Virus record (IMG/VR): IMGVR_UViG_3300032245_001163
DNA length: 64,000 nt
Reading direction: 5' to 3' (one strand)
DNA from: a virus
The translations under genes and the position numbers were made by a program. Position 1 is the first letter of the stretch; the number at the start of each line of letters is the position of its first letter. The notes beneath the pieces were generated by a model. That model was given only the letters and a program-made list of their open reading frames with translations. It had not been told where the DNA came from and ran no database searches. Shown in pieces: positions 1-64,000 of this stretch.

Positions 1-224
1 GCAAAACGTTGCTCTAACTGTCGCAGTTGATCACTGCTGTTGGCAGCACGGACCACATCGTCAGGCCGGATTGATGCAGCCAGCACAGTTTCCACAGCAG
101 GATCTCTATCCACTCTACTGCCAATGTAATAGCCATTCACTGCCGAACGCACAGCCCAAAAGTCAGCATTGGGGTTCTGTGCCTTGGCCATGGCGATAGC
201 AAACTGTCTGCCTATGTGTTCCAT
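1..224 (-). CDS. Hypothetical protein, N-terminal part (runs off the left window edge)
   Basis: Read by hand: ATG at 224, open to position 1 (MEHIGRQFAIAMAKAQNPNADFWAVRS...); start overlaps the end of the 212..769 gene; not in the ORF track. Confidence 0.6.
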   Translation of the reverse strand, partial: MEHIGRQFAIAMAKAQNPNADFWAVRSAVNGYYIGSRVDRDPAVETVLAASIRPDDVVRAANSSDQLRQLEQRF

Positions 225-769
225 ACAATGTCCGGTTGTGCCTGTATCCAGGCCTTGGTTTGTGCCAACAACTCAACATCACTTTGAAAAATAGTGTTGT
301 CCAAGTTTACTGCTAGATTCTTGCGGCGTTGTATAATGTATTCCACAAACGGTGTGTGAAAGTTCAGTTTCCAAATGCCGTTGTGGCCCAAGTACAAGTT
401 GGGTGTGATACTGGGCGGCAGCGGGGTGCCTTGGTCCAGTTGTTGTTGATAATACACAGGATTATACACAGGATAGAAGTGCGCTTGTCGCAGTTCGTCT
501 ATGTTAAATGCAATGTCATCTATGCCAATGCTCAGTATCTCAACGTGCTTGTCTATGATGATACGGCCTGATGCATCCAACACATGATCATGATCTTGTT
601 TGTTGTAGTGGCTGATCACCAGTTCGTGGAATCCAGGTGCAACACCCACAGTGGCTGAGATGTGTTCCTGTGCTGGGCCATCAAAGAAAGGTGCACCTTC
701 GTCTATGGTACAACGTATGTGTGGCGCACCCAGTCTGGTTTCGCAGTGTAAAAAGATCTCAATGTTCAT
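212..769 (-). CDS. Hypothetical protein downstream of the B12 radical SAM gene
   Basis: 185-aa ORF overlapping both neighbours in the same direction; no family recognised. Confidence 0.7.
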   Translation of the reverse strand: MNIEIFLHCETRLGAPHIRCTIDEGAPFFDGPAQEHISATVGVAPGFHELVISHYNKQDHDHVLDASGRIIIDKHVEILSIGIDDIAFNIDELRQAHFYPVYNPVYYQQQLDQGTPLPPSITPNLYLGHNGIWKLNFHTPFVEYIIQRRKNLAVNLDNTIFQSDVELLAQTKAWIQAQPDIVWNT

Positions 770-2243
770 TCAAGATTCTTTCGTACTTGTTGCGAATAAA
801 AGTCAACTGGTCATCGCCTTTCCAGAATGTATATCCCAGGCTAATAGCCAGTTCCTGTGCTTCGATCCTGCGTAGCACACGTTCTTTGTATGTGAGTTCA
901 GTATTGTGTTTGTGCATCCAAAACACATCTGCAGGCCGCTTGCCGTCTACACCCACAAGGTTAAACCGTTCAGGATTGAGGTATACAGGTGTGCCTTCGC
1001 CTATGGTCAGGCTGGTGCCAAAGTTGATGCCCATCAGTGTGCCATCAGCCACATAGCGTTGATATTTTCTCAGCAAGTCTAGTGTCTCATCAAAGTCCTC
1101 ACGTGTCTCACTGGGCCAGCCCACAATCATTAGAAAGTACAGTTTGATTTTGTATCGACTGGCCATTTGCACAGTAAAGTCCAAGTCTGCACTATTGAAG
1201 CCCTTGGCCATTTCTTTGCGCACACGGTCTGACCCTGTTTCCACACCAATCAACAGTGTATCAGCACCGCCACGACTGATCAAGGCCCAATCCGCTTCCT
1301 GCCACTGATTGGGTTTGCGCACAATGTACATGCCGCTGTATTTTAATGTGCGTTCTGGCAATCCATGCCGTTCATAATACTCAACCAGTCTGCGATTGAA
1401 CTGTCTAAAGTCCTTTAAATCACCATTGATCAAACTGTCATTGAAGTAGTAATTGGTTGTACCATGCTGATGATAGTAGCCCACACACTCTTCGAACAAT
1501 TGGTCTCCGGGCTTGCTGCGGAATCCTCCGGCATACACAGGCCAGTCACAGAACGAGCAACTTCGCACACAACCACGACTGCTTTCCAAGGGCAACTGCC
1601 CATCTGAATAGCCACTGTGGTATGCACAGATGTCATGATCAGAGAAGTCATATGCAGGAACTTCCGTCATTGAACTGCGTTCAGCAAAAGCATCTGAGTT
1701 GATGCCAGGGAAAGTGTCGTTGCCACGTAGCAGTTCAGGCAAGGCTTTTTCTGCTTCGCCTTGTATGTAATAGTCTATCACACCTGCAGCCATGAGTTCT
1801 TTGGCAAAGTAAGGGTCTTCGTTAAAACTGGTGTTTTCACTTTTGATCATGCCCTGCCCACCTATCACAATTTTGGCAGTAGTTGCAGTTCTAAGTTGCG
1901 TGATAAAGTCTCTAGCAAAGTTTTGACATTGCCAGGTAAAGATGCTGATCAAAATCCATTTGGGATCCTGAGCAACTATGTGCTCAATCCAGTGTGTTAA
2001 AAACTGTTGATAACTTTGTTTGGTCTCAGCGGACAACACAATGTTGTCATTGTACAAATATCTATCAAGTTCTTGAAACTGTTCTGCACCGTACTGCACA
2101 GCAAAGCGATTGAAAAAATCAATGTTGATGTCTACCAGTTGATTTGACACATGAATATTGTTCAACAAACTTTTGATCAGCGCCGTGCCTGCACTGGGCC
2201 TGCTGGGTGCCATTCTTGGTATGTTAACAATCACTGCGTCCAT
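759..2243 (-). CDS. B12-binding-domain radical SAM enzyme (class B methyltransferase-like)
   Basis: N-terminal Rossmann-like cobalamin-domain motifs (IVIGGQG, DYYIQGEAE), SRGCVRSCSFC CxxxCxxC motif, IGVETGSDRVRKEMAKG and IVGWPSETREDF motifs. Confidence 0.88.
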   Translation of the reverse strand: MDAVIVNIPRMAPSRPSAGTALIKSLLNNIHVSNQLVDINIDFFNRFAVQYGAEQFQELDRYLYNDNIVLSAETKQSYQQFLTHWIEHIVAQDPKWILISIFTWQCQNFARDFITQLRTATTAKIVIGGQGMIKSENTSFNEDPYFAKELMAAGVIDYYIQGEAEKALPELLRGNDTFPGINSDAFAERSSMTEVPAYDFSDHDICAYHSGYSDGQLPLESSRGCVRSCSFCDWPVYAGGFRSKPGDQLFEECVGYYHQHGTTNYYFNDSLINGDLKDFRQFNRRLVEYYERHGLPERTLKYSGMYIVRKPNQWQEADWALISRGGADTLLIGVETGSDRVRKEMAKGFNSADLDFTVQMASRYKIKLYFLMIVGWPSETREDFDETLDLLRKYQRYVADGTLMGINFGTSLTIGEGTPVYLNPERFNLVGVDGKRPADVFWMHKHNTELTYKERVLRRIEAQELAISLGYTFWKGDDQLTFIRNKYERILNEH

Positions 2244-4325
2244 TTATGCAATATCTACATCCGTACTATAACTGGTAAATCCGTTTTCTTTTACGACTTT
2301 GAGAATGTTCTCCACACGCCCTGCTAGTTCATCTCTGTGGCTTACAAGCCAAATGCTCTTGTGGCGTTCACGTGTCATTTTCTTCAACAGTGCAAGACTG
2401 GCTTCCACACCTTGTGTGTCCAAACCGGAGTCAATCATTTCGTCGATGAACAAAATGTTGATGGGGTGATACAAACTTTCCCATACATCACGGAATGCCC
2501 ATGACATACTTAAAATCAATCTGTTGCGTTCGCCACGACTCAAATTATCAAAGTCCAGTTCACGGCCTAGTTCTTCAATGCTTACACTCAAATCGTTTTG
2601 GAACTTCACTGTGTGCGGCAATCCAATGCGATCCAGGTAATGTGTGAGTCGTGCGTTCAAATAGCTCAAGTTCTGATCAATAATCTTCTTGCGAACAAAT
2701 GAATCTTTGCTTGTCAGTAGTTTGAGCAAGAACTCTTGATGGTCTTGTACTTTGGTTAACTCGTTAATTTTGTCGTAGTCAACTACCTGCAGGGCTTGTT
2801 GTTGCATGTCCTCAATCTGTTCGCTGTAAGGATCAGTTTCAGCATGCTTGTTGGTAATTTGTTGTAGTAAATTATTTACCTGGGTAGAGTGTTTGATGGC
2901 CTGTGCTTCGGTGTCGTAGTGGGTAGCAGGTTGTACGCCCAGTTCCACCGCTACATAGCCCACCAGTTGTTCAGCATAAGGATCAACCTCGGCTGCCTTG
3001 GCTGCGATCTTTTGCTGTATGTTTTCTAATTCACTGCTATGACGGATAGCCTCTGCTTCGGTCTTGTAGTGTGTTGTGGGTTTGATGCCTAGTTCGCCCA
3101 AAGCCTTGAGTGCATCTGTATTTTCCATCCACTGACCATTGGTGGCCAAGGCCTGTAGCGCAGACTCTTGCAGGCTTTTGCGTTTGGCATCCAGCACTTG
3201 CTCGTGTTTGGCATCATGCATTTCCTGTCCACAGGCATAGCACTTGTGATCTTCTAACTGTGCAATTTCTGCTTTTAACTTGTCAATGATCTTTTGTTCT
3301 TTGGCTTCATCGGCTACACAACGAGCAATGAGTTTTTCAAGTTCAGCAATGTCCTTGGCTCGTTGATTGTATGCTGCCAAGTCTTGATGTGCTTGTAGTT
3401 CTGCGCTGATATCAATGTGGCTGAGTTGATTATAACTGGCTTGCAAGGCGGCAATATCTTTGGCTTGTGTTTGTTGCCATGCAGTTTGATATGCCAACAA
3501 ACGACTGTGTGCATCTGCTGCCTTCTTGCGCTCAGTCCACAGTGCAAGTTCTTTGTGTGCCAGCAACTCTGCTTCAATGTTGACTTTGGCCAGTTCATCA
3601 TACTGACCCACAAGATATGCTAGGTCGCTGTCGTATTTCTTTTGCCACAAGCCTTGTCTGCGTCTTAGACTTTCAATCTGTTCTTCAATGCGTTTGTTGG
3701 CTTCCTGCACAGCACGTACTCTAAACTCTTCGGCTGTAATGGCATCCTTGGTGGCTTTGTTGAGTTCTTTGATGCGTTCAGCACGTTCGCTCAGCACAGT
3801 GATGCCCAACAACTGCTCAATAATAGTACGCTGTTCGTTGGCTTTCAAACTCAAGAAAGGTTCTGTGTAGGTATTCAATGCCAGAATGTGCTTGAACATG
3901 TCATGGCTCATACCAAACACACGTTCAATAGCATCCTGTGTTTCGCGACTGTCGCCTTGTGCGTCATCTGTAGCAGTTTGTTCTTCACTGTCCACATAAA
4001 AGCGCAACACATTGGGCTTGCGTCCACGCTCAATTTTGTATGTTTTACCGTTGACAGAGAAGTCTAGGCTCACCAACATGCCTTTGCCATTGGTTTTGTT
4101 TACTAGATTGTCCTTGCGAATATTGCTCAAGGCTTGCCCGTACATGGCATAACTTAGTGCATTGATGATTGTGGTTTTGCCTGTGCCGTTGCGGCTTCCG
4201 TCGCCGCCTAAGTCCAAGTTCTCGCCCAGCACCAATGTAAGGTCTTGACGGTCAAAGTCAATGCCTTGTGTGGCATTGCCCACACTCATAAAGTTTTTAA
4301 CAGTGAGATTCTTGATTTGTATCAT
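2244..4325 (-). CDS. gp46: Recombination endonuclease ATPase subunit, T4 gp46 / SbcC / Rad50-like
   Basis: KNFMSVGN start, Walker A NGTGKTT, coiled coil with CYAC zinc hook, LSRGE signature, Walker B ILFIDE, SGLD D-loop, SH switch; adjacent to gp47. Confidence 0.95.
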   Translation of the reverse strand: MIQIKNLTVKNFMSVGNATQGIDFDRQDLTLVLGENLDLGGDGSRNGTGKTTIINALSYAMYGQALSNIRKDNLVNKTNGKGMLVSLDFSVNGKTYKIERGRKPNVLRFYVDSEEQTATDDAQGDSRETQDAIERVFGMSHDMFKHILALNTYTEPFLSLKANEQRTIIEQLLGITVLSERAERIKELNKATKDAITAEEFRVRAVQEANKRIEEQIESLRRRQGLWQKKYDSDLAYLVGQYDELAKVNIEAELLAHKELALWTERKKAADAHSRLLAYQTAWQQTQAKDIAALQASYNQLSHIDISAELQAHQDLAAYNQRAKDIAELEKLIARCVADEAKEQKIIDKLKAEIAQLEDHKCYACGQEMHDAKHEQVLDAKRKSLQESALQALATNGQWMENTDALKALGELGIKPTTHYKTEAEAIRHSSELENIQQKIAAKAAEVDPYAEQLVGYVAVELGVQPATHYDTEAQAIKHSTQVNNLLQQITNKHAETDPYSEQIEDMQQQALQVVDYDKINELTKVQDHQEFLLKLLTSKDSFVRKKIIDQNLSYLNARLTHYLDRIGLPHTVKFQNDLSVSIEELGRELDFDNLSRGERNRLILSMSWAFRDVWESLYHPINILFIDEMIDSGLDTQGVEASLALLKKMTRERHKSIWLVSHRDELAGRVENILKVVKENGFTSYSTDVDIA

Positions 4326-5338
4326 AAGTTTTGATAGATTTGCAACAGCAGTTTGTTGTCGTAGAATTCTGATTCTATGTTAGTGAGTTGGTCAGTGACG
4401 ATTTGGTCTACCGACTCAAACTTGACGTCTCCGGGTGCAAGGTCCACATCTACGCCTGAAGTTTTGTTGGGTATCAACGCCATTTCACGCAGGCTGTAAT
4501 CTTTAATAAAAGTTTCTTTGATAAAGTTTGCTTCTTCGTATGAGATTTCAATGTCTAAGTTTACACGAACATGCATCTTGGGTGCAAGCAATGTGGCTGC
4601 ATTGTCAATCAGGTTAGCAAGTCCGTAAACTCTGTATCGGGGCTGATTGGGCCAAGCATGATACTCGGGCTCTTTGCCCCATTCTAAGATCATCATGCCA
4701 CGCTCATCGTCTCCGGCGTCGGCATAGTTGTGTGGGAAGCAGTTGCCAATGTAAGTGATGTTGTTGGCAGTTTGACGTTTGTGAAAGTGTCCTGTGAACA
4801 CATGATCAAACCCCCCAAAGTCGCCACGTTGTACTGTGCCATGGTCCGGCATCTGTACCATGGCATTCATGTAGTAGCCGGGCAGTTCAAAGTGCCCAAA
4901 CATGTACTTGCCAGTTAGTTTTGGGATACGCTTGTGGTCATCACCGCATAGCCAAGGAGCAATAACAACGTCACCGCTGCTGAACCAATCATTGCAAATT
5001 TCAACTTTCGGCAAATGTTTGGCCCACTCCACACTTTGAATATCGCGCTTGTCTCGATAATAAAGATCGTGATTGCCAGGAATAAAATATACCCGATCAA
5101 AGTTGTCATTCATGTGCTCCAGGGCCCGGAGACTGTAGCTCAAGGTAACAATATTTAAGCTGGCCCTGTTGTTGTGCCAATCGCCCAGGAACAAACAAGT
5201 TTCGCAACCTTGTTCTCGTGCTTTGGCTGTAGCCCATTTAACAAAATCCAAACAGTCATCGTTGTGTGTTTGACTGTTGGACTTTAACCCAAAATGTATG
5301 TCTGTGAAGACCGCAGCCTTCTTGAATAGATTTGTCAT
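4322..5338 (-). CDS. gp47: Recombination endonuclease nuclease subunit, T4 gp47 / SbcD / Mre11-like
   Basis: Metallophosphoesterase motifs DIHFG, LGDWH, GNHD, GHFE, GHFH; ATGA overlap with gp46. Confidence 0.95.
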   Translation of the reverse strand: MTNLFKKAAVFTDIHFGLKSNSQTHNDDCLDFVKWATAKAREQGCETCLFLGDWHNNRASLNIVTLSYSLRALEHMNDNFDRVYFIPGNHDLYYRDKRDIQSVEWAKHLPKVEICNDWFSSGDVVIAPWLCGDDHKRIPKLTGKYMFGHFELPGYYMNAMVQMPDHGTVQRGDFGGFDHVFTGHFHKRQTANNITYIGNCFPHNYADAGDDERGMMILEWGKEPEYHAWPNQPRYRVYGLANLIDNAATLLAPKMHVRVNLDIEISYEEANFIKETFIKDYSLREMALIPNKTSGVDVDLAPGDVKFESVDQIVTDQLTNIESEFYDNKLLLQIYQNL

Positions 5339-5344
5339 TCTATA

Positions 5345-6859
5345 TTATACTGTGAATCCCATGGCAATAGCAATGGCTTGATGACTCAAAACAAAATTTT
5401 GTTGACGTCGCTGATCGAATTGTTTCACGGCAGCAACAAATTTGGTACCATCACTGCCAACACTGTTCTGGACCTGTGTTGCAATGGCCCTGAGTTCGGT
5501 ACGAGACGAATTTTGGTATTTTTCTATGACTAATTGTTTGCCTTTGGCAGTCAACTGATCAATGGAAAAATGCAAAGGATTTTCTAAAATATTCAAAACA
5601 ATGTCAACACCGTTTGATTCGCCCCAGGCAAACATGTCATCAAGGTCAAGAATATTTTGTATGTTCACTGTGCAATAAACATAGACTCTGAATTTGTTTT
5701 GATCCAAAGACAAGAACTTTTGCACATTGTTGACTACATCTTGCCAGTGCCCGCCTCGTTCTGATTCGAATTTTTCTTCGATGTTATCTATACTTATTGC
5801 AATGTCATTCAAACGAAATTGCGATAATTTTGAAATTAAATTTTCTGGAAACACTGAACCATTGGTATGAAAATGCAATCGTATATGTTCAGCATGACCT
5901 AAACTTATAATACGATCAAGCGCACCTGGCAAACTTTTCAATAAAAACGGTTCCCCGCCAGTTATGTCTAAATTCAGTAAATCTGGCCAGGTTGAATCAA
6001 GTTGATGTAAAAAATTTTCAATATTGTCGTACCACTGACTTTCGTCTACAATTTTTTGTATTTTTTCTTTTTGTGCAGGCGCGGTTGCAAATTTTAATTC
6101 TTCGCTTATGCGCAGAGAACTAGCGGCAAGATCACATATTTTGCATTTGAAATTGCAAGTGTTTCCTAACTTGAGGTCAAGGCTGCGTATCTTAGGCGAT
6201 GAAATCCAGGTAGACAATAAATCTTTTTGATACATGCTCAAACAACGTTGTCTATGACTGATTTGTTTGTAAGATTCTTTTTGCCAACAAAATTGACACG
6301 ATGTTGGTTTTTCTCCTCGCAACATTTGCGATCGAAGATCTTGCATGTCTTTGTTGTAAAATAAATTTTGAGTCTGGGAGTCTTTTAAATTGCCCAATGT
6401 CAAAGAACTAAAACAACAAGGAGTCACTGATCCTGTGCGTTCGACTTCTAAGTGCATCCAAGGCAACGGGCACAACGTATCAAGCAACACTGAATCAGTA
6501 CCAAAAAACTCAGTTGGCTCTATTGCAGTTAACAAGTTGCCAATTACGGTTTGATCGTATCCGTGCTTTTCATTGGCAATGAATAGATCATTTTGTAAAT
6601 CATACGGACTGCACAACAAAACAAAACAGTTGCTGATATCTATCAATGACAGTGCTGTTTGAAGTTGGCACAGCTGATTTAGACTGGGCTGATAGCATGT
6701 GTAAAATACCAGTCGTTGGTCAGGATGATATTCTGGCAAATGATATTGTTTTATTGTTTCATAAAGCTGTTCAGTACTCTTTGTCAAACAAGCAAAATCT
6801 TCAAAGCACACTAAATTGTACTGCTTGGACAGTTGACTTTTGAGTTCTTCCAGCGTCAT
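5345..6859 (-). CDS. Radical SAM enzyme with twitch/SPASM-like domain before the core and an extra N-terminal domain
   Basis: CPLPW...GSVTPCC...CQFCW, then CNFKCKIC and ITGGEPF; likely start ATG 6859 (ATGA overlap with the gp55 stop) rather than 6931. Confidence 0.87.
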   Translation of the reverse strand: MTLEELKSQLSKQYNLVCFEDFACLTKSTEQLYETIKQYHLPEYHPDQRLVFYTCYQPSLNQLCQLQTALSLIDISNCFVLLCSPYDLQNDLFIANEKHGYDQTVIGNLLTAIEPTEFFGTDSVLLDTLCPLPWMHLEVERTGSVTPCCFSSLTLGNLKDSQTQNLFYNKDMQDLRSQMLRGEKPTSCQFCWQKESYKQISHRQRCLSMYQKDLLSTWISSPKIRSLDLKLGNTCNFKCKICDLAASSLRISEELKFATAPAQKEKIQKIVDESQWYDNIENFLHQLDSTWPDLLNLDITGGEPFLLKSLPGALDRIISLGHAEHIRLHFHTNGSVFPENLISKLSQFRLNDIAISIDNIEEKFESERGGHWQDVVNNVQKFLSLDQNKFRVYVYCTVNIQNILDLDDMFAWGESNGVDIVLNILENPLHFSIDQLTAKGKQLVIEKYQNSSRTELRAIATQVQNSVGSDGTKFVAAVKQFDQRRQQNFVLSHQAIAIAMGFTV

Positions 6860-7752
6860 TCTTCGTAGGTAGTTACAACCGGTCCGCTCATGGCCTCCAT
6901 GCTGGCTTTGCCAGAGTTCTGACGGGTCCAAGATGGATTCAAGCCGTTCATTTCCAAGATGTCATCACGGATGTTTTGATTTTTCTTTTCAATGTTTAAG
7001 ATGCGAGTAAAGCTATTAGTGATAGCGGCAGTATAATACGCAAAAGGGTTCTGCGATTTTGATTCGTCAAATTGCAGTCCGATTTGACTGAGTTGCAACA
7101 GGGCTTGTCCGCGCATTTCTTCATTGTAAGTGTATCCTCTCCAGTTTGATCTTGTGGCATAGCGTTCGCACAGTTTCATAAACATAGTGGCCAGTTTGCG
7201 TGTCATGTTGCCATGATCCTTGCAGAACTCACCTGTTTCCAAATCGCCTTTCCAGTGGCTTTTGCCCACCAGCGCAGGGTTCTTGTCTTCGTCTACTCGG
7301 TAGTGATAAAACGGGGGAAAGTTAACTCGCATGTGTGTGGGATCCAGCACAACATCCTCAACAAGGTCCGCTAATGGATCTTCTACAATGTCATCCAAGT
7401 CCAAAATGTCTTCGATCTTTTTCTTTTTAGTGGCAGTTTTAGGAACTTTCTTGGGCGCCATGGGTATGTGTTCCCAAGTCATGATACGGAAAACCACCTC
7501 CGTATTTGGTATTTTTTTAGGGTCAATCACTTCGCCTGTTTCGCGTTTGTGGCGGTCAGCACGATTGCGGCGTGCTTCTGCAATGGTCTTTTGATTGATT
7601 TTGCTCACTGACGGCAAGATCATGTCAAACTGATGATCAGTGGCACGGTCCCGGAATGAGCAGTAGGTGTTTTTGCTTAGATGTATTTCTTTTAAGATAT
7701 CACGGTTGTTAAGGTAGTTAACCTTGGCTGCAGGTTTTGCAATTAAAGTCAT
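6856..7752 (-). CDS. gp55: Late-transcription sigma factor, T4 gp55-like
   Basis: NYLNN near N-terminus; RSNWRGYTYNEEMRGQA...FDESKSQNPFAYYT...F.R.LNIEKK typical of gp55; beside gp47/gp46; start likely ATG 7752 with GGAG upstream. Confidence 0.9.
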   Translation of the reverse strand: MTLIAKPAAKVNYLNNRDILKEIHLSKNTYCSFRDRATDHQFDMILPSVSKINQKTIAEARRNRADRHKRETGEVIDPKKIPNTEVVFRIMTWEHIPMAPKKVPKTATKKKKIEDILDLDDIVEDPLADLVEDVVLDPTHMRVNFPPFYHYRVDEDKNPALVGKSHWKGDLETGEFCKDHGNMTRKLATMFMKLCERYATRSNWRGYTYNEEMRGQALLQLSQIGLQFDESKSQNPFAYYTAAITNSFTRILNIEKKNQNIRDDILEMNGLNPSWTRQNSGKASMEAMSGPVVTTYEE

Positions 7753-7779
7753 TGGTGGGGTTTCTCCAGATATGTACTT

Positions 7780-7807
7780 ATTGTAGCACAAATACAACAG
7801 TTGTCAA
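7780..7807 (-). promoter_or_regulatory. Sigma70-type promoter for the gp55-gp47-gp46 operon
   Basis: Minus strand TTGACA (7807-7802), 16-nt spacer, TACAAT (7785-7780) with extended TGn. Confidence 0.72.
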
Positions 7808-7838
7808 CCGGTTCTTAAACTACGTGGTTAAAAAAATG

Positions 7839-7846
7839 GGTAAATA
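7839..7846 (+). promoter_or_regulatory. Putative gp55-dependent late promoter (TAAATA)
   Basis: GGTAAATA in intergenic DNA 18 nt before the first structural gene; matches the core of T4 TATAAATA. Confidence 0.62.
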
Positions 7847-7864
7847 ACACATAGGAATACAAAC

Positions 7865-9844
7865 ATGGCCGCTGGTTACGATCCCAAGAAAGCAGAAACA
7901 TATAACAAACTTATCAAGCAAGGGGTAAGTGAGGAAGCCGCGCAGGCGCAGGCTGGCATATCTGACAACGAAGCCACAAACTATGTAATTGACGCCACTG
8001 GCAATCCAAAAACAAACCCCAACTATGGAACCATGGGGGCATGGGTCGACGGCTCGGGCAAAAGTAACACAGGTGCGTTTCAGCCCGGTGTAGTAGAAAA
8101 AGTTCCGTACAATGTAGCGGCCAATAATCCTCCCAGCACACGAACTTCAAACGAGTATACCAGCACTAGCACAACCCAAAGCGGTGGCAAAGCAGTGTTT
8201 ATTGCAGCCACTAAACCCAAAGATACTGAAGCAAGTCTAGCATTGCAACCACAAATTGATGCCAAACAGGCTGAGCTCTCAGAATTTGCCAAAAACAATC
8301 CCAGCAATTTTGCTAGAAAAGTAAAAGGTCTACCGCCAATGACTCCTGAAGAGTTTGAGGCAAGAGAAAAACGTTACGCTGAGTTATCGCAAGAAAAACT
8401 CAATCTACAAACACAACAGGCTGAACTCAAAACTCCCGGCGAGCCTGCTAGATTTGAAACACCGAACACCACCACCAATACCACAACTACAACCTATGGC
8501 ACAGAAGCAAACAATACTCCAGTTGAATCTCCTGATGCTCAAGATCCAGCCATTGCACAACAAGCAGATCTACAGTTGGCTCTTAACACAAATCAGATAG
8601 CCAGTCTTGACCCCGTCCCAGTTAATACAGAGGAAACATTCCGCCCTGGTGAAAGTACAATCACCACAGTAACAGCACCTGAGCCGTTGCCCGAGCCACG
8701 TGAAGCAGGCATTGCCGCTGCCAATGAAGCCGCTGGAATTGTCACAACACCTGCACCGGGCACAGTTGAAACATTCCGTCCTGAGGAAAGCACAATCACT
8801 GCTGTGAACAAAGAACCAGGGCCTGACACATATGAAGCTGGTGGTGGTGGTGGCAACCAAGGTACAATTACCAGAGTAACTTATCAGCCCCAAGACGTTC
8901 CGCCCACTGAAGATCCTGCTGCCGGCGAAGCCGATGCTGCTGCCAATCCTCAACAAAGTACCATAACTGGTGATCGTGGGGGCAATCTTGAACAAAATCA
9001 AGCGGCTCAAGCGGCAATGGAGCAGAGGCTAAAAGAGCAACAGGCCATACGAGATCAGTTTCAATCACCAGCCAATGGTGACTGGCGTGTAAAATTAAAA
9101 TTACCGCCTGATGCTACGTATTTGTACAAAGACGACAAGCAGGCATCAATATTGGCTCCGTTGTTGGCCAGCGACGGTGTGGTATTTCCTTACATGCCTG
9201 AAATACAAACCACATACAATGCCAACTATGACACAACAGATTTAACACACAGCAACTATCGTGGGTACTTTTACAAAAATTCATATGTAGGAGATATTGG
9301 TATCACTGGAGTATTCACTGCACAAAATACTCAGGAAGCCAACTATCTGTTGGCGGTGATACATTTTTTCCGCTCAGCCACAAAAATGTTTTATGGCAGC
9401 AAAGATGACCAACGCGGCACACCACCACCATTGGTGTATTTGTTTGGCCTGGGACAATATCAATTCAATGCACATCCTTGTGTGATACGCAGTTTCAACT
9501 ACAACTTGCCCAATGATGTAGACTACATTAGAACCAAACCCAATAATTACAATGTCAACTTCAACGATACTTTGCCTAAAACACAAAGTGGCAACAATCC
9601 CATATCTGCAGTGGTCAACAGATTGAGAAATGCATTGTTGCCCAAAGGAGCAATACCCAATGTGCCGCAAGAGTTGTTGTCCGTGAGTCAAAGCGTCAGC
9701 GGCATAGACAATTCCACTTATGTGCCTACCAAGATCACAGTGCAAATTAATCTGTTGCCTATACAAACAAGAAATCAACAAAGCCAGCAATTCAGCGTCA
9801 AAGAATTTGCCAACGGCAACCTACTCAAAGGAGGGTTCTGGTAA
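7865..9844 (+). CDS. Baseplate tail-tube cap/initiator-like protein (gp48/gp54-like) with long low-complexity N-terminus
   Basis: C-terminal ~250 aa (VVFPYMPEI...ITGVFTAQ...PPPLVYL...PCVIRSFNY) resembles tube-fold baseplate proteins; immediately upstream of gp53. Confidence 0.6.
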   Translation: MAAGYDPKKAETYNKLIKQGVSEEAAQAQAGISDNEATNYVIDATGNPKTNPNYGTMGAWVDGSGKSNTGAFQPGVVEKVPYNVAANNPPSTRTSNEYTSTSTTQSGGKAVFIAATKPKDTEASLALQPQIDAKQAELSEFAKNNPSNFARKVKGLPPMTPEEFEAREKRYAELSQEKLNLQTQQAELKTPGEPARFETPNTTTNTTTTTYGTEANNTPVESPDAQDPAIAQQADLQLALNTNQIASLDPVPVNTEETFRPGESTITTVTAPEPLPEPREAGIAAANEAAGIVTTPAPGTVETFRPEESTITAVNKEPGPDTYEAGGGGGNQGTITRVTYQPQDVPPTEDPAAGEADAAANPQQSTITGDRGGNLEQNQAAQAAMEQRLKEQQAIRDQFQSPANGDWRVKLKLPPDATYLYKDDKQASILAPLLASDGVVFPYMPEIQTTYNANYDTTDLTHSNYRGYFYKNSYVGDIGITGVFTAQNTQEANYLLAVIHFFRSATKMFYGSKDDQRGTPPPLVYLFGLGQYQFNAHPCVIRSFNYNLPNDVDYIRTKPNNYNVNFNDTLPKTQSGNNPISAVVNRLRNALLPKGAIPNVPQELLSVSQSVSGIDNSTYVPTKITVQINLLPIQTRNQQSQQFSVKEFANGNLLKGGFW

Positions 9845-10143
9845 TGGCCAATTACGATTCAACCAGCCCATATTTTACCACAGGCTACAATCAGTTTTAC
9901 CTTGACGTCATGGTGGACCGACCCATACCCAAAGAAAGCGACGACTTGTCATTTAACATTAATCTCACATATCAATACCGTCCTGATTTGTTGGCACATG
10001 ACTTGTATGGAGATTCAAGATTGTGGTGGGTATTTTATCAACGCAACCCCAACACACTTACAAAACCTCCTCTGGACTTTGCAATAGGTACCAATATCTA
10101 CTTGCCTAAAATTACTACACTTAAATCTGTGTTGGGGTTCTAA
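9844..10143 (+). CDS. gp53: Baseplate wedge protein gp53-like (LysM-like)
   Basis: YRPDLLAHDLYGDSRLWWVF...IYLP motif; baseplate context. Confidence 0.82.
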   Translation: MANYDSTSPYFTTGYNQFYLDVMVDRPIPKESDDLSFNINLTYQYRPDLLAHDLYGDSRLWWVFYQRNPNTLTKPPLDFAIGTNIYLPKITTLKSVLGF

Positions 10144-10146
10144 TAG

Positions 10147-12852
10147 ATGGCAACAGCACCACCAGTTCTACCCGGCGCACAAGATTCTAATTTGGGATTT
10201 GACATTGCCACCGGTAAGGTTTCAACTATAACCCCGGGCACAATGAAAGATGATACCACACTAAATGAAGTAGTGGTCACTGCGAACCCATTGGAAAAAC
10301 CCGATGTAGCTGGTAATCTCACAGCCACAGACGAAATCGTACCACAACCTAATGTACTAGATAGATTTGCCAGTTATACCTATAGTGCCAGTGTGTACTT
10401 GTTAAGCACAACACAGTATCAACGATTGTTGCGTAGCAAGAAAAAAAGTGTCAACGGATATTTTTTGTTGTTTCAAAGTGGTGGTGCGCCCACTAACAAA
10501 GGTGGATTTCTGGGCAAAGGCTCGGGATCTGTATCAGGACAAGATCCCAACGCTGATTTTGCCTACGATTCGCCTGATGACTATGGTCGCAACCCTGCTT
10601 TCCCTCAAGACTTCTATATTGATTCAATTACCATAGACAATGCGTTGCCGGGCAAATTGACTCAAAGTCCGCACATGGTTACTGATCTAAAATTCACAGT
10701 GGTAGAACCAGGCAACATCACACTGTTGGACAGAATACACAGAGCAGTACAAGATGTGGGGCAACTGGCTGATGAGAATTATCCCATCAACTACACTTCT
10801 GCAGCATATCTCATGGTCATACGTTGGTATGGTTATGATATCAACGGACTTCCAGTGCAGGTGGGTGCAGTTGATCCTGCCACTGGCCTCACGGATCCCA
10901 ATGCAGTGTGCGAAAAATTCATACCATTTCTCATTACAGGTATTGAATGGCAAGTGAGTTCAAAATTGGTCACTTATGACTTTTCTTGCGCACCTATCAA
11001 TCAATGGATTGCAGGTGGTACACGTCGTGGTACACTGACCTACGATGCAGAATTTTCTGCTACAACAGTGAGTGAACTACTGGGCGATAACCTGCAGTAT
11101 GTGTCAGCCACTGCTCCCGCTGGCCAACCAGGTGCTACCACAACCACAGGTGGCAAAGGCGGCGTGTTTGCCACCCCAACTTATACACAGACAGCAATCA
11201 ATGGTTCTGCTGCAACTCCTGCCCCGCCCAAGGCCTCAGCGGCGCCCACTTCTTCGTTGACAATAAAACAAGGTGTCATGGGCGCCATGAATGCCAAGCA
11301 ACAAGAATTGGTCAAGCTGGGAATCTATGAAGTAGCAGATACCTATGCTATTGAATTTGGCACACATCCTTCTTTCCCTAATCTCAATATTGGTGATGCC
11401 ACATTAAAATTAACAGGCAATGTAGTAACACAAAGCAATACTCCGATGGCACCCAGTGTGAATCAAAATGCCAATCAAGCAAAAAATCCAGCGGCCAATG
11501 CCATGGAAGTCACTGGTCGTAAATGGAGTGTGGCATCTGGTATGCAACTGGTGCAGATCATTGACCAAGCTGTGAGAAAAAGCAGTTTTATCTACAATCA
11601 ACAATTGACTGTGGTAGATGCGCAAACAGGTGAAGATGTACCAGTAAAAGATGCCAAGTCAAAACCCATGGTTTGGTTTGAAATTACTATGGAGGCATAT
11701 CGAGGCAAGTATGATCGAAAACGCAATGACTATGCCTACGACATAACTTTTATTGTAACGCCGTACCCGCTGCAAAATTTTGATTCAAAATATTTTCCAT
11801 TAACACAGTTTCGAGGAGTACACAAATCGTATTCTTATTGGTTCACTGGACAAAATACCGCGGTGCTGGATTACACAGCTAGATTTAACAGCCTTTACAA
11901 TATCACAGTAACTGGCACTGAACCAAAAGACTCTGGCGCACTTCGTCAGCGCGAACTCAATACATCCAGCATGCGAGAAATACCTTTTTATACTTTCGCT
12001 GCCAGCAGCACAGAAGATAGACAAGGCGAAGAAGGCCGTGCTCTGGAAGCACAGGCCAATGCCGCTGAATATCTTTACAGTCCTGGCGATCAAGGCGAAG
12101 GTAGAATACGCATCATTGGTGATCCTTCTTGGATACAACAAGGCAGCTTGTCCGGCGGAGTCAATATCAAAGAATTCAGCTATTCACCATTCTTACCTGA
12201 CGGTACCATTAACTTTGACGCACAACAAGTGATGTTTGAAATTGCCTGGCAGCGACCAAATGACTATGATTTAAACACTGGTCTGGCAGATCCCTATGCT
12301 GGTGGCAATTCCAAAGATCGATTGCCCATACAAAGCAATGTTTACAAAGCCAATAGAGTGATAAGTGAGTTTAGACAAGGAAAATTTGAACAGACCATTG
12401 AAGGCTCGTTGTATATGTTTCCCAAACCTGATGGTACCAACACTGTGGGCAAAATTGCAGCATCTAACAATGCATTAGGTCAAGCTGCCAGTGGTGCCAA
12501 TGAAACTGCTGCCGAAACTGCTCAATTGGCTAGACCTAATGCACAATCTCCAACATCAATAGAAGCGGCAAACTTTAACACTGCATTGAACAACAGTGTG
12601 TTGAATTCAGCAGCATTTGGAAAAACTGGCACACTGTCTGCGCCTAGAACACAAGTAAACAATGTTGCTGGATCAACAGCACCACCGGCTGGACTAAATG
12701 GTGATTATTCTGTGGGCCCATCAGCATATCCAAAAGCATCCACAGGCTCAGGAGTCAACCCTATTACATTTGGCATCAACACTCCTGAACCATTAAATAC
12801 CAACCCGTATGCCAATGCTGGTCGCACACAAACCATAGTCAGAGAATCCTAA
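10147..12852 (+). CDS. Putative baseplate hub protein (gp27/VgrG-like position)
   Basis: 901 aa between gp53 and gp5; NVLDRFASYTY, IRIIGDPSW and Y...VISEFRQGKFEQTI motifs seen in hub proteins. Confidence 0.55.
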   Translation: MATAPPVLPGAQDSNLGFDIATGKVSTITPGTMKDDTTLNEVVVTANPLEKPDVAGNLTATDEIVPQPNVLDRFASYTYSASVYLLSTTQYQRLLRSKKKSVNGYFLLFQSGGAPTNKGGFLGKGSGSVSGQDPNADFAYDSPDDYGRNPAFPQDFYIDSITIDNALPGKLTQSPHMVTDLKFTVVEPGNITLLDRIHRAVQDVGQLADENYPINYTSAAYLMVIRWYGYDINGLPVQVGAVDPATGLTDPNAVCEKFIPFLITGIEWQVSSKLVTYDFSCAPINQWIAGGTRRGTLTYDAEFSATTVSELLGDNLQYVSATAPAGQPGATTTTGGKGGVFATPTYTQTAINGSAATPAPPKASAAPTSSLTIKQGVMGAMNAKQQELVKLGIYEVADTYAIEFGTHPSFPNLNIGDATLKLTGNVVTQSNTPMAPSVNQNANQAKNPAANAMEVTGRKWSVASGMQLVQIIDQAVRKSSFIYNQQLTVVDAQTGEDVPVKDAKSKPMVWFEITMEAYRGKYDRKRNDYAYDITFIVTPYPLQNFDSKYFPLTQFRGVHKSYSYWFTGQNTAVLDYTARFNSLYNITVTGTEPKDSGALRQRELNTSSMREIPFYTFAASSTEDRQGEEGRALEAQANAAEYLYSPGDQGEGRIRIIGDPSWIQQGSLSGGVNIKEFSYSPFLPDGTINFDAQQVMFEIAWQRPNDYDLNTGLADPYAGGNSKDRLPIQSNVYKANRVISEFRQGKFEQTIEGSLYMFPKPDGTNTVGKIAASNNALGQAASGANETAAETAQLARPNAQSPTSIEAANFNTALNNSVLNSAAFGKTGTLSAPRTQVNNVAGSTAPPAGLNGDYSVGPSAYPKASTGSGVNPITFGINTPEPLNTNPYANAGRTQTIVRES

Positions 12853-12861
12853 GGAGCAATT

Positions 12862-14364
12862 TTGTCAGAAGAAATTCAACGCAGTAGAGGTCGTCCGCAG
12901 AATTACAAAGTAGACCGCGGTGGAGTGCCCACGGACTTTGGCCCATTTGTGGGCATAGTCAAAAACAATGTGGACCCAACACGCAGTGGACGTTTGCAAG
13001 TGTTCATTGAAACATTCAGCAATGGCGACCCTGAAGATCCAACCAAATGGACCACTGTGCGATATCTGCCAGGATTCTACGGTTATACTCCTGCAGGCAA
13101 CACCGCCAACACTGGGGTAGGCGACTACACACAAAATCAAAATGCCTATGGCATGTGGTTTACTCCGCCAGACATTGGCATTCAAGTGTTGTGTGTGTTT
13201 GCCAACGGCGATCGACAACTGGGATATTATCTTGGGGTGGTGCCCAGCGATGGCCTAGGGCACATGGTGCCTGCTGTGGGCAGCACCACACAGTATGTGG
13301 TAAGCAACAAAAATCAAGAAACTTATTTCACTGACGATAAACTGTTGCCAGTGACTGAAATCAACACCAGCGCATTGGATTTGATAAACAATGGGCGATT
13401 CTTTGATCAACAAAAGCCAGTGCATGCTGTGGCTGCTGGTGTGCTGTTTCGACAAGGACTCAACAAAGACATAGAACGCGGGCCAATACGTTCAAGCAGT
13501 CAGAGAGAAACTCCCAGTGCTGTGTTTGGTGTCAGCACACCGGGTATACCAGTGTACAAAGGCGGCATGAGTCCCAATGACATACGCAAAAAAATTCAAA
13601 ACAATGAGTTAACTCCTGCAGACGCACAAATCATTGGCCGCATGGGTGGACACACCTTGGTCATGGACGACGGCGACCTCGATGGCAACAATGCGCTGTT
13701 TAGATTGCGCACACCCAAAGGTCATCAGATCACAATGAATGACTCAGGTAATTTCTTTTACATCACACATGCCAACGGACAAACATGGTTGGAGTTTGGC
13801 AAAGAAGGCACAGTAGACATATTTTCAACCAACTCAGTAAACATCCGCACACAAGGCGACATCAACATGCATGCTGACCGTGATATCAACATGTTTGCTG
13901 GCGGCAACATACAAGTCAAAAGCACCAAGAGTACCACAATAGAAGCAAATACAGATCTAAGCATCACAGCACAAAATGATTTTAAAATTTACAGCAAAGC
14001 CACTTTGGGAGTCAAAGCCGATGGTACTTTGGCTATACAAAGCGCAGGCGGATCTTGGAACGGTGGCGAATCGCTGTTGTTCACTGCTGGTGGCATAGAT
14101 TTGAATGGTCCTGCGGCACCCACGGTTGCAGCGCCCAAACCCATTGCCACTGTTGAATTAGATGACACTGTATTTGATACCAGCAAAGGCTGGCAAGTCA
14201 AAGAAAAAACATTGAAAACCATTGTGCCTAGAGCACCCACACACGAGCCTTACCCTTATCACAACAAAGGTGTTGATGTAAAAGTACAACTGGAACCTGG
14301 ACAACCCACTCCTCCCCCGGGTGCTGTACCTGTCCCAGCAGGATGGGATGTCAAAGCAAAATGA
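12862..14364 (+). CDS. gp5: Baseplate central spike gp5-like (OB fold plus beta-helix, no lysozyme domain)
   Basis: GIVKNNVDPTRSGRLQV...YGMWFTPPDIG..VLC.F OB-fold; GHTLVMDD/GHQITMND and beta-strand repeats; PTHEPYPYH near the end; TTG start after AAGGAG. Confidence 0.8.
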   Translation: MSEEIQRSRGRPQNYKVDRGGVPTDFGPFVGIVKNNVDPTRSGRLQVFIETFSNGDPEDPTKWTTVRYLPGFYGYTPAGNTANTGVGDYTQNQNAYGMWFTPPDIGIQVLCVFANGDRQLGYYLGVVPSDGLGHMVPAVGSTTQYVVSNKNQETYFTDDKLLPVTEINTSALDLINNGRFFDQQKPVHAVAAGVLFRQGLNKDIERGPIRSSSQRETPSAVFGVSTPGIPVYKGGMSPNDIRKKIQNNELTPADAQIIGRMGGHTLVMDDGDLDGNNALFRLRTPKGHQITMNDSGNFFYITHANGQTWLEFGKEGTVDIFSTNSVNIRTQGDINMHADRDINMFAGGNIQVKSTKSTTIEANTDLSITAQNDFKIYSKATLGVKADGTLAIQSAGGSWNGGESLLFTAGGIDLNGPAAPTVAAPKPIATVELDDTVFDTSKGWQVKEKTLKTIVPRAPTHEPYPYHNKGVDVKVQLEPGQPTPPPGAVPVPAGWDVKAK

Positions 14365-15743
14365 GTATTTTTAATTTTGATTTTGGCGGTAAAAAGTTTG
14401 AAATACAAGGACCGCCGGGTGCCACAGAAGCACAGGCACGAGCTGTATTTGATCAACAAGTCAAAACAGGAGCACTGGTCGGACTCAAATCTGGTGATGT
14501 TTTAAATGCAGCCAAACAAGCTGAAGGTGGACTTGCAGCCGCAGCAGGACAAGTATCACAGGCATTCAACGGCGTACCAGGTTTGTCTAGCGGTACACTC
14601 GGCACATCATTTAGCACAGCTGGTAAAGAATTTAGTGCTGCTTTTAGTTCTGCAACGTCTGTGGCTCAGCAAACGCTGTCAGGTATTACCAAATCCATAG
14701 GTGGCACACCAGTGGCAAATGGCATCAACATTGCTGATTTTGCCAAACAAGTGCCTTCATTGACTTCGATCAGTGGGCTCACTGGCATAGACGTAAGGGC
14801 GGCTGTGTCTCAAGCATCAACGTTATCATCGCAAACTGCAACACAATTCAGCGATGCCAACGGTGTGGGAAAATTTGGATTTGACGCCACACAATTAGAA
14901 AATGCTGGCCTGTTGAAAACCGGCACAGTGGCATCCTTTCTTACCCAAGGTACCAACTCATTGACTTCAGTGTTGAAAAGTCCAGCAGTATGGACTGGCA
15001 AAGACGGCATCAACAATCTTGATGGGCTGTTGAATAATCCAGCAATGCAAAATTTAACACAACAAAATCTAATGAGTTCGGGGTTAAACGCAGTCAAACA
15101 ACTGGGCATCCCCATTGACAAACTCAATCCCAAAGCACTGGCAGGAGTGTCGTTAAATGCAGCCAAAAGTCCAACAGACACCTTGGCCTGGGCCAAGGGC
15201 GAATTGCCAGCTGATCTAAAATCTCAATTTGACAGCGTGGCCAAAGACGCTTCTTTTGCTGTGGACCTAGCAGATCAGAAATTGAACGATGCAATGGCAC
15301 AATTGGCTCCACCAGGAGAAGCCGAAGACACAGTGGATCGTGCCACACTTGACGCTGCTGTCAAGCGAGTGTTTGGCAATGACAAGATACCCAGTTTGGA
15401 CTATGGCGGCCCTGTTCCTCCCCCGGCACCGTTGTTTGCTGAAAACAAGAGATTAAAAGCGTTGACCGCAGAACAACAGGCCAAAGTTTCAACCCTGGTC
15501 AGTCAGGAAACCACTGTGCAGAATGTTGATGCTCGCATTGCACAGTACACAGCAATTCGTGCTGAGTTACTTAAATTGGCCAAACTGTATCAATCACTGC
15601 AAGCAGATGTCAAAGGCAAACCATACACAGATTTCATCGACGAAGTTGATCGAGGTCTTGCTGCGGTACAAGCACTGATTGAAGCCATTGGCATGCAGTA
15701 TATTCCTGCGCTGAGACAGTTTAAACAGCGCGGTCAGGCATAA
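14361..15743 (+). CDS. Virion protein with possible degenerate lysozyme-like domain
   Basis: Start likely ATG 14361 (ATGA overlap with gp5); GVGKFGFDATQLENAGLLK...WTGKDGINNLDGLLNNPAMQ resembles phage muramidase-like modules; lies between gp5 and gp25. Confidence 0.5.
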   Translation: MSIFNFDFGGKKFEIQGPPGATEAQARAVFDQQVKTGALVGLKSGDVLNAAKQAEGGLAAAAGQVSQAFNGVPGLSSGTLGTSFSTAGKEFSAAFSSATSVAQQTLSGITKSIGGTPVANGINIADFAKQVPSLTSISGLTGIDVRAAVSQASTLSSQTATQFSDANGVGKFGFDATQLENAGLLKTGTVASFLTQGTNSLTSVLKSPAVWTGKDGINNLDGLLNNPAMQNLTQQNLMSSGLNAVKQLGIPIDKLNPKALAGVSLNAAKSPTDTLAWAKGELPADLKSQFDSVAKDASFAVDLADQKLNDAMAQLAPPGEAEDTVDRATLDAAVKRVFGNDKIPSLDYGGPVPPPAPLFAENKRLKALTAEQQAKVSTLVSQETTVQNVDARIAQYTAIRAELLKLAKLYQSLQADVKGKPYTDFIDEVDRGLAAVQALIEAIGMQYIPALRQFKQRGQA

Positions 15744-15750
15744 AACACAC

Positions 15751-15758
15751 CATAAATA
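15751..15758 (+). promoter_or_regulatory. Putative late promoter
   Basis: CATAAATA in a 20-nt intergenic gap, 5 nt before the gp25 ATG. Confidence 0.65.
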
Positions 15759-15763
15759 TTGTC

Positions 15764-16138
15764 ATGACCACATTCATCGGCTTTAATACCATTGATCAAT
15801 ACAAAAAGTTCACGCTCACAGACTTTGATCTAATCCAACGAGACTTGTTAAACGCTTTTAGTATTCGTCAAGGAGAACTGCCTGGCCGTCCAGGCTACGG
15901 TACCACACTGTGGGATTTTTTGTTTGAAAATCAAATTGAACAACTGACACAACAAATACGTGCTGAAGTGCAACGTGTGGCAGGCGGCGACCCTAGACTC
16001 ATTGTCAATGACATACAAGTGTTTCCTCAAGAAAACGGTATATTGATACAACTTCAGATCACTGTTATAAACACCACTAACGCCGAGATTCTCAGCATAT
16101 TTTTTGACGAACAAACTCGTAATGCCAGCTACGTATAA
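15764..16138 (+). CDS. gp25: Baseplate wedge subunit gp25-like
   Basis: LIQRDLLNAFSIRQGELPGRPGYGTTLWDFLFE...DPRL, classic gp25/GPW pattern; 124 aa. Confidence 0.92.
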   Translation: MTTFIGFNTIDQYKKFTLTDFDLIQRDLLNAFSIRQGELPGRPGYGTTLWDFLFENQIEQLTQQIRAEVQRVAGGDPRLIVNDIQVFPQENGILIQLQITVINTTNAEILSIFFDEQTRNASYV

Positions 16139-16157
16139 CTGCGCCGTTTTTATTATC

Positions 16158-16165
16158 AATAAATA
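16158..16165 (+). promoter_or_regulatory. Putative late promoter
   Basis: AATAAATA in the intergenic gap before gp6. Confidence 0.6.
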
Positions 16166-16184
16166 AAGCACGGACGAGAAGAAA

Positions 16185-19100
16185 ATGGCAACAACCACAA
16201 GACAAACAGCAATATTTGGCGTAGAAGATTGGAAACAAATCTACCAAACCTACCGCGAAGCCGACTTCCAAAGCTACGACTTTGAAACTCTTCGCAAAAG
16301 TTTCATTGACTATTTGCGTTTGTATTACCCCGAAACATTCAATGACTACATTGAATCGTCAGAATTCATTGCCTTGTTGGACGTCATGGCTTTCATGGGT
16401 CAAGCACTGGCTTTCCGCACAGATTTAAACACCAGAGAAAACTACATTGACACTGCTGAACGCAGAGACTCAGTGGTGCGTCTTGCTAATTTGGTAAGCT
16501 ACACTGCCAAACGTAATGCAGCGGCTGAAGGATTTCTCAAAGTATTCAATGTTACCACAACAGAAAATGTTGTGGACTACAACGGTGTAAACCTCAGCAA
16601 TATTACAGTGAATTGGGCAGATCCAACCAACAATGACTGGCAAGAACAGTTTACAGCCATTATCAATGCTGCCTTGGTAGACAGCCAAAAAGTAGGCCGT
16701 CCAGGCAACCGTCAAACTGTGCTGGGTGTTGACACTGCTGAATATGGTATCAATCTTGTGCCTGGCTTTTTGCCAGTGATTCCTTACACCGCCACAGTGG
16801 ATGGCATCAGTATGCCGTTTGAAGCAACAACTAGCACCTCAGTGGGACGCGACTATGTGTACGAGCCTGCTCCTGTGCCCAACACAGTGTTCAACGTGCT
16901 GTTTAGAAACGATCAACTGGGGTTTCAATCAGCCAACACTGGCTATTTCTTTTTCTTCAAACAAGGTATTCTACAAAACCAAGATTTTAACTTGAGCGAA
17001 CGCATTGCCAATCGCACAGTAGATATCAATGTTGAAGGCGTAAACAATGACGACCGTTGGTTGTTTCAGCTGGACAACATTGGCAACATCAGCCGCGAGT
17101 GGCAGTATGTAGAAAACGTTTACACAGCAGCCGAGCAACGCAACAATGTGTTGCAACCCATTTACAGTGTTACTTCCAGAGCCAATGATCAAATTACCAT
17201 GGTGTTTGGCGATGGTGTGTTCAGTGAAATTCCCGTGGGCATATTCCGTGCGTATGTTCGCGCCAGCAACGGCTTGCAGTATATCATCAACCCTGAAGAA
17301 ATGCAAAACGTTGTGTTGCCCATCTCATACACTGATCGCAACGGCAACCTGCAGACTATTACATTCACTTGTGGTATCACACGTCCTGTTTCAAACAGCC
17401 AAGCACGTGAGCCCATTGGCGAAATCAAACAACGTGCTCCTGCACGTTATTACACACAGAATCGCATGGTCAACGGAGAAGATTACAATCTTTTCCCTTA
17501 CACACAATACAATTCAATTATCAAGAGCAAGGCCTTGAACCGTGCCAGCATTGGTACCAGTCGTTATCTTGATCTTGTGGACAACACCGGCAAGTACAGT
17601 TCAACCAACACATTCTCAAGTGATGGCGGAATTTGGCGTCAAAACATTTTGCCTACTATTTTATTCTCCTACACCAATCGCAATGAGATTGCAGATATTA
17701 TTACCAATCAAGTGCAACCATCTATTGATGGAGCCACAGTAAGACAATTTTACTATTCAAACTTTCCTCGTATTACATCTACTACGCAACCAACAGGAGT
17801 TGCTTGGCTAAGTGGATACACATGGAATCAAAGCACCACACTGGCCAACGAAACCACTGGCTACTTTAGAAACACAATTACCAGCGCCACTTGGCCCGAT
17901 GGTACTCCTATTCCAGTGGGAGAAACCACAAACACCATGTTCAAATATGTGATACCTGGCTCACTGATCAAGTTTGTGCCACCCACTGGTTATTATTTTG
18001 ATCGCAACAATAAATTGGTACAAGGTACTCCTATGCGGGCCGACGAACGCACAGAAATCTGGGCCAGTCCGCAACAAATAGTAGGTGATGGCTACAATGG
18101 TGGGCTAGGCAATTTGAGTTCAGGCGCAGGACCTGTAACAATCAACAACTTTGTGCCGTCTGGAGCCATTGTAGACACAATTATTCCGTTGTTTGTAACA
18201 GATCTTCCCAACACCATTGAACAGCAAATGGCTGAACAAATCCTGTTGTATCGTAATTTTGGCTTGGGATATGACAGCAATGGCGACATAACTGGTACTC
18301 CTTACACTTGGTATCTTATAACTAGTACCAATCTTGATGCGTATTCACAAAGCAATCCTGCAACATGGAGTCAGCAATATGCTGGCAACACATCTGGAGC
18401 CAATCTTGACGCCAGTTGGTTGATACAGTTTGTTGTAGAAAATCAAAATTACACCATTACATTCCGTGGACTGAGTTATAACTTTGGATCAGTATTACAA
18501 ACACGATTTTTCTTCTACGAAGATCAACTTGTGTACGATAGCCGCACAGGTACTATCATCAAAGATTTTATCAATGTGTTGGCAGTGAACACACAACCCA
18601 ACTCAACTGAACCGTTGCCTGGTGATATCTATACCACAATCATTGGACAACCTGTGGAAAGCGATGGCTACGTCGATGACTTCCAAGTCCTAGTAAGCTA
18701 TCGAGATTCAGACAACGATGGTGTGCCTGATAATCCAGACTTTTTTGATGAAATTGTTGGCCCTGCAACCACAGCTGGACCCTATGTATTCTTGCAACAG
18801 ACTGTGGACTTTGACAATCTTCAACGTTATCTGTTGGTAGAACAAGGTGTTGTGATCTATGATTACGGTACATTGGACGAAATTGAACTGGCCAAAACTG
18901 AATGGACACCAGGACAAGTGTTCTATGCCTATGAAGAAAATGCATTCTATCAACTCAGCATCTCAGTCACAGGTGTGCGCACCATTGTCAGTGTAACTGG
19001 CTGGATCGCTAAAACAGGCAGACAAAGTCTGTATTTCCAATACCGCCACAATTCACCATTGACCAACAGAATTGATCCAGGGTCTACCAACATCATTGAT

Positions 19101-19661
19101 TTGTATGTTGTTACATTGTCTTACTACACTGCTTATCAAAACTGGTTGCGTGATACCACAGGCACTGTGGCTCAGCCAGCATCGCCCACAATTGATCAAC
19201 TGTCAACTGATTACCAGGCCTTGCAAGATTACAAAATGATCAGTGACAACATTGTGGTTAACTCAGTGGTATTCAAACCCTTGTTTGGTCCCAAGGCTGC
19301 ACAAGAACTACGTGCCACAATCAAAGTTATCCGTGCGCAAAACAGCACAGCCAGTACCAGCGAAATCAAAAGCAGTGTTTTAGCAGAAATGAACAATTAT
19401 TTTTCAATTGACAAATGGAATTTTGGCGATACTTTTTACTTCTCTGAGCTGGCAGCATACTTGCATAGACAACTAGGATCAATTATCAGTTCTGTGGTAT
19501 TGGTTCCTCTGGACCAACAAAAGAGCTTTGGCGATCTGTATGAAATCCGCAGCCAGCCAAACGAAATTTTTGCCAATGGTGCAACCATTGACAATATCGA
19601 TGTTATCGAAGCATTGACTAGTACCAACCTGCGTACTGCACCAGGCAGCGGAGTAATTTAA
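16185..19661 (+). CDS. gp6: Baseplate wedge subunit gp6-like
   Basis: DFETLRKSFIDYLR, LLDVMAF, E.YIDTAERRDSV, FGDGVF, IKQRAP..YYTQNRMVNGEDY motifs; follows gp25. Confidence 0.88.
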   Translation: MATTTRQTAIFGVEDWKQIYQTYREADFQSYDFETLRKSFIDYLRLYYPETFNDYIESSEFIALLDVMAFMGQALAFRTDLNTRENYIDTAERRDSVVRLANLVSYTAKRNAAAEGFLKVFNVTTTENVVDYNGVNLSNITVNWADPTNNDWQEQFTAIINAALVDSQKVGRPGNRQTVLGVDTAEYGINLVPGFLPVIPYTATVDGISMPFEATTSTSVGRDYVYEPAPVPNTVFNVLFRNDQLGFQSANTGYFFFFKQGILQNQDFNLSERIANRTVDINVEGVNNDDRWLFQLDNIGNISREWQYVENVYTAAEQRNNVLQPIYSVTSRANDQITMVFGDGVFSEIPVGIFRAYVRASNGLQYIINPEEMQNVVLPISYTDRNGNLQTITFTCGITRPVSNSQAREPIGEIKQRAPARYYTQNRMVNGEDYNLFPYTQYNSIIKSKALNRASIGTSRYLDLVDNTGKYSSTNTFSSDGGIWRQNILPTILFSYTNRNEIADIITNQVQPSIDGATVRQFYYSNFPRITSTTQPTGVAWLSGYTWNQSTTLANETTGYFRNTITSATWPDGTPIPVGETTNTMFKYVIPGSLIKFVPPTGYYFDRNNKLVQGTPMRADERTEIWASPQQIVGDGYNGGLGNLSSGAGPVTINNFVPSGAIVDTIIPLFVTDLPNTIEQQMAEQILLYRNFGLGYDSNGDITGTPYTWYLITSTNLDAYSQSNPATWSQQYAGNTSGANLDASWLIQFVVENQNYTITFRGLSYNFGSVLQTRFFFYEDQLVYDSRTGTIIKDFINVLAVNTQPNSTEPLPGDIYTTIIGQPVESDGYVDDFQVLVSYRDSDNDGVPDNPDFFDEIVGPATTAGPYVFLQQTVDFDNLQRYLLVEQGVVIYDYGTLDEIELAKTEWTPGQVFYAYEENAFYQLSISVTGVRTIVSVTGWIAKTGRQSLYFQYRHNSPLTNRIDPGSTNIIDLYVVTLSYYTAYQNWLRDTTGTVAQPASPTIDQLSTDYQALQDYKMISDNIVVNSVVFKPLFGPKAAQELRATIKVIRAQNSTASTSEIKSSVLAEMNNYFSIDKWNFGDTFYFSELAAYLHRQLGSIISSVVLVPLDQQKSFGDLYEIRSQPNEIFANGATIDNIDVIEALTSTNLRTAPGSGVI

Positions 19662-22600
19662 TGGCACGCACACGATCAGTTGATTTCCTACCAGAAATTT
19701 TTAGAACTCCTGTTAACAAACAATTCTTAGCAGCCACTCTTGACCAAATGGTTCAAGAGCCCAAGTTTAAAAAGACACAGGGATTTATTGGCCGTACTGT
19801 GGGTCCAGGTGTTAATCCCAATGACAGTTATGTTGTAGAGCCTGATAAAATTCGCCAAGAGTATCAATTAGAACCTGGCGTGATCAGTCTTGAACCTGAC
19901 ACACAAAATATCAAAAATGTCATCACTTATCCTGGCATGAACGACGCCATTGGATTTCAAGGGGGTGATCAGACTCGCGCAGATCAGTTGTATAACAGTG
20001 AGTACTATACCTGGGATCCTTTTGTTGACTATGATGCGTTTATTAATTTCAGCCAATATTTTTGGTTGCCCAGCGGCCCAGAAACAGTAGATGTAGCATC
20101 CATTGGCATACCAACCAATGATAATTTTGTAGTCAATCGTGAAAATGGTGTTTACACATTTTCTGGTCTTAGCGGTAATAATCCCACAATTGATCTAGTT
20201 CGAGGTGGAAGCTACACGTTTCAAGTAGCGCAAAACGCCAAAGAAACTGTGAATTATCGTGTTACCAACAACGGTACCACGGCTTACCTGATTGATTTTC
20301 AAAACAATCCAACATTGACTTTGGCACGAGGCAACACTTATGTGTTCAATATTACCCTCAATGGTGTGTATCCTTTCTGGATCAAGACAGCATTGAGCCT
20401 AGGCACTGGTGATGCATACAACTCAGGAGTGCTACGAAACGGCAGCAGTTTTGGTCTAGTTACATTTACTGTACCACAAGATGCTCCTGACACCCTGTAC
20501 TATGTCAGCGAAAATCAAACCAACTTGCGTGGCACCATTAATGTTATAGACGGCACCCCAGGCACTGGTCCAGGATTTTGGATTCAAACTTCGCCAGGAG
20601 TGGCGGGAGTGGTACCTACTACCCCTAACCTTAGCAACAGAGATGTCTATGGCGTTACCAACAACGGTGAAGATCTTGGTATAGTAACATTTGATGTGCC
20701 ACAAAAAACAGCGCAAGAATTTTATTATAATCTCACCGACGTAGGTCCAATTGATTTATTAACTGAATTAAAATTCAATCAGATCAATAACCAACCTTTG
20801 GAACAGTTTATTACCACCTATGGCGGAATTGATGGCACCACATATCTTGATGGTCGTACATTGGTGTTTACAAATACTATTGCAGATGCTGAAGATGGTG
20901 GCTGGGTTGAAACCACATTTTATGATCCGCTGCCTAGACTGGATTCATTCAACGGTGCAGTAGGAAGTTATGATTCTATCAATTTTGATCAATCCACTGA
21001 AGTACCATTGGCTGATCGATATCAAATATGGCAAATTGCCATAGTAAATCGCAATGGTATAGATTATATCAGTCTATCAAAAATTGCCAACGTTGATATC
21101 AACCAAAAGTTTACTATCAGTTATGGTAATACCTACAGCAATACCAGTTGGTACAAAATGCCCAACGGATACTTTCAACGTATTCCTTTGTTGACAGCAT
21201 TGTTCAACGAACTGTATTATCAAGATGGCACCGACCCAGAAATTTTTGGTAAAATTCGGCTGTTGGATCAAACTGAGACCAACACAATTTTTATCGATCA
21301 GATTATTGGACAAAAGAATTATACCAGTCCCAATGGCGTGGCATTCACCAATGGACTCAAGGTGCGCTTCACTGGCGATGTGTTGCCAGTTTCTTACAGT
21401 TCAGGTACTACCACACTAACCTGTACTGCCACCCAAGCAGGCAGCAACTACATCACATGTGGCTCGACTGCTGGATTGTACGAAGGTGAAGAAATTGTTT
21501 TTTCGGGCACAACTGCTGGCGGCATCATTGCTGGACAAAGCTATTACATCAAATCAATTGCATCTAATGGCATTCAATTTTCAATAGCCACAGTGGCCGA
21601 TGGAGCAACATTTGAACTAAGCACTGCCACTGTGGCAGGATTTACAGCCGTGGCCATTGCCAACAATGAATATTATGTAGCAGGAGTTGGCACAGCAATT
21701 GAGCTGCTGCCAGTACGAAACTTTATCACGCCTGAAACTTATGTGGTGGATGCTAGAGATAGTACCATTGCATCTGAACCAGGCGAAGTAGATTACCTCA
21801 CAATCGATCGCGCCAGCAAAGATCTAAATGCATGGACACGCAGTAATCGTTGGTTCCATGTGGACGTGATTCAAGCTTCGGCCGCTTACAATGGTAATGT
21901 GGCCACACTAGACAACAACTATAGAGCCAAGCGTCCAATTATCAACTTCAGACCCAACATTAGATTGTACAACATGGGTACCGAAGGCAAGCAGCCAGTT
22001 GACATCATTGACTTTTCAGAAACAGACGCACTCAGCAACATTGAAGGCAGTACAGGATATTCAGTGGATGGATATACTTTTGTCAATGGTACACGAGTAA
22101 TTTTTGCTGCTGATGCAGATCCCGAAGTGCGTGATAAAATCTATATTGTGCAATTTATCACACCTGACAGTGTGGAACCATTGATTACGCAACCAATTAT
22201 CAATCTTGTGTTGGCCAGCGATGGCGTTGTGTTGCTTGATCAAAGTGTGGTATGTCTTGAAGGAACCACACAAAAAGGCGTGTCATTCTGGTACAACGGT
22301 GTAGAATGGACTGAGGCACAACAGAAAACTGGAGTGCAACAAGCACCACTGTTTAACGTGTATGATCTAGCTGGTATCAGTTTTGGAGACCGAGCCAAAT
22401 ATCCATCTAGTACATTCATTGGCAGCAAATTGTTTAGCTATGCCGTGGGAGACACTGGCATACTAGATCCTATTTTGCAATTCCCACTGCAATATTTGAA
22501 CATCAACAACGTTGGTGATATTGTATTTGAGAACAACTTGTACAAAGATACATTCTTGTATGTGCAAGACAACGTATCAATCACGTCTGACATCAGTTCA

Positions 22601-25600
22601 GGTGTGGCTCGAGAATATGTCGATCGTACTGTGTTTGGCAAACTCATTGGTTGGCAAACTGCGGCTGCAACTAGCCAGCAATACCAACAATTTAAATTTA
22701 CATATACTGGACAAACACTGAAAGTTGATGTTGCAGTTGGTACAAACACTGTATTGCCCCCAATAAAAATCTATGTCAGCTCAGACTTTTTAATGCCTGA
22801 CGAATACAGTTATATTGTAGGCACTAACAGCACAACTATTACATTGCTCAACACTTACTTGCCCACAGACATCATTGAAGTCTTGGTGTTGAGTGATCAA
22901 ACCAGTGCTACTGCATTTTATCAAGTTCCGATTAATTTACAGAACAATCCGCTGAATACCAACAGTCCCAGTTTTACTCTGGGTACAATTCGCACACATT
23001 ACGAAAGCATTTGTGAAAACTTGTTAACACTGTCTGGACCAGTCAACGGTGCCAACAACACCAGAGACCTGGGCAATTTAGTACCATATGGCGCAACCAT
23101 ACTGCAACAGAGTTCTCCATTGACCCTGGCTGGATATTTCTTGCGCAGTGAAAAATACAACATATTCTCAAGCCTGCAATACAACAGCAACGAATATCTA
23201 AAATTCAAAGGTCAGATGCTGAACACTGCAATTCAGCAAGTGGTTCAATATCAAACTGCTGGTGAAATTTTAGATATTGCCATGGCTGATATTACTTTGG
23301 GTCGCGTTGAATCGCAGCCATTTTATTGGAGTGATATGATACCTGCAGGTGCAGTGTATCAAACCACAACATACACCATATCAAATACCACCAACGACAC
23401 ATTTGATACTATCAATGTATACAACTATACATCAGCCAACTATTTGGGGTTGAATGTGTATCTGAACGGTACAATTCTTACCAGAAGTGTTGATTATGTG
23501 GTGGCCACAGACGGGCCTCGAATTGTTGTATTGGCCACACTGACTCTAGGTGATATACTAACATTAAAAGAATATTCTGCCACTTATGGTAGTTTTGTAC
23601 CAAATACTCCTACCAAATTGGGATTGTATCCTGCATTCCGTCCTGAAATTATCACACAAAAAACCAGTGCAGGCACACAGACTGTTATTGTGGGACACGA
23701 CGGAAGCATTACTCGCACTTTTGGTGATATCCGCGATGACGTGTTGTTGGAATTTGAAACCAGAATATTCAACAACTTGAAACTGGATGGTAATCCTGTG
23801 CCCATTAGTATTGCAGAAGTATTGCCTGGACAATTTAGAACCACTGGCTACAGCATAGACGACGTTAACAACATCCTGGCCACAGACTTTTTGAGTTATG
23901 TGGCCTGGAACAAGCTGGATTACAAAACACAAGATTATGTTGCTGCCAATGAATTTTCTTGGAACTACAGTGGCAGCCAAAGCAAGTTAGATAATGAGCC
24001 ATTGCCCGGAGCCTGGCGCGGCATTTATCGCTACTACTATGACACACAGCAACCTGAGGAAACTCCTTGGGAAATGTTGGGATTTTCCATCCGTCCTGAC
24101 TGGTGGGATCTTGTGTACGGTCCAGGACCTTACACACAAGACAACTTGGTGTTGTGGGATGATTTAGAAGCAGGTTATGTGGCAGACCCTGTTGCTCCTT
24201 ATTACTTGCCTGAATATGCAAGACCTGGTCTTACCAAAGTAATACCAACAGGTACTGAAGGGGAATTGTTGAGTCCGTTTGATTCAGTGGTTGGTACTTA
24301 CAATGATTCTACATTCCGCAAGAGTTGGAGTGTGGGCGATGGCGGCCCTGTGGAAGCATCATGGTGGAACAGCAGTGCATACCCATTTGCTGTTATGAGA
24401 TTGTTGGCATTAACTCGTCCTGCTAAGTTCTTTGCGCTGTTTGCTGATAGAGATTTGTACAAGTTTGACACAGACCTCAATCAATATTTGTACAACAATC
24501 GTTATCGCCTCAATGCCAATGATTTGGAAATCTATGGCAATGGTGTCAGCAAAGCCAGCTACATTGACTGGATTGTGGACTTCAACCGTCAAAGCGGTGT
24601 GGACAGCACAGCTGATCTCACAGCTGATCTTGGTGCACTGGACGTTAGATTGTGCTATAGAATGGCCAGTTTCTCAGACAAACAGTACATTAAGATTTAC
24701 ACTGAGAAATCCAGTCCCAATTCAACCAACACCACTTTCTTAATCCCTGATGAAAGTTATGATCTAGTTTTGTATAAAAATCAACCGTTTGATCGTGCCA
24801 GCTATTCAGCAGTGGTGATACAAAAAGTTGCAGGTGGATATGCAGTATTTGGTTATAGCACATCACAACCGTATTTTAACATAATTCAAAGTCAGTACGC
24901 TGGACGTTTGCAAACCTACAGTGCTGGTGGTATTACGGTGCAAGTGCCCACATTCTATTCAAACACTATTACACAAATTCCGTATGGCTACATTTTTGCC
25001 AGCGAAACTGCGGTGTCTGACTTTTTGCTGAGTTATGGACAATACTTAGAGCGTCAAGGACTAGTGTTTGACAATCGTGTCAATGGCTATGAACTGAACT
25101 GGGGACAAATGGTCAATGAATTCCTGTACTGGAGCCAACAAGGCTGGGACGAAAATGCCTTGATCAATTTGAATCCACTGGCATTTAGACTCAGTATTTC
25201 TCGTGAGCAGGCTGTGGTAGACAGTATTGCCGCACAAACATCTGACAATATATTGTTGGACCAAAATCGCAAAGAATTGCCCACACGCAATCTCGTTATT
25301 ACACGTTTGGATAATACATTTACAGCTGAACCTGCTACTGACCAGACGCTGAGTTATATTGATTTAAAATACACTGCTTACGAGCACATGATTGTGTTGA
25401 ACAACGCCAGTGTGTTTGGTGATTTGATTTATCAACCTGTTACAGGCGCTCGACAAAGTCGACTGAATTTAATTGCAGTGACCACAACTGAGTGGAATGG
25501 CTCAGTGGATGCACAAGGCTTTATTTTAAATCAAGACAATATTGAAGAATGGAATTCATATACCACGTATACCAAAGGACAAATTGTCAAGTACAAAGGT

Positions 25601-28600
25601 GCTTATTGGTCAGCGGCCAAAATTGTGCAACCTACAGCAGTGTTCAATGCCAACGACTGGCTGGCCAGCGACTACACACAAATTGAATTGGGACTGTTGC
25701 CTAACCTGGCCAACAAAGCTGACCAATTACAAAACAGCTACAATATCAACACAGCCAATCTTGAAACAGACAACGATTTGTTGAGCTATGGATTGATTGG
25801 GTTCCGTCCTCGTCAATATATGACATCACTGAACCTTGACGATGTTAGTCAGTTGAATGTGTATCGTCAATTCCTTGGCAGCAAAGGCACCATACTCAGT
25901 GCTGAACTATTTGCGCAGGCCAATCTTGGCAAGGAATCTGCTGACTACAGCATTTATGAAAATTGGGCAGTACAACGTGCAGTATACGGTGCCAACGCTA
26001 ACCGTAGTTTCTTCCAGCTGCGATTGAATCGTGCCTTGTTGGATGCAAACCCTAGTTTGATCCAAATCATTAATCCTCAAGAAACCAGTCAAGCCGATCA
26101 AACTGTTCTAGTTTCAGATATTTGGAAACAGAGCTATAATATTACTTCGCCTGATATATTACCTGTTACTACCACACTTCCAACAGACATTGCATTGCCC
26201 ACAGCAGGTTATGTAAATCTTGACGACGTTGATATTACAGTGTTTGACATTGAAAACACTGACAGTCTAGCTGCAAACATCAATTCTATTGGAGTTGGTA
26301 CAAATGTATGGGTGGCAAAAATCAATGCCTATGATTGGGCTATTTACAGAACTCAATCAGTTCCAGGCACTATCAACCATGTGTGCGATAACTTGGATGG
26401 CACTAGTTTGGTTATATTCTCAGGCCAACACGGGCTTGCAGTCAATGACAAATTGATCATACGATTCTTTGATACAGAAGTAAATGGCGTATACACAGTG
26501 CTCAATATAGTGAGCCTAGACACAATTACTGTGGCGTTTAGTTTCACAGGTGATCGCACAGTAGTCAATGGCACTGGGCTAGGGTTTACCTTGCAAACTC
26601 AACGTGTGGCTCAAGCCAGCGATGTATTGAATCTGCCTTATGCCAATACCATTGAACCAGGTGCCAAAGTCTGGGTAGACGACAACGGCAGTGGGCTATG
26701 GAGTGTGATACAAAAACAAGAAGTGTTCACTGAATTGTTGGGATTGAGTCCGTCAGAAGTTGACCAGGGCGAACAATTTGGTAGTTCTGTGGCACAAGCA
26801 CAAAACAGATATGCTGCCTTGGTGGGCAGCCCACGATATCGATTCCCTGTGGGTGCTACACTGTGGAATATCGCCAACACTTACAATGAATTTTCAATCG
26901 TGTATGTCAGCGATCCTTTACAAACAGAATTTTTCTATGCGCCAGCACCTGTACCGCAAGGCATTAGCATTTACAACACTGCGTACTGGACTCCATACCC
27001 ATTAGCAAACTTGCCACGACGTGGCGGTGTTTATGTGTATGTCAAGAGCGACAGCAACATATACACGCCAGTTAGTGCGTTGGCGCCTAACGATGCTGTG
27101 TTGAGTTTAGACGTATTGGATGTCAGTGGTGGACCTTATGATGGAGAAACCGCAGCACGTAGCTACGGTACCTCAGTAGACTTCGGTAATCAAACTTGGG
27201 CCGTGGCTGGAGCTCCGGGCAGTTTAGGATCAACTGGCGCAGTTGACAATGGGTATGCTGTGGTAATTTACAAAGATCCACAATTGGCTGCACCAGGCAA
27301 CATACCTTACGGACAGTGGCAGTTGCTGACTACCCCAGGCTCTACCAGTGCTGCAGAAGAATTTGGTTATAGTGTAGCAATCAGCCAGGATGAACGTTGG
27401 ATGTACATTGGCGCACCAGGAGTTAATTCTGTGTATGCGTTTGGTCGTGTGGACTGGGAGTTGCAGAATCTCAAAGCAGTGGGCGATGGACAAACCACTG
27501 ATTACTTCATCGGCGATGTGATCAAAATTGACGCAAACACTCAACTCACAGTCAGTGTGGATGGTGATGAACAAATTTTAGGAACAGACTATGTTGTAGT
27601 CAATTCGTTGACCATGGTGGTGTTTACCACACCTCCTGAAGAAGGCAATGCCATTGAGATTATCAGAACCAGTCGCAAAATTCTTGACTATCAAGCCACA
27701 TACAATCTGCAACAATCTGCAACATCAGCTGCGGGCACAGGTGCAAAATTCACAGTGGTGCTTCAACGCAATGAAGTTGGACAACCAGCTGCTGGCAAAG
27801 GTCTAGTATCAGTTACAACAGGCGGTGCAAATTACGCAGTGTCTGACACTATAACTTTAAATGCTGCCAGTTTTGGTGGTGCACTGGCCAATGGCAATAT
27901 TACTCTTACAGTAACCAGCATTGGCGCAGGTGGGGCAGTCACTGGATTTTCTACTGCTTATTCTCCAACAGTGTTGGTCAGCACATTCTCATTGAACGAA
28001 TATTTGTTCAGCGCCGACAACATTTACAGTTTCACTTTGTTGGTAGATGGAGTAATACAACGTCCCAACATTGATTATACATTCAACAATATCACTGGTG
28101 ATGTAACATTTGCGGCAGCATCTAATCCTCCTGCTGGCGCCAGCATTCTTGTACGTGCTGAAGGATATTTTGAATATTCAAGCACAATCACATACTCTGG
28201 ATCACAGGCAGGTGATAGATTTGGACACACTGTTAGTACCAGTACTGATGGTCGACAAGTGTTGATTGGCGCACCATACACCACAGAATCCAGCCAGTCA
28301 GAAGCTGGCACAGTATACGTGTTTGATCGTGATGTACAAAGATTTATCTACGGTACTGAAGGGTCAACCGTGGCATTCACAGTGCTGGGATCTGTAGTAG
28401 AACCAGTTAGTGTGTTGGTCAATGATACTTTCTTTGTAAATGAATTGAGTGCAGCGCCTGACCAAACTGACACATTCTCTGTAAGCGGCAATACCATTAC
28501 CATTCTTGGGGATTTGCAAGTAGGTGATATCATTGAAATTGAAACCAATGGTTTCCAATTTGTTCAATCTGTTACACAAAACACAGTAGAAGAGTTTTCT

Positions 28601-31600
28601 AACTTTGGATATGCCACAGATTTGTGCAGTTATAATTGCAGTTTGTATGTTGGAGCACCAAACAGCAGTTTGCAACAATTAAAAGGCGGTGTGGTTGAAC
28701 GTCATATCAATCAAAGTCGCGCATACGGCATCACCACTGCCACAGTTGCCAATCCCAACTTAGACAGTGGCGATACCATTAGAATCAACAATCAAGATGT
28801 GGTAGTTCCGAATGCCTGGAGCAATGCTTCATCTTATGCTGCAAATACCATTGTATACAACTACAGTGCTGCTACTACCATTACCACAATATATTTGAGT
28901 TTGCAAAGTGTTCCTGCAGGAACAGCATTGTCCAACACTTCTTATTGGAAAACAATTACATCGACCACTGTTGCTGCCAGTGTAGACGTCCGGGCATTGG
29001 CTGCACAAATCAATGTAGATGTGCCCAATGTTCAGGCCACTGTAGATGCAGACGGGTATTTGACTGTAGCCGTAAAAAATTCTGCAGCAGCAGCAGTAGG
29101 CAATAAACTAAACGTTGCGCCAGGATCTGTTGGTACTGCTTTTGCTGATCTTGGGTTTGAAACTTATGTGTTTACTCAAACAATCAAGAGCCCATACCCT
29201 GCAGACTACGCAGGATTTGGCAGCAGTTTAAGCATTGAAGACAGTGCTATTAATCTAGTGGTAGGTGCTCCTCGTGGTACGTTGTACTTGATCACAATCT
29301 TTGATCTCAACAATACAGTGTTTGATGAAGATGCCACAGACTTCTACGATCAAACTGTACAGAGCGGTGCAGTTTATACCTATGATTTGTTGGCCAGCGC
29401 CAGCCCATCTGTTAGCAGCCCAGACAAATTTGTGTTTGGTCAACAGATTGACAATCCCGATGTGGTATCATATGATCAATATGGCACAGCAGTAAACTAC
29501 ACTGATGGAGTGTTGTTCACCGGCGCACCAGGCAATGAATTTGAAGACAGCACTCTTACTGCAAATTATGGACGAGTGTTTGTCAGTGTCAATGAAAATC
29601 GTGTGCCTTCGTGGACAGTATTGCGTGAACAAAAACCTGTGGTAGATGTAAGATTGTTGAACTCTGTTTACTCTTATGACAGACTCACATCAGCTACCAC
29701 ACAGTATTACGACTTCTTTAATCCATTACAAGGTAAAATTCTTGGCGCAGCCAGACAAAACTTAGATTACATTGGTGCAGTGGACCCTGCCAGCTATAAC
29801 GTTGGTCCCACAGGTGTACGTGGCACCACATGGGGACAAAGTCGTGTGGGCGAAACTTGGTGGGATACCAGCACAGTGAGATTCATTGACCCCAACCAAG
29901 ATGACATTGTGTACGCCAGCCGTCGTTGGGGACAAGTGTTTCCGGGTAGCACAGTAGATGTTTATCAGTGGATTGTGAGCACAACACCTCCTGCAGATTA
30001 CACAGGCGAAGGTGTTCCCTTAAACATCACTAATTATGTGGTGAACACTGTATTGAGTGCTGATGGTATTTTTAACACTGAATATTATTTCTGGGTGCGT
30101 GGCATAACTGCTACTGCCACACAAAAAGGCAAAACATTGCCAGTGAGCACAGTAGCCAACTATATTGAAAATCCCAGAGCATCGGGTATAACTTATCTTG
30201 CACCCATTGATGCCAGCACCGTTGCACTGTACAATGCTGGTGATTACATCAATGCACAAGACACTATCATCAGCATTGAGTTTGACAAAGAACTCACCGA
30301 AGACAATGTTCACGTTGAATACGAACTAGTAGCACAAGACCGTGAAGATGCATTTATCAGTAAAAACTTATACCGCAAAATGCAAGACAGTTTTTGTGGA
30401 GTTGATACCAACGGTAGTTTAGTACCTGACATCAATCTTGGCGTAGCAGAGCGATATGGTGTGCAGTTCCGTCCACGCCAGAGCATGTTTGTGGATAGAT
30501 TTGCAGCATTAAGAAACTATCTAACTCGTGCCAACTCAGTGCTGGCAAGATATCCTATTGCGGAAAGCCGTCAGTTTGTATTGTTGAACAGCAGCGAACC
30601 TGAGCCACCAGCAGGGTCAGGTGCATGGAACAAACGTGTAGAAAACTTAGAGATATTAGAGTTCCAGAATATCTATACTGTATCTTTGGGCTACAAATAT
30701 CTAGTAGTCAGCGATTCCAGCAATCGAGGACTATGGACAATTTACACAGTTGAAGAAAGAGAAACCACCAGTGGTACCATAAGAGTATTGCAGTTGACTC
30801 AAGTGCAAAATTATGACACCACACAATATTGGAGTTATATCAACTGGTATTTGCCCGGGTACAACAGCAGCAGTAAAATCATTGCCGAAGTTCCAAATGT
30901 AGCTGGATTGGATACCTTGAATGTTGCGGTTGGCAGTAGCGTAAAAGTCACAGCCAACAGCCTAGGTAAATTTGAAATTTATCTGCGTGGTGCCACAGGA
31001 TTTGAACGTGTGGGACTAGAAGATGGTACCATTGAATTTTCTGCGCAACTGTGGGATTATCAATTGGGACGTTTTGGATTCGACGTTGAAGTCTTTGATG
31101 CACAATACTACGATCAAGAACCAGTGATCGAAACACGCAAGATCATACAGGCCATCAATGAAGAGTTGTTCATCGATGACTTGGCAATTGAACGCAATCG
31201 TCAATTAACATCAATGTTTAACTTTGTACTCAGCGAATTCGCGGCTCCTGAATGGTTGATTAAAACTTCCTTGATTGATGTAGAACACAGAATTCGTAGT
31301 TTGACAAAGTTCCAGAACTACAGTCGCGACAACCAAGAGTTTGTGCTTGATTACATTCAGGAAGTCAAACCTTATCATGTTCAAGTTCGGGAATTTAATC
31401 TTCGATACAACGGTTTTGATCAGTGGTTTGGGGATATGACTGACTTTGATTTGCCAGCATATTACAATACCACTTTGCAGGTTCCTCAATTTACCAGTCC
31501 TATTTTACTACCGTACGCTCACAGTACTTCGTTTAATTCTGAAACAAACAACCTCAGCGACTTGCCATCTAATTCCACTGTGTGGAGCTCTTGGCCATAC

Positions 31601-34600
31601 AGTCAATGGTACGGCAATTACTTGTTGAGACTGGATTCTGTTGAACTGATCGAAACAGGATCAGGCTACACTGAGCCGCCTGTAGTAGAAATTACTCCTA
31701 ACCCCAATGACCCTGCACCAGAAGTTCTTGCGCAGGCCGTTGCAGTGTTAAACAGCATAGGCCAAGTAGTGGGTGTAAGTGTCACTGTCAGTGGCTCAGG
31801 ATATCGCTCTACTCCAACAGTTACATTCATTGGCGGCAATGGATCTGGCGCAGTGGCGTATCCACGCATGACCAACGATGTTATACGCCAATTCCGCACT
31901 ACCATTAGGTATGATAGATTCCAGTATCAAACTAGCATTTTAACTTGGAGCAGCGAAGGCACTTACGAAAATGGCACATTGGTACGATACAACAACCGTG
32001 TGTGGTCAGCACAAAATGCTGACGGAAGTTCAGCAGTGGTAGGGCCAACATTTGATTTAGAAAATTGGCAATTGGTTGATGCAGCCACATACACTTATCC
32101 TGGCACCACAGTGGCCACCGGTCTAACCGGTGTTGACCGTACCATGGGCTTGTATGTGCCTGGAGCCAACGAATTTGGATTAGAATTACCATTACTGGTT
32201 GATGGTGTTGATTACCCTGGTGTGCAAGTTTGGGGCGATTATTTTACTGGCACACAGACACTAGATGCCAACTATCAAAGCGAATTTGCTGACATATATC
32301 TTGGTGAACGATTCTCAGATATCAATGTTGATGGCGGTGAATTCATTGGTCCATACGAAGGTCATGCGCCTGAAGAACTGGTCAATGGTAGCGAATACGA
32401 CACACTGGACATGCGCATTTATACTCGCCCAGGTGCAGATTGGCAAAATGACGGACATGGATTCCAAATTGGCACAATTCGTTATACATTTGAGCCAGGT
32501 ATCTCTCTTACCTACAGTTGGGCAAACATTGTTGAACACCCATTTAATATAGTTGTGTCTAACTTGTCCACTGGACGAGTGTTGGCCAGAGATATTGATT
32601 ATTCTGTTAATTGGGTAAACAACACAATTACCATTGACAACAACGTCGATTCAGGCAACATCATCAGTATAGATGTTTATGAAATTGGTGGCGGAAGTCA
32701 GCTGTTCAAAGGCAACTACGTTGGCGCAGATGTAATTGCAGACAACAATGCAATAATTGTTCCAGTTGGGTACAAAGAAATTGTGGGCGTCTATGTGTTT
32801 GTAAATGGGGAATTGGTAGCTATCCCAGAACTCGAAGCATACACAGACAGCCAAGTTTATGATGTAAATGACACATATCAAGCAATTGATATAGTATTCA
32901 ACGACAATCAACTAGCAGTGACCAATACAATAAGTGGGTATAACTTAATCACTTGTAATAGCACCAGTGCATTGACCATTGGTCAACCAATAGTGTTTTC
33001 TGGCACAGTATTTGGAGGAATTGTTGCAAACCAAGAATACTATGTACAAAGTATTCTCAATGGAACACAATTCTATATAACAGCAGTGGCAGGATCTGCC
33101 ACAGTGGTGTCGTTGACCACAGCATCTGGACTGATGACTGGATCACCCAAAGGCACATATTATCGTGCTGTGCAAACAGTGCCTCCGGGTGCTTTGTTAA
33201 CCGACACTACTTATTGGTTGCCATTTGTTCCTTCTGTTCGCAGCAAGATCACAATTACTGCTAATATCACAGCAACCGATGAAATTGCAGTGTTGATTCT
33301 TGGAAATGCAACCAGTATCACAGTAACTGACACACAGGCACTGGGAAATGCCATTGTGTTGTTGGGTTCAACTGCATCATTGAGTGTGGGACAAACTGTT
33401 ACTTTCTCAGGTTATAGCTTGGGCGGCGTGCTGACCGGAACCACTTACCAGATACTCAGCATCATTGACGATTCAATGAGTGCTATTACTATTACCGAAG
33501 ATGGAACCACAGAAGTTTCCTTGATCGACGATGAAGCAACTTGGGCTGGTGAATTAGTGGCAAAATTTGTGCCTACAAATTATCAAAGTTGGAGCACTCC
33601 AGTCATTGAAACATTTGTTGTAGATCAAGACATCATTGACAATAGCGCAGTAGAAATAGAAAATGCACCCACTTTCAGCAATGCAGCCAACATGATTGTC
33701 ATGGTCAATGGGTATAGAATACTTGGTCCAAGTTGTATAGAATGGATTGGTGATGGTACCACTGCTAGTTTTGGGTTGCCTCAGCGCATGGGCACCAGTT
33801 TCTCACAATCTATCATTGATGCTGTCAATGATATTCAAGTCTACGTAGACGGTGTGCTACAAAAACAATCATTTGGTGCTGAAACCGGTGTATACAGTGT
33901 TACAAACTGGGATGGTAGTAATACTCCTGGTCGACAAGTTGTGTTTGATTCAGTCCCAGCTGATGGCACAGTTATTGTAATTGCAGTGAGCACCATTGCT
34001 GATTGCGAGTTTGCATACAATCCTGCTCAACCAGGATTCACATCTACTTTGCAAATCTCCAGCACACTCAATCTAGGAGACATTGTACAAGTTATTACTT
34101 GGAATGACACACAACAACAAAATGCATTGACATTGACATTTGCTGGGCCAGTGCAGACAGGTACCACCACTTATCAAGCATACGATACCACAGACTATGA
34201 CAGTCCCACACTGAACGATCCAACTCAACCATTACCTGGAGAGTTTGCCTATGAAGTTGGCACATCAAACCCTGTAAATGACTTTGATCTGTTGCGCACC
34301 AACATTGATGCCAGCAGACTATGGGTTACATTAGATGGCTACAGATTGTTTGAAGGCAGTGATTACACTATCCAAGGACAATACTTGATACTGGCACAAG
34401 GTGCTATTGGTGCAGCCCAAGAATTAATCGTTACTGAATTTACTAATTCTATTGTACCTGAAGCTGTGGCATTCCGTATATTCCAAGACATGCGAGGAGT
34501 ACAAGCCACTTACAGAATGACCTTGGCCACAACTACACAAGTGGCACAGCCTGTCAGCGCCACAGCTGATATCATTTATGTGGAAAATGCAGCAGCACTA

Positions 34601-35182
34601 AGCGAACCAGATTTACCTGCTGGGGTGTTTGGTTTGATAACCATTAACGGTGAACGTATCATGTATCGATATCGTGATTTGGTTGCAAACAGTGTTTCAG
34701 GATTACAACGAGGAACAGCTGGAACAGCAACAGCCAGCCACAACGTGGGTGCAGATGTATATGACATCGGACGAGGCAACTTGTTGAATGTTCAGTACCA
34801 AGACTATGTGGTAAAAGACACTGGCATGGGCGACGGAACAACCGCAGTATTCTATGCACCCAGCATTGACATTGCTGATTTTGGAGATTCTAGCACAGTT
34901 TATGTGGAAAGTATCGAAGTGTATGTTGGCGGAATCCGTCAGTACAACTACAGCGACACAGGGGCAACCAGCGAATACCGCTACATTGTATCACTGTTTG
35001 ACCCACTGGCCATTGAGTTCATAGTTGATGACACATACGCTGCACCAGCTGCTGGCAGCGAAGTAACCATACTGCAACGCCGTGGCAAAAGTTGGTATGA
35101 ACCCGGTGATGGCAATCCCAGCAATGGAATCGCCTTGCAAGAAACCAATACAATAGCCGCAAGGTTTTTGTGTGACAGATAA
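19661..35182 (+). CDS. Giant 5173-aa baseplate/receptor-binding structural protein (gp7 position)
   Basis: Uninterrupted ORF after gp6; N-terminal FLPEIFRT..NKQFL; FG-GAP-like propeller repeats, CBM5/12-like W-x5-Y modules, GDGxT Ig-like repeats, YIQEVKPYH and GSGY..PPV motifs. Confidence 0.78.
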   Translation: MARTRSVDFLPEIFRTPVNKQFLAATLDQMVQEPKFKKTQGFIGRTVGPGVNPNDSYVVEPDKIRQEYQLEPGVISLEPDTQNIKNVITYPGMNDAIGFQGGDQTRADQLYNSEYYTWDPFVDYDAFINFSQYFWLPSGPETVDVASIGIPTNDNFVVNRENGVYTFSGLSGNNPTIDLVRGGSYTFQVAQNAKETVNYRVTNNGTTAYLIDFQNNPTLTLARGNTYVFNITLNGVYPFWIKTALSLGTGDAYNSGVLRNGSSFGLVTFTVPQDAPDTLYYVSENQTNLRGTINVIDGTPGTGPGFWIQTSPGVAGVVPTTPNLSNRDVYGVTNNGEDLGIVTFDVPQKTAQEFYYNLTDVGPIDLLTELKFNQINNQPLEQFITTYGGIDGTTYLDGRTLVFTNTIADAEDGGWVETTFYDPLPRLDSFNGAVGSYDSINFDQSTEVPLADRYQIWQIAIVNRNGIDYISLSKIANVDINQKFTISYGNTYSNTSWYKMPNGYFQRIPLLTALFNELYYQDGTDPEIFGKIRLLDQTETNTIFIDQIIGQKNYTSPNGVAFTNGLKVRFTGDVLPVSYSSGTTTLTCTATQAGSNYITCGSTAGLYEGEEIVFSGTTAGGIIAGQSYYIKSIASNGIQFSIATVADGATFELSTATVAGFTAVAIANNEYYVAGVGTAIELLPVRNFITPETYVVDARDSTIASEPGEVDYLTIDRASKDLNAWTRSNRWFHVDVIQASAAYNGNVATLDNNYRAKRPIINFRPNIRLYNMGTEGKQPVDIIDFSETDALSNIEGSTGYSVDGYTFVNGTRVIFAADADPEVRDKIYIVQFITPDSVEPLITQPIINLVLASDGVVLLDQSVVCLEGTTQKGVSFWYNGVEWTEAQQKTGVQQAPLFNVYDLAGISFGDRAKYPSSTFIGSKLFSYAVGDTGILDPILQFPLQYLNINNVGDIVFENNLYKDTFLYVQDNVSITSDISSGVAREYVDRTVFGKLIGWQTAAATSQQYQQFKFTYTGQTLKVDVAVGTNTVLPPIKIYVSSDFLMPDEYSYIVGTNSTTITLLNTYLPTDIIEVLVLSDQTSATAFYQVPINLQNNPLNTNSPSFTLGTIRTHYESICENLLTLSGPVNGANNTRDLGNLVPYGATILQQSSPLTLAGYFLRSEKYNIFSSLQYNSNEYLKFKGQMLNTAIQQVVQYQTAGEILDIAMADITLGRVESQPFYWSDMIPAGAVYQTTTYTISNTTNDTFDTINVYNYTSANYLGLNVYLNGTILTRSVDYVVATDGPRIVVLATLTLGDILTLKEYSATYGSFVPNTPTKLGLYPAFRPEIITQKTSAGTQTVIVGHDGSITRTFGDIRDDVLLEFETRIFNNLKLDGNPVPISIAEVLPGQFRTTGYSIDDVNNILATDFLSYVAWNKLDYKTQDYVAANEFSWNYSGSQSKLDNEPLPGAWRGIYRYYYDTQQPEETPWEMLGFSIRPDWWDLVYGPGPYTQDNLVLWDDLEAGYVADPVAPYYLPEYARPGLTKVIPTGTEGELLSPFDSVVGTYNDSTFRKSWSVGDGGPVEASWWNSSAYPFAVMRLLALTRPAKFFALFADRDLYKFDTDLNQYLYNNRYRLNANDLEIYGNGVSKASYIDWIVDFNRQSGVDSTADLTADLGALDVRLCYRMASFSDKQYIKIYTEKSSPNSTNTTFLIPDESYDLVLYKNQPFDRASYSAVVIQKVAGGYAVFGYSTSQPYFNIIQSQYAGRLQTYSAGGITVQVPTFYSNTITQIPYGYIFASETAVSDFLLSYGQYLERQGLVFDNRVNGYELNWGQMVNEFLYWSQQGWDENALINLNPLAFRLSISREQAVVDSIAAQTSDNILLDQNRKELPTRNLVITRLDNTFTAEPATDQTLSYIDLKYTAYEHMIVLNNASVFGDLIYQPVTGARQSRLNLIAVTTTEWNGSVDAQGFILNQDNIEEWNSYTTYTKGQIVKYKGAYWSAAKIVQPTAVFNANDWLASDYTQIELGLLPNLANKADQLQNSYNINTANLETDNDLLSYGLIGFRPRQYMTSLNLDDVSQLNVYRQFLGSKGTILSAELFAQANLGKESADYSIYENWAVQRAVYGANANRSFFQLRLNRALLDANPSLIQIINPQETSQADQTVLVSDIWKQSYNITSPDILPVTTTLPTDIALPTAGYVNLDDVDITVFDIENTDSLAANINSIGVGTNVWVAKINAYDWAIYRTQSVPGTINHVCDNLDGTSLVIFSGQHGLAVNDKLIIRFFDTEVNGVYTVLNIVSLDTITVAFSFTGDRTVVNGTGLGFTLQTQRVAQASDVLNLPYANTIEPGAKVWVDDNGSGLWSVIQKQEVFTELLGLSPSEVDQGEQFGSSVAQAQNRYAALVGSPRYRFPVGATLWNIANTYNEFSIVYVSDPLQTEFFYAPAPVPQGISIYNTAYWTPYPLANLPRRGGVYVYVKSDSNIYTPVSALAPNDAVLSLDVLDVSGGPYDGETAARSYGTSVDFGNQTWAVAGAPGSLGSTGAVDNGYAVVIYKDPQLAAPGNIPYGQWQLLTTPGSTSAAEEFGYSVAISQDERWMYIGAPGVNSVYAFGRVDWELQNLKAVGDGQTTDYFIGDVIKIDANTQLTVSVDGDEQILGTDYVVVNSLTMVVFTTPPEEGNAIEIIRTSRKILDYQATYNLQQSATSAAGTGAKFTVVLQRNEVGQPAAGKGLVSVTTGGANYAVSDTITLNAASFGGALANGNITLTVTSIGAGGAVTGFSTAYSPTVLVSTFSLNEYLFSADNIYSFTLLVDGVIQRPNIDYTFNNITGDVTFAAASNPPAGASILVRAEGYFEYSSTITYSGSQAGDRFGHTVSTSTDGRQVLIGAPYTTESSQSEAGTVYVFDRDVQRFIYGTEGSTVAFTVLGSVVEPVSVLVNDTFFVNELSAAPDQTDTFSVSGNTITILGDLQVGDIIEIETNGFQFVQSVTQNTVEEFSNFGYATDLCSYNCSLYVGAPNSSLQQLKGGVVERHINQSRAYGITTATVANPNLDSGDTIRINNQDVVVPNAWSNASSYAANTIVYNYSAATTITTIYLSLQSVPAGTALSNTSYWKTITSTTVAASVDVRALAAQINVDVPNVQATVDADGYLTVAVKNSAAAAVGNKLNVAPGSVGTAFADLGFETYVFTQTIKSPYPADYAGFGSSLSIEDSAINLVVGAPRGTLYLITIFDLNNTVFDEDATDFYDQTVQSGAVYTYDLLASASPSVSSPDKFVFGQQIDNPDVVSYDQYGTAVNYTDGVLFTGAPGNEFEDSTLTANYGRVFVSVNENRVPSWTVLREQKPVVDVRLLNSVYSYDRLTSATTQYYDFFNPLQGKILGAARQNLDYIGAVDPASYNVGPTGVRGTTWGQSRVGETWWDTSTVRFIDPNQDDIVYASRRWGQVFPGSTVDVYQWIVSTTPPADYTGEGVPLNITNYVVNTVLSADGIFNTEYYFWVRGITATATQKGKTLPVSTVANYIENPRASGITYLAPIDASTVALYNAGDYINAQDTIISIEFDKELTEDNVHVEYELVAQDREDAFISKNLYRKMQDSFCGVDTNGSLVPDINLGVAERYGVQFRPRQSMFVDRFAALRNYLTRANSVLARYPIAESRQFVLLNSSEPEPPAGSGAWNKRVENLEILEFQNIYTVSLGYKYLVVSDSSNRGLWTIYTVEERETTSGTIRVLQLTQVQNYDTTQYWSYINWYLPGYNSSSKIIAEVPNVAGLDTLNVAVGSSVKVTANSLGKFEIYLRGATGFERVGLEDGTIEFSAQLWDYQLGRFGFDVEVFDAQYYDQEPVIETRKIIQAINEELFIDDLAIERNRQLTSMFNFVLSEFAAPEWLIKTSLIDVEHRIRSLTKFQNYSRDNQEFVLDYIQEVKPYHVQVREFNLRYNGFDQWFGDMTDFDLPAYYNTTLQVPQFTSPILLPYAHSTSFNSETNNLSDLPSNSTVWSSWPYSQWYGNYLLRLDSVELIETGSGYTEPPVVEITPNPNDPAPEVLAQAVAVLNSIGQVVGVSVTVSGSGYRSTPTVTFIGGNGSGAVAYPRMTNDVIRQFRTTIRYDRFQYQTSILTWSSEGTYENGTLVRYNNRVWSAQNADGSSAVVGPTFDLENWQLVDAATYTYPGTTVATGLTGVDRTMGLYVPGANEFGLELPLLVDGVDYPGVQVWGDYFTGTQTLDANYQSEFADIYLGERFSDINVDGGEFIGPYEGHAPEELVNGSEYDTLDMRIYTRPGADWQNDGHGFQIGTIRYTFEPGISLTYSWANIVEHPFNIVVSNLSTGRVLARDIDYSVNWVNNTITIDNNVDSGNIISIDVYEIGGGSQLFKGNYVGADVIADNNAIIVPVGYKEIVGVYVFVNGELVAIPELEAYTDSQVYDVNDTYQAIDIVFNDNQLAVTNTISGYNLITCNSTSALTIGQPIVFSGTVFGGIVANQEYYVQSILNGTQFYITAVAGSATVVSLTTASGLMTGSPKGTYYRAVQTVPPGALLTDTTYWLPFVPSVRSKITITANITATDEIAVLILGNATSITVTDTQALGNAIVLLGSTASLSVGQTVTFSGYSLGGVLTGTTYQILSIIDDSMSAITITEDGTTEVSLIDDEATWAGELVAKFVPTNYQSWSTPVIETFVVDQDIIDNSAVEIENAPTFSNAANMIVMVNGYRILGPSCIEWIGDGTTASFGLPQRMGTSFSQSIIDAVNDIQVYVDGVLQKQSFGAETGVYSVTNWDGSNTPGRQVVFDSVPADGTVIVIAVSTIADCEFAYNPAQPGFTSTLQISSTLNLGDIVQVITWNDTQQQNALTLTFAGPVQTGTTTYQAYDTTDYDSPTLNDPTQPLPGEFAYEVGTSNPVNDFDLLRTNIDASRLWVTLDGYRLFEGSDYTIQGQYLILAQGAIGAAQELIVTEFTNSIVPEAVAFRIFQDMRGVQATYRMTLATTTQVAQPVSATADIIYVENAAALSEPDLPAGVFGLITINGERIMYRYRDLVANSVSGLQRGTAGTATASHNVGADVYDIGRGNLLNVQYQDYVVKDTGMGDGTTAVFYAPSIDIADFGDSSTVYVESIEVYVGGIRQYNYSDTGATSEYRYIVSLFDPLAIEFIVDDTYAAPAAGSEVTILQRRGKSWYEPGDGNPSNGIALQETNTIAARFLCDR

Positions 35183-35186
35183 CGCA

Positions 35187-35194
35187 GATAAATA
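35187..35194 (+). promoter_or_regulatory. Putative late promoter
   Basis: GATAAATA just after the giant gene stop, 7 nt before ATG 35202. Confidence 0.62.
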
Positions 35195-35201
35195 AAAGAC
35201 C

Positions 35202-35354
35202 ATGTCAAATACAGCACCAAAACAGGCAACCGAAGCACAAAAAACTGCAACTCAGTCGCGCCGCCCAAACGAAACTGGTACAATAAGTGTGCAAGCTCAC
35301 ATGCGCATTTTTGACCCAAAAACACAAAAAACCTACGTGGAGGGACGAGCATGA
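35202..35354 (+). CDS. 50-aa small protein (not in ORF track)
   Basis: MSNTAPKQATEAQKTATQSRRPNETGTISVQAHMRIFDPKTQKTYVEGRA; fills the gap, follows a late promoter, stop overlaps the next ATG (ATGA). Confidence 0.7.
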   Translation: MSNTAPKQATEAQKTATQSRRPNETGTISVQAHMRIFDPKTQKTYVEGRA

Positions 35355-35959
35355 TTATACAGCCTGGTCTGTGCAAAATTGAAGGATTTGTTAAGATACA
35401 CGATCCCAACACAGGTGAAGTTCTTGTAGACAAAAAGAACGCAATTCACTACGAAAATATCAGTTTGGCCATGGCTCAAACACTCAGTGATCGCAACACT
35501 GGCTACATTTATGAAATGGCATTTGGCAACGGTGGCAGTTCAGTTGACCCTACCGGTGTTATCACTTATTTGCCCCCAAACACCACAGGTCAAAACGCTG
35601 ACTTGTACAATCAAACCTATTCCAAAGTTGTGGATGACAATTCAGCTGCTGACACAGATCCTGAAAACAACAAAATGACCCCGCTACACGTCAGCGGCAA
35701 CGTTTACAGTGATATTTTAGTAACGTGTTTGTTGGACTACGGCGAACCCCCGGAACAACAAGCATTCGACAATTCAACCAATTTTAGTGGCGAATTTGTG
35801 TTTGACGAACTTGGGTTAAAAACATGGAACGGGTCAGTGGATAACTTACGCTTGATCACACATGTGATTTTTCACCCTGTACAAAAGAGTTTGAATCGTC
35901 AGATTCAAATTGATTACACCCTGCGTATACAGACGCTGAGCAACATAAATGCTGTATAA
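35351..35959 (+). CDS. Baseplate/tail structural protein
   Basis: 202 aa in the late module; MAFGNGG and FDELGL...LITHVIFHPVQKSLNR.IQIDYTLRI motifs like baseplate/collar proteins. Confidence 0.6.
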   Translation: MIIQPGLCKIEGFVKIHDPNTGEVLVDKKNAIHYENISLAMAQTLSDRNTGYIYEMAFGNGGSSVDPTGVITYLPPNTTGQNADLYNQTYSKVVDDNSAADTDPENNKMTPLHVSGNVYSDILVTCLLDYGEPPEQQAFDNSTNFSGEFVFDELGLKTWNGSVDNLRLITHVIFHPVQKSLNRQIQIDYTLRIQTLSNINAV

Positions 35960-35962
35960 ATA
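35955..35962 (+). promoter_or_regulatory. Late promoter, exact T4 consensus TATAAATA
   Basis: TATAAATA overlapping the upstream stop codon, then AGGA RBS and ATG at 35984. Confidence 0.78.
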
Positions 35963-35983
35963 TAGCAACTAGGAACCTTTGAC

Positions 35984-37771
35984 ATGGCATATACAATCAA
36001 TCTAACCGACGGCACAGTTTTTGCTACCATTGCTGATGGTACAATCAATACATCAAGTTCAATGATCTTGGTGGGTAAAAACTACGCCGGCTACGGTGAA
36101 TTTTTGGACGAAAACTTTATCCACTTGTTGGAAAATGGGTCAAACACCACAGCACCCGCATCACCACTAACTGGGCAACTTTGGTGGGACAAGACCAACA
36201 ACTTGCTGAAAGTTTACAATGGTTCCATATTCAAAACTATCAGTGCTGCCACAAGTTCTGCCAGTCAACCCAGCAGCAACGTAACAGGTGATTTGTGGTA
36301 TGATACTACCAATCAACAGTTGAAAGTTTACACTGGCGCAAGCTTCTTGGTTGTGGGTCCTGGATATTCTCAAGCACAGGGCACATCTGGTGCTATTCCT
36401 GAAACAATTTTAAACAACGTTGGCGCCACACGATACATTACTAGTTTGTATGTAAACAACGTGCGTGTGGCTATTGTATACGATGGCGCAAGTTTTACTC
36501 CAGAAGCTACCCTGGTTACAGCGTTTCCAACTATCTATCCTGGCGTTACATTAAGTGCCTCAGTTTCTGGTGCTGTGTTCGCTGGATCCGCTACTAATGC
36601 ACAGTTGTTGGACAGCTTAGACAGCAGTCAATTCATGCGTTCTGATACAAATACATCCAGTACTGGCGTTGTACGTGTTCAAAACAACACTGGGTTGTTT
36701 GTGGGTGTGGCCAACGTGTTCAACGTCAACACCACCGCAACAGATGCCAACATCAAGAGCAATATTTCTGGTGGTAATTTAATCATACAAGCCAACGTTA
36801 GCGGTACGACATATACTGTGGCCACTGCATATGGTGCCAATGGCGTATTTGCTATTGCTAACGCTGCCACAGTGGGCACAACATTGGGCGTAACTGGCAA
36901 CAGCTCAGGCGGCAATTTGACTACTGGCGGCCAGGTATCAGCAGTTGGTAATATTACCGGCGGTAATATTATCACCGGTGCATTGATGCTGGGCAATACA
37001 ATTAGTGCAACAGCCAACGTACAAGCTGGCAATTTGCGCACTGCTGGACAAGTTAGTTCCACTGGCAATATTACCTCAGCAGCCAATATTGCGGGTACTT
37101 ATTTCTTGGGCAATGGTTCACAACTCACAGGTTTGAGTTTGGGTGTCAGTGTTACCAAATTTGTAAACGGTAGCACTGAAGGCAACATTGGAATAGCCGG
37201 GGGCAATGTCAACTTTGACGTGGGCGGTACTGCCAACGTATTGGTGCTTACCACTGGTACAGCATACTTTGCTGGCAACGTCAGTACAATTGGTATTGAG
37301 AAAACTGGCACCAATGCAATTGGAAATATTGGATCAAGCTCAAACTATTTCAACCGCGTGTTTGCCACTGCTACCACAGCACTGTACGCTGACGTTGCAG
37401 AACGCTTTGCTGCTGATGAATTGCTGGAACCCGGCACAGTTGTAGAATTGGGCGGCACAAAAGAAATTACCAGATCAACTCAAGATTTAAGCGAAAATGT
37501 ATTTGGCGTTATAAGTACAAGACCAGCCTACACAATGAACGGCGGAGCCGGCGAAGATGATACTCATCCAGCGGTTGCAATGACAGGCCGAGTTCCTGTA
37601 AAATGTGTGGGTATAGTACGCAAGGGCGACAGACTTGTAAGTGCTGGAGAAGGCGTTGCTAGAGCAGCCCAACCAGGAGAAGCCACAGCATTTAATGTAA
37701 TTGGACGCTCGCTGGAAAACAAACACACAGCAGAATTGGGAACAATTGAAGCAATTGTGACTATCAAATAA
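35984..37771 (+). CDS. Tail fibre / baseplate wedge-pin-like protein with C-terminal intramolecular-chaperone-like domain
   Basis: LVGKNYAGYGE..ENFIHLLEN, two GQLWWD/GDLWYD modules, GN-rich beta repeats, YADVAE...GVIST.PAY.MN...GRVPVK C-terminus. Confidence 0.72.
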   Translation: MAYTINLTDGTVFATIADGTINTSSSMILVGKNYAGYGEFLDENFIHLLENGSNTTAPASPLTGQLWWDKTNNLLKVYNGSIFKTISAATSSASQPSSNVTGDLWYDTTNQQLKVYTGASFLVVGPGYSQAQGTSGAIPETILNNVGATRYITSLYVNNVRVAIVYDGASFTPEATLVTAFPTIYPGVTLSASVSGAVFAGSATNAQLLDSLDSSQFMRSDTNTSSTGVVRVQNNTGLFVGVANVFNVNTTATDANIKSNISGGNLIIQANVSGTTYTVATAYGANGVFAIANAATVGTTLGVTGNSSGGNLTTGGQVSAVGNITGGNIITGALMLGNTISATANVQAGNLRTAGQVSSTGNITSAANIAGTYFLGNGSQLTGLSLGVSVTKFVNGSTEGNIGIAGGNVNFDVGGTANVLVLTTGTAYFAGNVSTIGIEKTGTNAIGNIGSSSNYFNRVFATATTALYADVAERFAADELLEPGTVVELGGTKEITRSTQDLSENVFGVISTRPAYTMNGGAGEDDTHPAVAMTGRVPVKCVGIVRKGDRLVSAGEGVARAAQPGEATAFNVIGRSLENKHTAELGTIEAIVTIK

Positions 37772-37783
37772 TAGGAACGAGAT

Positions 37784-38767
37784 ATGACATATTCAGTAGG
37801 CGGCTTGATTCAAGCAGCAGATTACAATGGTTTTGTAAGCACCAACGTTGGCGCTAACCTCAATGCTGTATTAAACTCAGCATACGGGCAAACCGCAATT
37901 GCCACTGTGAGTTCTTCAGGAATTGTTACTGCTACACAATGGGCTAGTCTGGTTAACAGCACCGCTGCCATGGGCACCCATACCAACACTGTGATCACCG
38001 CAAGAACAGCACCTAGTGCAGGACAAACCATCAACGTATTATCTGCTGTTAACACTGACTTGACTAACATTTACAACAATCGATACAATGCCTATGCAGT
38101 GGGCACACAATACACAGCATGGTCAGGAACAAATTCAAAGACTAGTCAAACCGGTAGTGCCGGTGGCAGTACTTGGACCATCACATTCACAAACACTGTG
38201 TCATTTGCCAGTGCCGCTGCTGCCAGTTATTTTTTCAATGCTGGCGGATTGGTTAAAATTCAAACTTCTAAATCTTCAACTGGACTCACTGGTGATCCTG
38301 AATGGAACGACTTGGCTTCTACTTTGTGTGGTGCTATTTGGATTTCCGGATTAGGCACAAGTCATACCATTGCTGGTATTGCATACACTGGAACAACCAA
38401 AATTGGCGGTACAGGTACTCCTAATACTTTGAGTACTGCCACTGGATGGGACGCATTAACAGCCGGTGCCGCTGCTACACTGATATACAAACAATTTGCT
38501 GACACTGCACCATACACATCAAATTACATTCAACACAGTATTGCTAAAGATGCAAGCAGTCAAGTACTTACAATCACTACAGTTTGGGCAGCCAATGATA
38601 CCAACGTACCCCCCACAGGTGGCACTGATCCAATCTCTGGTGGTACTGCTGCTTCGGGTGCTACACCTGGTACAGCACCTTGTACCATTGTTACATACTA
38701 TCCACCAGAAACAACCAATCTTTCCAATACCTGGGGCACACCCGCAGTGACTGCATCAACAGTCTAA
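37784..38767 (+). CDS. Ser/Thr/Gly-rich virion structural protein
   Basis: MTYSVGGLIQAADYN start, FFNAGG motif, last gene before the terminator of the late module. Confidence 0.6.
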   Translation: MTYSVGGLIQAADYNGFVSTNVGANLNAVLNSAYGQTAIATVSSSGIVTATQWASLVNSTAAMGTHTNTVITARTAPSAGQTINVLSAVNTDLTNIYNNRYNAYAVGTQYTAWSGTNSKTSQTGSAGGSTWTITFTNTVSFASAAAASYFFNAGGLVKIQTSKSSTGLTGDPEWNDLASTLCGAIWISGLGTSHTIAGIAYTGTTKIGGTGTPNTLSTATGWDALTAGAAATLIYKQFADTAPYTSNYIQHSIAKDASSQVLTITTVWAANDTNVPPTGGTDPISGGTAASGATPGTAPCTIVTYYPPETTNLSNTWGTPAVTASTV

Positions 38768-38770
38768 CCA

Positions 38771-38797
38771 AAAGGGGCAACAGCCCCTTTACTTTTT
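38771..38797 (+). terminator. Rho-independent terminator
   Basis: AAAGGGGC-aaca-GCCCCTTT hairpin followed by ACTTTTT, immediately after the structural module. Confidence 0.75.
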
Positions 38798-38816
38798 CCT
38801 GCTTTCCCTGTATAAT
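38788..38816 (+). promoter_or_regulatory. Sigma70-type promoter for the glycosylation/radical SAM operon
   Basis: TTTACT (38788-38793), 17 nt, TATAAT (38811-38816); ATG 5 nt later. Confidence 0.68.
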
Positions 38817-38821
38817 GCATT

Positions 38822-39130
38822 ATGAATACTGATGCCCTGGTTGCTCATGCACGAGCAAGATTTGATCACGCAGCCGCTCGCCGGGTGCTAAAAGAAAAAT
38901 ACGAAGCAAAAATGGTGTTTGCTCACGCTGGAGGAATGTGGCGTGCTGGGCCCGAATTGCTGACTGTGTTGTTGGCCTGCGCACAAGACAAAGACGTTGT
39001 GATACTGGACTTGTATGAAACTCCTATACAAATTATCGTAACAGAACTGTTTGCGCTGGCACACGAACGGTGGCAAGAACAAATGAATGCATGGCGAGTA
39101 GAATGGCAAGAACTAAATCAAAAACGTTGA
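38822..39130 (+). CDS. Hypothetical protein
   Basis: 102-aa ORF directly after the promoter; stop overlaps the next TTG start. Confidence 0.7.
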   Translation: MNTDALVAHARARFDHAAARRVLKEKYEAKMVFAHAGGMWRAGPELLTVLLACAQDKDVVILDLYETPIQIIVTELFALAHERWQEQMNAWRVEWQELNQKR

Positions 39131-39921
39131 GTCAAGGTGTCGTAATCTTTGCGTTCAACAATGAAGCAACAGATTACATTGCCATGGCTGCATGGTCAGC
39201 TAAGAATATTCGTAGACACCTAAACTTACCAGTGGCAGTGATCACAGACAATCCTGCAGCCGCCGCTCAACACCAGTTTGAACATATCATTGCTACAGTG
39301 GCTGACACTGGTGGGTCAAGATACTTTGCGGATTACAATGCCAATGTAACTTGGCACAATGCTGGTCGCATTAATGCCTATGAACTATCACCATTTGATC
39401 AAACTTTGGTACTAGATGCTGACTATGTAATAGCCAGTGATCGATTATTGGAAGTACTAACAATACCACAACAGTTTGCAGCTTTCAAGGACGGGTTTGA
39501 TCCCAGCAGTACGACCATGCTTGAAACATTTGGTGCGTATAATATGCCCATGTGGTGGGCCACCGTAATGATGTTCCGACGTGGCAACATCAGCCAATAC
39601 ATATTTGATAGTATGCAAATGATACGAGCCAACTGGCAACATTACCGGGACTTGTACGGCATTCACCAAAGCAACTATCGCAATGACTATGCACTGAGCA
39701 TTGCCCTGGGACTGGTAGCAGGTGCTGAACAATCAGTGCATGAGATATTCTTCCCCATGCTCAACGTCATGCCAGAACACGGATTGACTTGGGTGGAACA
39801 AGATCATTATGAAATTGAATACACTAACACCGAAGGTAGACGGAAAACTTTGAGTTGGGCTGGATTAGACTTTCATGCCATGTGTAAACGGCATTTGGAG
39901 GTGATAGTTGCAGCCCACTGA
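39127..39921 (+). CDS. GT-A/GT8-like glycosyltransferase
   Basis: GVVIFAFNN, YELSPFDQTLVLDADY (DxD), YRNDYALSIA; likely TTG start at 39127. Confidence 0.68.
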   Translation: MSQGVVIFAFNNEATDYIAMAAWSAKNIRRHLNLPVAVITDNPAAAAQHQFEHIIATVADTGGSRYFADYNANVTWHNAGRINAYELSPFDQTLVLDADYVIASDRLLEVLTIPQQFAAFKDGFDPSSTTMLETFGAYNMPMWWATVMMFRRGNISQYIFDSMQMIRANWQHYRDLYGIHQSNYRNDYALSIALGLVAGAEQSVHEIFFPMLNVMPEHGLTWVEQDHYEIEYTNTEGRRKTLSWAGLDFHAMCKRHLEVIVAAH

Positions 39922-40675
39922 CGAACAAGGTTATGTGATTGTTGCAGTCAACAGCGACACAGTTGACTATCAGTCTTGTGCTAGAACCTTGGCCAAGACC
40001 ATACGCTACTGGGATCCGTCTGCACGGATTTGCCTGGTCACAGACAGCCCTTACACTGATCCCTTGTACGATCACCACAGACAACTTGTGCCACAGACCA
40101 ATCCATTTGCCAACGATGCACAGTTGTTCAAGCTCACACCATTTCGTGAAACTATCAAACTGGAAGCAGATATGTGGATAGTGAGTCCAATTGTACACTG
40201 GTGGACACAGTTTAGACATAGAGATGTTGTAATATCTACTGGCTGTAGAGATTGGCAAGACAACATCAGCACAGCGAGAAACTACAGACGAGTGTTTGAT
40301 GTGAACCATTTGCCTGATGTGTACAATGCCATCACATACTGGCGGCGTAGCGAAACTGCCAAGGAATTCTTTGGCTGGGTCAGCAACATATTTGCCAACT
40401 GGACAGAGTTTAAGAAACTCATAAAGTTTCCTGATGATGTACCATCTACTGATTTAGTGTATGCCATGGCAGCAGAGATCATGGGACGAGACCGTGTGAC
40501 CTTGCCATTCAGCACATATCCAAAGATAGTGCATATGAAACGACACATAGCAGGCACAGCCACAGAATCTTGGCTCAATGAATTAGTGTGGGAATATCAG
40601 GACTTGCGATTGCGCATACAAACTGTAGCACAAACAGGTGCGTTTCATTACAATGTAAAACAGTGGCAAGCATGA
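39908..40675 (+). CDS. GT-A/GT8-like glycosyltransferase paralog
   Basis: GYVIVAVNS, LTPFRETIKLEADM, PSTDLVYAMA; paralogous layout to the upstream gene; GGAGG before TTG. Confidence 0.62.
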   Translation: MQPTDEQGYVIVAVNSDTVDYQSCARTLAKTIRYWDPSARICLVTDSPYTDPLYDHHRQLVPQTNPFANDAQLFKLTPFRETIKLEADMWIVSPIVHWWTQFRHRDVVISTGCRDWQDNISTARNYRRVFDVNHLPDVYNAITYWRRSETAKEFFGWVSNIFANWTEFKKLIKFPDDVPSTDLVYAMAAEIMGRDRVTLPFSTYPKIVHMKRHIAGTATESWLNELVWEYQDLRLRIQTVAQTGAFHYNVKQWQA

Positions 40676-41007
40676 CACCCGAAGAATTTTGGTCCGTACT
40701 ACACAACATGCCGGAACCTCAGCTGGTATTTTATCGTTTGTATCACGATGATCAAGGCAATCCACTATTCTATAGCATGGAGGATCAGCCTGGTACATAC
40801 ATTGAGATTGACCAAGCGACTTTTGCTCTTAACTCAATGAATGTGCGTGTACGCAATGGAAAATTAGTAGAAGTAGTTTGGCAAACAACGTTTAAACTGG
40901 TCCCTGGCAACTCTGGATCCCCTTGTCATCCTGACAATGTCGCTGTAATCGTTGCTGAGGACCAACCTCATACCAAATGGAGCAAACAAACATATGAATC
41001 AAATTGA
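40672..41007 (+). CDS. Hypothetical protein
   Basis: Likely start ATG 40672 (MTPEEFW..., ATGA overlap); in operon. Confidence 0.6.
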   Translation: MTPEEFWSVLHNMPEPQLVFYRLYHDDQGNPLFYSMEDQPGTYIEIDQATFALNSMNVRVRNGKLVEVVWQTTFKLVPGNSGSPCHPDNVAVIVAEDQPHTKWSKQTYESN

Positions 41008-41920
41008 CATTGCAGACCTAGACTGCATATACTTGAGTTATGACGAACCCGACAAAGAAGAGTTTTGGGTAAAAATTAAAAACATGGTACCCTGGGCTAC
41101 TAGAGTAGATGGTGTCAAAGGATCAGATGCAGCACACAAAGCCGCGGCTGCTGCCAGTACCACTGAACGATTTGTATTGATTGACGGCGACAACATTCCT
41201 GACGCTGAGTTTTTCAATCAAACACTGACATTTGCTACACCAGAGTGGGAACAGGCAGTGTTTCGTTGGCGTGCCAGAAATCACATCAACGGACTCATGT
41301 ACGGCAATGGTGGCTTGAGTTCATGGACACGTGAGTTTGTGATGAACATGCGCACACACGAAGCCACTGACGGACGTGCGGAAACCGAAGTAGAGTTTTG
41401 TTTTGATCCCTTGTACTGGGCCATGTACGACTGCTACTCAACCACATACCCCAATGGGAGTGCATTTCAAGCCTGGCGTGCCGGATTCCGTGAAGGTGTA
41501 AAGATGTGCTTGAACAAAGGTGCTCGGCCCACTGCGGAACAATTTCAACAACAGGTGCATCAGCGTAATCTGGATCATTTGACCATATGGCACAATATTG
41601 GTGCAGATGTCAACAACGGACAATGGGCCATGGCCGGTGCTAGACAGGGCACTTACATGACCATGCTCACAAACTGGGATCACAGACTGGTACAAGACTT
41701 TGATGCACTGGCTGAAATTTGGGAAACTGTAAAAGATTCAGATCCTAGACTGTTGGGAGGGCGTGTGGCAGATGATTTGCACAGTCAACTAGACCTGCCC
41801 ATGGCCATCTTTGAAGGTGAGCAAAGTAAGTTTTTTAAACAGCACTATCGTAGTAATTGGCACAACCGTGGTGTCATGGTTAGAGAGATTGACGTTATCA
41901 GACAGCAAGAAGGCTGGTAA
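40994..41920 (+). CDS. GT-A-fold glycosyltransferase-like protein
   Basis: DCIYLSYDEP, RVDGVKGSDAAHKAAA, FVLIDGDN (DxD), NGLMYGNGG, AWRAGFREGVK; likely start ATG 40994. Confidence 0.65.
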   Translation: MNQIDIADLDCIYLSYDEPDKEEFWVKIKNMVPWATRVDGVKGSDAAHKAAAAASTTERFVLIDGDNIPDAEFFNQTLTFATPEWEQAVFRWRARNHINGLMYGNGGLSSWTREFVMNMRTHEATDGRAETEVEFCFDPLYWAMYDCYSTTYPNGSAFQAWRAGFREGVKMCLNKGARPTAEQFQQQVHQRNLDHLTIWHNIGADVNNGQWAMAGARQGTYMTMLTNWDHRLVQDFDALAEIWETVKDSDPRLLGGRVADDLHSQLDLPMAIFEGEQSKFFKQHYRSNWHNRGVMVREIDVIRQQEGW

Positions 41921-42990
41921 TGTCATATTTTACGTTGCCAACTGGATACAAACATTCGTTGAATGCTCGACCCAGGGGTAGATTGTCATCTACACCAATT
42001 CTAAACAGTTGCAACGTGCCATATCACACTGTGGTGGTTGATTTTAATTCAAATTGTTTGATATGTGGATGTGATGGTTGGCTACCAATTCCTGTGGGAC
42101 AGGTACAGGATTTTGATTCACTTGAAGATGTATGGAACAGCCCGGTTGCAAAAATATTGCAACAAGATATTGATGCTAAAAAATTTACTTGGTGTGCAGT
42201 AGAACATTGTGGTATAAAACATCGTAATGTAAACCAAACAAGATACGAATTATCCATCAATATAGATGAAAGTTGTAATTTACACTGCCCTAGTTGTCGC
42301 AGGGAACCAATAATGCATTTGTCTGGACCAGTGGTAGACAAAAAAATTCAAGATGTTGAGCGCATATTACTGTGGTTGGAATCATTTGATCAGCCCATAC
42401 ACATTGTCCTTTCTGGCAATGGTGATCCATTGGCCAGTGCAATTATTCGTCCGCTGATAAAAAAATACAAACCAAAAAATAATCAAACTTTTAAATTGTT
42501 TACCAATGGGTTGTTAATAAAAAAACAATTGACTGATACGGAAATTCTTAAAAACATATCAGAATTTTCGATCAGTGTTGATGCTGGCAGTCAAGCGGTG
42601 TATGAAAATGTAAGGCGTGGTGGTAGTTGGGCAGTGTTATTAGAAAATTTTGAATATCTAACGTCCATTAACAAAAATAACTTGGTGACGTTGAATTTTG
42701 CGGTGCAATGCAACAATTTCAAGGACTTACAAAATTTTGTTGACATCTGTAACTATTATAATTTTAATGGGCAAATCCATGGACTTGATAATTGGGGCAC
42801 CTGGAATACTGATGATGTTTTAAACCCTGATGCATGGACAATCAAAAATGGAACATTTCAACAACATGATGTGTTACACAAAGGACATGTACAATATCAG
42901 GAGTGTGTGGAAGTAATCAACAAAATTATGTCTAATCAAAATCATAAAATTAGATTCTCGTTTGATGTAAAAAATAAAATTAAACAATGA
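41920..42990 (+). CDS. Radical SAM enzyme with N-terminal Cys-rich (twitch-like) domain
   Basis: CNLHCPSC motif, GNGDPL in place of GGEP, FTNG, ISVDAG; N-terminal C...CLICGC...CAVEHC. Confidence 0.85.
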   Translation: MSYFTLPTGYKHSLNARPRGRLSSTPILNSCNVPYHTVVVDFNSNCLICGCDGWLPIPVGQVQDFDSLEDVWNSPVAKILQQDIDAKKFTWCAVEHCGIKHRNVNQTRYELSINIDESCNLHCPSCRREPIMHLSGPVVDKKIQDVERILLWLESFDQPIHIVLSGNGDPLASAIIRPLIKKYKPKNNQTFKLFTNGLLIKKQLTDTEILKNISEFSISVDAGSQAVYENVRRGGSWAVLLENFEYLTSINKNNLVTLNFAVQCNNFKDLQNFVDICNYYNFNGQIHGLDNWGTWNTDDVLNPDAWTIKNGTFQQHDVLHKGHVQYQECVEVINKIMSNQNHKIRFSFDVKNKIKQ

Positions 42991-44390
42991 TACAAAACAA
43001 AGGTGATGAATCTGTAGGAAATAAAAGCCAGTTCTTGACTTCTGCTGAGCAGATGAAAGAACAATTAGGACCCGCGCTTTGTTTGGCCAAGTGGAAACAG
43101 GTCAGTCTGCACCTCACCACAGGCATGAACAACTCATGCTACCATCCGCCACTGCACCCAATCAATCCCCAAGAGATTGCCATAGATGTATCAGCATTGC
43201 ACAATACACAGTGGAAGAAAACTGCACGTCAGATGATGTTATCAGGCGAAAAACCTGGCGAATGTCAGTACTGCTGGAACATGGAGAACGAAGGCAAGCT
43301 CAGTGACAGGCACTATCGTTCAGGCGAGCCCTGGGCCGCAGTGGACTTTGAACAAATAAAAAATAGCACAGGAGAAGAAAATGTTATCCCCAGTTATGTT
43401 GAAGTTAATTTTAATCACGCTTGTAATCTTAAGTGTAGTTATTGTAGCCCTCAGTTTTCGAGCTCATGGGCAGACGAGGTCGCACGACTGGGCGCTTTTC
43501 CTACTAGCAGTCCACACAACTCTCCTGATCATTTTATGGGACAGCGTAGACCGATACCAGCCCGAGAGTCCAACCCTTATGTTGACGCCTTCTGGTCCTG
43601 GTGGCCAAGCCTGTACCCTCACCTAGAACATTTCCGTATGACTGGTGGTGAGCCACTGCTGGATAAGAACACATATCGTGTGTTTGACTATGTGTTAGAG
43701 AATCCCAATCCTCGCCTGCACTTAAATGTTACCAGCAACTTTAGTGTAGATGAAAAGTCATGGCAAAAGTATTTGAGTTATGTAAAGCAAATATGTGATG
43801 GACGCATTGAACACTTCATGCAGTATGTAAGTCTAGATGGCTGGGGCGAACAAGCCGAATACATGCGCAATGGTCTGGACTTTAATCTGCTGTGGGACCG
43901 GGTCAACCAATTTCTTACAGAAGTTCCTAATTATTCTAGCCTGACGTTTATCATCACAATGAACAACTTGAGTGTGACCAGCTTAGATAAGTTATTTGCT
44001 GGCATTCTAGGACTGCGTAAAGTTTACAGCAATACCTATCAACGTGTGTGGTTTGACACACCTGTGTTGCGTGAACCTGCTTGGCAGAGCCTGCAGATTT
44101 TGCCTGAAAGTTATGCTGAAAAACTGGAATGGTTGTGGGCATGGATGGTGCGACAGATTGAAACAGAAGAAGCACCGTTCAAAGGATTCAAAGACTATGA
44201 ACTGCATAGATTGGATCGAGACATTGCTTGGATGCGGTCTGCACAGTTAACTGACCACACTCAAGCAAAAGCAGACTTTTATCGTTTCTTCAGTGAACAT
44301 GATCGACGTCGCGGCACAGACTTTTTAAAGACATTTCCAGAGATGAAGTCATGGTGGGAGGAGTGTGCGTACCATGCTAGGCAATCGTAA
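42987..44390 (+). CDS. Radical SAM enzyme with N-terminal twitch/SPASM-like domain
   Basis: CLAKW...SCYHP...CQYCW; CNLKCSYC; TGGEPL. Confidence 0.88.
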   Translation: MIQNKGDESVGNKSQFLTSAEQMKEQLGPALCLAKWKQVSLHLTTGMNNSCYHPPLHPINPQEIAIDVSALHNTQWKKTARQMMLSGEKPGECQYCWNMENEGKLSDRHYRSGEPWAAVDFEQIKNSTGEENVIPSYVEVNFNHACNLKCSYCSPQFSSSWADEVARLGAFPTSSPHNSPDHFMGQRRPIPARESNPYVDAFWSWWPSLYPHLEHFRMTGGEPLLDKNTYRVFDYVLENPNPRLHLNVTSNFSVDEKSWQKYLSYVKQICDGRIEHFMQYVSLDGWGEQAEYMRNGLDFNLLWDRVNQFLTEVPNYSSLTFIITMNNLSVTSLDKLFAGILGLRKVYSNTYQRVWFDTPVLREPAWQSLQILPESYAEKLEWLWAWMVRQIETEEAPFKGFKDYELHRLDRDIAWMRSAQLTDHTQAKADFYRFFSEHDRRRGTDFLKTFPEMKSWWEECAYHARQS

Positions 44391-45477
44391 AATCATTGTG
44401 GATGAGTGGGCTGAAGTATGGGACTTGCTCAAGACTCATGCGGATGGCAGTTTCTGGCAGTGGTCAGATGTCGAGCTTGATCCTAACAACGTGTATATTG
44501 TTGGACGTGTGATACTAAAAGACAACTGGACAGAGATAACAGAGTGGGCACGACAGTATCCTGGACGCATTGTGTTTTCAAATCCTGCAGAAGGCAGTGA
44601 AACCATACTGTTGCAACTCACACGCTTGCGAATCAAAGAACAAGTTCGTCGCGGCGACATCTTGTTGCTGACATCAGGCGACTTGGAGCCAGGCTGGCAC
44701 TACTGCAAAACAGACTGCTACTTCTCCAACATTGTAGAATACTTGGAAAACTTACGTGCGCATGAGTCTCATCCGCAGGTGTATCATAGAACCAACAAGC
44801 CCTACGACTTCCTGTTCCTAAACGGACGACTGCGTCCACATCGCAAGTACTTGATAGATGCCATGCGTGATCGACGGTTGTTGGATCGAGCACTATGGAC
44901 CAATCTCAATGACCGTGTAGAAATGGCCTGGAGCAGTCGACTACAAACTAGCCAGTCCGAACCCGTTAGATTGTTGCCCCCACAGTACGAAATTGATCGT
45001 GCGTTACCTAACATGGACAATGTACCAACAGGATTTGTAAAGCATCATTTGTTTGGTAATACCTGGGGCGATGCTGAAATCAATCCTGCGGCCTACATTG
45101 ATACCTATTTCAGTGTGATTACAGAAACTATCTACGACTACCCATATACATTTCGTACAGAGAAAATTTGGAAGCCCATGATCATGGGGCATCCATTTGT
45201 TGTAGCAGCCAACCGCGGATACTATAAAGATTTGCATAATGCGGGATTTCAAACATTTGGACATTTAATAGATGAGAGCTTTGATCAAATTGATGATCCC
45301 TCTGATCGTGCCAATAGAATAGTAGACACAGTGGCGGATATATGTTATAATGGTGCTGCCAGTTTCTTGGAGAGTGCTAGATCTGTTTGTAAATACAACT
45401 ATCAACAACTTCGCGAACACAATCGTCGCGAACGTGCAGAACTCCCAGAACGTTTGGCCCAATACATCAATGAATGA
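44374..45477 (+). CDS. GT10-like ('TEK' motif) glycosyltransferase-like protein
   Basis: FLFLNGRLRPHR, YFSVITET...FRTEKIWKPMIMGHPF, GFQTF..LIDESFD; ATG 44374 after GGAGGAG. Confidence 0.58.
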   Translation: MLGNRKIIVDEWAEVWDLLKTHADGSFWQWSDVELDPNNVYIVGRVILKDNWTEITEWARQYPGRIVFSNPAEGSETILLQLTRLRIKEQVRRGDILLLTSGDLEPGWHYCKTDCYFSNIVEYLENLRAHESHPQVYHRTNKPYDFLFLNGRLRPHRKYLIDAMRDRRLLDRALWTNLNDRVEMAWSSRLQTSQSEPVRLLPPQYEIDRALPNMDNVPTGFVKHHLFGNTWGDAEINPAAYIDTYFSVITETIYDYPYTFRTEKIWKPMIMGHPFVVAANRGYYKDLHNAGFQTFGHLIDESFDQIDDPSDRANRIVDTVADICYNGAASFLESARSVCKYNYQQLREHNRRERAELPERLAQYINE

Positions 45478-46813
45478 TTTAGAATTTAAACAACAGGTGT
45501 TAGATCCTGTATCCGCAAGTTTTTGTGCAGCAAAATGGTACAATGCTACCATTTGGTTAGGAAGTGGGCAGACCACAAGTTGCCATCACCCGCCAGCCCA
45601 TTTGGTGGACATTGATAAAGTCCGGCTCAACTCTAGGCTGCTGCACAATACCGATCAGAAAAAAGCGGACCGGCAACAAATGTTGGCAGGCGAACGTCCA
45701 GCAGGCTGTGAATACTGCTGGAAGATCGAAGACATGGACACCAACGCTGTGAGTGACCGTGTGTACAAATCAAAAATTTATCCCATAGAGGCACTACATG
45801 AAGCAGTTAAAACTCCCGTCGAAGATGATGTCGATCTTAGAACACTGGAAATCAGTTTCGATCGCACTTGTCAATTTGCTTGTTCTTATTGTAATCCTGC
45901 TTTTAGTTCCACTTGGGTCAATGATATACGCAAGCATGGACCCTACAACGGGTTGGTTAGCGATGGTAGGAACCATTTTACTCACACTCATGATAGCAGT
46001 CAACTTTATAAATTCGGTGAGACTAATCCTTACGTGGAAGCCTTCTTTGACTGGTGGGAACGAGACCTCCACAGAACCCTCCAAGAACTCCGAATAACCG
46101 GCGGCGAACCACTGATGTCAGGCTACACTTGGAAGCTAATAGAATGGTTCAAAGCCAATCAAGGACGTAGCAACACCCGGTTGGCAATCAATTCAAATCT
46201 TGGCATTGACATGGACAAGATGAAAGATTTTGCTGTAGCAGTTGCCACGTTGCCCAAGGTGGATTTGTATACCTCAATGGAAGCAACTTGGACACAGGCT
46301 GAATATATTCGTGATGGATTGGATTACGATCAGTGGCTGAAGAATGTGCTGTTTTTGTTGGAAGGTCGATTTGTCAATGCTGTGCATGTGATGTGTACCA
46401 TCAATGCATTGTGCTTGGACAGCCTTGTGGATCACCTCAACCTGATGTTGAGTCTGAAACAACGCTATGGACGAGATCAAATCAACTTCACACTGAACAT
46501 CTTGCGTTTCCCCAGTTTCCAAAGCGCCCTAGTATTGCCTGATCACATACGCAATCGTTATCGCTTGCAGTTGGAAGCATGGTTGTTTCACAATAGAGAA
46601 AATCCTTGTTTGCACGAACATGAAGTAAATCATGTACAACGATTAATTGATTATCTTGATGTGGTAAAAACTCCACACAGTGAAGCATTTGAAATGCCTA
46701 AATTGTTAAATGACTTCCGACAGTTCTACACACAATATGACCAACGCAGAGACAAAGTGTTTGCTGAAGCATTTCCCAACTTAACAGAATGGTATGACTC
46801 AATACAAGTATAA
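45470..46813 (+). CDS. Radical SAM enzyme with N-terminal twitch/SPASM-like domain
   Basis: CAAKW...SCHHP...CEYCW; CQFACSYC; TGGEPL; likely start ATG 45470. Confidence 0.88.
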   Translation: MNDLEFKQQVLDPVSASFCAAKWYNATIWLGSGQTTSCHHPPAHLVDIDKVRLNSRLLHNTDQKKADRQQMLAGERPAGCEYCWKIEDMDTNAVSDRVYKSKIYPIEALHEAVKTPVEDDVDLRTLEISFDRTCQFACSYCNPAFSSTWVNDIRKHGPYNGLVSDGRNHFTHTHDSSQLYKFGETNPYVEAFFDWWERDLHRTLQELRITGGEPLMSGYTWKLIEWFKANQGRSNTRLAINSNLGIDMDKMKDFAVAVATLPKVDLYTSMEATWTQAEYIRDGLDYDQWLKNVLFLLEGRFVNAVHVMCTINALCLDSLVDHLNLMLSLKQRYGRDQINFTLNILRFPSFQSALVLPDHIRNRYRLQLEAWLFHNRENPCLHEHEVNHVQRLIDYLDVVKTPHSEAFEMPKLLNDFRQFYTQYDQRRDKVFAEAFPNLTEWYDSIQV

Positions 46814-48056
46814 CAGCACTGACTTGGTTCGTCCCACGGAACTGACCGAACGTGAACAATTCTTGTTGACTGAGTCAAAAACGTTTTGCATATACCCATG
46901 GATACATTTGCATGCTTATCCCACAGGAGAAGCGTATCCGTGCTGCCATGCCGAAATGTCAGTGGGCCCAGTGGGCAACTGTCGTAAAAATACCCTGGCA
47001 GAAATTTGGCAAGACACTCCCATGCAACAACTGCGTGAAGACATGTTGAGTGAAACCCCAAACGCTGCCTGTGGTCGTTGCTATGAACAAGAAAGCAATG
47101 GCTTTTTCAGTGGTCGTAAGAGTGCAAACAAACATCACGGACATCAAATCAAAAAACTGGAAACAAATCCTTTTGAAATGACCTATTGGGATATTCGGTT
47201 CTCAAACTTGTGCAATCTAAAATGCCGTAGTTGTGGACACATATTCAGCAGTCAATGGTATCAAGATCAAGCCAAATTGGCTGGCGATGATTGGAAGGAT
47301 CGCAATACAGTGTTGAACTATGCAGGACGCACTGAAACAGACATGTGGGAACAATTAGAACCACACTTGGATTATGTAGAACAAATTTACTTTGCTGGTG
47401 GCGAACCATTGTTGATGGAAGAGCACTATCGTATTCTTGATGAATTGGTCAAGCGCAGCCTGTTCCATGTGAGATTGATATACAACACAAATTTCACTCA
47501 CACCGATCTCAAAGGCCGGAGTGTGTTTGAATACTGGAAGTTGTTTGACAGGGTGGCTGTGGGAGCCAGTTTAGATGGTACAGAAGACTATGCTGAATAC
47601 ATACGCAAGGGCACAGACTGGCATCAAGTAGAACGCAACCGTGTTGAAATGCTCAAAATTTGCCCAGGTGTTGATTTTTACATCAGTCCTACCTTGAGTA
47701 TTCTAAATGCACGACACTTGCCTGAGTTTCATCGTAGCTGGGTAGAACGTGGATTGATTCAGCCACAGGACTTAAATGTTAACATTTTACAAGATCCTGC
47801 GCATTACAGAATAGACATTGCACCTGCAGAATACAAACAAGAATTGAGCACAAGATATTTGAATCACATCATGTGGCTGCGTGATCAAGATCCCCTGGGC
47901 CGTGCCACACAGGGGTTTGAATCAGCTATTACTTTTATGAATGCCACAGACAATACACACTTGATTGATACATTCTGGCGCAAGACACATGAACTAGATG
48001 AAATCAGAAAAGAAAACATCATGGAAGTAATTCCAGAACTAGCAGCATTGAAATGA
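46794..48056 (+). CDS. Radical SAM enzyme with N-terminal twitch/SPASM-like domain
   Basis: CIYPW...GEAYPCC...CGRCY; CNLKCRSC; AGGEPL. Confidence 0.9.
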   Translation: MTQYKYNSTDLVRPTELTEREQFLLTESKTFCIYPWIHLHAYPTGEAYPCCHAEMSVGPVGNCRKNTLAEIWQDTPMQQLREDMLSETPNAACGRCYEQESNGFFSGRKSANKHHGHQIKKLETNPFEMTYWDIRFSNLCNLKCRSCGHIFSSQWYQDQAKLAGDDWKDRNTVLNYAGRTETDMWEQLEPHLDYVEQIYFAGGEPLLMEEHYRILDELVKRSLFHVRLIYNTNFTHTDLKGRSVFEYWKLFDRVAVGASLDGTEDYAEYIRKGTDWHQVERNRVEMLKICPGVDFYISPTLSILNARHLPEFHRSWVERGLIQPQDLNVNILQDPAHYRIDIAPAEYKQELSTRYLNHIMWLRDQDPLGRATQGFESAITFMNATDNTHLIDTFWRKTHELDEIRKENIMEVIPELAALK

Positions 48057-49432
48057 GCACCTGGAAAGAATTCTACACACAAGTTCGAGATCCCAGTTGG
48101 CCTGATTGTGAAACTGAATTAGAATTTGATCATCTACCACAGCATATTCAAACTGAATGCATTGAAAATTTTGGATATGTGCCTGGTAGTTTTAAAAACA
48201 AATCCAAATTGATCAACAAAAGATTTCCTATTGTATCTGACACTGCTTGCCAGTTGAAATGGAATTGGAGTACAATTTATCTTACTACAGAAAATACTGC
48301 TAGTTGTCATAGAACAAATCATCATAAGTTTGATACGCAAACATTTGATTTTCATAATACTCCTTCTAAACTAGACGACCGTGCAAAAATGCTTCAAGGT
48401 CAATGGCCAAAAAGAGGATGCGAATATTGCCAAGATATTGAAAAAGCCAATGGGCAAAGTGATAGAATAACAAATCTGGACTTTCCTGGAATCCATGCAC
48501 CCAAAGAACTTGAACAAAATATCAATGCAATTCATGTTACTCCTAGAATGCTGGAAGTGTATTTTGATAACACCTGTAATTTAAAATGTTTATACTGCGG
48601 TCCACATTTTAGCAGTTTATGGGACGCCGAAAATATCAAATTTGGACAGCCTGCATTTGTAAAAAGCAAAGAAATCAACAATAACAAACAAAAATTATTT
48701 GAATGGTTGAGAATTCACAGACAAGATCTTGCAGTGTTTAACATATTAGGTGGTGAGCCGTTGTATCAACCTGAATTAGAACAATGTTTAGAGTTGTTTG
48801 AACAATATCCAGCACCTGAATTAAAATTACAAATATTCACAAATTTAAATGCTCGGTTGCCTTATCTGCAAAAAATAATTCAACGTGTGAAAACATTGAT
48901 TGACAATGAATGCATTAGAGAATTTGAAATTACTGCCAGTTTGGACTGCTGGGGAACTCCTCAAGAGTATGTTAGATACCCTTTGGATTTGCAACAGTGG
49001 GAAAACAACTTTGAATATCTGGTCAATGAATCCTGGATTAATTTGATTGTAAATTCGACCATTACACCATTGACCGTAAAAACACTGCCTGAGTTATTGC
49101 AAAAAATAAATGCATGGAGTGAAAAAAGAAAAATTTATCATTATCAAAATTCTGTAAACGGTCCCAATTACATGTTTATAGATATTTTTGGAGATATTTT
49201 TCAAGAAGATTTTGCTAGAGCCATTGCATTAAAACCTAACCGTACGCCTGAAGAAATAGCCAGCAAAAATTACCTAATTGGTATTGCTAAACAAAGCAGC
49301 CACAGCGGACCAAAGCCAAAAGAAATACGACAATTATTTGATTTTTTAAATACCATGGATCATCGTCGAAATACCCATTGGCCCACAGTGTTTCCTTGGC
49401 TAGTAGATGAATTTGACAAATACAAATTATGA
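48053..49432 (+). CDS. Radical SAM enzyme with N-terminal twitch/SPASM-like domain and short extra N-terminal module
   Basis: WKEFYTQVRDPSWPDC leader; CQLKW...SCHR...CEYC; CNLKCLYC; LGGEPL. Confidence 0.88.
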   Translation: MSTWKEFYTQVRDPSWPDCETELEFDHLPQHIQTECIENFGYVPGSFKNKSKLINKRFPIVSDTACQLKWNWSTIYLTTENTASCHRTNHHKFDTQTFDFHNTPSKLDDRAKMLQGQWPKRGCEYCQDIEKANGQSDRITNLDFPGIHAPKELEQNINAIHVTPRMLEVYFDNTCNLKCLYCGPHFSSLWDAENIKFGQPAFVKSKEINNNKQKLFEWLRIHRQDLAVFNILGGEPLYQPELEQCLELFEQYPAPELKLQIFTNLNARLPYLQKIIQRVKTLIDNECIREFEITASLDCWGTPQEYVRYPLDLQQWENNFEYLVNESWINLIVNSTITPLTVKTLPELLQKINAWSEKRKIYHYQNSVNGPNYMFIDIFGDIFQEDFARAIALKPNRTPEEIASKNYLIGIAKQSSHSGPKPKEIRQLFDFLNTMDHRRNTHWPTVFPWLVDEFDKYKL

Positions 49433-50634
49433 ACATACCACACGATAAATTTTGTGTATTACCTTGGATCAGCATCGAAGCCTCGCCTGTTGGTACTGTG
49501 CGTCCTTGTTGTCTTGCTGATGATGAAATCCTAGACGATTCAGGCAACAAGTTCGAGTTAAGCACGGCTGACTTTGCTGACATACAGAACAGTAATCATA
49601 TGCGCAAGTTGCGTGAACAATTTCTTGCTGGTGAACGCCCACAAACATGTCGCAAGTGTTGGAATGAAGAACGTGGCGGCCGTACCAGCAAACGCATGCA
49701 TACCCTGGATAGACTCAAGCATAGTATTGCGGACACAGAGTGGACTGCGGATGCCAAGCCCTTGATGTTTTTGGATTTGAAACTAGGCAACATTTGCAAC
49801 TTAAAGTGTCGTATATGCGGCTCATGGAGCTCAAGTCAATTTGCCACAGAAGACATTAATCAACTACCACGTGAACAACAAAAGTCAAGTCATGCATATC
49901 AAATGCTACGTGCTGGCGCCTGGCCTAGAGAGAATGTTCAGTTCTGGCAACAGATAGATTCAGTACTAACAGACATTCGCTATATTGAATTCACTGGTGG
50001 CGAGCCGTTCATGATTGATGAACACTTTGACATGTTGCAAGGTATCATTGATCGTGGCATCGCACATCAAGTTGAAATACACTACAACACCAACGGCACA
50101 CAATATCCTGCTCGTGGTCAAGCAATTTGGCAACATTTTAAAACTGTAGAAATTGCATTTAGCATTGACGACATAGGCGAAAGATTTGAGTATCAACGCA
50201 CCAATGCAGACTGGGCAGTGGTACTGGACAATATCACAAGTTTTCAGTATCTAAAAACTCAAATGCCCAACTTGCAATTACAATGTTGTAGCACTGTGAA
50301 TGTGTTCAATGTGCGCTACATTGATGAACTGGCTCGTTGGACTGTGTTGCAAGGATTTGACTTTGTGTACTGGAACATGATGCATGATGCTTGGTACTTT
50401 AGTATTGCCACGCTGCCAGACACGGCCAAAGCCAGCATAACAGAACATTTGCGTACAGCAGATGTACCAGCACAGTATCGTGCGGAGTTTGATCGCATCA
50501 TGGACTTTATGAACACTGGTGCGTCAACAGATGGGTTTATGACACGCATGAAAATTGCAGACTTGGATCGCAAACGCAATCAAAACTTGCGCACAGTTGA
50601 ACCTGAACTTGCTGAGTTGATTGGGTATGAGTAA
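49429..50634 (+). CDS. Radical SAM enzyme with N-terminal twitch/SPASM-like domain
   Basis: CVLPW...GTVRPCC...CRKCW; CNLKCRIC; TGGEPF; YNTNGT. Confidence 0.9.
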   Translation: MNIPHDKFCVLPWISIEASPVGTVRPCCLADDEILDDSGNKFELSTADFADIQNSNHMRKLREQFLAGERPQTCRKCWNEERGGRTSKRMHTLDRLKHSIADTEWTADAKPLMFLDLKLGNICNLKCRICGSWSSSQFATEDINQLPREQQKSSHAYQMLRAGAWPRENVQFWQQIDSVLTDIRYIEFTGGEPFMIDEHFDMLQGIIDRGIAHQVEIHYNTNGTQYPARGQAIWQHFKTVEIAFSIDDIGERFEYQRTNADWAVVLDNITSFQYLKTQMPNLQLQCCSTVNVFNVRYIDELARWTVLQGFDFVYWNMMHDAWYFSIATLPDTAKASITEHLRTADVPAQYRAEFDRIMDFMNTGASTDGFMTRMKIADLDRKRNQNLRTVEPELAELIGYE

Positions 50635-51607
50635 AATAAAACTAATTTACAGCACTACCACACATCCTTGTTTTACACAAGGGTTTGTGCGTGAATTGGT
50701 AGATGAGTATTTTGATCTAGTTGAGTATGATCCAAACAACACATATTCTCCACAAGACACTGTGGTGCTACAAACACACATCGGGGTGTTACAATCGCAG
50801 CCTTGGCACATGCATTTGGTAAAACAAGGATTCAAAACTGTTGTTGATCACTTATGGGACAGTGATGTAGATACTCCTAGCATGATCAAAAACAATGCGT
50901 TGATATTACGCAACGGCAATTGGTTGTGGTATCGAGAAAGCATGCATTATCAGTTCATGGGATATGATCAGTATCAACCTCAGCGCAATTACCAACATGC
51001 ATTCTTTATGCCAATAAACAAGGCAAGATCACACAAAGATCTGGTAATTGAAAGGTTAGCACCTGTGCTAGATCAAGGACTATACAGTTATGCTGAACGT
51101 GGACGAATGTTGCCCAATGACTTTGATAGAGAGCAACAAGGATACTGGCTGTATTATTTCAATCCCGAATGGTACAACACAACTTGTTTCAGTGTAGTGG
51201 TTGAATCTTACATGCGAAGTATGGCATGGCAACGCAATCCAGAGGTCCCAAATTATAAAACTGAGATATCAGAAAAAAGTTTCAAACCCATAGCATACCG
51301 TCATCCATTTATTACATTTGGCAGTGTTGATACCATGAAATATTTGCAACGTACAGGATTTGCTACTTTTGATAATCTATGGGACGAAAGTTATGACAGT
51401 ATTATTGATGATGATAAAAGGCATCACGCTGTGGCTCAAACAGTGATTAACGCAGTCAAAGAATACAGTTGTGGTAATTTAAAATTTGATAATCTAACCG
51501 AAGAAAAATTACAACACAATCATGCAAGATTCTTTGACATGGCGTTGGTCAAGCAACGTTTCCGAACAGAAATCATTGGAGACGTATTGTCTTACATAAA
51601 CTCATGA
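50627..51607 (+). CDS. GT10-like ('TEK' motif) glycosyltransferase-like protein
   Basis: CFSVVVES...ISEKSFKPIAYRHPFI..G, GFATFDNLWDESYD; likely start ATG 50627. Confidence 0.55.
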   Translation: MSKIKLIYSTTTHPCFTQGFVRELVDEYFDLVEYDPNNTYSPQDTVVLQTHIGVLQSQPWHMHLVKQGFKTVVDHLWDSDVDTPSMIKNNALILRNGNWLWYRESMHYQFMGYDQYQPQRNYQHAFFMPINKARSHKDLVIERLAPVLDQGLYSYAERGRMLPNDFDREQQGYWLYYFNPEWYNTTCFSVVVESYMRSMAWQRNPEVPNYKTEISEKSFKPIAYRHPFITFGSVDTMKYLQRTGFATFDNLWDESYDSIIDDDKRHHAVAQTVINAVKEYSCGNLKFDNLTEEKLQHNHARFFDMALVKQRFRTEIIGDVLSYINS

Positions 51608-52209
51608 AACAAATATACGTTTGTGGCGATAGTTTTTGTGTGCCAGATCCTGAGTATGGTCCATGTTGGGTTGACCTGCTATCACAACACCGCACAGTGG
51701 TCAATCTAGCACAGGTCAGTGCTACCAATTTGTTGATCAGTCAGCAAGTGGATCAAGCCATTGCTGAGTCAGCAGACTTTGTGATAGTACAAGGTACCAG
51801 TTGCACACGCAGTGAAACCAGATACAACGGAAAGGTTGTGCCTTACAGTTTTCTCACCGCCAATGCTACCACTACCAAATTCAATGACCGCCAATTACGC
51901 ATCATACAGGAATATTACACAGAATTTTTTGATTTAGATTTGGCAATATATCACAATCAGTGTATAATACAAAATACTTTGCAAAAATTAATAGACAGTG
52001 GTATATCATTCCGGTTTGATCAAGGCGGGTTTGAACACGCTAAATTTGGAGCCGCACAGTCAGATTACTTTGCAAAGTTCGACAGTTATCGCAGTGCAAT
52101 AAATTTATGGGATCATGCAGACACAAGAGACTACAGACCATACTATCATATTCGTGATGCCAAAGTGCATCAACGTGTAGCACAGTATTACATCAAGGAA
52201 ACTGAATGA
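51604..52209 (+). CDS. SGNH/GDSL-like hydrolase or acyltransferase
   Basis: N-terminal YVCGDSF, VNLAQVSATN, C-terminal YH...HQRVA. Confidence 0.55.
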   Translation: MKQIYVCGDSFCVPDPEYGPCWVDLLSQHRTVVNLAQVSATNLLISQQVDQAIAESADFVIVQGTSCTRSETRYNGKVVPYSFLTANATTTKFNDRQLRIIQEYYTEFFDLDLAIYHNQCIIQNTLQKLIDSGISFRFDQGGFEHAKFGAAQSDYFAKFDSYRSAINLWDHADTRDYRPYYHIRDAKVHQRVAQYYIKETE

Positions 52210-53153
52210 AAAAAGTATTGGTATGCGGTGCAGGTGGATTTATAGGCAGTCATCTTGTGCGAAGTTTAAAAGCACAAGGGCACTATGTGGTTGGCGCTGA
52301 CCTCAAACTGCCAGAATTCAGTACAACAGGTGCAGATGAATTCTATCAAGTTGACTTGCGCAATCAGCGCCAAGTTACCAAGTTGATTACCTCGGACATG
52401 GACGAAATATATCAACTGGCAGCAGACATGGGTGGTGCAGGATTTGTGTTTGTGGGCAACAATGACGCAGACATCATGCACAACAGTGCGCTAATCAATT
52501 TGAATATCCTGCATGAGATCACATTCAAAAAGACCCCTAGGATTTTTTACAGTAGCAGTGCCTGTATGTACCCTGCACACAATCAACTAGATCCTGACAA
52601 TCCCATGATGACCGAAGCCAGTGCATACCCTGCTGATCCTGACAGTGAATACGGTTGGGAAAAGTTATTCAGTGAGCGACTGTATCAGGCATTTGCTAGA
52701 AACCACGGCATAGATGTGCGCATTGCCAGACTGCACAATGTTTTTGGTCCCGAAGGTACCTGGCAAGGCGGTAGAGAAAAAGCACCTGCTGCCTTGTGCC
52801 GCAAAGTGGCAGAGAGTTCGGGCACAGTAGATGTGTGGGGACCGGGCACACAAACACGCAGTTTCATGTACATTGATGACTGCATTGAAGGCATACACAG
52901 ACTCATGGCCAGTGATTATTCCATGCCTATCAACATAGGGTCGGATCGTATGATATCCATCAATGACTTAGTGCAATTGATTGCCAACATAGCCGGTAAA
53001 AATATAGATATCAACAACATACCTGGACCTGTGGGAGTAATGGGACGCACCAGCGACAATACGCTGATCCATCAGATACTGGGCTGGGCACCACCAGACA
53101 GTTTAGAAGCAGGTTTGGAAAAAACTTATCGCTGGATTGAGTCGCAACTATGA
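52206..53153 (+). CDS. GDP-mannose 3,5-epimerase-like NAD-dependent epimerase
   Basis: GAGGFIG, LAADMGGAGF, YSSSACMYP, YGWEK (YxxxK), GTWQGGREKAPAALCRK, all characteristic of the GME subfamily. Confidence 0.85.
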   Translation: MKKVLVCGAGGFIGSHLVRSLKAQGHYVVGADLKLPEFSTTGADEFYQVDLRNQRQVTKLITSDMDEIYQLAADMGGAGFVFVGNNDADIMHNSALINLNILHEITFKKTPRIFYSSSACMYPAHNQLDPDNPMMTEASAYPADPDSEYGWEKLFSERLYQAFARNHGIDVRIARLHNVFGPEGTWQGGREKAPAALCRKVAESSGTVDVWGPGTQTRSFMYIDDCIEGIHRLMASDYSMPINIGSDRMISINDLVQLIANIAGKNIDINNIPGPVGVMGRTSDNTLIHQILGWAPPDSLEAGLEKTYRWIESQL

Positions 53154-54427
53154 GTTTATGCATGGCACCTTGGGTGCATACTTATTTGAGTCCACTGACA
53201 GAACGGCGTATGTGCTGCGCCAGTCGTGAACCTGCACAAAACTTTCGACAATATATAGACACTGAATCAGGAAGCAATCGATATATTCCTATCACGCTGG
53301 ACGAACATTGGAACTCTCCACACATGATGAGTGTGCGTAGTAGAATGATGGCAGGTGAAACCTTGCCTGAGTGCGAAGTATGTAATGACAAACTGTTGAA
53401 CACTGACGTTTACCGTACATATTTTTGGCAGTTGTTCAAACATAAGTATCCTGACATCTGGGAAACCACAAACACAGCAGGCCGTACTACAATGCAGCCT
53501 GTGAGTTGGGATTATAGATTCTCCAACTTGTGCAATTTCAAATGTAGAACCTGCGGTGATATGTTGAGTTCAAGTTGGGAAAGTGAACAACGACAGCACA
53601 ACATGATTGAGTGGACGGATCCCAACAACAACTGGATGCGCCCTGAAGTAAGATCGGCTATCTCAGCTTTTCAAGACAGTCAGATCGAGCAAGAGTTTGC
53701 TGATGCTGTGGAACAGCATCGTGTTGAAGAAGTATATTGGGTAGGTGGCGAACCACTAATGTACGAACAACATTGGCGTTATATGAAACGCATAGTTGAA
53801 TTAGGGGATGGTCCAAAAGTATATGCTAGATACAATACAAATTTATCCAGAGTGGATTATCGAGGTGTTAACTTATATCGCGATATTCTCAGTGGGCTGC
53901 GTGATTGGCAGATATGTGCAAGTCTCGACGGCACAGGCTCAATTGGTGAATACATTAGAACAGGCCTTGAGTATGATCAATGGCTTGACCATTTCAGTCA
54001 AGCAGTTGAGATCCAACATAACAGACGTCAAGTACGAATTGACTTTACGCTCACTCTGCCCGGAATGTTCGAAATTACACGCATTAGACAACTTGCCCAA
54101 CAATTCGGAGTCGAAGTCCTTGCTAAAGTAATGTTTTCTTTTTCGCCCAACATTGTGATGAGCCCATTGGCTTTGCCTAGATCACTGTTAGAGCCTTGGA
54201 TAGATGAACTTGTACCTGAAGTGGATGGTGCTCTGCGTGATATGTTGTTGCAATTAAAAACACGGCCCACATTCGAAGAACAATGGCCAGACACTTACCG
54301 TCAAGGTCTTGTAAGTGGACGGGATCGTGTGCTACAATTAGAAAGCATACGCACACAGAAGATCACCATGGCTGAAATACTAGCTGATCGTCCTGCGGTG
54401 CTAGAATGGTGGAACAACATTGCTTGA
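53150..54427 (+). CDS. Radical SAM enzyme with N-terminal twitch/SPASM-like domain
   Basis: CMAPW...RRMCC...CEVC; CNFKCRTC; VGGEPL; YNTN. Confidence 0.88.
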   Translation: MSLCMAPWVHTYLSPLTERRMCCASREPAQNFRQYIDTESGSNRYIPITLDEHWNSPHMMSVRSRMMAGETLPECEVCNDKLLNTDVYRTYFWQLFKHKYPDIWETTNTAGRTTMQPVSWDYRFSNLCNFKCRTCGDMLSSSWESEQRQHNMIEWTDPNNNWMRPEVRSAISAFQDSQIEQEFADAVEQHRVEEVYWVGGEPLMYEQHWRYMKRIVELGDGPKVYARYNTNLSRVDYRGVNLYRDILSGLRDWQICASLDGTGSIGEYIRTGLEYDQWLDHFSQAVEIQHNRRQVRIDFTLTLPGMFEITRIRQLAQQFGVEVLAKVMFSFSPNIVMSPLALPRSLLEPWIDELVPEVDGALRDMLLQLKTRPTFEEQWPDTYRQGLVSGRDRVLQLESIRTQKITMAEILADRPAVLEWWNNIA

Positions 54428-55445
54428 TAGAATTGAAATAGATCTGCGCGGAGCAGACACACTTACACTGCACATAGATGTTGCAGACAACAGCCTTAGT
54501 CGTAAATGGCTGACAGCGTTAAACAACATCATCCGCAACAACCTACACTTGGAAAAAAACTACTGCTGGATGGGCTGGACAGAAAGTGAACGCAATGCTG
54601 AATATATCATTGATCAAATCAATACCAGCATCTCTGCAATTAACTCTGCCAACTTGGGTTATACCATCAACGATCATTTTACTGTAGCAGAAACCATACA
54701 AGACAATTTGGATGTTGACCATGAGCGTATGAATTGGTTGCATCGTTATTTTGAAGATCTGCAAGGACACTCGGGACACATGAGTCCGTATTGGCAACAA
54801 GCAGATACTGCCACACGCTGGCACATACGTCAACTGAACTTGTTGTGCCACGAATACGAAAGTCTTGTGCTGAGCATGCGCAAGGTCTTGCAAGCACCCG
54901 AGTGGCGCAGACCCAGCCAACTCATGTGCTGGCTCAATGCACCACGTTTTGCATTGGACACAGAAGATTATGAACTGTTTGGAATAGAAACAATCAACAG
55001 ACAAATGGGCGGAGTTTATGTGGGTGTGAACAAAGCAGTGGGCAAAGCACACTGGGAAGTTTTCAATGACGAAGGTCGCAGTGTGGATGAATTAATAACC
55101 ACTGGCATGCGCAATCAAACTGAGGCCGCTGGCGATTTTGATGTTGAGTGGGCACGTGATCCTGGTGCATATCATTGGCAAATTAAGAAGTTAGCTGATT
55201 TTCGTGTCTGGTTGATCAACAATGGATTTGATCCTGAAGACCGTAGTTTAACTATTGGTCATCCCAAAGTGGCACAAGTCAATTTGACCAAATCGTTTGG
55301 TACATTAGACTACAATCAAATTTGGCAACAACTTTCTGCTTGCCTCGACGTATATAAAATACGCACCAGCGACGCTGAAGCTACATATGAATATCGCTGG
55401 AGTGATCCAGACTATGCTGATCAGCAAATAAGGAGACTGACATGA
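54420..55445 (+). CDS. Hypothetical protein in the tailoring operon
   Basis: 341-aa ORF overlapping both neighbours; LHRYFE and LCHEYE helical motifs; no family recognised. Confidence 0.7.
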   Translation: MLDRIEIDLRGADTLTLHIDVADNSLSRKWLTALNNIIRNNLHLEKNYCWMGWTESERNAEYIIDQINTSISAINSANLGYTINDHFTVAETIQDNLDVDHERMNWLHRYFEDLQGHSGHMSPYWQQADTATRWHIRQLNLLCHEYESLVLSMRKVLQAPEWRRPSQLMCWLNAPRFALDTEDYELFGIETINRQMGGVYVGVNKAVGKAHWEVFNDEGRSVDELITTGMRNQTEAAGDFDVEWARDPGAYHWQIKKLADFRVWLINNGFDPEDRSLTIGHPKVAQVNLTKSFGTLDYNQIWQQLSACLDVYKIRTSDAEATYEYRWSDPDYADQQIRRLT

Positions 55446-55543
55446 AATGGCTAAGAAGAATGTGGGACAGAATTACACTGGAAATACGCTATCGTAAAAA
55501 ATTACGTGAACTTCGCAAACGAGATCCATTTATCTACAAATGA
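55442..55543 (+). CDS. 33-aa basic peptide preceding the carbamoyltransferase (not in ORF track)
   Basis: MKWLRRMWDRITLEIRYRKKLRELRKRDPFIYK; AAGGAG RBS; ATGA overlaps at both ends. Confidence 0.78.
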   Translation: MKWLRRMWDRITLEIRYRKKLRELRKRDPFIYK

Positions 55544-57027
55544 ATATATTGGGCATCAGTGCTGGCTTTCATGACGCCGCAGCCACAGTAATCAATCGCT
55601 CTGGTGATATATTGTTCGCCGGTCATGCAGAACGTTATAGCAAATGCAAAAATGACGCTGACTTTGACAGCGCATTTGTACGTGAACTAGAACGCTACAA
55701 TCCCATTGATACTGTGGCTTATTACGAACGTCCTTGGGCCAAACAACTGCGACAGTTGTATGCTGGACAAGGCATAGAGTGGGATAAACTAAGAGTAAAA
55801 AGCATAGTGCATCAACAGATAGGCCATGCCAACTGGTGGGATATTCAACACTATCACAATTACAATCATCATTTATCACATGCAGCCGGCGGATTTCAAA
55901 CTTCACCGTTTGATCGCGCCACAGTTGTGGTAATTGATGCCATAGGCGAGTGGGACACAATATCAATCTGGGGAGCAGAGTATGACGGAAAAGGACGAGC
56001 AAGATACCGGCGACTATGGGGACAACGATACCCTCACAGCCTGGGTCTCTTTTATAGTGCAATTACTAAGCGTGTGGGCCTACACCCACTAGACGAAGAA
56101 TACATCACCATGGGCATGGCTGCTTATGGCGATGATCATTATCATGATCTCATGGAAGCAGTGCTGATCAGTGATCCCACTACTGCGGAGTTCAAACAAA
56201 ACTTACACGCCGGAGTCAGCGATACTTTTATGGGCGGATTGGATGATGTGGACATCGCTGCTGCCGCTCAACGAATGTTAGAACGCTTGATAGGCAATAT
56301 CATGCGTCGGGCCAGAGACTTTGGTTGGAGCACTAATCTTGTGTATCAAGGTGGTGTTGCACTCAACTGCTTGGCCAATAGACGACTAGGAAAATATTTT
56401 GAAAACATCTGGATCATGCCCAACCCCGGCGACGCTGGTTCAAGCCTTGGCGCCGCTGCCCTTGCGTATGGTAAAAGGCTGCATTGGAATAATGCTTACC
56501 TTGGTTATAATATCCCTGGCTCTTATCCTGTTGACAATCTTGTCCGCGGTTTACTTCACGATCGTATTGTTGGGGTGGCTAGTGGGCGTGCCGAATTTGG
56601 GCCTAGAGCTTTGGGAAATAGGAGCCTACTCGCGGACCCGAGAGGGCCAGAAATAAAAGCACAGGTAAATGCGATCAAACGTAGACAACAATTCAGACCC
56701 TTTGCGCCGGTCATACTGGCTGAACTAGCCAATGACTACTTTGACATGCAGTCTGGCTGGCATACTCACAGTTATATGCAGTCAGTCGCTCGTTGCCGCC
56801 AACCTGACGTTTACCCTGCTATATGTCATGTTGATGGTACCAGTAGAGTACAAACAGTGGGGGCGGATGGATCAGGAATAAGACAGTTATTGGAAGCATG
56901 GTATGCTCGAACAGGTTGCCCTATGTTGCTCAACACCAGTTTGAACATACGTGGCGAACCCATGGTCAACAATCGTGCGGATGCTGATCGTTTTGAAACA
57001 CTGTATGGTGTAAAGGTATATTCATGA
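55540..57027 (+). CDS. Carbamoyltransferase, CmcH/NodU/TobZ family
   Basis: ILGISAGFHDAAA, HHLSHAA, IDAIGE, GGVALNC, GDAGSSLGAA, EFGPRALGNRS, FRPFAP, HVDGTSRVQTV, LNTSLN. Confidence 0.95.
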   Translation: MNILGISAGFHDAAATVINRSGDILFAGHAERYSKCKNDADFDSAFVRELERYNPIDTVAYYERPWAKQLRQLYAGQGIEWDKLRVKSIVHQQIGHANWWDIQHYHNYNHHLSHAAGGFQTSPFDRATVVVIDAIGEWDTISIWGAEYDGKGRARYRRLWGQRYPHSLGLFYSAITKRVGLHPLDEEYITMGMAAYGDDHYHDLMEAVLISDPTTAEFKQNLHAGVSDTFMGGLDDVDIAAAAQRMLERLIGNIMRRARDFGWSTNLVYQGGVALNCLANRRLGKYFENIWIMPNPGDAGSSLGAAALAYGKRLHWNNAYLGYNIPGSYPVDNLVRGLLHDRIVGVASGRAEFGPRALGNRSLLADPRGPEIKAQVNAIKRRQQFRPFAPVILAELANDYFDMQSGWHTHSYMQSVARCRQPDVYPAICHVDGTSRVQTVGADGSGIRQLLEAWYARTGCPMLLNTSLNIRGEPMVNNRADADRFETLYGVKVYS

Positions 57028-57251
57028 AACCAGCAAGAGAACACCTGAACGATTCGCAAATGGGATATTGGACACATCTGGCTCACAGTTTCCGACAAAG
57101 CAACAGGCTAGTGATTATTGCTGTCAAAAGTTATATACATGGCGTGTTGCCTTGGTTCTATGCCAGCGAAGGTCCTGTGGGCGTGTTCAAAATTTACAGA
57201 GAAATACGCCAACAGCGGCACATTAGAAAAATACTAGACAGTCAGAGATAA
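57024..57251 (+). CDS. Small protein, DUF6356-like
   Basis: REHL...MGYWTHL...IHGVLPWFY pattern; ATGA overlap with the carbamoyltransferase. Confidence 0.55.
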   Translation: MKPAREHLNDSQMGYWTHLAHSFRQSNRLVIIAVKSYIHGVLPWFYASEGPVGVFKIYREIRQQRHIRKILDSQR

Positions 57252-58282
57252 GTCTCCAATCCACCCCTGCGTCGGATGTCTTGTGTACAGCAACTAATAC
57301 CACCATCCCAGAAGTATGAATGACGTAGTTCACTGATGATAGGTTCAATTCGGTGCTTGCGGCAGTAGTCAAACACTTCTTTGTTGTATGCTGAGAAGAT
57401 AACATGCGACTCATCCAATACCAAACAGTTGACATCAAACACAGTTTCAGCAACAAAGCCAGTCCACTTGGTCAAGTAAGTGTTCACAAAGTCTGTGAAT
57501 TCTGGTGTAGGCGTTTGTCCTTGTACATACCAAGCACCTGGGCTTTGTTCATACTTGAACTTGCCCACTTCCATGGCAGCCCAGATACTGCTATCCCAAA
57601 TCTTACAAACATCCCACCCAGGAAAGTCTCCAGCAAGATTCAAGTTTACATCATGTTTGCTGGATAACAGCACACCAGGCTTGAGTATGGCAAACACCGC
57701 ATCGCCGTGTCCGTCTGTGATGGCTTCATGTATGCGATACTCTGGACCTAGTACATTATCCACAATCCAACGAGTTTGATCTGGACGCAAGAAGTCTGAG
57801 TTGTCAAAGAAAACATCACGACCCACACGCACAATGCATGACGCCGATGCTTGATTGAGAATGCAGTTCTCATCCCAACCTGTGGGACCGTGTGGATTGA
57901 TCACACTGCCTGGTTGCGCTGCTTCATATTCAGCACACAAGCTGTCAAGTTCTGGCATGGACAACACACGTAGCAGTTTATCGCCTAGTGTAATTTGCCA
58001 GTCTCGTGGAGTAAGAGGTGGCAGTGGTGCACCTTCTCCGTGCATCTGACTTTGCTGAAACCAATTTTTATCAGGCAGCCCGGGTCTGCGTACCCGAGCA
58101 CCATATGTCTCAATGGTCTTTTGCAAGTTAGTCAAATCTTCTTCTGTTTCAGAGAGAATCTGTTGCAGTTGATTACGCACTTGTGCGTTTTCAATAAAGT
58201 CAAAATAGTCAGGCGTGTATGCACGACCCACAATGACTTCTTCTAAAGGTTGCCAGCTGGTGTAAGAGTTAATGGTGTTCAT
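57242..58282 (-). CDS. Amidinotransferase (glycine / inosamine-phosphate amidinotransferase family)
   Basis: NSYTSWQPLEEVIVGR, TPRD, GHGDAVF, FDVNCL, FWDGGISCCTQDIRR; pentein-fold Asp/His/Cys pattern. Confidence 0.85.
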   Translation of the reverse strand: MNTINSYTSWQPLEEVIVGRAYTPDYFDFIENAQVRNQLQQILSETEEDLTNLQKTIETYGARVRRPGLPDKNWFQQSQMHGEGAPLPPLTPRDWQITLGDKLLRVLSMPELDSLCAEYEAAQPGSVINPHGPTGWDENCILNQASASCIVRVGRDVFFDNSDFLRPDQTRWIVDNVLGPEYRIHEAITDGHGDAVFAILKPGVLLSSKHDVNLNLAGDFPGWDVCKIWDSSIWAAMEVGKFKYEQSPGAWYVQGQTPTPEFTDFVNTYLTKWTGFVAETVFDVNCLVLDESHVIFSAYNKEVFDYCRKHRIEPIISELRHSYFWDGGISCCTQDIRRRGGLETYL

Positions 58283-59420
58283 TGATGTCCTTGATCAATC
58301 TATTTAAACGGTCAGCTTTGTTGCTGACAAATAACTGTTGGTTGTGTTCTATGTCTGCACGACACAGTTTGAACAGTTGCGGCAAATCAAATCTAGCAAA
58401 ATAAATGGCTCGAGTCAGCGCACGCCAGCGTTTTGTAGCATCAATTTCCAAATCATAATGATTGTCCAATATTGAATCAAACACTCGATATCCCAAATCT
58501 CGTAGTACTTGTAAACTGCCAGCAGGCCCTGCTATAAAAAACAGTTGTCCATGTTTGATGGGCTTGAACGTTTTTTCAGTTAGAAACGTACCTCCGCCAA
58601 TGTCAAAGTGTGTTTCCATTACAATGTTGCAATAACTGTTGACATGATATTTTGGCACCAACGTGCTGTGATCGTTGCGTTGATCAAAATCCAACTCGTC
58701 GCTGATATACGGAGCTGACCTTAAAAACTGTTCAGTTCTTGTACGCAATCCAGAGATAGTATCAATCTCAATGGGATTGTCATTGTCCAATTCCCCAGTT
58801 TCGCAATAACTCCAATAGGAATTGTCCAGTATTCCGTTGTGTCGCAAATCTGTCATAGCGGTGGCACGCCATGATTTGTGTAATCTGTTGAGCACAGTAA
58901 AGTCGAGTTGTCTTGGTTCATGGTGGATCTTCAGTGGACGACTTGCACGGTTGCGCTGATAGTACCAAAGCTCAAAGTCTGCAAAGTACACAAAATTTTC
59001 TAAATTTTTAGCAGCGGTGTTGCCACTGACAAATACATAGCAAGTATTGTGCAGTCCATGCTCACTGCACAAACTGTCTAGCCGTTGTTTAATTTCTGCA
59101 GGATTGTCGCCTTCGTGATAATAAAACAACAACTTAAAGTCTCCAAGACCTAATCGATCACGCACTCGAACAGGCAGCAGATCAATGTAGTCAATGGAGA
59201 AATCAAAAAATCCTATGCCAATGGGATAAAATGTATTTGGAGGAAATTGTTCTTCAATGCTGTAAACAGTTAATGGTACACCATGTTCCATACAATACTC
59301 TTGTAATCGCAAAGGCACTGTGTAAGGATAATGACGATCAAAGTCGCGGCTCTGTGTCTGAGCTAATGCAGGATATATTTTGCCTTTAACTATTTGGTCC
59401 GCTATTAAATTTAATGTCAT
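58269..59420 (-). CDS. GT10-like ('TEK' motif) glycosyltransferase-like protein
   Basis: FTVLNR...WR, YCNIVMET...FLTEKTFKPIKHGQLFFIAG, LRDLGYRVFD. Confidence 0.58.
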   Translation of the reverse strand: MTLNLIADQIVKGKIYPALAQTQSRDFDRHYPYTVPLRLQEYCMEHGVPLTVYSIEEQFPPNTFYPIGIGFFDFSIDYIDLLPVRVRDRLGLGDFKLLFYYHEGDNPAEIKQRLDSLCSEHGLHNTCYVFVSGNTAAKNLENFVYFADFELWYYQRNRASRPLKIHHEPRQLDFTVLNRLHKSWRATAMTDLRHNGILDNSYWSYCETGELDNDNPIEIDTISGLRTRTEQFLRSAPYISDELDFDQRNDHSTLVPKYHVNSYCNIVMETHFDIGGGTFLTEKTFKPIKHGQLFFIAGPAGSLQVLRDLGYRVFDSILDNHYDLEIDATKRWRALTRAIYFARFDLPQLFKLCRADIEHNQQLFVSNKADRLNRLIKDINEHH

Positions 59421-60564
59421 TTAACATGTCCTTTAGCTCTTGCCACAGAATCTGTTCAAAGCCACCATTATAAAAATGATTCCAGTTGTGTTGGATAATT
59501 TCCTGGGCAGAATCAAATATAGCTTGACGATATTCTCCCAAGTCATCCAGCAGTTTTAGTGTGTGTGCAATCTTCTCTATACGTTTGGAATCATCGGGCT
59601 CATCATCATAACTTTCGTCCCACAAATCGCCAAATGTTTTGAATCCATAACTACGCAAATATTTCAAACTGCCCTGGGTGCCCACTATGATAAATGGCAT
59701 GCCCATGGCAATGGGTTTGAAAGTCTTTTCAGTTAAATGATGTCTGCGTCCTGTGGCCACAGTCTCAGTAACCAAGTATAACAAACTTTCAGCACTCTGG
59801 TCAAACAAACTGAGCCAACAACTGTGCATGGGATGATCAGTTTCTCCTGCAAAGTTTAACGGCAATGGCTGTTCGGCAAACACAGCGCCAATGTCTGAAT
59901 ACTTCTTTTTAAGTGGTGCAATAGCGTCATGAATTGAAATATTTTCTGCAGGACACACACTGGGGCATGATATGTGATTGTCAGTCATGCCCAGTTTGAA
60001 TATCCAATACAGCATTTCTAATCTGTGCTGACGTTCTCCAGCAACAATACGATTGGGTGCTAGGAAAGTCTTGCTGATAGTTCTTTGTTGCCAAGGAGTA
60101 ATCAAAAAAGTTCGATCGTAGCCGCGATACCAATCCAATGCCGCCCATCCATGAAAGAAATAATAATAACTTTCCCAGTTATATTTTTTACACACAGCAT
60201 CGACTGCATCACTGTCTCGTTCGCTGGTAATCAGTGCACCTATTTTTATGTCTTTTAAAGATTTTGCATATCCAGCATCGATTGCTATTCGATTTACTTG
60301 ATTTCGCAAATCAATATCACGATGTATATCACTGTTGTGTTGTAGCATCTGATCAAATGTGGGCAGATGTACGTTCAAATGAATAGGCTCTTGGTCCCAC
60401 AATAGTGTATAATTGTGTTCAACTAGGTCATCGCTGCCATAATTAACTAAGCTATCAGGATCTGTTCGACCAAATGGATCACACCACCATAGTCGCACAC
60501 CTGGATGATGTTGACGAAGCCAAGGCCAGAATGTGTTGTTGTAAATCTCATCTATTCTAATCAT
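59386..60564 (-). CDS. GT10-like ('TEK' motif) glycosyltransferase-like protein
   Basis: FLAPNR...HR, LYLVTET...HLTEKTFKPIAMGMPFIIVG, LRSYGFKTFGDLWDESYD. Confidence 0.6.
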   Translation of the reverse strand: MIRIDEIYNNTFWPWLRQHHPGVRLWWCDPFGRTDPDSLVNYGSDDLVEHNYTLLWDQEPIHLNVHLPTFDQMLQHNSDIHRDIDLRNQVNRIAIDAGYAKSLKDIKIGALITSERDSDAVDAVCKKYNWESYYYFFHGWAALDWYRGYDRTFLITPWQQRTISKTFLAPNRIVAGERQHRLEMLYWIFKLGMTDNHISCPSVCPAENISIHDAIAPLKKKYSDIGAVFAEQPLPLNFAGETDHPMHSCWLSLFDQSAESLLYLVTETVATGRRHHLTEKTFKPIAMGMPFIIVGTQGSLKYLRSYGFKTFGDLWDESYDDEPDDSKRIEKIAHTLKLLDDLGEYRQAIFDSAQEIIQHNWNHFYNGGFEQILWQELKDMLNDIKFNSGPNS

Positions 60565-62569
60565 GTTTGACGTATTTTATTTCAGTGATGGGCGTAAGCC
60601 AAATTTGTTTCCACACGAGAGATCAGTGGATTCATTCCAGCATGCGCAGAAGTTGAGTCGCACACGATTTTTCTGGATTGTGCATTACTTAGCGGATTAC
60701 ACAGACTGGGACTTTCTTTGGGAACCGGTGCCCTGGCAAGCTGATCAACGTCATGCATGGGCAAGCCAATGGCAACCAGATTCAGGCACATACCTTGTAC
60801 CCAGAGCAGGCTATGAACATACAAACTATCATGCGGATCGAGTCATAACAAGACTGCCTAGTCGCAATGGTTGGCGCATACCTCCAAACATAGATGCAGA
60901 TACGTTTGACTTTTCCTGGCACCCAAGACCTGATGAACACTATCAGCATCACTTTCCCACACAATGGCAGACCGCAGGCGGACCTGTGTACAATTCGGGT
61001 GCTGACACAATTAAAATGGAAACGTGTCAACATGCAACAGCACGGCCCACCAAAAAGCCGTGGACTGTGCCTGCAGGAGTTGAGCCAGTGGATCAGTCAT
61101 GGCACCCAAATCCGTTTGATCCGCCTTACGTGTATCAGTTTGGCACACAGCATCAACGCACAGGTGGTCCAGTATACACAGTGTCTGGTGCAACAGAAGT
61201 AAAATATGTTGATCAAATACGTGCCACAACCAACAGAGTGGCCACTGCTGTATATGAAATAGATCACATGTGTGGGTCAGCAGTGCAAATACCCGGTACC
61301 ACAAAGACTGTGCGATACTTTGACAACTACAGAGACACATTGATACGCATTGCTAAGAGCATTGGCGATCAACATGAGTTTGTGTGGGTGTGCTCAAGCA
61401 TTTGTGATTACACGGGCTTTGACTTTTCCTGGCATCCCGAACAATGGCAGGCCACCATGCTACATGTGTTCCGATCCAACGATCAAAAGTTTGGTGATAC
61501 ATTCTTCATGCATGTACCTACGTTTGCTGTGAGAGCAGAAAAGAAGGAACTGCTGGAATGGTATGATGTGAACTTTGTTGACATCAGTGTGCCACGCAAT
61601 GCCATGCCTGTGATTGTGCATGGCAACGACAGTCAAGTTGATGCTGTAAAGAACACTGAGTGGGCAGGACCCTTGGCTGTGTTTACCAACCACGATTATG
61701 TTCCCGGCAACGTGTTCAATCATGTACCACTGTGGCGCGAACAAACCAAAGCCATTGTGCCCATCAGTGATGGTGCTGGCACAGTTGTAGTACCACGCAC
61801 CGCTGTGCCTTATATAAAGACACAGTTGTATGATTATCCTTACATAGATCGAAGCCAACGTGTGCTGCAAGATCCGCCCTTGGACATTGTGTTCATCAGC
61901 AATGGTGAAATAAATGCCGACATTTACTTTGAACATTTGGAATACACAGCCCACGACGCAAATCATAAGAATCTCATGCATCATGTGTCTGGCGTGAATG
62001 GACGTGTGGCAGCATATCAAGCGGCTGCTAGACAGAGTACTACGCCTTGGTTCTTTGCTGTGTTTGCTAAACTGGAAGTCACTAGAGATTTTGACTGGAC
62101 ATGGCAACCTGATCGCATGCAACAGGCCAAGCACTATATCTTTCATGCACACAATCCTGTGAACGGATTGGTATATGGACACCAGGCCATGATTGCTTAT
62201 AACAAGCAGTTGGTGTTGGAGAATACTGGGCAAGGATTAGACTTTACACTGGACCAACCACATGAAGTTGTGCCCATTGTGTCAGGCACAGCCATGTATC
62301 ATGATTCAGACTGGATGTGCTGGCGTACTGCATTCCGTGAAGTGCTCAAACTCAAAGCAAGTTTGCCTGATGTGGAAAGCGAACACAGACTCAACCGGTG
62401 GCTCACTGTTGATACTACAGAGGGTGGTTGGAGTCAGAAAGGCGCTGAAGACGGCGTGGAGTATTATGACTCAGTTGGTGGCGACTTTGCTGCACTAAAG
62501 AAAAGTTATGAGTGGGACTGGTTGGCCACGTATGCGTTTATGAAACGCAGTCTAACACCGAATCAATAA
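60563..62569 (+). CDS. Multi-repeat glycosyltransferase-like protein
   Basis: Repeated FDFSWHP-type modules; C-terminal domain (DIVFISNGE, GVNGRVAAYQAAA, NGLVYG, WRTAFRE..KL) paralogous to 40994..41920. Confidence 0.6.
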   Translation: MFDVFYFSDGRKPNLFPHERSVDSFQHAQKLSRTRFFWIVHYLADYTDWDFLWEPVPWQADQRHAWASQWQPDSGTYLVPRAGYEHTNYHADRVITRLPSRNGWRIPPNIDADTFDFSWHPRPDEHYQHHFPTQWQTAGGPVYNSGADTIKMETCQHATARPTKKPWTVPAGVEPVDQSWHPNPFDPPYVYQFGTQHQRTGGPVYTVSGATEVKYVDQIRATTNRVATAVYEIDHMCGSAVQIPGTTKTVRYFDNYRDTLIRIAKSIGDQHEFVWVCSSICDYTGFDFSWHPEQWQATMLHVFRSNDQKFGDTFFMHVPTFAVRAEKKELLEWYDVNFVDISVPRNAMPVIVHGNDSQVDAVKNTEWAGPLAVFTNHDYVPGNVFNHVPLWREQTKAIVPISDGAGTVVVPRTAVPYIKTQLYDYPYIDRSQRVLQDPPLDIVFISNGEINADIYFEHLEYTAHDANHKNLMHHVSGVNGRVAAYQAAARQSTTPWFFAVFAKLEVTRDFDWTWQPDRMQQAKHYIFHAHNPVNGLVYGHQAMIAYNKQLVLENTGQGLDFTLDQPHEVVPIVSGTAMYHDSDWMCWRTAFREVLKLKASLPDVESEHRLNRWLTVDTTEGGWSQKGAEDGVEYYDSVGGDFAALKKSYEWDWLATYAFMKRSLTPNQ

Positions 62570-63632
62570 CATACTCAACTTCCAAGTCTGTTAGTTCAGG
62601 ATAGATAGGTAGACTCAAACATCTACGTGCCAGACTGCTGCCAGCACTCAGCAAGTCTGGTGCGGGATAGTGTTGGTATGCTGGCAACTCATGCATGGGT
62701 GTTGCATAGTGTACTTTGGTTTCAATCTTGCGCAAGGCAAGGTTGCGTTGAACAATGTCTCGATTGTCTACTGTGATCACAAACTTGTGAAAGCAATGTG
62801 TTTCAAAGTTTGAATCATCAATCAAACAAGTGATGTCTGGATGTTTCTTCAACATCTCCATCCAGTGCTGTGCAATGGTACGTCTACGTTGCTGCCATTT
62901 ATCAATGTGGCGTGTTTTTACTAACATCTGCGCACAGTCTGTTTCGCTCATTCTGCTGTTGGTACCTATCTCAGCATGGTTGGTACGTTTACCATTACTG
63001 ATCCAGTTTCTAGCAAACTCCATCAAGTCGCGATTGGCAGTAACTATGGCACCACCATTGCCATAGTTGGCTAGATTTTTTGTGGGATCAAAACTGATGG
63101 CACAATCACCCACACGTTGACATTTGTTGCTGAGCCAATGCTGTGCGCCATCTTCTATGATGGGGTGAGTCAATGACCACACACTTTGTTTCATTTCGTT
63201 GAGTGCTTGCCCATACAAGCCTATAGCACAAATGGCCTGGATATCTGTGCTGTGTTTAAGTTTGGTCATGTCTATGACACCATATCGGTCAGTGTCTACG
63301 ATGTGCAAGTTCCAGCCTGCTCGCACAAAGGCATTCAGCGTGGCAGGATAAGTCATTGTAGGCACGGCCACAGTGGGTGTGTCGGGACGACCTGCTTGCA
63401 ACAACATCCACTCAGCAATGATTTCCAATGCTTGTGTACCTGAGTGGCAAGTCACAGCATAGGGTTGATGGTTGCGGCGAGCCAACCAATCCTCAAACTC
63501 ATAGGTATAGTTGCCATTCATGAGTTGTCCTGAACGCAACACTGTGTCTGTAACGTCCAGGATCTCAGTGCGGAGGTTGTTATACTGTTTTCGGATTCCA
63601 GTAAACGGAATTGTTAAGCCAGTTGTAGTAAT
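62538..63632 (-). CDS. DegT/DnrJ/EryC1/StrS family PLP-dependent sugar aminotransferase
   Basis: SGTQALE, TYPAT, IIEDGAQ, SFDPTKNL..YGNGGAI (PLP lysine), GTNSRM, LSLPIYPEL; frame extends upstream of 63542 through IPFTGIRKQY to an ATT at 63632 (start uncertain). Confidence 0.88.
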   Translation of the reverse strand: MTTTGLTIPFTGIRKQYNNLRTEILDVTDTVLRSGQLMNGNYTYEFEDWLARRNHQPYAVTCHSGTQALEIIAEWMLLQAGRPDTPTVAVPTMTYPATLNAFVRAGWNLHIVDTDRYGVIDMTKLKHSTDIQAICAIGLYGQALNEMKQSVWSLTHPIIEDGAQHWLSNKCQRVGDCAISFDPTKNLANYGNGGAIVTANRDLMEFARNWISNGKRTNHAEIGTNSRMSETDCAQMLVKTRHIDKWQQRRRTIAQHWMEMLKKHPDITCLIDDSNFETHCFHKFVITVDNRDIVQRNLALRKIETKVHYATPMHELPAYQHYPAPDLLSAGSSLARRCLSLPIYPELTDLEVEYVIDSVLDCVS

Positions 63633-64000
63633 TTTGGAATCCTTCTTCTACATCTACTTTGGGGTCAAAACTCAAAATAGTTTTAGCCCTGTCGATATTT
63701 AATGCACCGCGGCTGGGAAAGTCTGCATCCTTGTCGCGAACTTCAATAGTACCTCGACCCACAATCTTCACAATCATTTCTGCAGCTTCTAGTAGACTCA
63801 CACTGTGTGATTTAGTAATGTTGAATGTCATGTTGCGACACATAATACGTGTAGCGGCAGCAACAATACCATCAGCAGCATCATCCACATAGGTAAAGTC
63901 TAGTGTTTCGTTTGCTCCATTAACTCGGAGCACTCCGCCGCGCATTGCTGTGAGCATGAATTTGGCAACGACTCGGTCTTCAACATCAAGTGGCCCATAA
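63580..64000 (-). CDS. NAD-dependent NDP-sugar epimerase/dehydratase, C-terminal part (runs off the right edge)
   Basis: YGPLDVEDRVVAKF, LDFTYVDDAADGI, TFNIT, AKTILSFDPKVDVEEG. Confidence 0.85.
   Translation of the reverse strand, partial: YGPLDVEDRVVAKFMLTAMRGGVLRVNGANETLDFTYVDDAADGIVAAATRIMCRNMTFNITKSHSVSLLEAAEMIVKIVGRGTIEVRDKDADFPSRGALNIDRAKTILSFDPKVDVEEGFQNYYNWLNNSVYWNPKTV

Follow-up and report, generated by a model that had tools for sequence, protein, structure and literature searches.

Introduction

Glycosylation is virus-encoded in chloroviruses and mimiviruses. Among phages, virion glycosylation has been described for mycobacteriophages (Freeman et al. 2023, as cited in PMC12619734 and PMC12801897), and published work also deals with the varied glycans that phage DNA can carry (Pyle et al. 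2024, as cited in PMC12619734). T4-like pelagimyophages and cyanomyophages possess a host recognition cluster (HRC), a type of fibre-proximal island in T4-like aquatic phages that is rich in radical SAM cassettes and glycosyltransferases (GTs), chiefly of family GT8, and for which the authors favoured modification of the host O-chain (Zaragoza-Solas et al. 2020; PMC7029224). In the cultured cyanophage S-SCSM2R, a gene trio similar to one studied here was named 'antibiotic synthesis genes' (PMC12801897). Such regions have been noted in the literature without biochemistry. Here we analysed an island in a 64,000-nucleotide stretch of DNA from an uncultured giant lake phage (IMG/VR record IMGVR_UViG_3300032245_001163; hereafter the window). 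It is a real, widely conserved block for sugar building, editing and transfer, and it sits close to the fibre genes, in the 'host recognition' region of T4-like freshwater jumbo phages that form a family with genomes of ~320-365 kb. Its most likely product is predicted to be a glycan bearing amino, guanidino and carbamoyl groups.

Results

The island (38822-64000) holds 24 large open reading frames in the ORF listing, the majority overlapping or abutting, and one of 75 codons (Table 1). This ~25-kb block lies on the 3' side of the tail genes, and the upstream order runs from a baseplate wedge gene (16185-19661) through a 5173-aa ORF and the fibre genes u1-u3 to the island, in agreement with the ~25 tightly overlapping genes that a preliminary description had placed after the baseplate and tail module. 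The GC content is even over the whole window. A hydrophobic span is absent from every island protein (top Kyte-Doolittle 19-residue mean, 1.51), which suggests that they are entirely soluble, and Pfam scans of these proteins returned no exporter and no resistance family.

Table 1. Coordinates of the genes and signals discussed, in window positions.
Feature	Position	Strand	Description
rs0	5345-6931	-	radical SAM outside island, beside SbcCD-like genes; NF033640 264 bits
Terminator-like hairpin and extended -10-like TGTATAAT	38775-38821	+	read from sequence
g01	38822-39130	+	102 aa; orthologs in loci L001, L092
g02	39070-39921	+	candidate GT-A; DxD-like motif
g03	39908-40675	+	candidate GT-A; DxD-like motif
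g04	40588-41007	+	139 aa; orthologs in L001, L092, L093
g05	40952-41920	+	322 aa; candidate GT-A-like
g06	41920-42990	+	divergent radical SAM; N-terminal SPASM/twitch-like domain
g07	42987-44390	+	N-twitch radical SAM; NF033640 320.8 bits
g08	44365-45477	+	GT-B paralog; TEKxxKP motif
g09	45350-46813	+	N-twitch radical SAM; NF033640 287 bits
g10	46794-48056	+	N-twitch radical SAM; NF033640 390 bits
g11	48053-49432	+	N-twitch radical SAM; NF033640 220 bits
g12	49429-50634	+	N-twitch radical SAM; NF033640 338 bits
g13	50621-51607	+	GT-B paralog; in variable cassette g13-g14-g15
g14	51604-52209	+	201 aa; candidate SGNH/GDSL esterase or acyltransferase, motif only
g15	52206-53153	+	GDP-mannose 3,5-epimerase-like SDR
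g16	53150-54427	+	N-twitch radical SAM; NF033640 265.5 bits; 3' end overlaps g17 start
g17	54420-55445	+	341 aa; conserved family, so far only uncharacterised phage proteins
g18	55540-57027	+	O-carbamoyltransferase, NodU/NolO/TobZ family
75-aa ORF	57024-57251	+	ATG overlaps g18 stop codon (ATGA)
g19	57242-58282	-	amidinotransferase, AGAT/StrB1/HsvA/SxtG family
Late-promoter-like TTAAATA box	58300-58307	-	24 nt upstream of g19 ATG, within g20 3' end
g20	58269-59420	-	GT-B paralog; fucosyltransferase-like TEKxFKP motif
g21	59386-60564	-	GT-B paralog; fucosyltransferase-like TEKxFKP motif
g22	60563-62569	+	668 aa; degenerate N-terminal 'D-x-S-W-x-P' modules and g05-like C-terminal domain
g23	62538-63542	-	DegT/DnrJ/EryC1/StrS sugar aminotransferase; PF01041 E 1.9e-54
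g24	63580-64000	-	C-terminal part of NDP-sugar SDR (epimerase or dehydratase); clipped by window edge

Gene order is kept, with phage genes adjoining, in ~80 independent IMG/VR phage contigs, one of them part of a genome of 364 kb that has direct repeats at its termini, and because of this conservation the island is more than a chance arrangement. Synteny directly after the fibre genes extends to marine relatives, and the variable part is the cassette g13-g14-g15. In five near-complete relatives the N-twitch radical SAM genes number 11-19 per genome and the GT-B family members 5-14. In these five genomes we found no cyclitol synthase (neither myo-inositol-1-phosphate synthase, MIPS, nor a member of the DHQ/DOI-synthase family), no sugar nucleotidyltransferase (NTP_transferase), no lipid-carrier priming enzyme (Bac_transf, Glycos_transf_4), no Wzx flippase and, with a working positive control, no ThyA-family dCMP/dUMP hydroxymethylase; a Tet/JBP search gave 0 matches with an uninformative control. 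The island itself encodes no cyclitol-forming enzyme. In relatives, ThyX lies just past g24. Gene sets of this kind are also present on chromosomes labelled Bdellovibrionales, where an N-twitch radical SAM gene adjoins an amidinotransferase or a g05-like gene, and in one locus with this label MIPS stands two genes from the N-twitch radical SAM.

All seven radical SAM genes counted in the preliminary description (g06, g07, g09, g10, g11, g12 and g16) were recovered, and each keeps the CxxxCxxC motif. Six of them score 220-390 bits against the NCBIfam model NF033640 (N_Twi_rSAM, 'twitch domain-containing radical SAM protein'; cut-off, 170 bits), and all six keep four N-terminal cysteines with conserved spacing, as in g07 (Cys32/51/93/96 and C146xxxCxxC). 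The divergent g06 reaches 36.9 bits, under the cut-off, with PF04055 at E 2e-11, a SPASM match at residues 31-97 and its CxxxCxxC at residue 119. Four consecutive paralogs with intact Cys motifs, g09-g12 (45350-50634), have orthologs in 57-70 loci, and g16 in 70. A further gene, rs0, is the eighth radical SAM gene of the window and the seventh above the NF033640 cut-off. Full-text literature searches found no paper on this family, and to our knowledge none of its members has an assigned reaction.

The sugar-modifying and group-transfer families named beforehand (a DegT aminotransferase, a carbamoyltransferase, an amidinotransferase and two NDP-sugar SDR 'epimerases') all held. g15 is a clear GDP-mannose 3,5-epimerase homolog (PDB 2c59, E 1.5e-96 over residues 3-315; PF01370, E 8e-44), with GDP-L-galactose or GDP-L-gulose as the expected product; it adjoins the GT-B paralog g13 in the variable cassette, which would suit GDP-L-sugar donors for fucosyltransferase-like enzymes. 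The other SDR gene, g24, may encode an epimerase or a dehydratase: the fragment matches PF01370 weakly, and a full ortholog (L017:2676-3638) matches it at E 3e-42, with 6zl6 (2e-25) and dTDP-glucose 4,6-dehydratases (~1e-21) nearest in the PDB. g18 contains both Pfam domains of its family (PF16861, E 3e-48; PF02543, E 3e-35) and matches phrog_1601 (E 6e-90); against the NodU equivalog model it scores 126.7 bits for a cut-off of 1000. g19 had no Pfam match and was found by phmmer against the PDB, with AGAT (E 4e-15), StrB1 (2e-12), HsvA and SxtG among matches ranging to 2.5e-9; its catalytic Cys and His align ('GGISCCT' with 'GGFHCWT', 'GHGDAVF' with 'HIDATF'). It is the most conserved island gene: in the 80 best-matching of 145 related viral-contig stretches its identity is 82-95%. 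For g23, below the cut-off of the PseC model, QdtB (3e-35), Gln:scyllo-inositol transaminase (2e-34), DesV and WbpE score about equally, so its regiochemistry is not assignable. A sugar or glycan with amino, guanidino and carbamoyl groups is the most economical reading of this set.

Eight genes are GT-like (g02, g03, g05, g08, g13, g20, g21 and g22), as the preliminary description had estimated, and half of these calls gained structural backing. g08, g13, g20 and g21 form a single paralog family, whose fold we modelled on g21; its members share an invariant E...EK..K motif and carry a TEK motif of fucosyltransferase-like type. The AlphaFold model (pLDDT 90) adopts a GT-B fold; all listed Foldseek matches are GT or GT-like at a borderline E of ~3e-3, and VIA gave T4 beta-GT (Z 11.0; rmsd 4.8, 274 aligned), DNA-bound T4 alpha-GT (10.9), a PBCV GT (3oy2; 9.7) and alpha-1,3-FucT (9.6). 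On this model the four are GT-B glycosyltransferases; the nearest named ESM clusters, GT10 at 0.80, are a lead only. The other four are putative GTs at motif level. g02 and g03 are paralogs (E 3e-6; 'LDADY / LEADM'; both phrog_1903) that follow the fibre genes in marine relatives too (L095, L096), and hhalign against E. coli WaaJ/WaaO aligned the DxD motif alone (probability 0.3%). g05, of a family of at least 8000 unannotated clusters, has a sub-threshold GT2 match (PF13641, 16.7 bits; cut-off 27) and matches the g22 C-terminus (E 9e-8); a g05-like gene lies directly 5' of an N-twitch radical SAM in L106 and L107 (Bdellovibrionales label) and L108 (Oligoflexia label). g22, whose orthologs have 0-10 tandem modules of ~65 aa, had no match in Pfam or the PDB.

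The SGNH-like call on g14 stands on the GDS motif of its N-terminus (MKQIYVCGDSF); Pfam, NCBIfam and the PDB gave nothing. The g17 model (pLDDT 87) shows a four-helix bundle set into a cyclophilin-like barrel (VIA against cyclophilins, an equivocal Z of 7-8; no PDB match by Foldseek). Its BFVD matches are without exception uncharacterised phage proteins, one from Atu_ph07, and the family exceeds 5000 clusters in metagenomes. Neither g01 nor g04 matched a family in Pfam or PHROG. Of the 90 viral-contig loci L001-L090, only three have the 75-aa ORF, at 77-84% identity.

Two kinds of transcription signal were read from the DNA. A terminator-like hairpin follows the fibre gene u3, and TGTATAAT comes 5 nt ahead of the g01 ATG; the layout is identical in L092, with compensatory stem changes, and we predict a transcriptional boundary between structural operon and island. 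Upstream of the front 18 kb (g01-g18) stand this hairpin and a sigma-70-like extended -10 but no late box, which would suit early or middle expression and hence also host-directed roles. Before g19, a TTAAATA box is kept in 57 of the 61 distinct upstream regions of orthologs, and the corresponding number for each other island gene is 0-1; within the island, this conserved late-promoter-like box occurs at the amidinotransferase only, a new finding. The box lies within the g20 coding sequence, where it requires a TTA codon (22% of Leu codons) and then an AAT codon (53% of Asn codons), and it recurs at a similar distance before the structural genes at 7865, 16185 and 35984.

Discussion

Our leading but tentative reading, held at a little under even confidence, is that the island is a phage-encoded soluble module that tailors host NDP-sugars in the cytoplasm into a decorated glycan, with a virion protein as the likeliest acceptor. 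We start from the observed family assignments, GT-B fold, conservation and absence of carrier-lipid, cyclitol and hydroxymethyl-base genes, and infer the substrates and sequence of the steps, the reactions of the radical SAM enzymes and the identity of the acceptor. Sugars would be drawn from host NDP-sugar pools, since the phage has no nucleotidyltransferase of its own. g15 would convert GDP-mannose to GDP-L-galactose or GDP-L-gulose, g24 (SDR) and g23 (DegT) would produce first a keto sugar and from it an amino sugar, g19 would move an amidino group from arginine to an amine to yield a guanidino group, and g18 would O-carbamoylate a hydroxyl with carbamoyl phosphate and ATP. The seven radical SAM enzymes may edit sugar carbons in redox-neutral or oxidative reactions (epimerisation, dehydrogenation or dehydration, for example), and the four GT-B enzymes, perhaps with g02, g03, g05 and g22, would join the units onto the acceptor, most likely fibres or other surface proteins of the virion. 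The particle would then bear an unusual cationic, carbamoylated glycan.

In weighing this virion reading we counted for it the fit between the expected g15 product and the fucosyltransferase-like GT-B enzymes, the synteny behind the fibre genes, the high gene numbers in relatives, the solubility of the island proteins, the published fibre-proximal islands and the likeness of the g19 box to those before structural genes. We counted against it the position of g01-g18 behind a sigma-70-like -10 and not a late box, the T4 DNA glucosyltransferases as top structural neighbours of the GT-B model, the preference of the HRC authors for host O-chain modification, the reliance of g14 and four of the eight putative GTs on motifs, and the weakness of adjacency to Ser/Thr-rich fibre genes as evidence.

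An unlikely alternative that still deserves weight is that soluble enzymes at the cytoplasmic face remodel lipid-linked O-antigen, capsule or LPS-core intermediates of the host and so alter the surface of the infected cell, which might block superinfection or keep progeny from being trapped on debris. This is the published reading for the GT-rich clusters of pelagimyophages (PMC7029224); many LPS GTs are soluble GT-B enzymes, and the structures matched by the g21 model include WaaG, WaaB, PimA and WbnH. The promoter before g01 would suit early expression, and the Bdellovibrionales gene sets agree. However, with priming phosphoglycosyltransferase and Wzx flippase absent from the five near-complete relatives, envelope remodelling would depend entirely on the host, whose machinery would have to accept strongly modified units; an outlay of 25 kb, with more clusters at other places in the genome, is large for a lytic phage, and the conserved box before g19 better fits the timing of virion assembly. 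The chance that a bacterial LPS or capsule locus was fused to phage DNA by misassembly or mis-binning is practically nil. Some contigs bearing bacterial MAG labels (Haliscomenobacter, 'Verrucomicrobia', 'Rickettsiales') do contain close copies, but those contigs hold u2 and u3 beside the island, and the synteny of the ~80 contigs, the terminally repeated genome and the even GC refute this origin, on the comparison that the preliminary description had proposed.

We consider it improbable that the product is a diffusible, aminoglycoside-like guanidino/carbamoyl pseudo-oligosaccharide acting on host or competitors. StrB1/AGAT-type, DegT, TobZ/NodU-type and twitch radical SAM enzymes are aminoglycoside-pathway classes, g23 is close to inosose transaminase, MIPS neighbours an N-twitch radical SAM in the one Bdellovibrionales-labelled locus, and the S-SCSM2R authors chose an antibiotic label. 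Against this, both cyclitol-synthase families are missing from the relatives, the island lacks a membrane-spanning protein, an exporter and a resistance family, and 5-14 GT-B copies per genome point to a polymer or multi-site glycosylation and not to one small product. Slightly more improbable again is DNA hypermodification, in which the GT-B enzymes would glycosylate phage DNA as T4 alpha- and beta-GT do and the others would decorate the DNA-linked sugars. The best g21 structural matches, the published DNA glycans and the nearby ThyX would fit. Yet a ThyA-family hydroxymethylase is missing from the five near-complete relatives, no acceptor for DNA glycosylation is known where hydroxymethyl bases are lacking, the Z margin of the T4 enzymes over other GT-B proteins is only ~1.3, and the conserved TEK motif is of fucosyltransferase type. 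The T4 DNA-modifying GTs are early genes, unlike g19 with its late-type box.

The observation behind the preliminary description is confirmed and its interpretation partly supported: nearly all family calls were right in the gene-by-gene HMM and structure searches, with four of the eight GT-like genes and the SGNH assignment staying at motif level, and its order of oxidation, transamination, amidination and carbamoylation is putative. Its aminoglycoside-type label holds for the enzyme families. The island shares these with the streptidine branch (StsC-type aminotransferase, then StrB1) and TobZ, and with them the logic of converting an amine to a guanidine and O-carbamoylating a sugar hydroxyl, but it lacks a cyclitol synthase, a phosphotransferase, an exporter and a resistance gene. 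g19 matches StrB1 at E 2e-12 only, over three short stretches; the substrate is probably an NDP-sugar or glycan and not inosamine phosphate.

With GT10 alpha-1,3-fucosyltransferases and T4 DNA glucosyltransferases the island GT-B family shares the two-Rossmann fold at ~9-12% identity, with no Pfam GT10 match. GT10 enzymes bind the GDP-sugar in the C-terminal domain, which is where the TEK motif of the island proteins lies. Six island genes and rs0 share with NF033640 the auxiliary-cluster cysteines ahead of the radical SAM core, and g06 falls below the family cut-off. Mycobacteriophages, chloroviruses and mimiviruses use soluble viral GTs, as here, to decorate their own structural proteins in the cytoplasm, with few GTs and ordinary sugar-nucleotide enzymes; the chlorovirus GT 3oy2 is among the top matches of the g21 model. 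None of these systems is known to possess a radical SAM array or to pair an amidinotransferase with a carbamoyltransferase.

In the T4-like Synechococcus phage S-SCSM2R (PQ898602.1), which also encodes a radical SAM and a DegT-type enzyme, an amidinotransferase with 29% identity to g19 sits amid GT and sugar genes, but the neighbours differ (KdsA/KdsB, 2OG oxygenases), and neither a radical SAM array nor a carbamoyltransferase is annotated in the surrounding 25 kb. The HRC resembles the island in being large, GT-rich and placed in the structural region beside a giant VrlC-type protein and tail fibres, with radical SAM cassettes gained and lost between relatives; it was described without enzyme-level analysis (PMC7029224). 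The island differs in belonging to ~320-365-kb freshwater jumbo phages and in a core that is conserved rather than hypervariable, comprising the N-twitch radical SAMs, g17, the carbamoyl- and amidinotransferase, the GT-B paralogs and the DegT/SDR pair.

Genomic context and conservation of the island

In the left part of the window we found phage genes for virion structural proteins, SbcCD-like nucleases and two baseplate components, a hub and a wedge protein. The wedge protein (1158 aa) shares 30-35% identity with its counterparts in Atu_ph07, in PA5oct and in the Serratia phage BF / Erwinia pEa_SNUABM jumbo phages. The first 2200 aa of the 5173-aa ORF are ~28% identical to PA5oct-type virion structural proteins. 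Three fibre-like genes (u1-u3) come after this ORF, and u3 is 28% Ser+Thr. The relatives found in IMG/VR measure 317-364 kb and one of them has direct terminal repeats. Based on the jumbo-phage-like structural genes and on the size of these relatives, we assign the window to an uncultured jumbo phage. From 38822 to the window end we found 24 large ORFs (g01 to g24, in order), mostly with overlaps of a few bases, plus one 75-codon ORF, in agreement with the ~25 tightly overlapping genes of the preliminary description. The positions of individual features are collected in the table.

Features mapped in the window
Feature	Position	Strand	Remarks
rs0, radical SAM gene, 528 aa	5345-6931	-	NF033640, 264.4 bits; ~150-aa N-terminal extension
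5173-aa ORF, single	19661-35182	+	Between the baseplate wedge and fibre genes
Terminator-like hairpin after u3, then TGTATAAT	38775-38821		TGTATAAT lies 5 nt before the g01 ATG; parts u3 from the island
75-aa ORF	57024-57251	+	ATG overlaps the g18 stop (ATGA); end overlaps the g19 end
TTAAATA late-promoter-like box	58300-58307	-	Inside the 3' end of g20, 24 nt before the g19 ATG

A search of the IMG/VR viral contigs with g19 retrieved 145 related stretches, and the best 80 of the 145 are 82-95% identical to g19. When all the island proteins were compared by tblastn with 90 of the related loci, a single gene order emerged throughout: the radical SAM array with g08, then g16-g17-g18, then g19-g20-g21 on the opposite strand, then g22 and finally g23-g24 on the opposite strand. 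The genes g13-g14-g15, g11 and g06 are present in some relatives and missing from others. In marine relatives, g02-g03-g05 and radical SAM genes are kept directly 3' of the fibre genes. A few small genes past g24, just beyond the end of the window, the relatives encode the flavin-dependent thymidylate synthase ThyX (L017:943-1623; L057:2333-3025). The island is real, conserved and abundant, and this synteny, with phage fibre genes adjoining, ruled out the misassembled bacterial locus that the preliminary description had considered. Against GenBank phages, megablast of the island and tblastn of g21 gave no match, and tblastn of g10 gave only distant ones (RsoM2USA, Vibrio phages K566/K567 and nt-1); the K566 and K567 genomes each contain four places that match g10.

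Two contigs filed under a Haliscomenobacter MAG (L092 and L093; NZ_JBBAKG010000001.1 and NZ_JBBAKG010000003.1, 183 and 148 kb) also carry the fibre genes and the island, with g10 orthologs 80-82% identical to that of the window. Since u2 and u3 adjoin the island on the MAG-filed contigs, we consider that these and the other contigs of this kind belong to the same phage family; the Haliscomenobacter filing would be an artefact of binning or else hint at a Bacteroidota host.

The radical SAM array

NF033640 (NCBIfam N_Twi_rSAM) is a family with an auxiliary-cluster (twitch) domain N-terminal to the radical SAM core. All seven radical SAM paralogs proposed for the island were confirmed, and six of them exceed the whole-protein cut-off of 170 bits for this family (g07, 320.8; g09, 287.4; g10, 389.8; g11, 220.2; g12, 338.3; g16, 265.5). 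The seventh, g06, scored 36.9 bits and is not a member; it is a divergent radical SAM protein with a SPASM match at its N-terminus. A seventh NF033640 member, rs0, adjoins the SbcC/SbcD-like nuclease genes, far away from the island. One CxxxCxxC motif is found in each of the seven members and is intact in g06 too. Upstream of it, all seven members have four Cys with a C-x18-C-x41-C-x2-C-like spacing (residues 32/51/93/96 in g07). The N-twitch paralogs as a whole are too divergent for a joint alignment to serve as a pattern query. Each of the five near-complete genomes of relatives encodes 11-19 NF033640 proteins above the cut-off. Our literature searches returned no paper characterising N-twitch radical SAM enzymes, and we know of no reaction for the family.

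N-twitch genes are also present in chromosomal MAG loci labelled Bdellovibrionales or Oligoflexia, Acidobacteriota and Cytophagales. A Bdellovibrionales MAG (L102:2904-10197) combines two N-twitch-like genes with a third radical SAM-like gene, a B12 radical SAM gene and a g19-like amidinotransferase, and in another bacterial locus (L111:6052-10215) a myo-inositol-1-phosphate synthase gene lies two genes upstream of the N-twitch gene. A g05-like gene is located directly upstream of the radical SAM gene in three bacterial loci, and genes for GT2s, a sugar C-methyltransferase, YdjC, an SDR and an AT3-SGNH acyltransferase were among the further neighbours. With such neighbours, the N-twitch family keeps carbohydrate-tailoring company in bacteria too.

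Glycosyltransferase-like genes

The ~8 glycosyltransferase (GT)-like candidates fall into three groups: g08, g13, g20 and g21; g02 and g03; and g05 with the C-terminal domain of g22. The members of the first group are paralogs that share an invariant E...(T)EK..K(P) block. We modelled g21 with AlphaFold (54 homologs; pLDDT 90, pTM 0.88) and compared the model with known structures using VIA; GT-B-fold glycosyltransferases took all of the top 31 places and made up nearly all of the 50 matches listed. The best match was the T4 beta-GT (1c3j; Z 11.0, rmsd 4.8, 274 aligned residues), together with the T4 alpha-GT (Z 10.9), a chlorovirus GT (9.7) and the H. pylori alpha-1,3-FucT (5zoi; 9.6). Congruently, every Foldseek match was a glycosyltransferase or GT-like, at a borderline E of ~3e-3. 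On this model the fold of g21 is GT-B, with two Rossmann-like domains matched over the whole chain.

The nearest named ESM clusters for the GT-B paralogs were GT10, at 0.80, which we treat only as a lead, and a TEK-type motif is common to these paralogs and GT10. The GT10 family PF00852 gave no match, none of g08, g13, g20 and g21 matched any Pfam family even at E 10, and a PDB profile search with the GT-B family found nothing; at most, these proteins are GT10-like in their working, and we do not file them as GT10 members. Their family numbers 5-14 copies per genome in the five near-complete relatives. In g02 and g03 we observed a DxD-like motif only; hhalign against the E. coli GT8 proteins WaaJ/WaaO aligned the DxD alone, with a probability of 0.3%. 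For g05 and the g22 C-terminus there was a single GT2 match (PF13641), under its cut-off. PDB sequence searches with g02, g03, g05 and g22 gave no match, nor did a PDB profile of the g22/g05 family. Of the proposed ~8 GT-like genes, the four GT-B paralogs are therefore confirmed by family fold, and g02, g03, g05 and g22 are candidate GT-A enzymes (GT2/GT8) at motif level.

Group-transfer and sugar-nucleotide enzymes

The amidinotransferase, carbamoyltransferase, DegT aminotransferase and two NDP-sugar epimerase candidates anticipated from the sequence were all recovered. In phmmer searches of PDB sequences, g19 matched L-arginine:glycine amidinotransferase (AGAT; 4e-15), StrB1 (2e-12), HsvA (1e-10) and SxtG (2.5e-9) over three stretches at the N-terminus, the middle and the C-terminus, while no Pfam family was reached at E 0.01 or better. 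Its Cys segment GGISCCT aligns with GGFHCWT and its His segment GHGDAVF with HIDATF; the aligned Cys and His are candidates for two residues of the catalytic Cys-His-Asp triad of amidinotransferases. In some relatives the interval that separates the g24 and g23 orthologs holds a further amidinotransferase gene (L017:3635-4654; also L011), a paralog with 28-29% identity to g19.

The g18 protein is a two-domain carbamoyltransferase of the NodU/TobZ type, with Carbam_trans_N and Carbam_trans_C at 122.6 and 163.9 bits (Pfam cut-offs 24 and 27) and a match to phrog_1601 at 6e-90; it fails the NodU equivalog model (126.7 bits vs a cut-off of 1000). The g23 protein belongs to the DegT/DnrJ/EryC1/StrS family (PF01041, 185.7 bits vs a cut-off of 19.8, residues 2-329) and meets no equivalog model (PseC, 128.9 vs 423.5). 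Its similarity to PDB entries is spread about evenly over QdtB, a glutamine:scyllo-inositol transaminase, DesV and WbpE and so does not assign the position that it would aminate.

Both epimerase candidates, g15 and g24, are NDP-sugar SDRs. The full-length match of g15 to GDP-mannose 3,5-epimerase (2c59; E 1.5e-96, 327 bits, residues 3-315; next-best family, 1e-27) identifies it by sequence as this enzyme, through which the phage could make GDP-L-galactose or GDP-L-gulose. Both are natural look-alikes of GDP-L-fucose, and as predicted products of g15 they would suit GT-B enzymes with a fucosyltransferase-type motif; g15 shares a variable cassette with the GT-B paralog g13. By similarity, a full-length ortholog of g24 falls between UDP-GlcA 4-epimerase-like enzymes and dTDP-glucose 4,6-dehydratases.

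Other island proteins

Pfam, NCBIfam and PHROGs yielded nothing useful for g01, g02, g04, g08, g13, g14, g17, g20, g21 and g22. The protein g14 is an SGNH-like candidate at motif level: a GDS at residues 8-10 corresponds to block I, the sole block seen of I-V, and no Pfam, NCBIfam or PDB match was found. The strongly conserved g17 (>5000 sequence clusters) gave a confident model with no Foldseek match in the PDB, in which a weak cyclophilin-like barrel (Z 7-8) carries an inserted helical bundle. Its structural relatives in BFVD are all uncharacterised phage proteins, among them A0A2L0UZJ4 of the cultured Agrobacterium phage Atu_ph07; the ESM Atlas offered no usable match.

The g22 orthologs are 533 to 1784 aa long and contain 0-10 tandem modules of ~65 aa (for example L074:2395-7749 and L043:3413-7783) with the signature D-[YFW]-S-W-x-P-D-P-G-x-P-P-Y-I-Y; the L074 ortholog has five modules with an identical motif at an exact 64-aa spacing. 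To judge from the sequences, these repeats look like a variable binding array. A LAG1 match, the only one among 28 orthologs scanned singly, was discarded as spurious. The 75-aa ORF was found in only three related loci (L017, L022 and L054), at 77-84% identity.

Transcription signals

A TAAATA box lies 14-29 nt before the ATG of the structural genes at 7865, 15764, 16185 and 35984, and TATAAATA, the complete T4 late consensus, has a single copy, which precedes u2. Within the island, a TAAATA-type box precedes g19 only. TTAAATA is present 24-27 nt upstream of the g19 orthologs in 57 of 61 distinct upstream regions, compared with 0-1 of up to 57 orthologous regions for each of the other island genes. 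In the g20 frame the box needs TTA-AAT, where TTA makes up 22% of the Leu codons of g20 and AAT 53% of its Asn codons. As this codon pair is kept while nearby synonymous sites vary, the comparison suggests that the DNA motif itself is under selection, in sequences that are related and so do not allow a formal test.

The layout between u3 and g01 recurs at L092:530-598 with TGTACAAT, 5-7 nt before the g01 ATG, and with compensatory changes in the stem, which suggests that g01 is leaderless or near-leaderless. A generic promoter/terminator scan gave matches no more frequent than in shuffled sequence. From these signals we infer that g01-g18 may be a unit of their own, perhaps leaderless and perhaps of early or middle timing, and that the g19 amidinotransferase is probably made late, also or only.

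Absent pathways and the target of the island

The preliminary description had likened the island to an aminoglycoside-type cluster. The enzyme families were found, but membership in an aminocyclitol/aminoglycoside cluster was rejected: no island protein matched a cyclitol-forming enzyme in Pfam, and PF07994 (myo-inositol-1-phosphate synthase) and PF01761 (DHQ/DOI-synthase) are absent from the five near-complete relatives, in searches whose positive controls worked, so the pathway is not an aminocyclitol one. NTP_transferase is likewise absent from these five genomes, and host sugar nucleotides must therefore be the feedstock. We propose that the island would act as a soluble glycan-tailoring factory fed by host NDP-sugars. 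That its role is sugar or glycan tailoring as such seems to us highly probable.

The choice of acceptor is less certain. Among the candidates we rank the virion first, a reading that we hold tentatively. For the host envelope, which we regard as a rather unlikely target, there is a precedent in the host recognition cluster of pelagimyophages and cyanomyophages, interpreted as host O-chain modification (PMC7029224). In the five near-complete relatives of our phage, both kinds of priming phosphoglycosyltransferase (PF02397, PF00953) and Wzx (PF01943) are absent, so the phage would bring no carrier-lipid pathway with it. A hydrophobic span is missing from every island protein as well, and on both grounds we rejected a Wzx/Wzy- or ABC-type surface polysaccharide locus.

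DNA as the target, brought to mind by the T4 DNA glucosyltransferases as top structural matches of g21, is very improbable in our estimation. The ThyA-family dCMP/dUMP hydroxymethylase (PF00303) is absent from the five relatives (the control was positive in 10/14 genomes), which removes the T4 route to a glycosylatable base, and a T4-type DNA glucosylation system was rejected despite those matches; a Tet/JBP search of the relatives gave no match, with an uninformative control. To a free metabolite as the product we give a similarly slight chance.

Discussion

Taken at its most specific, the tailoring reading would make the N-twitch array a set of iterative sugar editors. Working with a late, arginine-dependent amidinotransferase and the carbamoyltransferase, they would assemble a carbamoylated glycan with guanidino groups on the virion proteins themselves, a proposal that we put forward as speculative and rather doubtful. 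If true, viral post-translational glycosylation would gain a new class; we know of no glycoconjugate with such guanidino/carbamoyl chemistry, and guanidino sugars are, to our knowledge, otherwise confined to antibiotics. With the product on the virion, phage-host recognition or defence evasion would gain a new layer, and sugar chemistry (guanidino sugars, radical sugar editing) a new source; a product reaching the host surface or DNA would change the reading of host recognition clusters. The phage family is very common in lake metagenomes, to judge from the >5000 g17 clusters and the widespread g19 matches, and spends tens of kilobases on an enzyme set dominated by N-twitch radical SAMs. The GDP-mannose 3,5-epimerase and the SDR/DegT/amidino/carbamoyl quartet are each open to in vitro assay.

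Our literature searches found no paper that connects an amidinotransferase with a carbamoyltransferase in a phage. The cultured cyanophage S-SCSM2R is reported to carry "antibiotic synthesis genes" for a DegT-type enzyme, an amidinotransferase and a radical SAM protein (PMC12801897). The amidinotransferase of S-SCSM2R, which has KdsA/KdsB, GTs and 2OG oxygenases as neighbours, shares 29% identity with g19. The island region corresponds to the host recognition cluster of pelagimyophages and cyanomyophages, in which numerous GTs and mobile radical SAM cassettes are gathered in a large island adjacent to VrlC and the fibres (PMC7029224). The island is best read as a phage glycosylation island of this host recognition cluster sort, and not as an aminoglycoside-type cluster by membership.

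Follow-up and report, generated by a model that had tools for sequence, protein, structure and literature searches.

An array of radical SAM enzymes with an N-terminal twitch domain in an uncultured giant lake phage and its possible role in carbohydrate tailoring

Why should an uncultured giant lake phage encode a whole row of radical SAM enzymes, and on what would they act? In the stretch of its DNA that we analyzed (64,000 nucleotides, here called the window), seven intact radical SAM genes lie between positions 41920 and 54427, and an eighth lies elsewhere in the window (Table 1; genes are named by their lower coordinate). The same stretch also contains the non-radical-SAM genes 44365, 50621, 51604, and 52206, with 54420 downstream, making five in all.

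Table 1. Features of the radical SAM island and of related genes in the window
Positions	Strand	Feature	Details
5345..6859	-	Eighth N-twitch radical SAM	NF033640 264.5 bits; SPASM residues 130-192
38771..38816	+	Terminator hairpin, then sigma-70-like promoter; island head	TTTACT-17-TATAAT
39070..41920	+	Core genes 39070, 39908, 40588, 40952	39070 and 39908 paralogs of each other; conserved in relatives
41920..42990	+	Accessory radical SAM	Radical_SAM 2e-11; N-terminal twitch-like domain C31, C46/49/51, C92/97
42987..44390	+	Core N-twitch radical SAM, type 1/5	Subtype CxxKW..SC..CxYC; NF033640 320.8 bits
44365..45477	+	GT-B fold glycosyltransferase-like	TEKxFKP motif; paralogs 50621, 58269, 59386
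45470..46813	+	Core N-twitch radical SAM, type 2/5	NF033640 287.7 bits
46794..48056	+	Core N-twitch radical SAM, type 3/5	NF033640 389.8 bits; SPASM residues 32-97
48053..49432	+	Accessory N-twitch radical SAM	NF033640 220.2 bits; variable slot between types 3 and 4
49429..50634	+	Core N-twitch radical SAM, type 4/5	NF033640 338.3 bits
50621..51607	+	Accessory GT-B-like paralog of 44365	phmmer E 1e-10 to 1e-19 vs paralogs; variable among relatives
51604..52209	+	Accessory small protein	N-terminal GDS motif
52206..53153	+	Accessory NAD-dependent NDP-sugar epimerase/reductase, GDP-fucose-synthase-like	Pfam Epimerase 8e-44
53150..54427	+	Core N-twitch radical SAM, type 5/5	NF033640 265.5 bits
54420..55445	+	Core protein	In 57/59 loci
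55442..55543	+	33-codon micro-ORF between 54420 and carbamoyltransferase	ATGA overlaps = translational coupling
55540..57027	+	Core NodU/CmcH-type carbamoyltransferase	Carbam_trans_C 3e-48; Carbam_trans_N 3e-35
58269..60564	-	Two further GT-B-like paralogs	58269-59420, 59386-60564

The preliminary description had placed a Cys-rich domain ahead of the CxxxCxxC core in the seven clustered enzymes and in the eighth, and Pfam matches and alignment A1 agree on this point. All eight ORFs matched Pfam Radical_SAM with the Cys-rich domain N-terminal to CxxxCxxC, and Pfam SPASM was placed N-terminal of the core in four of them (E values of 4e-11 for 46794, 3e-9 for 5345, 4e-6 for 49429, and 5e-4 for 41920, the last being under the gathering score). 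In alignment A1, the CxxxCxxC motif (C119/C123/C126) and three Cys residues of the N-domain were invariant, and G168 and P170 of a GGEP-type motif were conserved. The two Cys subtypes that had been distinguished emerged as described: 46794, 49429, 53150, and 5345 carry CxxPW..CC..CxxC, while 42987, 45470, and 48053 carry CxxKW..SC[YH]..CxYC, and in the outlier 41920 GGEP is replaced by GNGDP. The eighth protein, 5345, begins with an N-terminal extension of ~125 residues, and its neighbors are an Mre11-like gene and a late sigma factor gene. In the AF2 model of 46794 (pLDDT 95.4), the twitch domain (residues ~28 to 110) precedes the CxxxCxxC motif (140 to 147) and the barrel (~130 to 340), which is followed by a helical C-terminal cap (345 to 420).

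The N-terminal domain was also examined by profile comparison. Against all PDB sequences, the N-domain profile had a sole significant match (E of 3.5e-7), the twitch domain at the C terminus of BtrN, the enzyme that acts as 2-deoxy-scyllo-inosamine dehydrogenase in butirosin biosynthesis (PDB 4M7S/4M7T); a single-sequence search against the PDB gave no match. All four Cys residues of the BtrN domain (169, 187, 232, and 235 in chain numbering) aligned with the C, CC, and CxxC positions of the family. The four twitch Cys residues and the three core Cys residues were kept in 100% of orthologs (55 to 62 unique orthologs per core paralog, at 64 to 97% identity). Each enzyme has the SAM-binding CxxxCxxC cluster motif and a predicted second, Cys4-ligated [4Fe-4S] site in the twitch domain. 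These alignments support homology of the N-terminal domain to the BtrN twitch, with the domain standing before the barrel, and with it the term "permuted" used in the preliminary description. BtrN oxidizes an aminocyclitol alcohol and holds a Cys4 auxiliary cluster (PMC10337720), and in BtrN-type enzymes the twitch domain is C-terminal to the barrel (PMC9477430), the reverse of the order in 46794. The top PDB profile match, 8VPO (a RiPP cyclopropyl synthase), was rejected, since only the core aligned. An aminoglycoside-like cluster was likewise rejected as a candidate: among the ORFs searched, none matched in Pfam an enzyme of the 2-deoxy-scyllo-inosose/DHQ synthase type.

It was conceivable that the proteins belong to an already characterized family with the same architecture. 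A curated family does exist: NCBIfam NF033640 (N_Twi_rSAM, "twitch domain-containing radical SAM protein") has a curated cutoff of 170 bits, and seven of the eight proteins matched it end to end at 220 to 390 bits (model positions ~1 to 397), so that the architecture is already catalogued. The exception, 41920, scored 36.9 bits, under the cutoff, and forms a sister clade to N_Twi in the tree with 99% support. As to characterization, on the other hand, a literature search on "N-terminal twitch" or NF033640 found no paper, biochemical characterization, substrate, or solved structure; the RadicalSAM.org paper notes that some members of megacluster-1-1 have N-terminal Cys residues and says nothing further. 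The family comprises ~1,300 clusters (50% identity) at an E value of ≤1e-30 and is abundant in freshwater and marine phages.

We compared the array with related loci, which were searched for with alignment A2, and with five related phage records of 342 to 353 kb; megablast against cultured phages gave no match, although distant family members do occur in culturable relatives, four in Vibrio phage K566/K567 and one in Ralstonia phage RsoM2USA. All 59 related phage loci carried five of the genes (42987, 45470, 46794, 49429, and 53150) in one and the same order. The two others are rare accessory inserts, 41920 being present in 2 of the 59 related loci and orthologs of 48053 in only 3 of 59 spanning loci. 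Within the phage, the five core paralogs are 20 to 30% identical to one another. A Bacteriovoracaceae chromosome (L090) carries an eight-gene array with a separate ortholog of each core type at 36 to 51% identity, including L090_10859 for 42987 (48%), L090_12346 for 45470 (51%), L090_9208 for 49429 (36%), and L090_5401 for 53150 (43%); multicopy N_Twi arrays were also present in Bdellovibrionota and Elusimicrobia. The low identity among the core types, together with their separate bacterial orthologs, indicates that the set predates the phages and lends no support to the earlier view of a phage-expanded family. Judged by these identities, phages and predatory bacteria have in common an ancient, fixed set made up of the five core types. 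A fixed set of five enzymes, with its order kept in every relative and a one-to-one bacterial match, points to a multistep radical pathway rather than to redundancy.

The genes around the array bear on the substrate of such a pathway. Besides the array, the phage operon of 18 kb (~38.8 to 57.0 kb) includes genes for an O-carbamoyltransferase of the NodU type, for NDP-sugar enzymes, and for about seven proteins that resemble glycosyltransferases; a PseC-like aminotransferase is also encoded. For the AF2 model of 44365 (pLDDT 95.4), the best 50 PDB matches were all GT-B enzymes (T4 BGT, Z of 12.6), while at the sequence level the 44365 family matched nothing in Pfam, NCBIfam, or the PDB, and among the loci examined it was found only on phage-type contigs. 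On the strength of the model, this is a new predicted GT-B glycosyltransferase-like family, interleaved with the array. Upstream, 39070, 39908, and 40952 look GT-A-like from DxD motifs only, and 40952 has a weak Glyco_tranf_2_3 match (E of 0.008). Of the remaining genes, 52206 has Fcl as its nearest NCBIfam family (118.7 bits, under the Fcl cutoff); 51604, for which there was no family match, may be SGNH-esterase-like, going by its motif alone; and 54420 had no match in Pfam, NCBIfam, PHROGs, or ESM Atlas.

With a GT-B-like family interleaved in the array, and with GT-A-like genes, NDP-sugar enzymes, and a NodU-like carbamoyltransferase on its flanks, the locus is best read as one for tailoring a glycan or sugar. 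We propose, with a probability of roughly 0.55, that the array is a radical SAM tailoring line for a carbohydrate, whether an NDP-sugar or a glycan or glycoconjugate that is still being assembled. In this scheme, the 5'-deoxyadenosyl radical would take hydrogen from one defined sugar C-H, and the twitch cluster would next accept or give back an electron to yield a keto, epimerized, deoxy, or C-C-linked product. Each of the five core types would carry out a different step, and accessory radical SAM copies and glycosyltransferases could vary the product between phage strains; the virion fiber, the host envelope, and a free metabolite are candidate acceptors. The glycosyltransferase, carbamoyltransferase, and NDP-sugar enzyme genes of the context make plausible the earlier proposal that every paralog may have a sugar position of its own as its target. 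The product of the island is probably a glycan, with accessory genes that vary between strains like surface antigens. A more ambitious version, which we offer tentatively and consider doubtful as a whole, is that the five core enzymes constitute an ancient co-inherited radical pathway of predatory bacteria and abundant giant aquatic phages, in which serial oxygen-independent C-H functionalizations would convert one carbohydrate scaffold into an undescribed radical-edited glycan, the permuted twitch cluster serving as the electron conduit.

Bacterial contexts bear on this reading in more than one direction. Bacterial N_Twi genes neighbor carbamoyltransferase, GT4, GT2, UbiA, and NDP-sugar epimerase genes; homologs of 55540 adjoin them in six loci, and close homologs of 52206 do so too. 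Around the eight-gene array of L090, there is no sugar gene within 17 kb, and profiles of every non-radical-SAM island gene found no partner in bacterial arrays. In Paenibacillus, an N_Twi gene lies among ACP, KS (two), KR, PPTase, and GT2 genes, and in a Bacteroidota metagenome-assembled genome one accompanies UbiA and GDSL-like genes. Both settings would suit a lipid substrate, or a glycolipid modified in its lipid portion, with acyl or prenyl chains being tailored or joined by C-C coupling, for example, and weak similarities to Tes and GDGT-MAS could be read in the same way. However, these similarities are generic to the radical SAM core, and the phage island is without an acyl-carrier, KS, or prenyl gene; we consider a lipid substrate unlikely, although it is by a narrow margin the most probable of the alternatives to carbohydrate tailoring.

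The catalytic barrel was of little help in choosing a substrate. The best fold matches of the 46794 barrel were BlsE, anSME (anSMEcpe), CteB, and MoaA (Z of 11.7 to 12.9 over 211 to 227 aligned residues), and since these matches were tied, they give no hint of function. BlsE is a sugar decarboxylase, and this match was counted in favor of the sugar reading, as was the match of the N-domain to BtrN, while anSME, CteB, SkfB, and SuiB, all among the structural neighbors, are peptide maturases, and most characterized SPASM/twitch enzymes have peptide substrates. It is conceivable, then, that the array modifies peptides or proteins, in a RiPP-like manner or by introducing cross-links or epimerized residues into virion proteins such as the neighboring 5173-residue protein, the sugar genes having a separate function. 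The position of the island directly 3' of tail-fiber-like genes would fit, as would the highly conserved 33-codon ORF within the operon, which is preceded by an AAGGAG ribosome-binding site (55430 to 55435) and whose C-terminal 21 residues are almost invariant in ~35 relatives. RiPP-type rSAM/SPASM maturases have an N-terminal RiPP recognition element (RRE) and a precursor peptide encoded close by. The micro-ORF, however, which is alone among small ORFs in being conserved, is coupled to the carbamoyltransferase gene and is absent from bacterial arrays; moreover, the N-domain looks twitch-like rather than RRE-like, with BtrN as its sole PDB relative, and bacteria carry the five types with no phage structural protein. 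Peptide modification is thus slightly less probable, in our estimate, than a lipid substrate. The tied structural neighbors, peptide maturases included, were nevertheless counted against the sugar reading, as were the L090 array with no nearby sugar gene and the lipid-like Paenibacillus context.

The hairpin and promoter at the island head are kept in relatives, with compensatory changes in the stem, and late T4-type promoters (TATAAATA) lie ahead of structural genes, with none ahead of the island. The island promoter is predicted to be early or middle. Both known pyrimidine glycosylation routes require a thymidylate-synthase homolog, the enzyme that makes 5-hydroxymethyl- or 5-hydroxy-pyrimidine. 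Least probable of the readings is phage DNA or nucleotide hypermodification, a scheme in which sugars would be placed on bases by the glycosyltransferases and the radical SAM enzymes would then rework either these sugars or the nucleotide. In its favor are the conserved, sigma-70-like rather than late-type promoter, the weak resemblance of profiles to viperin, MoaA, and QueE, and the fact that the top eight GT-B fold matches include both T4 glucosyltransferases (beta and alpha) as well as the DNA glycosyltransferase of phage HY126 (PMC13326640). Dozens of GT-B enzymes that do not act on DNA score equally well, however, and the thymidylate-synthase homolog (PF00303) that marks T4/RB69-type DNA glycosylation systems was not found in three related phage genomes that are 97 to 100% complete, the control having been found in 10 of 14 genomes.

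Solving the substrate of the array, for which we favor a carbohydrate, would bring new radical SAM chemistry and the working of a twitch cluster ahead of the barrel, and the answer would explain ~5% of a giant phage genome. Among known systems, BtrN resembles the phage enzymes in the Cys positions of its auxiliary cluster, and its substrate is sugar-like. It differs in having its twitch after the barrel instead of before it and in lacking the extra helical C-terminal domain of the phage proteins; the barrels are not specifically related either, with BtrN absent among the best 50 fold matches of 46794. In BlsE, anSMEcpe, CteB, and MoaA, which share 14 to 21% identity with the phage barrel, the auxiliary domains are C-terminal. 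The interleaved 44365 shares the two-Rossmann GT-B fold with T4 beta-glucosyltransferase, alpha-1,3-fucosyltransferase, SenB, and WaaG over the whole chain (Z of 11 to 12.8). With NF033640, the array has in common the N-terminal twitch, the barrel, and the helical C terminus, whereas the family definition covers neither the fixed set of five types nor their setting in phages alongside glycosyltransferases.

We identified eight intact radical SAM genes, named here by start coordinate: 41920, 42987, 45470, 46794, 48053, 49429, 53150 and, on the minus strand, 5345. In all eight proteins the Pfam Radical_SAM match starts past residue ~115-230, in four a Pfam SPASM match lies N-terminal to the core, and an eight-way alignment has invariant Cys at three positions of the N-terminal domain in addition to the CxxxCxxC motif. 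These results bear out the preliminary description, which had placed a Cys-rich domain before the core in the array enzymes and 5345; the same alignment also reproduces both of its motif subtypes and the unusual GNGDP of 41920. NCBIfam already curates a family that combines an N-terminal twitch domain with a radical SAM core (NF033640, N_Twi_rSAM, twitch domain-containing radical SAM protein; cut-off, 170 bits). Its model matched seven of the eight proteins end to end at 220-390 bits, while 41920 scored only 36.9 bits, below the cut-off. A literature search on this family found no paper. A RadicalSAM.org perspective places SPASM and twitch domains at the C-terminus and mentions only in passing that some megacluster members have N-terminal Cys and lack structures (PMC9477430). 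Among 55-62 unique orthologs (64-97% identity) per core paralog (42987, 45470, 46794, 49429 and 53150), the four twitch Cys and three SAM-cluster Cys are 100% kept. The permuted architecture is real and strongly constrained, but had been catalogued before.

At 50% identity, the family comprises ~10,000 clusters (E<=1e-3) or 1,308 (E<=1e-30), tandem fusions included, with bacterial members in Bacteroidota, Bdellovibrionota, Elusimicrobia (many copies), Paenibacillus and others. A Bacteriovoracaceae metagenome-assembled genome (MAG) carries eight copies within 12 kb; these adjoin obg, rsfS and rplU and thus lie on a genuine chromosome, and 14 of 41 relatives carry 1-8 copies. In a maximum-likelihood tree, every phage core type clusters with its own bacterial sequences, apart from the other phage types, and by reciprocal best hits the five core paralogs pair with five different Bacteriovoracaceae array genes at 36-51% identity; paralogs inside the phage share 20-30%. 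The proposal that the family expanded within phages is not borne out by these groupings. Because each type has its own bacterial group and a one-to-one ortholog in the array, the five types are an old set that has travelled together; this fixed set with its bacterial orthologs is a new point of our analysis. 41920 falls in a sister clade, and the bacterial members of that clade adjoin N_Twi genes.

Two further collections of N-twitch genes were seen. The Elusimicrobia MAG CAIRTQ01 has >30 such ORFs over at least 15 contigs, many of 600-1100 codons with additional N-terminal sequence and arranged in head-to-tail runs. The cultured Vibrio phage K566 (OZ196521.1:160-168 kb), which could serve as an experimental model, has four distant ones in a row, without GT-B or carbamoyltransferase partners.

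The window derives from an uncultured giant T4-like phage and also encodes baseplate hub and SbcCD-like genes; residues 1-2446 of its 5173-codon ORF have no Pfam match. Related IMG/VR records span 342-353 kb, one with terminal repeats. We mapped 80 related phage loci gene by gene, 59 of which span 40952 to the carbamoyltransferase gene. The order 42987, 45470, 46794, 49429, 53150 is preserved in all 59; the loci hold five (43 loci), six (13) or seven (3) radical SAM genes, and whole related genomes hold 6-9 members above the NF033640 cut-off. The accessory genes 41920 and 48053 occur in 2 and 3 spanning loci, respectively, their slots being filled in other strains by different radical SAM or transferase genes. 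The same island, at 80-82% identity, was seen on two contigs (183 and 148 kb) assigned to a 'Haliscomenobacter sp.' MAG (NZ_JBBAKG01); either faulty binning explains this or it hints at the host.

The island begins downstream of a conserved terminator, with a conserved TTTACT-17-TATAAT promoter, unlike the TAAATA boxes preceding structural genes; this difference suggests that transcription is pre-late and depends on a host sigma factor. Among relatives the stem of the terminator hairpin shows compensatory changes, and the hairpin is fused to this sigma-70-like promoter. Its -10 box ends only ~6 nt upstream of the 38822 ATG, suggesting that this first gene is leaderless.

Features of the window other than the radical SAM and glycosyltransferase-like genes
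Feature	Position	Strand	Remark
gp55-like late sigma factor	6856-7797		
gp6-like baseplate wedge	16185-19661		PHROG E 2e-275
5173-codon ORF	19661-35182	+	between baseplate wedge gene and tail-fibre-like genes
Terminator-promoter	38771-38822	+	
201-residue accessory protein	51604-52209	+	N-terminus MKQIYVCGDSF
Fcl-like NDP-sugar SDR	52206		
33-codon ORF	55442-55543	+	
NodU-type carbamoyltransferase	55540		
PseC-like aminotransferase	62538		

A second paralogous family (44365, 50621, 58269 and 59386) had no sequence match in Pfam, NCBIfam or PDB. Its AF2 model (pLDDT 95.4) has a GT-B glycosyltransferase fold, and the best 50 matching chains were all GT-B enzymes, including T4 beta- and alpha-glucosyltransferases, fucosyltransferases, SenB and WaaG. 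The partnership of the radical SAM set with this new GT-B family is a further new point. From their DxD motifs, 39070/39908 and 40952 look GT-A-like. Bacterial N_Twi genes have homologs of 52206 and of the carbamoyltransferase gene as neighbours; the gene order at one Bacteroidota locus is rSAM, carbamoyltransferase, GDSL-like, UbiA, GT4, epimerase, and a Paenibacillus locus includes ACP, KS, KR and GT2 genes. No phage partner genes were found in the Bdellovibrionota arrays. The set most likely tailors a sugar or glycan by radical chemistry, at a probability of roughly 0.55; the rival substrates are a peptide, DNA or a lipid. Regarding DNA, the two known pathways that yield glycosylated pyrimidines in phage genomes each begin with a thymidylate-synthase homolog (PMC13326640), and none was found in three nearly complete related phage genomes.

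Two small island genes were also noted. The 51604 product had no family match; its GDS block is typical of SGNH esterases/acyltransferases. ATGA overlaps couple translation of the 33-codon ORF to that of 54420 and the carbamoyltransferase gene. The ORF's C-terminus, ...EIRYRKKLKELRKRDPFIYK, is nearly invariant among ~35 relatives, far above its neighbours in conservation; the product may serve the truncated carbamoyltransferase as a small subunit.

The confident AF2 model of 46794 (pLDDT 95.4) has a barrel resembling BlsE (Z 12.9), anSMEcpe (12.5), CteB (12.3), SkfB, MoaA and viperin, all tied and each covering the core alone. A profile of the N-terminal domain alone, built from 70 diverse sequences and searched against all PDB chain sequences, gave a sole significant match, BtrN residues 165-239 (E 3.5e-7), which form its C-terminal twitch domain. 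This specific homology, indicated by the profile match, is also new here and upholds the claim of a permuted twitch domain. BtrN Cys169, Cys187, Cys232 and Cys235 (chain numbering) match the family's first Cys, CC/SC position (to within one residue) and CxxC, but the twitch domain that is C-terminal in BtrN is N-terminal in the phage proteins.
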